From assembly GCA_040954595.2 (NCBI GenBank), contig CM082592.2:3302735-3366734 (forward strand): a DNA stretch of 64,000 nucleotides, written 5' to 3'. The notes beneath the pieces were generated by a model. It did no database searches and had not been told where the DNA came from. It saw only the letters and a list, made by a program, of their open reading frames with translations. This document shows, in pieces, positions 1-64,000 of the stretch (position 1 is the stretch's first letter; each line of letters starts with the position of its first letter). The position numbers were made by a program, and so were the translations under genes. This DNA is from Balanoglossus misakiensis (lineage: Eukaryota; Animalia; Hemichordata).

Positions 1-15
1 TACAGAAGTGTGGGT

Positions 16-207
16 TAAAGGTGTGCGGCTACCTTTTTATATACACATGCCCATATATGGCTAAAATGATGTGTCTGAGTATTCAAAAGACTTGTCACCA
101 TATGGTGGTGCTTTATCTGTGTGGCCTCCTACAAAAATCTGTGATTGGCTACACCTCCAGTTTCCAGGGAAACCAAAGCTAAATTTGCATACCATGTACA
201 CCTTTAA
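16..207. mobile_element. Degenerate MITE with TTAA-flanked termini, same family as 22142-22334
   Basis: Begins ttaaaggtgt and ends acacctttaa. The internal atggtgg.gct...aaaatctgtgattggcta motif is shared with 22221-22277. Confidence 0.55.
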
Positions 208-288
208 TATTTTTCCACTTAATATACTGGCATGACTTATATCAATTCTCCTGTTGCATCTGATTAATAAAAGACTCCCTGTTCTCAC

Positions 289-3200
289 CTTGAGTGGGAT
301 TGTCATCTATTTGACGTAAAACACGATTTTTCTTGGAGTCTACAGTGAAATTGAGAGTGGTGACAGGTGAAACACCAATTTCATTGACTGCCTGGACGTT
401 GAGTTGATAATGACCGTTGGGTTGCAAATCCCGGATAGCATAAGATGTCTGCTGAGAAAATGTAAATAAAAGTGAAAAAATTCACAAATATTATGTGCGG
501 ATCATGATTTAAATATTAGAGCATAAAAACTGTAACTATCATATTTAACTGAAAATACCAAAGCAGTTGTAGAATTGGAAAACCGAAGCATAAGTCACTC
601 TCACTGAAGGTACTTTGACTCAGCATGGAAATGTGTCCAGACTTGCCTTAACCTGAAGAATTCTGCTGGCTGGTATTCTCAGTTTAAAAAAGGACTATTT
701 CACAGAGCTACATGTACAAATGTGTGTCCACAGGGCCCAACATTGAAAATAATCTGCAGCAATAATATGCTTTTTCACAAAATACTGGGATTTATGTCCG
801 GGAACATCGTACAGCGGAGGTACTGTCCAAAAAAACCCTGGTGTTATTGGACTCTGCGTCCTCATTTGCATACTATTTAGTTATTGTATTCTGATACCAA
901 GAATTATTGCAGAACGGAATTCCATAGGTTACAGCATTTTGTGTATAATAATGGCTATGATAGACAAGTAGAACACTTCACTCATACAGAACACATGTAC
1001 ACAAATACACACACAAAACAGATGTGTCATTTGGGAACAATATCTACACACACTACCGGGGTATTAGTGCCTACAGAAGAATTAGTTCCATAAGATAGCT
1101 CAAGCATACTACATGTATATATGTGTGATGCATCACCTGTTTCTCAGCCTGATAGTCAACAGTTGGAAGATGAAACCAGGCTGTCTTATTCCCAACAAAC
1201 TGACAGTACTCAATTTGAATGTACTTGATAGGGTAGCCTCCATCATTGCTGGGTCTCCATTCAACACTCGCGGTAGTTGTATCAATAAAAGTCACCGTCA
1301 CATTCACAGCATCTGGTACGCCTGTATGCACCACAGAACATCATTATACACACTATATTAGGTTCTGTACAGCATCAACACTTTAAATATCATCCGTAGC
1401 TGTATATAGCTGTATATGTATAGAGATTAATCATTTTGCACAGTTTTAGATAACAGTAAATGGTAATATAATAACACAATTTCTACAAATAAAAGCATGG
1501 TCGACTTGAACAAATTTCTTTGCCAACAGTGACTATCAAGATCTGTCTGCTAGCCCGTCTGAGTAATGGGCATATGGGTTACGAATTTTTATGGTGAACG
1601 TTTGTAACATAATAGTAAAGCTATGCTTAATTCACATTTTTCGTGACTGTATAAAGATCATAGCAGGACCAATGCATGCAATATGCACTAATTTTCTGAC
1701 TTACTTTTGACTGAAATGAAAGTACTTTGCTGAACCTGATGTTGTATCTCACCAAAGGAATTCCAAGCTACACATGTGTATGAACCAGTCTCATGACTCG
1801 TTACATTGGTGAGCTTCAGAGCTGTGTCATTGATCTGTGAAAAATAGAGTTCAGATCAACTTTTTGAGCTTTATAATTCAAGAAACACATTTTTGCCATG
1901 TATAACATTTTAATTCATGGTTCAAAAATGCCCAGCTTGGTACTTTCGTCACATGATACAACATGAACCATTTTCTGACGCGTATGACACTCTCAACTCA
2001 CATTCGCACCAAGCTGCGCATATTTGCATTATTATTGTTTGTGCATTGTGTCAGAACCCACAGCTAGCATATGTGTAGCAATCAGACTTTAATACCGTAC
2101 TTCCCCTTTAAAGCTCCAGCATCTAATACCTCTATAAAGTCACTTGACTGCAACTCTTTGTCATACTTAAACCACTGAATGAGAGGTTGTGGTTTCCCAT
2201 CTGTCAGACATTCAAGTGTTACAGATTCATGACAATCCACGTCAACCTTCTCTGGAAATAATTTGCTGAAATGTACGGCAACTGAAAGGCAATTATGAAG
2301 AATTCTTATTAAAATCATGTCTGCTTGACAATGTGTCGGAAGAGAATGAACAAATCTGATATATCAATTGAGTTAATTTTTTCATAATTTGGGTCTTTGA
2401 AAAGAGTTGATCTTGTTCTGTAAAACTCATGGTTATTGTAAAGATTATTGCTTTCTTCAAAACTTACCATAAAACGATACTTGCATGGGCTTACTTGTGA
2501 TAGAACCATATTCATTACTTGCATTGCATTGGTAACTTCCAACATCTGCTGATGTCACAGCTGTTAATAGAATTCAAAGTGGAAATAAGAAAATAAGGAT
2601 TAAATAATATTTTTGCAAATAAGGTGGTGGTCTTCTTAAAGTTAAAAATATTGTACAAACGTTTTTTTTAAAGCTACATTTTCTAAATGGAATAAGCCAA
2701 CTCTTACAATACAAAGAACTTATACTCACTATATAGGAAAAGAAATCTGCCATGTGATTGTAAAACTTGACCATCTTTAAACCACTCAACTCTTGGTGCT
2801 GGTCTTCCATTCACAACACAGTCAAGATACACACTGGAATACTTGTCGACAATATGTAGTGGTTCAGGAATGGAGTTGAATTCAGGCGGATCTGAAATAT
2901 TAATTTTCAATCATACTCTCTGTTCCGAAATTATATAATTCTTTTGTATATCAGAAAGTCAAAAATCTGACACGCACGAATGATCAAATTGGTTCATTAG
3001 AACTTTGACTCTGAAACTTTGTTATGGAAGTTTCATTCACCAGTGTTGTGTCATGTTTGCTTTGAGAGCACACTCAGTAGATTTCCCAGAATTTGTTTTA
3101 GTTTTTTGAAGTTTTAAATTAAACAACAACAACAACAACAACAATAACAGGGCAGTTGATCACAGTATTAAATATCCAAATGTACTTACAGTTTACTTCC

Positions 3201-5087
3201 ACAACAAATGTGAGATTGTAACTAGTTTCTCCTCTTTGTACATGGCAATGGTAGGTACCAGAGTCTTTTCTTGAAACTTTTAAGAAGGTCAACTTTTCTG
3301 CTTTCACTGAGTCATATTTCATCGGATCCTGGTGAAAATAAAGTAAGAAATGTATATGAATGTCCAAGAGAATTCAGTGAATGCAATATCTGAAAACCAG
3401 AAAATGATTGAAGAGTGATACAACATAGCCACAAAGAATAACTTGATATGATAATGGTAAAATCTCCCTATTTACCTCACATTAAAGGTTACAAGAATTT
3501 TATGGGGGTGGGGTGTTCACCCAGTAGAGGGCGCTCACCCGACTAATAATGGTACATGTTCATCCACATATATTTCATTTGTTTGTACTGCTTTTACATG
3601 ACACCCAATGTACAAGCTCTCTTCATCAGCTTCACAGTTATATATGCCAATATGAGCTCTTTTTTTTAATGTCAGGTTCATGATAAGTGTCACTAGTGTC
3701 AGTATATTATGACAAATCAACTTGCAGGGTTCACTTATTTTGTTATTTTTGATGCTACTTTAACTTGATACAGAAAGTGACTATGGTGACATAAATACAT
3801 ACATCATATAATTCATCTCCATTGTGATACCAAGAATACGTTGTTGACATTTCATCGTCTTTAATTGATGGGCAGTTTAACTGCATGTCAAAAGTTCCCT
3901 CCAGGACTGTTATTTCCTCAATTCCAAGACTACCTGTGAAAAATAATATCAGAATTTGAAATTCTACTGTAATGATCAATGTGTATATGTGTGGTATTGC
4001 CAGTTTAAATGGGCTGTCAAGGTTCAGCGTATCTGGTAAATGCAATTTTACACACATATATTACGTTACGTTACGTTGTTTTCTGACCACAGGCTAGTTC
4101 GCCTCTATGGTCAGCTCTTCACTTTTCAATGTTATTATTGTGTTCTGATTTCCGTGTGTAATATCTGCCTTGTAATTGTACAATAAATCCTGATTTTTCC
4201 AATGATTATCCAGACGATTTTTGAAGCTATTTGTTGATGGTGCATTAATTATTGATCCTGGTAACCTGTTCCATGTGTTGATTACTCTCAAGGAGAAGAA
4301 GTTTTTCCTTAGTTGTAATCTTGAATGTTGATAAAATAGTTGTTTGTCGTGACCTCTAAGTCCACTTCTTGATGTGCAATCTGTTTTTAGCTTTATGAAA
4401 GATGAAGTTACTGGGTCATATTTGTTGTTCACAATTTTGTACAGTTCTATCATGTCCCCTCGTGTCCTTCTGTATGCTAATGTAGGAAGTTTCAGTTTCT
4501 TTAGTCTTTCTGGATATGATAGATTATTAAAACCTGGTAGTCTCTTCGTTGCTCTACGTTGTATATTTTCTAGGCTTTCAATATGCTTTTGTTTATATGG
4601 AATTAATGTGGCAGTCATTGCATTTCTAGTCACACACACATTGAACGCACGCACACGGATACATAATGAATAAAATGGCCCAATTTTGCAATGAAACATG
4701 GTTGCTGTATTTCAACTGACGTGTTTTACAACTTTTATCACATGCAGTAAGTGCCAACGGCGCGCACTTGGGGCTCACAAGCGACTGTGTTCCCACTCCA
4801 TCCCCAACACAGCGTTGCTTGGATGGTCGTTCGAGGCGTTGCCGGTCGAAGGCCGTCGTTAGGTAGTCACGGCCTCGAACAGCTATCCAAGCAACGTTAC
4901 GAGAATATGAGGGTATAGCCTAGGGTTATGGACAGCTACACCCTTACATTAATTACTACAAGCTTCAAGTTCGCGATGGAACTCGCGCAAAAGAACTTAA
5001 TTTTGAAATACAACTGACATTACCTTGTGACGTTAACAGAAAAACTGGCAATATCAATAGTATATGCCAATTCAGCATTGACGCCAT
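289..5087 (-). CDS. Ig-superfamily cell-surface protein (signal peptide, 3 Ig domains, FN3); gene continues beyond the left edge of the window
   Basis: Exons joined by GT-AG introns with compatible phases: 5087-5024 (MASMLNWHILLILPVFLLTSQ, signal peptide), 3933-3803 and 3328-3190 (Ig: LNCP..YSWYHNG / DSGTYHCHV), 2891-2730 and 2560-2468 (LDCVVNGRPAPRVEWFKDG / DVGSYQCNASNEYG), ~2281-2101 and ~1834-1705 (LECLTDGKPQPLIQWFK / ETGSYTCVAWNSFG), ~1321-1137 and ~450-289 (FN3: VEWRPSNDGGYPI / LQPNGHYQLNVQAVNEIG). Confidence 0.85.
4061..4602 (-). mobile_element. 5'-truncated CR1-like non-LTR retrotransposon (3' end of ORF2 plus short-repeat tail)
   Basis: ORF 4094-4600 reads IESLENIQRRATKRLPGFNNLSYPERLKKLKLPTLAYRRTRGDMIELYKIV...RGHDKQL...RKNFFSLRVINTWNRLP...NSFKNRLD, typical of the CR1-group ORF2 C-terminus. 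After the stop there is a (CGTAA)n tail at 4061-4077. It lies in intron 1 of the Ig gene. Confidence 0.85.
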
Positions 5088-6595
5088 ACTTGCATTCTCA
5101 AATACTAGTGCAGTGAACCTCAAAATTTCTCAGACTAGCGACATTAATCTCTTCAGGTTTTCCATTCCCCATCAGCTCAGCTAACTCCTTGAACGGTTTT
5201 TCGACTTCACGGCCATTTTGTGCTTATGACCTTTGACACCGACGCTCTTTATTGCCATTGGTGGAAAGTTTCTACGCGTTGACTGCGCGCCTTTGAAATC
5301 ATATCGTAGGGGGCGCACTGCCTATGCTGGTCCGCATGCGCACTACGTCCTTACAGAATTTTCAAAAGCCTACTGGGACCAAAAGATTGTTATCACTAAA
5401 CTGTACCTAAAAGTTTATCCGGGCATTAGCACGTTTCCGCTGTTGTTCTTCATTCTCTTTAGCAATTGAACAAGGACGTCATGCAGGATAGATACCTAAT
5501 TTAGAGTACATGTATGCAAGTTTATGTATTACTCTGGCTAATCTTTGTAGGCCTACATGTAAATATGTTTTTCAAATCAATGTACATCAGATCTTTCATG
5601 TTGATATTTTATTTGTTTTCCTTAACTTTTTTTCTTTGTAAAACCTGAGTGATTGATAGAGAATGTTACTGTAAGTATGTTTTACTATGTATAGGGCGGT
5701 GGCCTTGAAAAGCAACAAAGCATGATTGTTGTTATATGCGGCTAGTCTGACCGTTGGAAATCCGACTTGCTGAGCGTGGTTGATGTAACCTTCCAACTGG
5801 TGACAAAAAGTGGAGGCTGTAATAACGTCACACACGACTACTTTCGCGTACGGTGATTGACTTGAACGACGTCAGAGCCAAAACCATGTGGCGACCTTGT
5901 TGCGTGACATCGCATTTTGAGTTCTATTGACATGCAGATCTTAAAAATGGAAGATAGTTGACTCTGTGGCCAGACCCATGTGTGTGAGGCTATCTAAAAC
6001 ACTACACTGGGTATGGTGACCAGGCTATCATATTTTCGAAGCAGGTTCCAATTTTCGTCGCATTTTGAACTGCGTCATCGCGAACGCGATACTGGATGTA
6101 GCTAGTTAGGGGAATGGATTAAGTACTTCCTCGCGAGGAGTTGTACAGGGGATCAACCAGCATAAAGTGTGAGAGATTTATGTTGCAGTGAAGGTCATTT
6201 AGACAGTCGTAATGCTTGGCCAGGATTCAGTGGACTAACGCATAGATTGACGGATAGGCTTAGAAGTAACATGCTGAAGCAGAACGGAATTGCATGGGAT
6301 GGGCGTGTGATTTAACAATAGAAAGTGTATGTACTTTACTGACATTTTTGGTGATCAATCCCTGGATTTTAGGGCCTGCAAACCCCATTTACATATAATC
6401 AGGCATAACTGCAGGTGATGCGCCAGTGACTTCGGTCACGTGATCATAAATGTCTACGTATGCGCTTGTTTGATATTTTTCTGGCACCTGGATGTGGGCG
6501 CGACCATCTTACGGCTGGTGGAATCGTCATAGAGCCCCTTCCAGCTTTCCTCTGTCGATTCCTAGGAAAGCCTGCTCATCCCTGGCCTCGACACA

Positions 6596-21995
<15,400 letters not shown>

Positions 21996-22141
21996 ACAGA
22001 CAAGGCAGCTGAGTTCCATACAATACACCGACACTGTAACGAATGGTCTCACCAAACGACAACTTTCGCTATAGTACAGCAGGAAACTCCAACGTCTTGC
22101 CCCCTCGCTTGAACATCTTTACCTAATATAATATAATTACA

Positions 22142-22334
22142 TTAAAGGTATACAGTCACCTCCAATTTACATACGCCCATATACGGCTGAAATGGCGTAT
22201 TTGAGCGTTCTAAAGAACATATGGTGGCGCTCTTTTTTTCGCGTGTGCCACCCACTGAAAATCTGTGATTGGCTAGATCTCAATTTGCCATGGTAACTAT
22301 AGCTAATTTTCTATAGGTGACCGTATACCTTTAA
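22142..22334. mobile_element. MITE with TTAA-flanked TIRs
   Basis: ttaaaggtatacagtcacct ... aggtgaccgtatacctttaa. Related copies lie at 16-207 and, in inverted orientation, at ~29851-29945. Confidence 0.75.
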
Positions 22335-23094
22335 ATGAAACAACTTCCAAATGTTATACCAATTAAGTGTGCGATATTCTGTATCGCTATTTTGCGTTCC
22401 AGCGGCTTGTTTCACATACGCCAATTTAAAATCAAACAATCTGCAATCCAAAACTGTCTTGAGAATCTCGAGCTACCTAAGTTATATGTATCCAGGTTTA
22501 GGAAAACAAGAGTTTTTTTAGTTAAAACAATAAACGGAGTATATACCTAACAACCATATGACCACACCTTAGCAACCACAAAATGCCAGCAACTTTGATG
22601 AAAGTGAAGATTGTTATAATTGTCATGTATTGTTCATTAATTAAACAACTCAAGCATGCTGAGCAACCATGGCCGTGCTCTTAGCAACTAACGAGATTTC
22701 ATTTTTTTCAGCCCAAACAGAATAAATGACATCTCATCGCCTTTGTTTTGGGGGCTTTATTCTACTCAGATAAACAAGAATCGAATAAAATTGTCGGAAT
22801 CTAGGTCACAACCAAGTGAACTATCAACACGAACATCGTCATCATGTCCAAATGCTATTATCCTTAAAAGAACATGGTTACATTCTGATTTATTGTTGAA
22901 TAAATTCTAGTACAATGTATATGGTGGATGGTTCTGGATAATTTTACAATAAATCTCTATTGTCGCCGGACATTTCCGCATCATTTTAATTTTGTGCTTT
23001 CTCCTAATTTATTTAACCACTGTGAGATTGTAAACCAGTCAACTCAAGTAGAACTGGAGGAACGGAAAAAAGATTGTAAAAATAGCTACGCCAT

Positions 23095-23244
23095 TAGACT
23101 CTCTCACAGCCCACGGTTCGCTACAACAAGGCTCTTCACTGACGCGCCCTCAACCGTTTGGCAAGGGAGAAGCACTTTTGGTGTTGTGTAGCGAATCAGA
23201 CCATAAGCCTGTACGGACGGCGAGAGGGGCTGTGAGAGAGTCTA
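23095..23244. mobile_element. 150-bp MITE with perfect 18-bp TIRs and a 9-bp target-site duplication
   Basis: TIR TAGACTCTCTCACAGCCC / GGGCTGTGAGAGAGTCTA; direct repeat CTACGCCAT at 23086-23094 and 23245-23253. Confidence 0.88.
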
Positions 23245-24371
23245 CTACGCCATGCATACCACATTCACGGTTGGACAACGACATAAAAGTGTTGTATATT
23301 TGACAGATTTCGTGACATCAACCTCAGTTTTGGGGGCGAAGTCTTCGGCCGGATATCAAACGTCCATTCGTCACAATTAAAGGCACTATGGTCGAGCTAC
23401 TAATTAAGTTGCTCTGTTTTTTCAGGCCTAGGTAAGAAATATTAGCAAAGTGGCAAATCTATATCGTCTAGATGGAACGAACGGTTGTCGAGCGACGAAA
23501 TCTCGATAATTTAGCTGCGCAAGGGGTTAGGCTTCAAGACTGCAGGACGATATTTGAAAAAAATAATTACATTCACGACCGAGTTGAGTTAATGTGTTAA
23601 TAATATAAATGACGGATCTTTATTCGGCGCGTATAATACAATAAATCACATTCTTTCAAAATAGCTGTGTAAGATTACTTTTTATAATGTCTGTTTATTA
23701 CCGGTTTTCTGTGGGAGGGGTGATGTCAAGTGTCTTCTGTGGTGGCACTTTCACCCTCCAAAAGTCGAAAACGCTCGGAGCGGATTAGCTCGCAAATATT
23801 CAAAGTATTTGTTTCTGTAGATTCTTATGAATTACAACGAAGCTTAAAATTTGTAAAATGTAATAAAAATGCACAGAATAACAACCGAGTTACCCTGAAT
23901 AATAAAGCTGTTTTTGGTGGTATATTTAAAATGGAAAAGATTTTTTGGTGAAACGCCTTCATGACAAGTACATGTAATATATAGAATGGAAATCAAATCG
24001 TTTCATCTTTCTTGTGTTGGATCGGTGGATTAACTGAAAATTAATCAAAAATATTAATGTCATTTGTAATAATCATTGTCATTTATGAAAACTGAAATGT
24101 ATTCACTTAAACTATATAGCTGATTAAAAGATTTGTTGGTCGATCGGAAAATACAGTATGAGGAAAAAATCAAATCGTTGAAACAGCAATATTTTGTACT
24201 AATCAAGTCATCGAAAAAATGTGTTTTTAGCAAGCTAACACATGAAACTAACTTTCACAGCTAGGGCGTCATATGTGTCTTGGTTTTATTCCACTCATGC
24301 AGTTACCTCTACAACTCGACGGTGATGCCCGGATATCAAAGTCTACCCACTGCACTAACTCATGACTGTGC

Positions 24372-27300
24372 CTATACTTTAGGGTCGCGTACTCCTGCTT
24401 TCAGGTCTGGTTTCGAATTATCAGAGGATCCACTCCTGGAATTCTTAACTTGAACGTCTTTCAGGTCAGATTTTGAATTATCACGGGACCCATTTCTGTC
24501 AATTTCTACTTCAATGTCTTTCAGGTCAGGTTTCGAATTATCAGAGGATCCACTCCTGGAATTCTTAACTTGAACGTCTTTCAGGTCAGTTTTTGAATCA
24601 TCAAGGGACCCATTTCTGTCAATTTCTACTTCAATGTTTTTCAGGTCAGGTTTCGAATTTTCGTTTCTGTCAACTTGAACTGCCGGCGCTTCATCGCTGT
24701 CTGAGTACGCGGGGTTACAAGTGCCAATGCTGCCCACCTTAGAGGATTTGATAATAATTTCCCCCGTAGGCTGTTTGGCTGGACCAATCACCGACAGCAC
24801 GACAGGTAACAAGAATAGCGCATGCGCCACACCAAAAATGACGGTCAGCAGCATGATTCTGAAGAACGACAGGAATACATAGGAGTCTGCGCCAACGAGC
24901 ACAACGATCCCGATGAAGGTAGAAATCCCGCCATTCAGGATGGGAACAGCGACGCGGGAAAGAGCGACCTCAACGCGGTGGTTACGATCTATGCCATCAG
25001 CTTTCATGAAGGCATGACAGACATGCGCGCAGAAGTCGACAGAGAAACCGATGCTCATGACAATGTGAATCATTGTGATCGAGCTCAGAGAAAGCCCCCA
25101 GAAATACATGAAACCAAAGAGGCCGACAGTTATCATCACTATGGCAACAGTGACGTAAAGGACACAGAGGATGTGTGGGATGAAGAATAGACAGACAACG
25201 ACCATAGCTGCCACAGCGCATCCAACGGTCTGCAAAGTACTTGGCAATACTTGCACGTACTGCTCAAAGTAAATGAATGCACCGGTGTATGCAAACGCGG
25301 GTAAAGAACTGCCATCCGTTATCTCCCGAACTCGTAGCATCATTTGACCTTGTACGTGTGAACTTGTCAAGCCAACAGATTGAACATAGAACCGTGAAGC
25401 TGTGATTTCTCCTTCGTTAGAAAAGTTCAGGTCACCTTGGAAGACAGGAAAGGAAGAAAGGAAACGTAAACGAAGAGATTCCATGAAATAAGACTCATTT
25501 CTAGGCAGCGAACCGTTGTGGAAGCTCGAAAAGCTGTCAAGCCATGATATCTGAAAATCGTTAGCGACGTAGCTGTCATTCTGAAGAGCCACGAGCAAGC
25601 TATCAACTTCTTGTTGCACGCCCGTGTCCCAGTATGCTTGGGCGCCATCAACGATGACGCTGATGGTTGGACCGATGCTTGAGAAGTAGTCGCGTTCTAG
25701 TCTGAGATAGGAGTGAAGGTAAGAACTTGGCGGAACGAGGTTCTCCAACAAGAGGCCCTGCTCTAGATGCATCGCGCCCCAAATAGAAACGGCCAGATAC
25801 CCGGCAAACACAAATATCACGATTATCTTAACAGGCAACAGGATGATGAACTTTCCCAGGTGTTGGGGCAACAGCTCGAAAATGCTTCGGTCTTCGGTGT
25901 CGTCTGCTGCATTTCTCGACTTATAACACCGACAAAAGAACAGCCACTGACAGTACCAGAATTTACCACGAGATTTACAGGAATCCTCCGGTGGTATGTG
26001 CGTGCAAGTGACGCAGTGTCGTTCGTCCTTCACCCGTCTCGTGTGGAGCACTAACGAACCCCCGAAAAAGGTCAGTTGCATCAGATAACACCATATCACA
26101 GCAAAACCTGACAAAAATAGAAATGAGACATTTTTGAAAGAAGGAATGCGAACTAGTCGCTACCACTTTCTTGATTCTTCAATCCCTGGGTCGTTTACAT
26201 TCCTTAATGATAGACTAATGGATTTTTGTATACCAACATATATAACGCCCCAAAAACATATATGGCCACGTGAGGGCGCATCATCGTATGCCAACGTGGT
26301 AACCTGGGAGAACCATTATTATAGCAAGCTTTGCAAGACATTCCTGAGATATTTAAAAAAAAAAGATACTCTGGCAGGCTACCACAATCTCTTTCTTTCC
26401 ATACCACAACCAGTTTTGACCAATGTGTAGTTTGCTTTTGGCCGACTTGAAGTCGTACCTTGATTCTGTCGTCATAAGTACTAGTATCTGCAGCAGAAAG
26501 CGTATGGCCTACCTGTGTAGATGCAAAAGTTACGCACGGCCGGGAACACATTGGTTGCACCAATAGAGAAAGCCAAGAGATTCGTCAGTGACGTTATGGT
26601 GATAGAGACTGCCGAAATTCCCAGAGCGCCGGACACTCTTCCTTCGACAGTGTCAGAGGGTTTGGTTTCCAGCCATCCCGACATCAAGATGAACATGTCG
26701 TCTATTCCGATCCCTGAAAACATGATAGACGGACAGATGTAGACTCTCGAGGAATTGATATGTAGGTCCTATAGCAATATGAAGTGGAGTTTGAAACGGC
26801 CACGACACAAGACAAGAGGCATTGACGCATATAAGCAGTCAGAGCCAGACAGAGACATACATACATACATGTACATGCAGACAGACAGACAGACAGACAG
26901 ACGGACGGACGCACGGACATACACAGATGTCGATAGAAAACAGACAATGTCAGAGGGAACAGATTATGACATCACTAGCAGAACTAGCAATGCATTGCCA
27001 AACCTTGTGCAAATTTACGCTGTCATCTTTCATCGTACTGTAGACCTCGGTGCTCTGCAGCGAAAATTCTCTGATCAAAATGGGAAAGACCAATGTAACA
27101 CTGGTGATCAAATAAATGTAAGCTACCAATGTTCAATCCACTTACCTACAATTAAAAACGGCATAACGCCGACTATGTTGACGTTTTTCACGCCAATGTA
27201 CGAACAGAATCCATACGCCGCCAGGATAGCCAGACCCGCGGAATACACCCCGGTGCTTGCCAAGAACCCCCTGCTGGTGATGCAGTTACCAGTACCACAA

Positions 27301-28028
27301 ACAAACGTTGCATAGAAGATCATGATCGTGAACGTTATGGGAAATTTCGTAATGTCACCAGAAGTTCCTGAATCCAGTTCATCGTTTAGGCTTTGTGAAG
27401 TTGAGTAAGCTACCTGGCTGGCGTTCCCGTTCCATTCAGACATCCACGCTGCGAATTCCTTCTCCCATAACAATCCCACTGCTTTGTTTTCTTCATCACT
27501 GCAAATATAATACCTCAGACGAAGTGCTTCGGCGGACAGTGCCCTGCCGTTGAGCAAGTCCTGTTTCCCGCTGACATAGCACGAGCCAGATCTCTTCGCG
27601 CAGACATCGTGATAGCTGTACTCACTACCGTCGACGGTGACGGTAACATCAGACACTAGTCGGCCATCCAGCTCAATTATCTCTCTCAAAACATCGCTTG
27701 TGGATACGTTGTCGCTGGTGCTCTGATTCAGGACGATGACGTCACCGTAAAGGCCGAGAGTTGTAGCTTGGTGAGGGTAGAAGTTCGTGCAATCTTCCTG
27801 ACCAAACAGTTCTGATGCTCGGCGTTTGTCGCGATCTGCTCGGCTGTTCTCCGGCGTGTACAGGTAGTCGAGGTCGGTGTCTGTCTCCAACCATACAAGT
27901 CCCAAACCCAGAAAACCAGTCACCAGCAACGCAGCGGCGATGATTGCGATGGGATGGCGGGAAAGAAAACATCCATATTTCTTGAAAGTCGCGCTCATAT
28001 ACCGCTCCATAATTTCATAGACCGCCAT
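24372..28028 (-). CDS. PTCHD3-like: Patched domain-containing protein (PTCHD3/PTR-like RND-superfamily, sterol-sensing-domain transporter), paralog A, ~939 aa
   Basis: Exons 28028-27146, 26713-26513 and 26107-24372 (both introns phase 1; 2820 nt total). Motifs: YLYTPENSRA, VGVMPFLIVGIGIDDMFIL (TM4 GxxxDD), SITITSLT, FPAVRNFCIY, FIYFEQY, SIGFSVDFCAH (TM10 GxxxD), HALFLLPVVLS. Confidence 0.93.
24397..24660 (-). repeat. Coding tandem repeat (120-bp unit built from two 60-bp subunits) in the PTCHD-A C-terminal tail
   Basis: KPDLK(N/D)IEVEIDRNGS(L/R)D(D/N)S-K(T/S)DLKDVQVKNSRSGSSDNS occurs twice. Confidence 0.9.
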
Positions 28029-28487
28029 GTTGGTGTCGTTTTGTTGTTTGACAGAACATCAAAACTTTCACGCACACGTTTTTATATCTTAAACTCTACC
28101 AACAGAGCTTGGAGCAGGCTTATGTGCTCACACAACGACCAGACCCTGCAAAATGTAAAGTAATTTTAAAACTTTGGAATTAAAAGTCTAAATCGACGAC
28201 TTCAGAAAAGTAACTGGTTTCGTGGAATCGTCATTCAAGGAACAATTCTCGGTATCTCGGCTGAATTCAACGTAAACTCCACCTCACGCAAGAAATACAA
28301 AATGAAAGTGACAAAATACAAGATTGATGTATGATTCGCTCGAAACTTCGTTCAGTCGCGCGTGCCGTTGCTGTGATCAAATAAGAAAACGGCGAATCAC
28401 AGGTAAACCGAAAGTAAGAAATCACACCTGATGTCTAGACGCTCTGTCTTCCAAAACGCCACAATTCACAAAGTGCATATTATACCC

Positions 28488-28585
28488 TAGCTGTGGTAAC
28501 GCAGCTGTACCGTTGGGGGGGGCTGATTACCCCCACGGACAATCAGCCCCCCCCCCCCAACGGTACAGCTGCGATACCAGAGCTA
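28488..28585. repeat. Hairpin-forming inverted repeat (probable MITE)
   Basis: tagctgtggtaacgcagctgtaccgttgggggggctgatt ... aatcagcccccc...caacggtacagctgcgataccagagcta. Confidence 0.75.
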
Positions 28586-31500
28586 ATTACATGTATACCC
28601 TAAAACACGGTCACTACACAACGTATTTCTCCATCTAATCACGAGAAATTTTGACAGAAGAAGAGGACGCTTACTTCACGTCAGATTTCGCTTCTCCAGT
28701 ATGCCTTACTTACGTTTTGGACTCTGTACGTCCGCGGACAATAAATGTACGAACACAATAAACGATTACAACGAAGTCTCGATAAAAAAATGATTCACCA
28801 CGCAGGCGAGCCTGCACGTGTGATAAAACAATACCGCTGCTGTGGACGCTGGGAGACAAGGTTGTCGTTCACTCGGGCACAAAGAAAAGAATGTAGAAAA
28901 AGTTTGTATGATTGGCGTGCCACGGAGGACAACTGAAACTCAGCAAGGGGTGACTCAACGGGCTTTCCACTGTAACTATAAGAAACAAGGCTGATGTAAT
29001 TCTTCGTACATTACGTCTATAGGTATTGTCAAAAATCTAGCGACGGCGGCATGAATAAAAGCCTGTCGATCAGACAGCGTCGTGTATGGTGCTGTAGTGG
29101 CCGCGCCATTATTAATGAGAAGCACGGCTTGTTGATTGGTCAACTTGCGGTCACTCCTTGCTGTCGTGATTATACTTACCTGTTTTTTTATTGGCGCGTA
29201 AATGCACTGCTGCGTACTTTGTACAATGATAGCGAGCAGTCATTTACCCCGGTGACTTGGTTGAGCCCAGAAGTCTCCGTCTTCCGAGAAAACGCCAGCT
29301 TCCAATCTGGGGGGCTATAAACATTTATGTTTTCCTCGCAGGAGTCACTTTGGCCACTAAAAGTACACGCTTGAAAACCGTGCATATGTCGCAGAGTGTA
29401 CATCCTCGCCCATTCATCTGTTAAGGTCGGCCCATCGCCTGGAACCAACAGAGGTAGGTTTGCCAAGATTTTTTTTTATCAGTAACGCGTCGGGCGCAAG
29501 TGTTGTGACATTGTCGTTTCGCAATTTTGCGGGTTTTTTTAAAAGGCAAATACCAGTCCAGGAACTTTCTAATCTTGTATGCAGTGTTATTATCCCTGGG
29601 TTGAATTCTGTGCTTAGATTAGCCGAACGGAAACGGAAGTTGTGTGAGCACGTCCGTGTGGGGGAGCGGGGTTATTCATCATTTAAACACTGACGAATAA
29701 GTTTACTCCCAAGGTCACCACTTCGCTTGCGTTGACAATTTTTTTGTCTCAACTATAAAAAATTGTATTCTTTAGATTTTGAAAGTCTTTTCTTTTCTTG
29801 TTAGTCTAACCCGGACCGTTCCACCTTGTTTGAGAGAGCGCAGCTAGTGCAGTTCGGTCACCTAATAGATGCAAATTTAGCTGCAGTTACCATGGTAAAT
29901 TGGTATGCAGCCAATCAGATTTTCAGTCGGTGGCACATGCGAAAAAAAGAGTGATATTTTCGAAGAAAAGTAAATTCTTAAGCTACTTTGTACTTGTTGC
30001 GGTGTATGGTACACTAACAAATGGCTTTACATTTCATGGCGTCTTGGTTTACAACGTCAAACCGAAAACAACCACTTTTTAAGCAGGATGAATGTGCGTC
30101 TGCGTATAATCTACTGTTCTTGCCTCGTCATAAGACAAAGTCATTTCACTGATTTGCATCTATAGAGGGACCCTGGGAAAGTTTGCACTCCAGTAAGAAC
30201 CGGTATGGACCGGTTTGCCCAGGTCACAGTCTGGTGAAGTTCACCTAGGCCCGAACTACTTCTTCCACTCTTTCAGCCGGATTACTTAGGCAAACAAAAG
30301 CGGCTGTGTGAAGAGGCAGTTTCCGTTTTATTGTTGTCGCACTAGTTGTCGTTGGTTTTGAATGTTTGTGTGGTGCCGATGGAAAGCACTTGTTTTCATT
30401 TGAAACATATATTTATCAAGTTATTTCAAAAGTCGCGCGCTTTTGACACTGCATTGTAGTGATATATTCCTACGCCATGTGGCAATGAAACTAGCTAGAT
30501 CTCAGACTGAAGTTGATTTTCAGTGTTTTAGATGTGAGAAGTGGAAAAAACAAAGACCCAGCAACTCTACATACTCCAACCGGATATCAAGTACTCATAC
30601 TGATTTTAATTTGCTATATATGCATAATCTTACAGCCCAAATATGGTCAAATAGACCACCGCAGCAAAAGACCAGTTTCCTCTTGCGTCTGGAAAATACA
30701 TCACAGTTTCAGACTGTAATTTAATATAGCATACCATCCAGCAGTTGTATGCGGTAGTGTCAAACAATGGGATTTTTTTCAGGCTGAATTTCACTACATT
30801 ACCCCCCGGTGGATATGTTCATGCACTTTCACTTTGCCTTCAATTGCATCTGAAAAATAAAATTGTGGCAAATGACTAATAATTAAGGGAATGGCCAAAG
30901 TAACCAAATAATGGGAAAAGAATATTTGAAGGAAAGGTTGTTGGAAAACTGGAAAATAATGTGTTCGGCTTAAATTACTTCACTGTTGCAGTGTCTCTTT
31001 CGTTTTGTGATATGTATATTAAATGAGCATTACCTGTGCCGTTTGACTAGCTTTAGTTTATTTGTCCTTTGTATTAATTACAAACTCTCATTCTGCTCCC
31101 ACTAGAATGCAAAACTGAATTTTAGTCCGGACTTCGAAAATACTGAAAATAAATCACCGTGATTCACGTCAAATTTCCGTTTCCAAAAATCAAGCAGTAA
31201 ACTTGGATATGGTTGTTTCATCAATAGGGGGAGAGGGAGGGGAGAGAGACGGGGAGAGGGGGAGAGAGAGCGGGGAAGAGAGAGATTATGCGTGCGCATC
31301 TGCAGAATCGACTCATTGGCGAGAAAACTCCCTCCAGCGATTGGAAGTACTGCACCTTTATTGTATTAGTCAGGAGGGTTTACCTATTGTATCATGACAT
31401 GTACGTGTAGAGTTGAGACTGGAGGTGTAACTTCTCATGTACAACACATAGACGGGTATATCTCAAGTTACTGTCGTAGGTAACACACTGTGAAACAACT

Positions 31501-31676
31501 TCGGTTAGGGATGGATTAGTATCTAAAGTGATCAATGTGTTTAATTTTCCAAGCGTGCTCCCAACTTGTGTGAAAAGTGTGCTGCTCAAAGGCTTGTGTC
31601 AGTGACCTTCACTCTTAAAATGTTGACACCCCCTGGCCCTGGGCGTGACCATTTCAGCATTTTCACGTTACAGACC

Positions 31677-32050
31677 ATGGATCCAGACTCGGATGACGCC
31701 ATTGCAGTCGTGGGGGTGGCCTGCAAGTTCCCTGGTGCGAACGACATCGATGAGTTCTGGCGGGTCTTGGTGAACGGGGAAAACCACGTGATTGAAATAC
31801 CGAAGGACAGATGGAACAGCGACGCTTTCTACAGCAGCGACAAAAGCGCTACAGGCAAATCTTACGTCAAACATGCAGGATTTATCGACAGGTATATTTG
31901 ACTGTGGAATCTGGGTAATATAGGTGAAGTTGACGATTTCGCTGTTGAATAGTCCTTCATCAACTGGTGAGAGGTTGATTTAGAGAAATGTCTGGAGATG
32001 TAGGGGCTGGTAGTCGTACTTATAGTGGTAGTTGTGGACACAAGCTTACG

Positions 32051-32106
<56 letters not shown>

Positions 32107-35100
32107 ACTGATTATTCCGGGAACTAAAACCCTAAATGTCAACCAAATCCTATTTCCCCATTCCCTCTCGTATCTTGACTTCTGGGTATGATTAACGTTT
32201 AATGCATTGTCTCCAAACACTAGGTTGAACGAATGGGACAATCGATTCTTTCAAATCAACGACGATGAAGCAGCGCGGATGGATCCTCAGCAGTACGTTC
32301 TACTTGAATGCACCTACCGAGCTTTGGAAAATGGCGGGTTTCCAGTGGACAAGGTATCTGGGATGGAAGTCGGTTGCTATATTGGTGAGTCTTCGTTTGG
32401 TCTTCGTTTGATCTCGACGATCTCTAACGATGCCCTTGGAACCCATATGACACAAGTGTGCACCACATGAGTTACTTAAGAACACGGCTATCCTATTCTG
32501 AGTGGGCCATCGTCGTAAACTGAGGTTTAGGTGGGGCACCGCATTTTAATACACTGTGAGTTGGATTTTGATTTGTTTGGGTCCTATTTGAAGGGTTGAA
32601 TACCGACCACATGAAATAAATGTAGCAATGGTTTCAAAGGGGAAGTGATACGCATAAGCCGGGTAGGCCTATGCGTGACCCTACCCCCTTTGTGCATTCA
32701 GTTAACATTCCTCACAAAGAACCGAGATCTACAATGAAGGTCTTTGCTTCTTTAGAACACCTATTAGTGTGAGATTATGGTAGTCTGAGTAATGGCATGG
32801 TTAACAAGGCAGCCTTCTCTGGTCTATGCCCTACTGCTTTATAGGTGTGATGTCGAATGACTATGGAAATCTGATCAGCGCAGACGTGAAAGAGCGGGAC
32901 AATTACACAGTGACTGGAGCGGCAATATCTATCATAGCCAACCGACTGTCTTTCGCCCTAAACTTGACGGGGCCGTCACTCTGTGTGGATACAGCCTGTT
33001 CATCTTCCCTAATGGGTATTCACCTCGGTAGTCAAGGGATACGTTCAGGTGGGTACAGCAACAAGGAATGGAAATAAATACATTTTCCAGCATTAACTTC
33101 TTTATTCAATCCAAAATTTGTAAATTATGATTTTTAAATATAGTTTGAGTATTACCAATCGTTGTACAGCATATACTGAACACTATCAAAATTATGCTTG
33201 TAATTATAGGAGATTGTGAAATGGCCATCTGTGGTGGCGTGAACATTCTTCTGGATCCAAAAACGTTCATAAGCTTATGCAGGGCAAACATGGTATCTCC
33301 AACTGGTCTGTGCCAGCCATTCTCTGCCAATGCTGATGGCTATGCAAGAGGGGAAGGTTGTGGAGTTGTTATTTTGAAATCTCTGCGAAAGGTAGATGGC
33401 GGTAATGTTCTAGTTACTTTGCAATCAGTCTGAGCATAGGCAGTAGACTGCATGTTCTAGTACTTTGCAACCAGTAGGCAGTAGACTGATTTGGTCTGAG
33501 TCACAGTGAATCAACATGAATACAATTGAGTACTTTATATTGACTATTTGAGGAATGGCAACTTTTCATATGAAACTAACGTTTATAAACATGTATTTAA
33601 TACTGTGAAGTGTGCAGAAATCCCGCCAAAAATGTGTCGGTCCAATGTCCACTTCCTGTAATTGTTACAAGTTTGCTTTGGTAATTTTCAGCTAAAATGT
33701 ATCATCTATTTTCCATTCAATAACTAGGCCATAAGCGATGGTGACAGAATTTGGGGAATCATTGGAACTGGCTGCAACCAGGATGGTCACTTTGCTACAC
33801 CCATAACGGCCCCTTCTTCCAAACAACAGGAACAGCTTCTACACAAAGTTTACACTAAATATAACGTTGACCCTTGTGACGTGACTTACATCGAGGCACA
33901 TGGTACTGGCACACCTGTAGGGGACCCCATTGAGGCATCGTCCCTGGGCAACTTCATAGGCAAAGCTCGAAAGCCCGGGGCTTCACCCTGCTACATGGGA
34001 TCGGTGAAAAGCAACATTGCTCACCTGGAGTCTGCAGCTGGTGTCGCTGGGTTGATCAAAGTGCTTCTGATGATCAAGAACCGAACGATCGCGCCGACCA
34101 TTCATTTCGACAAACCAAACAGCCGAATAGACTTGCAAGACATCCAGTTACAAATCCCAACGAGGGTCTCGGCATGGGAGACAGAGGATGGCCGTGGTCG
34201 ATTAGCCTGTGTGAATTCGTTTGGTTTTGGTGGTTCGAATGCCCACGCTATCGTGAGAGAATACGTCGACCCGAGAGAAAGCAAACCAATACTCTACCCA
34301 GTCATCGCCATCTCAGCCAAATCCAAGGCATCCATGAAGTTGAGCTTGCAGAATCTGAAGAATGTACTGAAGAACAGGACAAATGATTTGATAGATGACC
34401 TGTCGTACACATCCACTGTGCGGCGGGCGCACTATAGAAATTACCGATTCGCCACGTACGGAACCAGCAGCGCGAGTATATGCCAGATTTTGGAAAAGGA
34501 AGAGAACGCAATAGACAGCAAACAGCCGCTCAATACTGTCAGACCAAGGCGAATCATCTTTGTCTTTCCTGGAATGGGCACAGACTGGGAGGGGATGGGC
34601 CATGACCTGTTTACCAAAGAAGCAAGCTTCAGAGTAGTTATAGAAGAAATTGATGGACTGCTGTCAAAATACACTGATCAGTCCCTTGTAGATGTTATCG
34701 CACACGGAGGAATGGCACTGGGCGCCATGAAACAGGTAGCGATATTTGCTATCGAAGTGGCTCTTCACCACCTGTGGGTATCATGGGGTATCAGACCAGA
34801 TGCTATGATCGGTCACTCAGTTGGTGAGGTTGCGGCAGCATATGCAGCGGGGAAGCTAGACCTCCCAACCGCAGTCAAGATAATATTCTACAGGAGTCAG
34901 TTTCTGCAGACAGTGTCAGGAGGAGGAATGGCTGCTGTGGGCAACACATCTGCCGAGAAAGTCGATGAATATTGCCAAGCTGTAGACAGACGGGTGGAAA
35001 TTGCCGCCAATAACTCACCCACGTCTTTCACACTATCCGGAGATGAAGATGCCATCACTGTAATCGAAAATCTGATTGCAAATGAAAACCAACAAGAGGG

Positions 35101-38100
35101 CATGGACATATTTTTCCGTCGACTCAACGTATCCACAGCATTTCACTCACACCACGTGCAGCCGATATGCAATGACTTCCTCAACTCGATAAATCCTCTG
35201 GAGACACCGGACAATGGCGAATTTGTGGAGATTTACTCCACCGTGACAGGAAAAATTGCCACAGAGAGTGACTTCAATAATTGCCACTACTGGAAACGAA
35301 ATATAAGACAGCCAGTTCGTTTCTTCAAGGCCATGGAAGCTGCACTCAGAGAGGACACGGAGAATATCGTCGTAGAAGTTGGACCCAAACCAGCACTGCA
35401 AAGGAACATCAGAGAAATAGCTTCTGACTACAGCTGTACAGTGCTGACGTCTATGAGAGAAAATAATGGCCATGCTACTATGTTGGACGCTCTCTGCCAG
35501 CTCTACCAACTGGGTGTCCAAGTAGACTGGGACTCGTACCACAAACAAGCGCAACGAGTTCCAATAGATCAGCCAGTCTATCAGTTCAACAGAGGCAAAC
35601 ATTGGTATGAACCAGAACCCTCCCGGCAGTATAGGATGGGGATTAGCACAGACAGTCAGGTAAACTATCAGTTTGTGTCCAGAGTTTCAGCTGACGAGAT
35701 GACCTACAGATGCAACATGAATAGAAGCGACTTTCCTTTTGTGTTCGACCATCGTGTCGGTGGATCTATCGTAGTACCCGGTGTTGTACACGCTGAACTG
35801 GCGCTCCAGGCATGTTTATCATCGGTAGGAAACAGAGGACAGCATTACTGTCGCTTGTCGATTGACTTCCTGAAACCACTGATGCTAACAGAAGAAAAGG
35901 ATGTCTTTGTGCGACTTGAAGCTAGAGGTGCTGACTCAGATAGTTATTCCTTCAAAGTTGATTGTGGGGAGATAACAACAGCTGAAGGTCATGTCACTGT
36001 GAGCTTAAAGACGGACGCTGCGAGATGTCTGAACATTTCTGAGATCAAATCTCGTTGCATCGATGAGATTGAGGTGAAGAAAATCTATGATTTTCTAGGA
36101 CTCCTCGGGTTTTCATATGGCCCAGCTATACGCCCCCTATCCAAATGCTGGAAGAATGACGAAGAAGCACTTGTGATGTTGATATTGCCAGAGGAACTCT
36201 CAGACCAGTTGCCAAATACATGTATTCACCCTACAATATTCGACGGTATGCTTCAGACCACTGCCGTTGCTTCGTTCCAACCAAATCTTGACGAGAATGA
36301 TCTATCCGTGCCAGCCTTTCCCATTAAGATTGGGAATGTTGAAGTGTTTGGCAAATTTAATTCCCGTGTCTTCGTTTACACGCGGGTGATAAAGGCAACG
36401 GAGTTCTTGGTCAGTTACAATGCAATCGTCATGAACGAGTCAGGGGAAGTTGTGGCCGAATGCAGAGATATCATCACAAAGTTACTCGATGAAAATGAAA
36501 GCAAAGTTGTTGGTCAACTTACCTATGAAATGGAATGGTACGAACTTGATAGTGACAACGTCAAAACCCCGGGGCAGAAATCAGAGGTCATTGAAGCGAA
36601 CGAACAGCTTCCTTATTGCGTTATATTCGCAGACAGCAAAGGCATAGCCAAACTTCTGGCAAAGTTCGTAAGCGATCTTTCTCGTGTCATAGAATGTTCC
36701 AGTACTCACAGAAATGATGTCAATCACATCTTGCAGAGTCTACAGAAAGAGATCAGCACTTGTCGACGTATATTCTACATGTGGAGCATTGATAATGACA
36801 GGGAGAAAACCAGTGATGATGACCTGTATGACAGAATTACGTCGATATGCTGTACACTTAAATCTATTGTGAAGTTTCTTGCCCAAAACGGCGCGACATG
36901 CCCCTTGACTGTAGTAACACATGGCGTTCAAGGTACCCCTTATGGTACAGAAGGCTCTTCACTTAAGTCCCATTCTGATTTGACCGGTGCTCCTGTTTGG
37001 GGGATGATAAGATGTCTGCTCAGAGAAAGCACGTATGATGAGACAACACTGATTGACTTGAGCGAGGGCACACTGGAAGAGGTTGCAACAATGGCTTGTC
37101 TATCTTTCGAAAGTCAAGCAGTCCAGTGCTCAGAGTATGCCATATGTGGTTCTAGAGTCTTCTCGAATAGAATGAAGAGGGTGAAGATAGACGAGGGTTA
37201 TTTCAAGAAGCGTGCGATTGGTGTCCAGCCAGATGTACCAATTGAAGTGACATCCAATCTTGCAGACAGTGTCAAAACACTCAAGCTACAGTACACAGGA
37301 AAAGATGTGTCCAATATTCCTTCGGTAAAATCTGTCCGTGTCCGCATAACGAAGGCTAGGTTACATGACGCAGAGGTTTTTCACGTCACCTCAACTGGCC
37401 TGTCATTGAAAGGGCAATTACATGTACCATGGTCAAATCATATGATTGATGGGCATCCGGTCCTTGGCATTGACTTCCTTGGCGAAATTGTGTCTTCTAA
37501 CTGTAACATTCCACAAGGTACAAAGGTGCACATATGCTACCCCATGAAGATTTGTTCGGTCACGAATGTGCCAGAATCTCTTGTAGTCAAGTCAAGCGAA
37601 CTCCCGAAGTGGATACAAGGAACACCTTGTCTCTCCCTGCTAGTCATCATATGGCAAGTGCTGGTGGCCAGCGTGAATGAATACCCTAAAAGGCAGCTTA
37701 TCATTGAAGGAACCATGAAGTACACACACCTGAGTGATCTGTTTTCATCATATGCCAGGAAATGTGGTTTCAGAGAGATCCCAACTGATTATGCCAGTCA
37801 TATTGACGACAGCATAGCCAATGGCCTTGAGCCTTCGGTTTTCTTGAATCTTGGCAACCTGTCACACAGATCAAGTCAGTGGGTGTTGAATAATCTTCCC
37901 ATTGGATCAGTGTTTGTGAGTGTGATAAACGGTGCTGACCCTTCAATTCAGTGCCTGGGTACGCTGAGGCCAGATATGAAGTTCATTGCAATCAACACCA
38001 ACCAAGTGTTTCAGGCAAGACACCTTGAGAGAGTCCTCCCACAAGTCGTCAAGTGGTTGAAGAAGATGTCATCGAAACACAGACTGGAAACACTCACAGC

Positions 38101-41100
38101 AAACGAGTTCAGCACCGCCCAGTCGGAATCGAGTGCTGCGGTGCCAACCTTGGATGAAGATTCAATCTGTGTGCTATCCATGGATTTCAAAGGTCTGGTT
38201 CATGCAGATGTAGATCACCTGTTTCACAAGAACGCTTGTTACTTGGTTGTTGGAGGTGCAAAGGGCCTGGGGTTAGAGATTTGCCAGTACATGTCTGAAA
38301 GAGGTGCGGGATACATTGCAATACTCTCAAGAAGCCGCCCAGAGAAGACCAAGCCAGCTGAATTAAGCAAGGTAGAAATGAGAGGCACTAGATTGCTGTT
38401 TCTCCAAGCGGATGTGAGTGACATCAAGGCCTTGGAGGAGGCACTGCACCATCTTAGAAAGCAGTTGGGTGGCATTCCCATTAAAGGAGTTTTCCATGGT
38501 GCTGTGGTGTTGGCAGACCGTCTTTTGATAAACATGTCAGATGAGGAATTCATCACTGCAACTCGTCCAAAGATTCTTGGTGCATGGAATCTCCATCAGC
38601 TAACTAGGGATGATCCTCTGGACTACTTCGTGATGCATTCGTCTACTGTCTCAGTACTTGGCAATAGAGGGCAGGCAAATTATGGCGCTGGAAATGCATT
38701 TCTAGACCAGCTTGCACAGTACAGAAGAAGCAATGGTCTCCCTGGTCAAACCATCAATTGGAGTGCTCTAAACATCGGTGTCATAGATAGTGGTAAAGAT
38801 GTCAAGAAAATGTTGGCGAAGATGGGCTATCTACCACTGCAGGTTGCTGATATCAGAAGGTGCTTTGAATATGCCATAAAATACAATCCTCGTCAGGTCT
38901 TGTTTGGGGAGTTTCAGTGGTCGCGGATATCTCAAGATCTCCAGAGAAGTGAATTTGCACATATCAGAGGCCGTTTCGAGAATTTCATCGACACGAGGAG
39001 GAGAAATATTGATGCAGTGGTGGAAAGTACAATCCCCGAGAAAGTTATGCTTCACAGCTCAAGTCCGCATGAAACGTCTGCACATGATCTTGTCAAGGAA
39101 GACATTGCTAATGTTCTAGCTATTGAGACAGAACAGATTCTTGAAGATGTCTCCCTTGTTGCTTTGGGATTGGATTCCATGCAAGCGATGACGATGCAGA
39201 CACACCTGAAGAAGAAAAGTGGCGTCAATGTTCCAATAGCCCTCCTGTTGACAGAAACGGTGACAGTATCGAACATATCTCAATATATTGATGATCATAT
39301 TGGTACTGGTGTAACACTGAAAGAAATTGCAGCTGAAACAGTTAACAACACTTCGGATGTCATTTCTGGAAGGGTCTTCGACGATCAAGCAGGCAGATTC
39401 CACAGAACGATGGAGACACCACCAGATGCAACAAATAACATGTATGCCACGTTTTGTCTTCACGGAATCCCCACAACTGAGAAGCTATGGCGGGATTTGC
39501 TACACCACCTGATGCAGCAGCACCCTATGCTCAGAGCTAAATATCGACGAGGCACACAACCCGGAGATCCATTTGATGTCATGTACGATATTTACCCAGA
39601 CTGTCAGCCAGATGTTCGACTTCTCCCAGGTGTACGCAACGACGCCGAGGCTGTACATGCGATCAAAAATGCAAGCAGGGTACCGTTCGATTTGGAGAAT
39701 GAGTTCTCAATCAGGATCTGTCTCGCAAAGATCAATAATCTGATAACCCACATTGGCTTTATTATCAATCACATTTCTTGTGATTTCTCCTCCTTTGCGA
39801 TGCTGATGAGGGAATTCAGACACATCCTGATTGCATTGGCATCGCAGAACACAACCCAGTTGAGAGAAGTGTTTGACATCCGCCAGTATTATGCAGAACG
39901 GAGCCAAGTATATCGTTCACAGGAATCCACTTTGATGCAATACTGGCAGGAGGTATTTGAAACTCCTCTTGATTTCTTCCCTGGGAGATTTTCACTGATG
40001 ATGCAAGAACTTGTATCAGTGGAGGGGAGTTGCGTTTCCCTGGAGATCGATCAACAGATAGCAGAAAATCTCAAGGCTTTCTCACAGAAGCTAGGAATAA
40101 CCCAATTCCATGTGATGATTGCCATATACGCAATGCTGCTCCATACCTACTCCCAGTCCAACGATATAGTGGTCTGTTACCCAGTTGACATGCGGATGCA
40201 TGTCAATGCCGGCGTCGACGTCATTGGGTGTTTCATCAACAATGCCCTCTTACGAGCAAGCTTCAGGGACAAGGAAATACTGACCATAGATTTCCTGAAA
40301 GAAGTGGGAGCCATGGCTAAATCTGGAATGTATCACAGCCTCTACCCTCTACCCAGAGTTTCTCCATTCATCGAGGTGCTTGGTGGTGCAAAGGCGCCGA
40401 ACATGAACCAGCATTATATCACATGGGAGGAACATACAGCATTCCAAGAGGTCCGTGACACTGACATAGTCGATGGTGTAGAGTATGTGGACGGTGGTAT
40501 CGTCGACATCAGGCAAATGACGCGCATTGAGGTCATCAGAAACACGAACAAAGGTACACTACAACTCGAGGGTTGCTTCAATACTTCCTATCTGACCGAC
40601 CAAGAAGGACAGCAGTTTTTCAGTGATTATACAGACCTCCTGAAAACGTGTGTAAGCGAAAGCCATCTTAGCCTGAATGATGTGATTTCCAAGTACAAGT
40701 CACGCCAGGAGATTGGTAAGGTACAGGGATCTTTGGAGTCTGGTCATCGTACGGGTCAGCGGGACACAAGGCAGCCTGACCTTGGTGAATATGATGACCT
40801 GGGTGCCTTGGACGGAGACCTACCATATGATGAAAACGTCAATTTCCTCATCAGAGAGGAAGAACAACTGAAAATGTCCAAATTGGTCGAGGAAAAGCAA
40901 CACGCCTGGCCACAGTTGGAGGAAGGTAATTTGCACAGAAGCAAACTTATTTTGTAGTTAACTGCCTGGCTGATTGGCCGATTGATTGATTGACTGGCCA
41001 TCTGTCTGGTTGTCCCACTGGTTGAAGCATTGATTAATTAACTGACCAAATTTTAGAATTACAGACTGGTTGAGTGACTGATTTTACTGGCAGAATTAAC

Positions 41101-41739
41101 TAGTTGGTTAATGCGTGTCAGTGAATATTGTCCCGATTACAAAAGATGGTCTAAGATGAGTACATCAGACAGATGACGTCCATTCGATTCAACAACATGA
41201 ATATTTGTGTTTACTATTTTTGTACAGGTGTACGTCTAGCAAAGAGAACGTCCAAAGGATACAAGTACAAAACACAACTGTGTATTCAGAGATGTCCGAT
41301 CACAAGCAAGAAGTTTTTGACTTGGCAGTCAAATGGCCGAGAGAGACGAATACCTCTACACGACGTTGCTGTCATGAAAATCTACAAGTTCACAGGTGGG
41401 TAAAGCGTATGGCACATAAAGTGAGGTGGTACACTTGGACAAGCAGCACCAACTTGGCACAGTGCACAAGCATTGCGTTACAAAGGTGTTTGTTTAGATA
41501 CAGTGTAGTCCTTTCCATTCTGGTATGAGAATCTACCCTATTGCGGTTGGGCATAATTTAGTTTACCTTTATTTCATATTCATAATTTATGTAAGTAAGG
41601 CGTGAATTTTCTTCATTTCTGCATTTTAGGTTGTTGCATTTTGGAAATCAAAGCTAACAAGAGGACACTGACGTTTGAGGGTCTTGACAGTGACAAATTG
41701 CTGGCATGGGCTAACGAACTGAAAGAACGGTTATTGTGA
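31677..41739 (+). CDS. pks: Animal type I iterative polyketide synthase, KS-AT-DH-pseudoER-KR-ACP-Condensation-PH-like, ~2745 aa
   Basis: Exons 31677-31891, 32224-32384, 32845-33048, 33210-33391, 33728-40925, 41228-41395, 41630-41739 (8238 nt, frame-consistent). KS: IAVVGVACKFPGA, MDPQQ, DTACSSS, EAHGTGT, KSNIAHLESAAG, NSFGFGGSNAH. AT: VFPGMG, GHSVGE, TAFHS. DH: DHRVGGSIVVPG, HPTIFDGMLQ. KR: GGAKGLG, GQANYGAGN. ACP: LGLDSM. C domain: HPMLRAKY, PFDLE, INHISCDFSS, IGCFINNALLR. Confidence 0.95.
32051..32106 (+). repeat. (GCT)n(GAT)n microsatellite in PKS intron 1
   Basis: Direct reading. Confidence 0.9.
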
Positions 41740-44662
41740 GGTGTTTTTACCTGAGAGTGCAGACTGAAGGAACACTTTAAAGAAACTGATACATGCATAT
41801 GTTTACATTTCTCAGAAGATTGACAAAAATTAAACCACCTCAATATATCTGGAATAAACTTTAAAATATGCACCTTTGTTTATTGGATTGAAGCTTAGGC
41901 GGTGCAAAGCACACAAATATGTCAATTTCTATTCCAACAATTTGTAAACAAAAGCGAACTTGTAAACGTCATGTTTTAAATAAGTGAGTTATCCAAGACA
42001 TGTATAGTATTACCCCGTATGATTTTTGTGCATGACGTGTTTAGATATACAGAACCAAACTTACATGTAGCATAGTCTAAATTGAAGATATGGTAGTTTA
42101 AAATCAACTATATTACTCTGACAAAACTTTCTCTCAGAAGGTCGCAGAGACATGTTAAATTCTTATCGTGCCCTTTGTAAGCCTATGGGCTAAATCTTCA
42201 GCTAAACCAACCATGCATCTGAACGTCGATGCAAATATCCAAGACATTTTATACTAAATACTAAAGTTTTAAGTCATTATACTGTATTGCGTTCTAAACA
42301 GTTTGTACACACCCATCCTTCCGGAGAACACGGCCATGATACTTTGACTTTTCACTTTCAACGTCGTTGTCAACAGGTCAGTCATTTTTCGCAAGTTGTA
42401 CATATTTTTTCCTATAATTTTGATCGAGCCCTACCGGCAATGGAAATTGTATCCACTTGGTATAGAATCACGCGGGGGGGGGGGGGGGGGGGGGATGGGG
42501 AAAAATATGTGAAAATGATAAAATGTTGCGCCACATTTTGGCTAACTACTTTTTACAGGTTACAGTGTCCATGTATTCTTCATATGATTATTCTGGCGAG
42601 CACATCTAGTAAATTTGTTCACCCACTCAAGAGAACATTATATTAGAAATGGTAGATTTTCACGCACTCAACATATCAAAGCTCCAATTATCTACCTGAA
42701 GGTAACATCATGTCGAGCTAGAGTAATTTTAAATTAATCGAGTGGGTTTTTTGGTAAAGCTATAAGTTACCTAGAACATTTCTAAGAAAAAAAAACTATC
42801 GTGAAAAATGTTGGTGTGATGGTATTTTAAACCATTTTATGTTACAAAATAGCATAACTCAGTTCTGTCAAATATCCATACAATAATTCATAACCGATTA
42901 TTTTGAAGTTTGTTGGAAAGTTTACATTTTATTTTACGACATATTTCAAAAATATGACGTCAGGGTGCACAGAAACGATGTTTATTTCGGGCAGTGGTAA
43001 ACCTAACTACCAAACAAATGTATATTCATTTGCTATCATAAGAAAATAATCACCGTCTGTAATAATTTTGATTTTAAATATTGATTTTTGAAATAATAAA
43101 GAGATATGATATCCAGACATTATACAGTGGTATTTAATATCTTATTGTGAAGTGTTTGCGTTAGCTGGTGTTAAGTTTATGTATGATATAACAGACAGTA
43201 AGACAACGACAGAAGCGGAGAGAGCAGAAGGAGACAGAGGGGTACACACATGTAGACAGACAAAATGTGTGAGTGTGGACGGATTGAGACCTGGACATGA
43301 AAACCTGTGGCAGTAAGAATGATTTTAATACAGCGGACGAACGTCTTGAAGAGGAAAAAAAGTGGAACCAAAATAAAGTGGTCTTTTATAGGAGGGAAAG
43401 AAAAGGGAAAGTCCCCTCTGCTTCCACCATTGCTTGACCTTGGTGATTCGCTGAAGGACGATAAATGCGATCAGGAGGGGAGGAACTGAATAAGGTTAAT
43501 CAATAGCTTCAATTCAGGCTTGTGATAATGAAACGTATTGATACTCATACATGTCACTCGCACATGTCAACCACGGGACTATAAGTGTTTATGCAGTTCA
43601 GTCCATTTCTTCCCTTGGCCAGTGCCGTCCACTTGTCTGACCCCACGTGACCCTTACACTCGGTTGTCTCAGTTGGCATGGACACCAATTACAGCAATCC
43701 AATCACCACTGGTGATGGGTAAACACAATGTTGCATTGGACTCGATGGAGGGGTTGGAGGGGCCTCTGGTTTGTTTGTCGTACAAACATCACGCCATAGC
43801 CCTGGGTATGCCATTGTTTGTTAATGTCGGGGCGTGGACATTAGATGCTGACTTTACCTGGAAACTTGCATATTTTCCCCATTCAATATGACAAAGCTTT
43901 TTATTTACCCTGCTACTGTACTGAGGAACGGAATTCCCCTTTCCATAAGAAATGTCGAAAACGTCTTATTTTTCAAAACTCGACTGCAAGATTCCCCGTA
44001 TGGTAAATTTAAATTCAAGTTCCTCATCAGATTATTTTGTCTTGTTCCTATTTGTCTCTATTCAGCTGTGTGATAAACATTCTACTCTGACAATTTTGAA
44101 TTTACATCGTTTACTTTTGAAGGCTCTGATGTAAAACCAGGTTCACACGCAAAAAAAAATTGAGACACTTTTCGAATTATGACCAGTGTGACCGTGGTAA
44201 TAGTCACAGTTACAAAGTGACAAAAACAACAACAACGACTTTTTCACTCGGCATTCTCAAACTACAAATTAAAGAAGTAAAACGATACGAATTTCTCAAA
44301 ACAATTACGCGACTTTTTGTTTTTAGTTTTGCTAGCTACGCTCAAAAGTAGTTGGCAAATTTTCAAAAGTAGGGGTGGATTCTACGAACGCGGTTCCTGG
44401 GGGAGTAGCCTTTAGGAAAAGACAAAGTACACGTAGCTGTTTTTGCCGGCTACACCCCTGAACAATTGTTATGTAAATTAGCAACGGTCATTCAGAGAAT
44501 ATTGCCCCTCCCCGAGTCTTCAAAAGTGATATTCGTGCAGAATTCAACGGAAGATCATAAGTGAACAAAGGTCTCGAATTCAGGGTCATTACGTTTTAAA
44601 AGGTATCTTTATTATGCAATGAACAAACACCAAATATTAAATATCAATTTCAGCAACTTTAT

Positions 44663-44691
44663 CAGCAGCAGCAGCAACAACAACAACAACT

Positions 44692-44743
<52 letters not shown>

Positions 44744-44765
44744 AAACAAAAACAACAACATAACA
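44663..44765 (+). repeat. (AGC)n/(AAC)n microsatellite
   Basis: Direct reading; intergenic. Confidence 0.92.
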
Positions 44766-46645
44766 ACATCAACTACAGCAGAAGCAACAACAATATCAAT
44801 AAAAACTCAATGCATTGATGCATAAATACCAGTTAATATTAAAATAACTCCAAATAATCTGCAGTCAATGATTTCGCTAATGATCACACGTGTACTCCAT
44901 TAAATTCTTGCTATCTGCATGCAAGTGAGCGGCTTGCTCTGCTCGGCCAATAAATGTAACTTCATTAAAATTTTAAAAAGCGTATAAATCCATATACACT
45001 AAAACACAAATGTAAATAAGCAATGCAATATCAATATATTGATTTATCCAAATACATGCGCTTTTCTTCATTAAAAATGCTAGAATGTCTTCAAATCTGA
45101 ACATTTGCAAATCTAAATCTTCAAACGGATGTTTATATCATCACGATAAGAGGCTAATTTGAAAACATTAAATCAAATTCTAAAAAAAAAATCCAATGTT
45201 AAAACATGTCTTAGTAGTAATGTCAGTCCATGTGTATTATGAGTCACTTGATCAACAGATAAGTCAATTACTTAAAATAATTCTAATATTCATCGCAAAA
45301 TCAGATAAGACGATATATATTACAAACATTTGCAGCTTACGATGGGAAAATATGTATCTGACATTTATAGCTCATGTACACCCCAATTTACAACGGTGAC
45401 CTCTGAACTCGCTATCATGCATCCGGGCTATAATAAGAAATGACTGAAATGTTTACATTTCTTAGAAGGACAAAACTAGAATCACCACAATATGATACCT
45501 GGAATAAAAAAATACAATATTCACCTTTGTTTATTCAATTAAAGCTTAGGTGGTGCAAAGCACAAAAACACGTCAATTTCTCTTTCAATATATTGCAGCT
45601 TTCATTTCATTACTTGCTTGCAAGAAAAAAACTGTTTAAAATAATCTTCTGGTATTTTGTCCAATGTATAGATAAACAACTCTAAGCCCGGTCTTACAAT
45701 AAAAACGGGTTGAGCTGCACATGAATGTGTGACCATGGATTTTTTTTCGATCAACACAGTAAAAAAGGACAAAACAAAACAAAACAAAACAAAACAAAAC
45801 CACATCATGTCTTTCATAGACTTGGAACAAATTATGCACTAAACGTTTCTTTTCATCTAAGACTGGCTACAATTTATACAATCACAATTTCTATTATCAA
45901 ACTTGACACTAAAAATCGACGGTCAGTAAATTTCGTCTGTGCAGCTCAATCCGTTTTCATTGTGAATAAAAGCTGCGCTCAGTTGTACTCAAATTTGTGT
46001 GCGTGAATACCACCTGCAATTTTTAACCACTTTAAGGCCAACAGGATCAATCCTCTTTTAACCTGGCATGCCGCGGAGGAACACCACTACAGTATATTCG
46101 CTATCCCTACTTGTGACCATCCTGTCACCTAATACTGTATATATTTATAAAAGCCTGTATTTACAGCAATCGTGCTTAATAAGCGTATCAGGGACGACGC
46201 CAAAATCAAGAAAAACAATTACACAGATTGTACATTTAGGTTGCAGCCAAAAGTTAATTCAAATATGTCATCAGAAAACAAAGGACATTCTACAGCTGAT
46301 GTGTTCACATTTGGCTATGTGACTACGGATTTATCCAAATTGTACATATTCACAACTCAGTTAAAATTTAAAGGATTCTTGGCCACGCAATATGCATTGT
46401 ATATTCTTAAGAGAAGTGTGTTGCTCAGGCAATAAAGTTTTCCTTCAGTCATGTTAATAGGAAATTACGTAACAATTTTTAACCCACGTCGCCCCGAACC
46501 TAGTGACCTTGCATTCAGGTACAAGCATGAATAAAAGCTAACGACAGATAGTACACTGGACCACAGAGTTTATGTCTTTTTGAATAAAACGTTTTTGTAC
46601 TCATTCACCAGTCCGAAGGGCCTCACTTTTGAGTTACAATGGTTG

Positions 46646-49600
46646 TCATTCTTGTGTGTCTAATGCTTTATTATCTCTGCCCATTTCCCCCTTCTCTACA
46701 CGTTCATCCGAGTTTCCAGGCTTACTTTGGACCAGTTTCGGCTCAGTTGGAGAATTTCGAATTCCATTTTCATCCGATTTTGCAGGGTCAATATGACCTG
46801 TTTTTGGTTCTGTTGGGGATTTTTGACTATTACTCTTTTCCATTACTTTACTTTCATTTGAATTTTCAGGCTTACTTTGGACCATTATTTTCGTCTCTGT
46901 TGGGGCATTTCGAATTCCACTTTCATCCGATTTTGCAGGGTCAATATGACCTGTTTTTGGTTCTGTTGGGGATTTTTGACTATTACTCTTTTCCATTCCT
47001 TTACTTTCATTTGAATTTTCAGGCTTACTTTGGACCATTATTTTCGTCTCTGTTGGGGTATTTCCAGGAACTGTATTTCTCATAGCTTCCTCCGATTTTG
47101 CGGAGTCAGTTTGTTCCATTTGTGGTTCTTTGGGGGCATTGGGGCTTACTGTATCTTCCATATTCATATTAATTTCCTCTACGTTTGTCTCGTTATTTCC
47201 GCCATTTGTACTTTTTTTCGAAGGACCAATCAGCGACAACACGACAGGGAGGAAAAGGAGCGCATGCGCGACTCCAAAGAGGATAGTGAGAACCATTATC
47301 CTGAAGAATGACTGGAATACGTAAGAACTGGCGTCTACAAGCATGATTACACCGAGGAGGGTGGAGATTCCACCATTCAAGATGGGCACTGCAACACGAG
47401 ACAGGGCCACCGTGACTCGCTCGTTGCGATCTTTCCCATCAGCCTTCATGAAAGCATGGCTGACATGCGCACAAAAGTCGACGCTGAAACCTATGCTAAT
47501 GACTATGTGTATCATAGTGATGGAGCTCAAAGAAAGGCCCCAGAAATGCATGAAACCAAACAGACCGACAAGAATCATCACCATGGTTATGGTGACGTAA
47601 ATAACACAGAGGGGGTGGGGGATGAAGAATATGCAGACGACAAACATGGCCGCCACAGCGCAGCCGACAGTTAGCAATGTGCTCGGTAGTACTTGAACGT
47701 ACTGCTCGTAATAAATGAACGCGCCTGTGTAGGCGAATGCAGGCAAATCACTGCTGTCGGCTATTTTCCGAACTCGTAGCATCATCTGGCCTTGGTCGGT
47801 TGAACTGGTCAGTCCGACGGAACGGACATAGAATCGCGATGCCACTGTCACGTTTTCATCGGTAATGTTGTTCACATCATTGCGAAGGATAGACACAGAG
47901 TCGAGGAAAGATTGCAGAGAATTAATGAAAGCAGACTCTTCGCTGGGAGGCGATCCGTTATGAAAGCTCGAGAAACTATCCAGCCAGGATATTCTGGAAT
48001 TGGCGACGATGTCGGGGTCATTTTCAATATTTGTGAGTAAGTCGTTTATCTTTCCCTGCACGCCCTCTTCCCAGTAATTTAGGGGGCCGTCCATGACGAC
48101 AGTAATAATGGGACCGTTAGCGTCGAAATAGTCATTGTTGAGTGTAAGGTAGGAATGGAGATAGGAGCTTGGTGGGACAAGATTATTCAACAAAAGACCT
48201 TGCTGTAACTGCATGGCACCCCATATAGAAACGCCCAAATATCCTGCAAACACAACTAAAACTATTATTTTTACCGGCCAAAGTTTCACGAACGATGCAA
48301 ATGGCCCTGAAAACCGCTCGAAAATGCTTCTGTCTTCCTCGTCTTTTTTTTTACTCTTTGATTCTACCCCGCGGCACCAGACAATCCAGTTACAGTACCA
48401 GAATTTCCCGCGCGCTCTGCAAGACTCCTCGTCCGGTATCGTTGTGCGCGTGGAGCAGTGTTTCCCGTCCTTCACCCGTTTCGTGTGGAACACCATGAAA
48501 CTGCCAAAGACCATCAGCTGCATCAAGTAACACCATATCACTGCAAACCCTGAAATATGCAGACAGCAGAAACTTTTAAAATGAAAATCCGTGGTTTGGA
48601 TGTGGTGCTGCTAAAAATAATTTATTATCGGGTGACTTTTAGTTCGCCTACGTTCGTCATCTAATTCCCGGTAATTTCCAGATTAGGGCTATGGGTAAAT
48701 TGTCTTCTGTATGTCCGCGCTTGCACGCGCATCTTTGTTCATTCACCTGCTCGAATTTCTTGCAATTTCAACACATGGTAACAACATCACAAACACATAG
48801 GCATTTTGAATAATTTTCGGAGATCACATGCAAAGCCACTAAAAGTTGATACCATCTCTTTTATGTTATTCACCGCAAAAATCAAAGCCTTAAACCTTTC
48901 TTTTCTCATTTTTTTACTCTAGGCACCTTATTCTCTCTTAAAATTAGCAATAAAAAGGAGGGCCACCACAAAATTGTCAATATGAGAGCGAAATGTCTGA
49001 AATTTGAAATTCAAAATGGCCGTCAATCTCAATGTTTACATTTATGGAGAAAGTTTGAATTCGTGATTTACATTAAATAAAACAATATGGCGAACAAATT
49101 GTTTCTTCTTTGTTTTCAAAAATACTCCTCGCGAACTTTAAGTATTGAATCGAAAGATTTTGAAGACTATTATTTTTCTGAAAATCTGTCCACGAGGCGT
49201 GTTCCACTTTAAACATGTATCGCTTACCAGTGTATATGCAGAAATTGCGGACAGCCGGGAAAACATTGGTCGCTCCAATCGTGAACGCCAGAAGGTCGGT
49301 CAACGACGTGATTGTGATGGAGACAGCCGAGATGCTCAAAGCAGTGCTGACTCTGTCAGCAACCTCGCTCGAGGGTTTGGTTTCAAGCCATCCAGACATC
49401 AACAGAAACATGTCATCGATTCCGATTCCTAGGAATTGAGAGAAACCAGTGGAACAGTGACAATAATGTGTGCAATATTCGCAAGACATCTGGGAAGAAA
49501 ACACAATCGCAGATTTATGTACTCCACTGTGTGTGTGTTTCACTGATACTGAGGCTTGTAAATTTTCATCGATATTTTCACTAAAAGTCGGATATTACAG

Positions 49601-52600
49601 CTTCAATGTCGATTTTAATCCTAGGTTACCGAGAATTCAATTGAGAAATTGACACCAAATCATTGATGTACCAGGAAAAAAAACACTCTCTGAAATAAAA
49701 GTGTCCTCACAAATTAGCCCGCGCCTATACTTTGACTTGCTAGAATATGCTTAGTATTTGACCCGCGTCCGCATCATCAGACGGGATGACCCCTGACCTT
49801 TAAGGTTACGCCAAGATACAGAACTCAACCGGACCGAATGCTGTGGGATAGCCATTTTGAGAAAAAGCAATTAAAATTGTAAAGTGTGTAGAACTAATTT
49901 CACAAACGAGCACGGCGGTTGGTCAACAAAGGAACCGTTCATTCGAGCCCTGGTTAGCATTCCGACGCTGCGCTGATGACGTCATTGTTGGTTTTGACAG
50001 ATCTATGGATGATGGCGTCAAATTTCCATGCCAAGTTGTTTACGCATAACACGCATTAATAAGAAACCAAAATGAAAGAAAAGCAATATCGGGGATCATA
50101 TCTGATTTACAAGCACTCGATGGACATGTATGTAATAAAGTGTAATATATGACAATGAACACATCGTGGGTGTTGCCAGTTAAGTTGCCCTGGCCACCCC
50201 GAAAGAACAGAAAGCTTTGCATCACGTCAACAACTCAGATATTTATACCCCCGGGTAATTCCGCGAAAGAAGTGAGCTCTGGCCTGTTTCCAACATATCC
50301 TGAGATCATATCCATAAAGAAATGGACACAATGCTCTTCAAGGAATTCGCAGCCAGGTAGGAGAAAACGAAAGTTGAAACGTAGGTGAATTTTTTACGAG
50401 AGTACGTTGAAATCAAATCACAGGTAAAAGCCAAGTAGAATTCCTCCGTGTTATAATTTTTACAATGAATTGATCACAAATAAAACTGTAAAGTTTCAAG
50501 TTAAAAAGAGGACGAAAAAAATGAAAATCCAAAAGCAAAGATGCGAGTGATTGGTTATTAGGATGTGACATGAATACGGTGTAGACATAGGAGTTATCTG
50601 CCTGTAGTAAGGGTGTGGCCCTATTAGACAGGGCAGGACAAATGGAAATATTGCCAACTTGGAGTGAAAATTCGCTTGTAAATATCAATGAAAGATTTGT
50701 TTTATGAACCAGATATTTGCAGGAAATCAACGCTGAAATTAACAAAGAAAAACGTATCTGAAGTGACAGTTACGACATCAAAGATAATTTAAACTCCATC
50801 TGCTGCCATTTTCACCACATTTTAATCAATTAAATTTTTCAATCTTCTTCGTATTCTTAGCCGACAGAAGATTTCATAATGCCCATGTGCGCATACAATG
50901 ATAGCTGTGTCCTCTTCAACGGTAAAAAATAACGATTTAACTTGGTTCACGGTTGATACAGTCACAATAGATAACTTCTTTTTAGTATACAAGCTTACCA
51001 ATCAACAAGCTCATTTAGATGGACCAATTTGGAATCATGAAAACAGTGCAAAAATGGCAGCTGTTGGGGCTTTAACCTGATGGAGGGGATACTGTTGTTT
51101 GCTTGAAACGGATGCCAAAATAGCGCCATAAATGTACATAATTGCAGCATCGACGTGTTTGTCCAATCACGGGGCGTGAACCCGGATCGAACAGCTCATG
51201 GATTGCGACCCTTGAACTATCATCTCAGACATTCATAGCATACAATAAGCCTCCAAACGAAAAATAAACTGCGTTGCTACGGGACTGCTTGCGATTCTAA
51301 CAACAGACCCGTTCCAAGGTAACTGGCAGAAATAAACATTACTTCCCAGGCGGTGTCGGCAACGTAAACGCCATCTAGCCCGATTACTTCCGTATATACA
51401 GGAGGACTTTTCTTCCGATTAAGTATAACAAAATCACACATACACTAAAAAAAGATCAGCTTCCAATGAAAATATTTCTCTCGATGCTTCCAAAACATTT
51501 GTGACTGTCAATCGAATACAAACGAAGCTGCTTGGATTACACATAGTTTGACGTCGTGTAGATTGTATAACAAAAATACTAAACAGGGCGAAGTCTCCTC
51601 CTTACTCAAAATTAAACATCAGTAAAAATGTATTCGAACTGATAGCGGTATCAATATCGCCATAAATGAAATATTTACAACGTTACTTGTCACATTCCCT
51701 GCGTCGTAAATGTCAACCCTTAATTTAAATGATAAGCTCACGATAATAAACAGTGCTTTTGAAAAAAAAAATACTACATATTTTTCAAAGCACTGTTTAT
51801 TATCGTGAGCTTATCATTTAAATTAAGGGTTGATATTTACGACGCAGGGAATGTGAAAAACAACATTTAACCCTCCGAACGCCATATTTTTCCTGTCAAA
51901 ATACTGATGCAACATTTTCTCAATTGTGTACATTATTTCTCTAAACTTCCTTTGTTTTGGACCAGGTAGACGTAATTTCGCATTGCCTACGGATTTTAAT
52001 CAAATATGTATACAAACGCGTTGCAAGGTTATGAGGGTTGATTTTTGAACGATGGCTTAAAGTTGACTTTGGCGTTGAAAGTGTTAACATTTACACGACA
52101 GTCGTGTTATAGTCGCACAATTTTGACGACATGTGTGTAACTATCTCCATCATGACTGTCTCTAAGTTAAACTCTGGGGCATTAATTTTCAGATGTTCGA
52201 AAAAGCTCCAGCCGAACTAGCGAAATGAAAGCTCAACTCCGCCTGAAATTCTTTCATTAAAAGTGTATACTACAACGTCGCCCGAATTTGATATCAAAAG
52301 AAATGAATTCTGAATTCGAATAAAATTGGAAAAGTGCGAAGGTAAACTACCCAGTAAAACATTTATGAATCCTGAATGGGAAAAACTGTTACTGGGGAAA
52401 CGAAAGTAAAGGATAGGTGAAGCAAACACAAATGCACGTGATATTTAAATTGAGTGAATAGCCAGAAGGTCAATCTAAGGTGCTGTTCACATAATGCAAT
52501 TTGATGTCATACCCTGTAAATTCCACATCTTGAACAAAGGCTTAGTTGTCAACATTTGGTGGAGAGGCTGGTTTTAAAGGAAAGGGGTCATCGCTCCGCG

Positions 52601-55539
52601 TGGGTGTCTCCCTTGGTGAGAATATGTCCTCCCATACAAGCGCAAACCCCACTGCAGTCGCCACGATCTTCAGTTGCTGTCATGCCCAGTCTATGCTACG
52701 GTTGACTCCTTCGTTCATTCTAAGAATTACTGTAAAACACTTTATTTTCGCGAGCGATAAATTTTCGCGAAATACGCGAGAGCCAAAATAGCGTGAAAAT
52801 AAAAATTTGCGTACATTTTTTTAAGATAACGATGCAGTGAATGAAATAAGAGAACGCAAAATTAATAATCGCGAAACAGTGGCCTCTCTCGATATCGCAA
52901 AAATATTAACTCGCGAAAGTAAAAAGTGTTTTACAGTATCTAATTTCAGTGATTTGTGGATGAATTGTAATGTTTATAGACAAACAAATGCGGCGCGACG
53001 AACACTTTACTTTAATGGAAGCTGTACTGCTATGAGAGAGTTAAAAAACTCGCCAAAATGAATAACCGTCTCTACCGTTTATTCCTTTCGCGAGAGTTTT
53101 ACTCTCATATCCTACAAACGGGATGGAAGTTGTGTGAATATTTATTTTGAAGCTTAAATAAGAGATATTGAACAACAAAAATAAAAACAACAAAACTATC
53201 AATAATAATTATGCTATTAATATCTTTATTGTAAGAAAGAAAAACAGAGCATTCCTCTTTTACTTATCAAGTATACAAATGACAAAATTAAATCGTTGGG
53301 ATTTCCGCACAGAAATATTAATGAGAAAATCACTGTCCACTGTACTTGATTGTCGAGACATAGTCTGTACAACGAAGGACATAAATGTGTGTAGGTAGTC
53401 AAGTCCGAGACTGAGATGAATTCACCATTGGGGTAAAAAGAAGAAATCACAAAAAAACAAAGGATTGCAATTCGTGTGCGTCAGTTCTCTTTTTAAATGA
53501 CACTTGACGCCATTTTGTTTCCGAGTGATGGCTTGCGCATTATGTGGTCTGGAGTATGCGATTACCAACATTTCATGTTATATTAATGTTAAAATAGCGT
53601 TTTCATGTGTGTTTCATATACATGTATGTAATATATGGAAGACGGCCATGATTGTAATGATAAAACAATGCGAGGTTTTAAATTGTTTTTTTTTTATCGC
53701 CATGTTAAAAATTCATCCTAACACGAACACATATCAAATCATGCATTTGATGTGGGGTGTTTTCTTTAATTTATTTCACATACGCACTAATCTAAGAGAT
53801 GATTTTATTAATACAACAATGGAGTTTTTAAATGATTTTTTTATTTAATATATAATATTTTATTTTTTTATATCGCCATGTTATAAATCCACCCCAACAC
53901 GCACACATCAAAAACACAGATGCATTTAATATAGAAGGCGGCTATGGTTTTTAATAAAACCACCTCCATGACTTTAATGATAGATAGACAAAGAATGAAC
54001 CCGAGCCGTCATTTTCTCCCTAACATTTTGATATCAAATTAACGTATGGAAAACGAAGATGTAGGAATCAAAGTCATTTAATTTTGTCTACATGAAATTA
54101 TAACTGGATTCGTTCTGGTGTTATTAATTCATGTTCCGTCTTTCTATTCTGCATCCGGGGTCTGCATATCTGCTCAACGTGTATACAAAATTAGAATATG
54201 CATATCAATTTGATACCATGCACCAAATGCATTTTGCACTTTGAATTAATTACACAGTGCTCTGTCATTGAAAAAAATAACGAAAATATTTATAATATTA
54301 AATATTATTATTATTATTTACTAATTAAAACTACAATAATTAGGTAAAAGATCTCATGCTGAAATTAATATACTGTCTACCGTAAAACGCCATTTTCATT
54401 TGATCCAGTACAAGACCGGATTACAACTGATATTCTATGAGTTGCCTAATACTAAAGCGTGGTAATTTCATCCTCATATAGTTATACAGATATTTTGGAA
54501 ATATCAGGAATACTTAACTTCCAAGAATATACATGTACCTACCTACGATAAGGAACGGCATGATACCGACCACGCTGACGTTCTTCACGCCGATGTAGGA
54601 ACAGAACCCATAAGACGCCAGGATCGCCAGAGCAGCGGCGACGACTCCCGTGCAAGCCAAAAAGGCCCTGTCGGTGATGCAGTTCAACGTGCCACACACA
54701 ATCGACGCGTAGGTGATCATCAGAGCGAAAGTGATGGAAAACCGGACGATATCGCCCGACAGTCCCGAATTCAGCTCGCTGCTTAAACTGTCGGAGGTGG
54801 AGTAGGCGATCTGGATGGACGTCGTCCCGTTCCATTCAGACAACCCCGCCAGAAATTCCTTCTCCCACAACAGACTGATGTCTTTGTATTCTCCATCAGT
54901 TCGGAGATAGTAACGCACACGGAGCGCTTCGGCAGACTGTACAGTTGACCTTTCACTGACCTTAACACCGCCCAAAATAGTTGGTAGGTATACCTGCGCT
55001 GCGCCCCTGGTATCAACGGGGTATGGGAGTTCATCAGCCAGGAAACCAATCACATCTGTACCGTTGAGCAGGTTTTGTATACCGCTAACGTAGCACGCGT
55101 CCGACTGTATCGCGCAGACATTGTAGTACTTATATTCAATGTCACCGACTGTTACTGATATGTTAGTTATGTACTCATCTAATGACAGATATTCATTCAG
55201 TACTTCGCTGGTCAAAACGTTTTCACCTTGGGTTTCATCAATAACGATCACATCGCCGTACACACCGAGAGTCGCTGACTGACGAGGGTAGAAGTCAGAG
55301 CCGCTCTCATCGGGGAACAAATCCTCTACCCGGCGTTGGTCTTTCACGGCCCGGCTGTTCTCCGGCGTGTACAGGTACTCGAGGTTTGTTTCCGTTTCTT
55401 GGAACAAAAGCCCTAACCCTAATATCCCAGTCGCGCCAAAAGCGATCAACAAAATCGGCAACGGGTAGCGGGAAAGAAACCGTCCGTATTTTTTGAAGGC
55501 GTTGCTCAAGGTCCCTTCCACATATTCGTGAAGCGCCAT
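46646..55539 (-). CDS. PTCHD3-like: Patched domain-containing protein (PTCHD3/PTR-like RND-superfamily transporter), paralog B, ~1033 aa
   Basis: Exons 55539-54543, 49428-49228 and 48549-46646 (3102 nt), with the same intron positions and phases as paralog A. Motifs: YLYTPENSRA, VGIMPFLIVGIGIDDMFLL, SITITSLTD, FPAVRNFCIY, FIYYEQY, SIGFSVDFCAH, HALLFLPVVLS. Confidence 0.93.
46705..47105 (-). repeat. Coding tandem repeat (153-bp / 51-aa unit, ~2.5 copies) in the PTCHD-B C-terminal tail
   Basis: PTETKIMVQSKPENSNESK(G/V)MEKSNSQKSPTEPKTGHIDPAKSDE(S/N)GIRN occurs twice, plus partial copies. Confidence 0.9.
51690..51856. repeat. Near-perfect long palindrome (arms ~75 bp, short A-rich loop) in PTCHD-B intron 1
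   Basis: tcacattccctgcgtcgtaaatgtcaacccttaatttaaatgataagctcacgataataaacagtgctttt.. is mirrored by ..aaagcactgtttattatcgtgagcttatcatttaaattaagggttgatatttacgacgcagggaatgtga. Confidence 0.92.
52730..52936. mobile_element. Tc1/mariner-type MITE (TA target-site duplication)
   Basis: TA|CTGTAAAACACTTTATTTTCGCGAG ... CTCGCGAAAGTAAAAAGTGTTTTACAG|TA. Confidence 0.8.
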
Positions 55540-58016
55540 TTTCGACGGAGCCTGTCGGTTACAGATAAATCAAAAGGCACCGCCGCGCCAGAGTGAACAT
55601 ATTGTCGACGACCGACTTCCAGCTAACATTTATCGCAGTAAATACGTTGCTTTCGCATGACGCATACTCACAATAAAATTTGCCCTGAGCTGAACTTCTC
55701 TCAGCGCGTGACCTTACCGCGCAGACGCGCTGTATGCGATTCATAATGTGCGAACCTCTGGAAAGTGAAAGTAACGTATATTTTCCGCAGAAAGCTATAA
55801 ACACAGAATCGAACAGTCGATTCGGATATTTGTTCGCGTTGTCATCAAAAACATGTAAAAATATTAATAGTTTTGAGTTCGCTTGAGTGCGAAAACATCG
55901 ACTTTCTGCTCTTACTAGGTAGTGCTCCGAAGAGATTAGGGGGGGGGGGATTTCTCATGGAAATAATAATTTCTATACCTTCTATATTAACACACATTGC
56001 ATTTTCTTAAAAAGGTAGGACTTTATTGACAAAGTAAACTATTAGCCTATCTTTGGACATCTTTGCAAATGCGGTCATGTATCAACCGGTGTAAATGTAT
56101 TTTTACATAGACTCTTTGAATTAAAATTGTCTCCGGCAGAGAAATGTGTTGGCTTTGGATTACAATCTGGCGTGCTTTCAATTCTTTATCAATTTTGTGT
56201 TTTTATTTTAGTGTTAGTGTCTGACAAAGTAAACAAGGTATGTTGGAATGACTGACGTACAGTCGAGCAACATAAACTGTTTCTTGAACTACACTCGCTG
56301 TTCAGAGCTGTCTAATCGACTTCAGATTTCAAAATTCCACCAACGTGTAGGCTACTGGGTATGCCAGGTAAGTTCATTTCTACATGAAAGGAGTAAATAC
56401 ACGTTGAACCATGTGTGCATACTTCCGTCACATGCAGGCATGTAGAAAATTGCATTATCCGTCGGACGAAACCTTTACATTTAGGCTAATATTAAAACTA
56501 CTCAAAATATCTGGAACAGTCCTCGAGCTTTAATCCTCTGAACCAGTCAGGGCCTCACCCCATGTCAGCTCGTTCAACGCCCTTGCTGTTATGGCTTACA
56601 ATGATGTAATGAAAGCGCTGCGCCTGGTTATTAACAACTGGAGCCAGACGGGGCGTGGCATATAAAATAGAGGAAAATAACAGACATGTCAGGAGGCGAT
56701 GATCGACAATAGGCCTACTGCGCAAGGCAAGCATTCAACATAGCACGGTGCAAGGTCGTTCGAGGTCATATCCGGGATCGAGTGTTTTGTTCATAGAAAA
56801 TACACGCGAGAGTGTCAGCTTTACTGTTTTCACGTGACACTGAAGTATATATGGTTATAGGCGATTCAGTGGCTTAGAAACCAGCGACATCGAGTGAAAG
56901 GTTTATGGCTTGTAAATGTTTATAGAGACTTTTATTGCCAATACATGTTGGATAAAGAAAAATACACAGAACCAGGACAAAATTGTATAAAACCAACATC
57001 TCTGATTCAGGTCAAAGCCGTTCAATTTACCTAACGAATATATAGCAAATTGCATAGTTCATTTATAGCCAGCAGGTACGGTTGGTTCGACATTCTTTTT
57101 GAGGATTACCGGCCAATTATACATTGAGTTGTAGCCTAGCCACGCAAAGCCTCGCCGAGGGCGCTTGTTTCTAACAAGCTAGCCTCTTACCGAAACCCGC
57201 ATGCCTGATAAAAACAAAATAAACACGAGCAATGTTTGTTGTATATGAGCATACAGTCGTCATATTAAAAAAAAAAAATAGAAAAAAATCGGCTCGCAAT
57301 GTTTTCACATTTTATCATATTTTAAGGTGACTTCGCCTGTAAAGTGGGTAAACTGATCTACAGGTTGGGGGCGCTCTGCGACGTCCCCATCTTGATACAT
57401 GTGATACATGTTATATACATGTACTGAAGTGGAACGGTGCGCATTGGCCAAAACCGACTTACATTGTCAATGGAAGATACTAGAAAACAAGACGCAAACT
57501 ACATAGGGACAGTAAATACCAAACCTTTCAAATTTTTGCTATTGTGAAGTGTGTGAGGTGTCCGTTTGATCACTATTTTAATATTTCTTCATAGAGTTAC
57601 CACATATAGTGACGGCCATTTTGTCTTTTAAATTTACGAAAATTTTGTCCTCAAGTTAAACTTTTGCACAGTAACCCATAATTTTTTATTCTCCATTTTA
57701 AGCGAGAGAATGATCTAAAGTTTCCCTCGGTGAAAAAATAAATAAAAATAATAATAGATCCAACAGGTGTTAGGAAAGGCATAACAAGTTTCAAATCACA
57801 AATGAGTACTGTTATTTACTGTGCGTAATCATGCGGACATTTTCGGCTTGAAAATGCACGCAACTTAAAGAAATTTGTTAAATGTCACAATGCTACAGCG
57901 GATTCCATACAATATTTTCAGAGAGGTTTTGTTTTCTACGAACTGCATGGATACACCTTAGTCATCATTTGCGAAAACCTGGCTGGCGACACAGATTAGA
58001 TCCAGTTTCGTCGTCT

Positions 58017-61000
58017 TCATTTGAAAAAGACCTGCGGGCAGAAACGCGCAATAATTTGGATGTTAGTTTTATATATTAAAACGGTTCTGCATTTATATCT
58101 AAAATCGTATGTAGAGCAAATTCTCAGCCGTGTGTGTCTAATTATATCACATGTATTCGTACCTTGCCATTCTTTTGTAGTATTGATAGGTTGTGTACTA
58201 TGCCGGTGGCTGTCGGTCTTTCATCCGGGTCTTCCTTCCAACAATGCCTCACCACCCCGTAAATATCATCCGTGCAATGACGCGGCTTGGGCATTCGATA
58301 TCCTGAGCGTAATTGCCTCATGAGATAGCAGGCGTCCTGCGATATATGCTCGGGGTATGGGGTGCCACCTGGTTGGGAAGGACAACATGTCGCCAGCAAA
58401 TTAAAACTGTAGGATTATTTCGAATAATTAATCAAAACCATCCGTTCGTTCGTCCATCCGTCTGTCTGCCACGTTCTGCCTGCCTGCCTGTCTGTCTGTC
58501 TCCATGTCTGTCTGTCCGCATGTCTATCTGTCTGTCTGTCTGTCTGCCTGCCTGTCTGTCTGAAACCACACATGCATTCAACTGAGTCACGGGGCAAGGC
58601 ACACATATCGTCGGATACATACCCAATGTAATCATTTCCCATAACATCACTCCGTATGACCAGCTGTGGGATGCAGAATAATAGAAAGATTTGTGAAGTA
58701 CCCATTCTCACATGTAGGTCAGATATGAACATAAGCAGCAAAGAAGCACAACTGAGGTTCACGGCGTAAATGTGCTCCGCGTGCGAGGCTTAAAGCCAGG
58801 TAAACATACTTTCACATCAGGGATATCGATATTGACCAAATTCAGTTCGGTCAACTTTTGTATGCCCAATGAAATCTAATTCTCTGACTTAAAAAAAAGT
58901 AACAGTTTCACATGCCACACTTACATATCTGATTTGTTCGTGTACACGCCTCTCTCCAGGGACTCAAGAGCCATCCAACGAACAGGAACAAGTACACCTT
59001 GCTGTGTCACAAAACAAAAACTACAGTTAGAAAATGCTTCATTTGTGTTACATTCGTGCTAATGTTTCCGGCGGGATAAAATTTTATTGTTTCGGTAATA
59101 ATTGAGACCACGAAAATAAATATTCTGCAAAATATACACAGAGGTTAAAAATATTTTCCTCCTAAATAAAACAGTATTGTATTTTTGTAACTTGTACATA
59201 AATATAATACAAGAACCTTTCGTCGATAAGCTGTACATACCTTTGGGTGTCTTTGATATTGTCCCTTTTGATAAACATCTCTAGAGAGACCGAAATCTGC
59301 GATTTTTGCGACATCGTCAAAAGATATCAAAATATTGCGGGCCGCAATGTCACGATGAACAACCTGAAAGACGTGGAGATAATTTTGCTTTTTTCTTGTT
59401 AAGATAATTGGAAGGATCAAGATGTGATTTGGTCGTCATCACGAATATCTTTTGTACTTATCTACCGTTGTGTATTGAAGTTTGTAAATTCAATGAAAAC
59501 AGACTACAAAAGTGTGTTGTGTAATTTCCAACACAGTAAGAAATCATATTAACCATGAAAAGGGTTGTCCGAAGGAACTAGTTTAGTTGAAGTTCAATTG
59601 TTTATTAATTTTGTTTTCCTGCAGAAGACACTTCTCTAAGAAAACAAAATAAAAATTCTGATCTGAGAAAACACAGGCCACCCTGAGTATTCGCGCCAAA
59701 CTTATGAATTCTACAACTCCGACATAGCTGGACGTGATAGTGTATCGTTCAACCTAAGAGATTGGACAATTCAAGGAAACATCAAATAGATATGATTAAA
59801 GTGAGATCTCGGACGTGACATCTTACCTTCTGATTTTCTAAATATTCCATTGCGCGCGCCACATCTAACGCAAACTTGACAAGGAGGTCATCGCGCTGTC
59901 GGGTAACAGTCCTCACATCCGACCACTCTTTCACGAAATTGAGCAGGTCTGTTTTCATCAATTCGGTGATGATGCAACACTTGCCTGAAAGCGTTAGTGG
60001 AAGTTTTTTTATTCTCCTAAGGGTCATCCATTGTTAATTCAGTTTGAATGATATTAAATCACTGTTGGCAGGAATTGTTGATGGCGTAAACGTGACGTCA
60101 ATGATAATAGTTTATTCTCAAATCATTTCAGAAACATACCAACTCATATACAAGTACGCATCAACAATAACAAAGATGAAGAGAGAAAAAGACTGAACAG
60201 TGTACAAAGTATATAAACCAACAGTGTTCACATAGGTTTGTAGAAGCCACATGACTACTTCAATAACACGTGACAATTTCATTGTGAAACATTTCTTTGA
60301 CGTTGAATGTCACGATACGATGGGATTAGCGGTGACATAAACAGATAACATATAAACGAACGAAAAATTTGTAACGTACTTACGTTTTTCTAGAAGGACA
60401 CCAGTGAGTTGGATGACATTGGGGTGACCTTTCAGCTTGTCCAAGAGTTGGATTTCGTGAAGGAAGGTGTGCCAATATTCGGTTTCATCTGTGAGTATTT
60501 TCACTGCTTCCGTTCTGACGTCACCTTTTGTAACTCTCACCTCCGCCCTGTGAACCCTGGAAAATGTCCCTGCGCCGAGTACTTCAAGAACTTTGACTTG
60601 GTTTGGATTAAACATCGTTACCTCGGACTGCTCATGAAGAAAAAACATTGTGAGGAATTGAAAACGCCCAAGACATGCAGATGCGAGAGGTATCTAATCT
60701 GAAACCTCATCTGAAGATTCAAACAATTTAATTACTTCCAGGAAAAGTGGTCCTTATATATACTCCGCGATTTTTCTCACGTTTAGTGAGGTCCAGTTTT
60801 TTTCTTCTAATAAATTAAAGCCATGTGTATCATAATTGAAATCGTAACCATAGGATACACCCGTTTCATGTCTAGCGCACTCGTGTAGCCATCATGAAAT
60901 GAACTCAAAGCGAGGCCAATGGGGGGAATCCCTTGATGTGATTGGTCAACTTTTTCCCATCGGCCTCGCTTCGAGTTCACATTCTCAATAGCTGCGTGAG

Positions 61001-63103
61001 GGCGCTAGACTCATGAAAAGGGTGTATAGGAATGTAAATGAATTAAGCCATACCGGAATTTTCTTTTTCCATGAAATATCATCGAATTCCAACCGACTGT
61101 ACCCATGACGTTTTTTACTTGACTTCTTCCTCTTTTGTATGAAAGCCGTCAAAAGCATCAGCGCAGTCACAACAACCAGAAGGAGTATTAATAATCCAGC
61201 GATTTCCAGAAGTGGTATTCCATTTTGGCTTGACCTGGCTGTAAAATTAACCATGTATGTGCTGATAAAACAATTCAACTTCAAACCCTATTAAAAGATG
61301 AACACACCAACTTGAAAGTAATCTCAACAAGACAAAGACCCACAGAGAAAGCGAATATGTTTATGTGAATATCTGTTTTGCATAGGGAAAACTACCCACC
61401 TGTTACGGTCACCTTAATAGTGCAATTGTCTGAATTGTTCCAATGATCGAATACGGATATGACGACATCTGTAGTGCCCATGGGAAATAGTTGGCCTGAT
61501 ACATGAGAGGATGTCACGTTGGCAATGCCGTCGTTGTCAGTAGCTGTCACCGGTCCCCAAGTCACAGAAGCTCTGTCTGAAGAATACTGAACTTCACTTG
61601 TGATGTTGGATGGGCAGTCATGGATGATCGGTTTCTCTATATCTGGTTCAACGATATATATTATGTCACAATATGCTCAGATGAAAGCACGAAGCTTTGG
61701 CCGTTGTGCACAGCGTAAGAAGCCGTGAATCCAAATTAGCCTTTTCACGACTTTCATTAAAAAAAATTGCACCAACACTGATGGAACGTTCTAGAGATAT
61801 TGTTTTCACTCGCTCAGAATTCCCTTACCTCTGTTACACGTCTTCCCTGTCCATCCATCGACACATTGACAACCAGCTAACCGAGAGCAGTTGCCGGCAT
61901 GAGCGCAGTCGCATTTCCTGGTGCAATTAATTCCCCAGAAGTTTTCCTGGCAACCTATTGGAAGCACGGAGACAGTTTGAAACGTTAAGTGCCTTTGTAT
62001 CTAGTAATAGGTTTACAGTTATACTTTGAATGTTGGTGTTCATTATGAATTACACGTACCATAAAGACTGCCCTACAGTAAAATCTGAATTGGGTTCTCA
62101 GATGGCTTTGCCAACAGTATACACAAGTATACCCACCTTCGACATTAATGTCCACAACATTGGAAGCAATAACCTTGTCGGGGTCATATCCATATCCAAT
62201 GCACTGATAGTCACCAGAGTCCCACTGACTTGCCTTTGATATTGTTAGTGTTTTTATGCTAGTAATAAAATGAAAGTCTCTTTTATTACAAAGTAATCTG
62301 AATGACGTCCATCGTATTAATAAGGTAAGTTCGTAAATTTTGTAGCCTTGTTAAAAGTGAAACGCATTATTTTCGTTGAAGTTATATAATATAGAATGTA
62401 TTCAACTTCTGCAAAACATCAAATTCCGGCAGTAAACGCAATATGCTCAGCGAAGTTGTATTTACTTTCCAGACTGTCCCTGTGCTATTCTTCCCCCTTC
62501 AACGTCCAACTGGTCGTCGACCGTCTTCCCGTTATGATGCCAGGCAAAGTTATCACGTATGACATTTGTTAAGACACACCGGAGGAAGATGACGCCGTTC
62601 AGAGGGACTGTAGTGGACCCCGCAGCCAGACTGACGCTTGGAGAGATTGCTGTGGAAACCACGAAGGAACGTAATGAATTGATGTAGTGTGGCAGCACCC
62701 ATGATTTTTTTAGTGTCTGATCTGAAGTTCGCAAGCGTTTAATTTCATCATGATCATGAGGTATTACTTCTGGCAAGAAAAGGTTAAGTTCTTGGGAATA
62801 TTTGAATCGAAAAGTGTCATGACTTTCTCAATTTTACACACCTGCTATCTATAAATTGGAATTGTAAATCCTGAATTTAAAAAAGCACTGCATCTTTCTC
62901 GGTAAACCTGCTGTTGGCAATACATGTATTACATTGATCGCGAGAGGACAAGACCAATGCAGCATTCTACTTACGGATGTCACATGCTGGCCCCTGCCAC
63001 CCTGCAGCACAATTGCAGGCACCATTCCAACCATGACAAGTTGCACCGTTACTGCAGATGCACATCTTGTCACATCGGGCTCCATACCTTCCATGTGGAC
63101 AAC
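58017..63103 (-). CDS. Receptor tyrosine kinase with EGF-Ig-EGF-HYR ectodomain (Tie-like EGF repeats); 5' part lies beyond the right edge of the window
   Basis: Exons 63103-62975 ([25 protein letters not shown]), 62649-62466 and 62258-62137 (Ig: LRCVL..WHHNG / DSGDYQC), 61954-61829 ([13 protein letters not shown]), 61642-61400 (HYR: [29 protein letters not shown]), 61238-61054 (TM), 60627-60384 ([19 protein letters not shown]), 59984-59827, 59363-59241 ([15 protein letters not shown]), 59001-58925 (PVRWMALES), 58663-58623 ([10 protein letters not shown]), 58368-58163 ([16 protein letters not shown]). The last exon near 58031 is uncertain. Confidence 0.9.
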
Positions 63104-63832
63104 CTTGTCAAAACAAACATTAACGTAAAAGGTGTTATGATTGGGTTACACAGAACTCCGTGACCTCAGCTCATTACCTGTACCGCACAGAGGTTATTTT
63201 CATGAGTGATGCGGTGTTTTCTGTGTCATTATTACTGCTATTTTATCACATTTGCATATCAATTGTGGCCTTATTTTGCCGGCAACAACGACGAAACCGG
63301 CAGAACATATCCAATAAGAGAAAGACGGACTGACACATATGCCCAAAGACAAATTCAAGAGACTCGGACAGAGACAGACAGACACACACACACACTCACA
63401 GACACGGTCAAATGTTATTTTACCACAGACATGACAATTACGTACCAATAACTGCAATTTGGAGATCTTGAAAATAAAGAGGGGTTTCTTTCGGCTCTAT
63501 TAACGAGATATCGTATATCCAGTCTTTGTGAGTATCAAACCCTTGGACATGTAGTTCTAATAGCTGATAGTAAGATAAAAAATCACTATCCACGTCAAAT
63601 GAATTTTGTTTTATCCACTGCCTTACAGGAGGATAGTCCATCTGCAAAAAAAATAATTGGTGTTAAGAGTTTAGATATACTTATGCTGCTGTAACTGATA
63701 TAGATGGTTCGTCGTAAATACGGATGACTTGTCGGCAAAAGGCTAATGTATTAGATGGGCACCGTTTCTTCACAACGACAATGCAAATCACAGACAGCAG
63801 ACATGTTGGTTTAATCGGCCAGGACATCGGAC

Positions 63833-64000
63833 CACAACACAACACAACACAACACAACACAACACAACACAACACAAAAGAACAACACAACACAACACAA
63901 CACAACACAACACAACATAACACAACACAACACAACACAACACAACACAACACAACAACACAACACACCTAAACACAAACAACACACCCCAACACAACAC
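63833..64000 (+). repeat. (ACACA)n pentanucleotide microsatellite
   Basis: Direct reading. Confidence 0.93.

What the first reader, a model, noticed from the sequence alone, without database searches (positions are those of the whole stretch)
24372..55539. Candidate animal biosynthetic gene cluster: a PKS-condensation enzyme flanked on both sides by Patched-family RND transporters
Seen in the sequence: the only recognisable host genes between 24 and 56 kb are PTCHD-A (-), PKS (+) and PTCHD-B (-). Both transporters look intact and keep the RND acidic TM motifs (GIGIDD in TM4, GFSVD in TM10). Established knowledge: Patched/PTCHD/NPC1 proteins belong to the RND lipid-transporter superfamily, and in mycobacteria pks genes cluster with condensation-fold acyltransferases (PapA) and RND exporters (MmpL). 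Inference: this locus may be an animal analogue, in which the PKS builds an acyl chain, the fused C domain transfers it to an acceptor, and the PTCHD proteins export the lipid. That would give orphan PTCHD3-like proteins a ligand. I cannot confirm from the sequence alone that this is undescribed.
Basis: partly seen in the sequence, partly recalled or inferred. Interest (0 to 1): 0.92.

Follow-up and report, generated by a model that had tools for sequence, protein, structure and literature searches.

The report
Ancient animal make-and-export gene pair
In what is likely an acorn-worm genome, a gene for a lipid-building polyketide enzyme sits between two copies of an orphan Patched-family membrane transporter gene; the same pairing is reported from corals to lizards, so the transporter likely moves the enzyme's product out of the cell.

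Summary
The three genes are real and open-framed: PTCHD-A (-), PKS (+), PTCHD-B (-), with nothing else recognisable between 22 and 58 kb. The PKS is longer than reported: KS-AT-DH-KR-ACP-C plus two extra exons for a PH-like tail shared with other invertebrate PKSs. PTCHD-A lacks 38 residues kept by 52 of 52 homologs. A and B are sister duplicates, so 'both sides' is one linkage. That linkage is ancient: PKS and PTCHD3-like genes are two locus tags apart in Tegillarca and share a chromosome in 7 of 10 species. Papers report the pair in molluscs, starfish and lizards (co-duplicated), and fused into one protein in cnidarians. The medaka relative makes a secreted lipophilic product. Best reading (0.6): PTCHD3 exports the PKS product, like mycobacterial PKS-MmpL7. 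The C domain is a lineage add-on, not the conserved core, and resembles NRPS domains rather than PapA. The adjacency is in print, as synteny only; my ten searches found no functional proposal. This scan noted the pair before in two fish genomes. Transport itself is untested.

The parts
24372..28028 (-). PTCHD-A: Patched-related (PTCHD3-like) RND protein, 939 aa, 3 exons (28028-27146, 26713-26513, 26107-24372). Has an in-frame loss of 38 residues in luminal domain 1 near 27537 and a repetitive acidic C-tail (24398-24659).
28029..31676 (.). Divergent (head-to-head) interval between PTCHD-A and the PKS, 3649 bases ATG to ATG. Candidate shared regulatory region (inferred).
   Evidence: gene models
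31677..41739 (+). Animal iterative type I PKS, 2745 aa, 7 exons (31677-31891, 32224-32384, 32845-33048, 33210-33391, 33728-40925, 41228-41395, 41630-41739): KS-AT-DH-degenerate MT/ER region-KR-ACP-C-PH-like.
39491..40681 (+). Condensation (C) domain of the PKS, core motif NHISCDF; NRPS-type by sequence.
   Evidence: Pfam 2.3e-30; PDB best hit tyrocidine synthetase C domain 2e-12; motif tally
41228..41739 (+).
   Evidence: E 2e-14 to the Glandiceps tail, 8e-10 to Saccoglossus; weak Pfam PH hits for the Glandiceps tail, E 0.02-0.03; profile hits to PH-domain structures, best E 1.5e-4
46646..55539 (-). PTCHD-B: Patched-related (PTCHD3-like) RND protein, 1033 aa, 3 exons (55539-54543, 49428-49228, 48549-46646), tail-to-tail with the PKS; repetitive C-tail (46713-47064).

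Best explanation
The locus holds an open-framed animal polyketide synthase next to two Patched-family RND genes, and it is likely a two-gene make-and-export unit in which the transporter moves the enzyme's lipid product out of the cell. Step 1 (motifs shown, chemistry inferred): KS, AT, DH, KR and ACP keep their catalytic motifs and no ER is detected, so the enzyme would iterate malonyl units into an unsaturated (polyene-type) acyl chain. Step 2 (inferred): the C domain, which keeps His and Asp here, would release the chain onto an amine or alcohol acceptor; other lineages use a thioesterase or no terminal domain. Step 3 (inferred): the PH-like tail would hold the enzyme at the membrane, a job done in cnidarians by the reported fusion to the Patched domain. 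Step 4 (inferred): the PTCHD3-like protein would lift the lipid out of the membrane through its sterol-sensing and luminal domains to the outside or a lumen, where it serves in biomineral nucleation, pigment or surface matrix. The second transporter copy is a local duplicate that is still under constraint.
For: Shown here: intact models and motifs. The PKS falls in one animal clade with fish, mollusc and annelid PKSs (SH-aLRT 100, quick tree). Tegillarca PTCHD KUTeg_007568 and PKS KUTeg_007570 lie on one contig, two tags apart. PKS and PTCHD3-like genes share a contig length in 7 of 10 species where both were retrieved; about 1 expected. A vs B dN 0.24, dS about 1.5, with equal rates. In print: PTCHD3 neighbours 'almost all' homologs of a clam PKS (PMC9894158); five Pks and five Ptchd3 full-length copies in one lizard interval (PMC10990284); PKS1 and PTCHD3 in one 56-kb starfish window (PMC12330192); most cnidarian PKS proteins carry a patched domain (bioRxiv 10.64898/2026.04.08.717340), matching coral 'other-KS-AT-DH-KR-TE' models (PMC4604110); medaka PKS is apical and its product is lipophilic and secreted; zebrafish ptchd3a and pks1 are both expressed in otic tissue; pks15 and patched3-like rise together in coloured mussel mantle. 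Precedent: PpsE-MmpL7 (PMC1238737).
Against: There is no transport, binding or co-expression datum for this locus. No Ptychodera PTCHD3-like protein was among the 120 listed, so the closest species is untested. Chromosome sharing is not adjacency, and 6 of the 7 positives are molluscs, so they are not independent. Glandiceps has close PTCHD3-like paralogs on two chromosomes other than the one carrying the PKS found. Placental mammals lack the PKS (PMC10764717) yet keep PTCHD3, although it is dispensable in mouse. The cnidarian fusion rests on gene models I could not inspect and could be merged neighbours. The zebrafish expression data come from separate studies and stages. PTCHD-A lacks a conserved luminal segment.
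Confidence: 0.6

Rival explanations
1. The pair is functionally coupled but not as an exporter of the finished product: PTCHD3 would bind or take up the polyketide as a receptor or importer, or manage another lipid (such as a sterol) needed by the same secretory cell or by the C domain as acceptor.
For: The closest solved relatives are the sterol handlers NPC1, NPC1L1 and PTCH1, whose direction of transport differs (established knowledge). Fusion, co-duplication and co-expression fit any shared pathway. PTCHD3 persists without PKS in placentals.
Against: The medaka product must leave the cell and the enzyme sits at the apical membrane. If the unnamed N-terminal part of the coral models is the Patched domain (inferred), the synthase would sit on the cytosolic tail of the transporter, the geometry of hand-off for export.
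Confidence: 0.22
2. Regulatory hitch-hiking: the genes share a head-to-head promoter or enhancer block and have stayed together without any shared molecule.
For: PTCHD-A and the PKS are divergent, 3.6 kb apart. Shared regulation alone explains co-expression and co-duplication. Unlinked paralogs exist.
Against: It does not explain a protein fusion in cnidarians, nor why this pair persists while the flanking genes differ: receptor-type genes here against Rab18 and Acbd5 in lizards.
Confidence: 0.14
3. Chance neighbourhood of two multi-copy families, doubled by a local duplication.
For: PTCHD3-like genes are multi-copy in hemichordates and molluscs, and A and B are one duplication.
Against: Chance adjacency is at most about 0.6% per genome under generous assumptions, and adjacency or fusion recurs in molluscs, an echinoderm, a lizard and cnidarians.
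Confidence: 0.04

Closest known systems
Animal iterative PKS clade: medaka OlPKS, zebrafish pks1, budgerigar polyene PKS, mollusc PKS with C domain, Saccoglossus LOC100373061
   Same: One clade by KS-AT tree with fish, mollusc and annelid proteins. KS-AT-DH-KR-ACP core without a detected ER. C-bearing forms are in print for molluscs (PMC10764717) and Saccoglossus (KS-AT-DH-KR-ACP-C-AMP; PMC4604110).
   Different: Ends in C plus a PH-like tail, whereas fish proteins end at the ACP. The tail is not listed in the domain table and passages I saw. The product is unknown. The medaka, zebrafish and budgerigar proteins themselves were not in my tree.
PKS-PTCHD3 synteny noted in print (clam MpES homologs, wall-lizard Rab18-Acbd5 interval, Acanthaster, cnidarian PKS with patched domain)
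   Same: Same two gene families, adjacent, co-duplicated or fused.
   Different: In the passages I read these papers use the linkage as proof of animal origin or as a description only; none proposes that PTCHD3 handles the PKS product. Here there are two PTCHD3 copies around one PKS-C-PH gene in a hemichordate.
Mycobacterial pks-papA-mmpL modules (PpsE-MmpL7)
   Same: Iterative or modular PKS linked to an RND-superfamily transporter; coupled synthesis and export reported there (PMC1238737 abstract).
   Different: The transporter here is Patched/NPC1-type, not MmpL. The condensation fold is fused and NRPS-like, not a free PapA. This is an analogy, not descent.
Animal biosynthetic gene clusters or 'bundles' (sponge oro, coral terpene, mollusc bursatellin)
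   Same: Non-homologous genes kept together in animal genomes (PMC12833800).
   Different: Only two gene types, one a transporter, with no tailoring enzymes nearby, and spread across phyla including vertebrates. That paper's main text has no hit for 'transporter', 'patched' or 'PKS'.

Membership tests
Animal iterative type I PKS (OlPKS/pks1 clade) | KS-AT-DH-KR-ACP with catalytic motifs | tested here: met
   Pfam; DTACSSS, EAHGTG, NIAHLE, GHSVG, DHRVGG, FDGMLQ, QANYGAGN and GLDSMQ located
Animal iterative type I PKS (OlPKS/pks1 clade) | Groups with animal PKSs rather than bacterial PKSs; has spliceosomal introns | tested here: met
   22-row animal clade at SH-aLRT 100 in a quick tree of 32 rows; six GT-AG introns. 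FAS/AFPK rows were not included.
Animal iterative type I PKS (OlPKS/pks1 clade) | No active enoylreductase (polyene-type product) | tested here: inconclusive
   No ER family hit in Pfam; region read by eye; no assay
Patched-related (PTCHD3-like) RND proteins | Sterol-sensing domain, and GxxxDD / GxxxD acidic motifs | tested here: met
   (GIGIDD at 295 and 333; GFSVD at 715 and 753)
Patched-related (PTCHD3-like) RND proteins | Two complete luminal domains | tested here: inconclusive
   Met for B; A lacks 38 residues kept by 52 of 52 homologs but shows no rate acceleration
Patched-related (PTCHD3-like) RND proteins | Orthology with vertebrate PTCHD3 | not tested
   No vertebrate PTCHD3 sequence was retrieved; the label comes from database names of the hits
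Mycobacterial pks-papA-mmpL module | PKS gene adjacent to an RND transporter gene | tested here: met
Mycobacterial pks-papA-mmpL module | PapA-type acyltransferase and MmpL-type transporter | tested here: not met
   C domain: 24 PDB hits, all NRPS-type, no PapA. Transporter (Glandiceps homolog P0053): top hits NPC1, NPC1L1, PTCH1; no MmpL among 45. Works like it; is not a member.
Mycobacterial pks-papA-mmpL module | Transporter needed for export and in contact with the synthase | not testable with these tools
   Needs genetics and biochemistry
NRPS-type C domain as active acyltransferase | HHxxxDG with the catalytic second His | tested here: inconclusive
   NHISCDF keeps His and Asp here, but His is kept in only 10 of 35 animal C domains and Asp in 35 of 35 (2 of 37 rows dropped because those Mercenaria proteins have no C domain); the Ptychodera relative has HNISCDF
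Animal biosynthetic gene cluster | Conserved linkage of non-homologous genes | tested here: met
   By proxy: locus tags in Tegillarca and shared contig length in 7 of 10 species, plus papers
Animal biosynthetic gene cluster | Co-expression and action in one pathway | not testable with these tools
   Only indirect literature from other species

The most novel reading that the evidence does not exclude
PTCHD3 is the dedicated exporter of the animal polyketide synthase product, and PKS-PTCHD3 is a two-gene biosynthetic cluster older than the cnidarian-bilaterian split: fused in corals, membrane-tethered through a PH-like tail in hemichordates, annelids and molluscs, and reduced to KS-AT-DH-KR-ACP in vertebrates. 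It would be the secretion route for the unidentified otolith and spicule nucleation factor and for polyene pigments, and human PTCHD3 would be dispensable because placental mammals lost its partner enzyme.
Probability: 0.5. Interest if true: 0.9.

Novelty: new variant of a known kind. Interest (0 to 1): 0.76.

Why it matters
PTCHD3 is an orphan RND protein, and the product and secretion route of the vertebrate PKS that seeds otoliths are unknown (PMC6531356, PMC10764717). A pairing kept from cnidarians to lizards gives one direct experiment: remove the linked ptchd3 in fish or sea urchin and look for the pks phenotype and for trapped product, which would also help identify the compound. It would extend the bacterial synthase-plus-RND-exporter logic to animals, including vertebrates, and point to PTCHD3 in shell and feather pigment work. 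The PH-like tail suggests how an animal megasynthase is held at the membrane.

Tried and rejected
No whole genome was held for the window, so copy numbers in this species are unknown. RNA runs: none was listed. A metagenome scan for PTCHD contigs gave 15 loci of 1.0-8.6 kb; 0 of 15 carried PKS sequence, too short and distant to be informative. RefSeq accession order could not show adjacency in Glandiceps (XP_077999939, XP_078000126-8, XP_078000620). No PKS-Patched fusion was found among the 337 fetched proteins over 1150 aa, mostly bacterial; the cnidarian fusion is therefore taken from a preprint. No structure model of the PH-like tail was obtained, so its fold rests on weak sequence matches. 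Complex prediction of tail with transporter was not available: no verdict. The protein atlas did not answer. The zebrafish expression tables were not among the supplements held. Two papers looked up by recalled id were not held. Rejected: 'two independent flanking transporters' (sister duplicates); 'PapA-like'; 'PTCHD-A is a decaying pseudogene' (open frame, equal rates); bacterial contamination or recent transfer (introns, animal clade).
Full report
OBSERVATION. Spliced models have GT-AG introns and no internal stop: PTCHD-A 939 aa, PTCHD-B 1033 aa, and PKS. Pfam gives KS, AT, DH, KR, ACP and Condensation for the PKS, and Patched/sterol-sensing domains for both neighbours. The catalytic motifs of the PKS are present, and both transporters keep GIGIDD and GFSVD. 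In the gaps, 0 of 261 short segments matched the fetched proteins and 0 of 8 ORFs matched Pfam. The outer neighbours are receptor-type genes, so the unit has two gene types and no tailoring enzyme. PTCHD-A and the PKS are head-to-head, 3649 bases apart; PTCHD-B is tail-to-tail with the PKS.

CORRECTIONS. The Glandiceps and Saccoglossus PKSs end in a domain of about 95 residues that matches two downstream exons of the window. Splicing from 40925 (or 40715) to 41228-41395 and 41630-41739 stays in frame and gives 2745 aa. The tail matches Glandiceps at 2e-14 and recurs in annelid, chiton and bivalve PKSs. It is PH-like on weak evidence: Pfam PH families at E 0.02-0.03 for the Glandiceps tail, none for the Saccoglossus tail or the two window exons scanned singly, and profile hits to PH-domain structures, best 1.5e-4, with ribosomal L38 also among the 31 hits. 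No structure model was obtained. PTCHD-A lacks residues 164-201 of B, which 52 of 52 homologs covering both flanks keep. A and B are 61% identical, sisters at 100/99 (quick tree of 48 rows), with dN 0.24 against dS about 1.5 and equal rates against four outgroups. So A is still constrained, and the double flank is one linkage plus a local duplication.

SOURCE AND FAMILY. The closest PKSs are from Ptychodera flava (55% over the whole length), then Glandiceps and Saccoglossus; the closest transporters are from Glandiceps and Saccoglossus. The window is likely from an acorn worm. In a quick KS-AT tree of 32 rows the PKS joins fish, annelid and mollusc PKSs in one clade at 100, apart from bacterial and fungal rows.

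LINKAGE ELSEWHERE, FROM MY CALLS. No genome of a relative could be read, so I used locus tags and contig lengths as proxies. In Tegillarca the PTCHD KUTeg_007568 and the PKS KUTeg_007570 lie on one contig. In 7 of 10 species where both families were retrieved they share a contig length (Glandiceps, Tegillarca, Pecten, Argopecten, Mytilus trossulus, Pinctada, Liolophura); in 3 they do not (Mercenaria, M. edulis, Potamilus). About one match is expected by chance among the nine chromosome-level species, assuming 14-23 chromosomes. This is rough: six of the seven are molluscs, lists were capped at 120 rows, and sharing a chromosome is not adjacency. No Ptychodera PTCHD3-like protein was listed.

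LINKAGE IN PRINT. PMC9894158 (section 6 read whole, figure not seen) says PTCHD3 is the neighbour of almost all homologs of a clam PKS and uses this only to argue animal origin. PMC10990284 (passages) reports five full-length Pks and five full-length Ptchd3 copies between Rab18 and Acbd5 in a wall lizard, and found no role for these Pks copies in pigment. PMC12330192 (one table row) has PKS1 and PTCHD3 in a 56-kb starfish window. bioRxiv 10.64898/2026.04.08.717340 (section 12 read; Fig. S15 is in supplements I could not see) states that most cnidarian PKS proteins contain a patched domain. PMC4604110 (passages with Table 2) lists coral PKSs as 'other-KS-AT-DH-KR-TE', the Saccoglossus one as KS-AT-DH-KR-ACP-C-AMP and vertebrate ones as KS-AT-DH-KR-ACP; that 'other' is the Patched part is my inference.

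FUNCTION IN PRINT. Medaka PKS is apical and its ethyl-acetate-extractable product is secreted into the endolymph (PMC4604110 passages). [quoted passage not shown] In pearl mussel mantle pks15 and patched3-like rise together (PMC12652611 passages, tables and supplement rows). A worm Patched-related protein is proposed to export matrix lipids (bioRxiv 10.1101/2021.03.30.437696, abstract). MmpL7 binds PpsE (PMC1238737, abstract). Cutting both ways: placental mammals have no such PKS (PMC10764717 passages) but keep PTCHD3, which is non-essential in mouse (PMC7285965, abstract) and, by title, in human (PMC3072306, search listing only).

THE C DOMAIN. It matches NRPS condensation domains (best 2e-12; 24 PDB sequences, none PapA). 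The motif is NHISCDF, keeping the catalytic His and the Asp. Across 35 animal C domains including this one, the His is kept in 10 and the Asp in all 35 (two Mercenaria rows without a C domain were dropped from 37). Fish PKSs of the clade have no C domain. The acyl-transfer step is therefore plausible for this enzyme but is not what ties the pair together.

MECHANISM. Most likely (0.6) the PKS builds an unsaturated acyl chain, releases it through C, is held at the membrane by the PH-like tail, and the PTCHD3-like protein exports the lipid. Gene structure, motifs, tree positions and the linkage proxies are shown; product, release, membrane tethering and transport are inferred. Rivals: coupled but not as exporter (0.22), shared regulation only (0.14), chance (0.04).

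NOVELTY. The adjacency and the PKS-C architecture are in print. A functional link between PTCHD3 and the PKS product was not found in ten searches of the open library; subscription papers are largely outside it. This scan noted the head-to-head pair before in two fish genomes (e1-8165719, e1-8165724), the second with six co-duplicated copies; these are unchecked notes, and I verified only the general linkage. New here are the hemichordate case, the PH-like tail, the variable C motif and the assembly of fusion, co-duplication, expression and loss into one testable model. Class: new variant of a known kind. Interest 0.76.

Noticed in passing
window 41228-41739; P0173, P0174, P0200, P0205, P0206, P0365, P0393, P0438, P0457: A PH-like C-terminal domain is shared by PKSs of hemichordates, an annelid, a chiton and bivalves. 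The Ptychodera model XP_070553984.1 stops before it, possibly a missed splice.
   Followed up: partly
P0174 (Saccoglossus), P0200/P0202 (Mercenaria): The C-terminal modules vary: Saccoglossus has C plus an AMP-binding domain plus the tail; Mercenaria has the tail but no recognisable C domain.
   Followed up: no
animal PKS C domains: Many mollusc-type C domains have His only at the first motif position (HxxxxD), so the catalytic His is lost or shifted; the Asp is invariant.
   Followed up: partly
window 24398-24659 and 46713-47064: Both transporters carry separately evolved tandem repeats (60/120 and 153 bases) in their cytosolic C-tails.
   Followed up: no
window about 9000-22000 (+): LDL-receptor class B / sushi / transmembrane gene with a 1238-codon open frame of a non-LTR retrotransposon type (RVT_1 2e-32) at 9636-13352 inside an intron, preceded by long trinucleotide repeats.
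   Followed up: no
window 1071-4060 (-) and 58142-63700 (-): Ig/FN3 exons on the left; a receptor tyrosine kinase with Ig, HYR and kinase exons on the right. Neither is biosynthetic. A reverse-transcriptase-like fragment, recognised by eye, lies at 4094-4711.
   Followed up: no
window 17034-17672, 28488-28585, 51679-51867: Inverted-repeat elements, with a piece shared between 17159-17533 and 53036-53137; possibly small DNA transposons.
   Followed up: no
PMC12652611 supplement: Hcu_1142.t14, the gene numbered next to pks15 (Hcu_1142.t13), is up-regulated and carries moulting, dauer and cytokinesis GO terms, which I recall as typical of worm patched-family genes; it may be the paper's patched3-like gene, but this is not shown.
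   Followed up: partly
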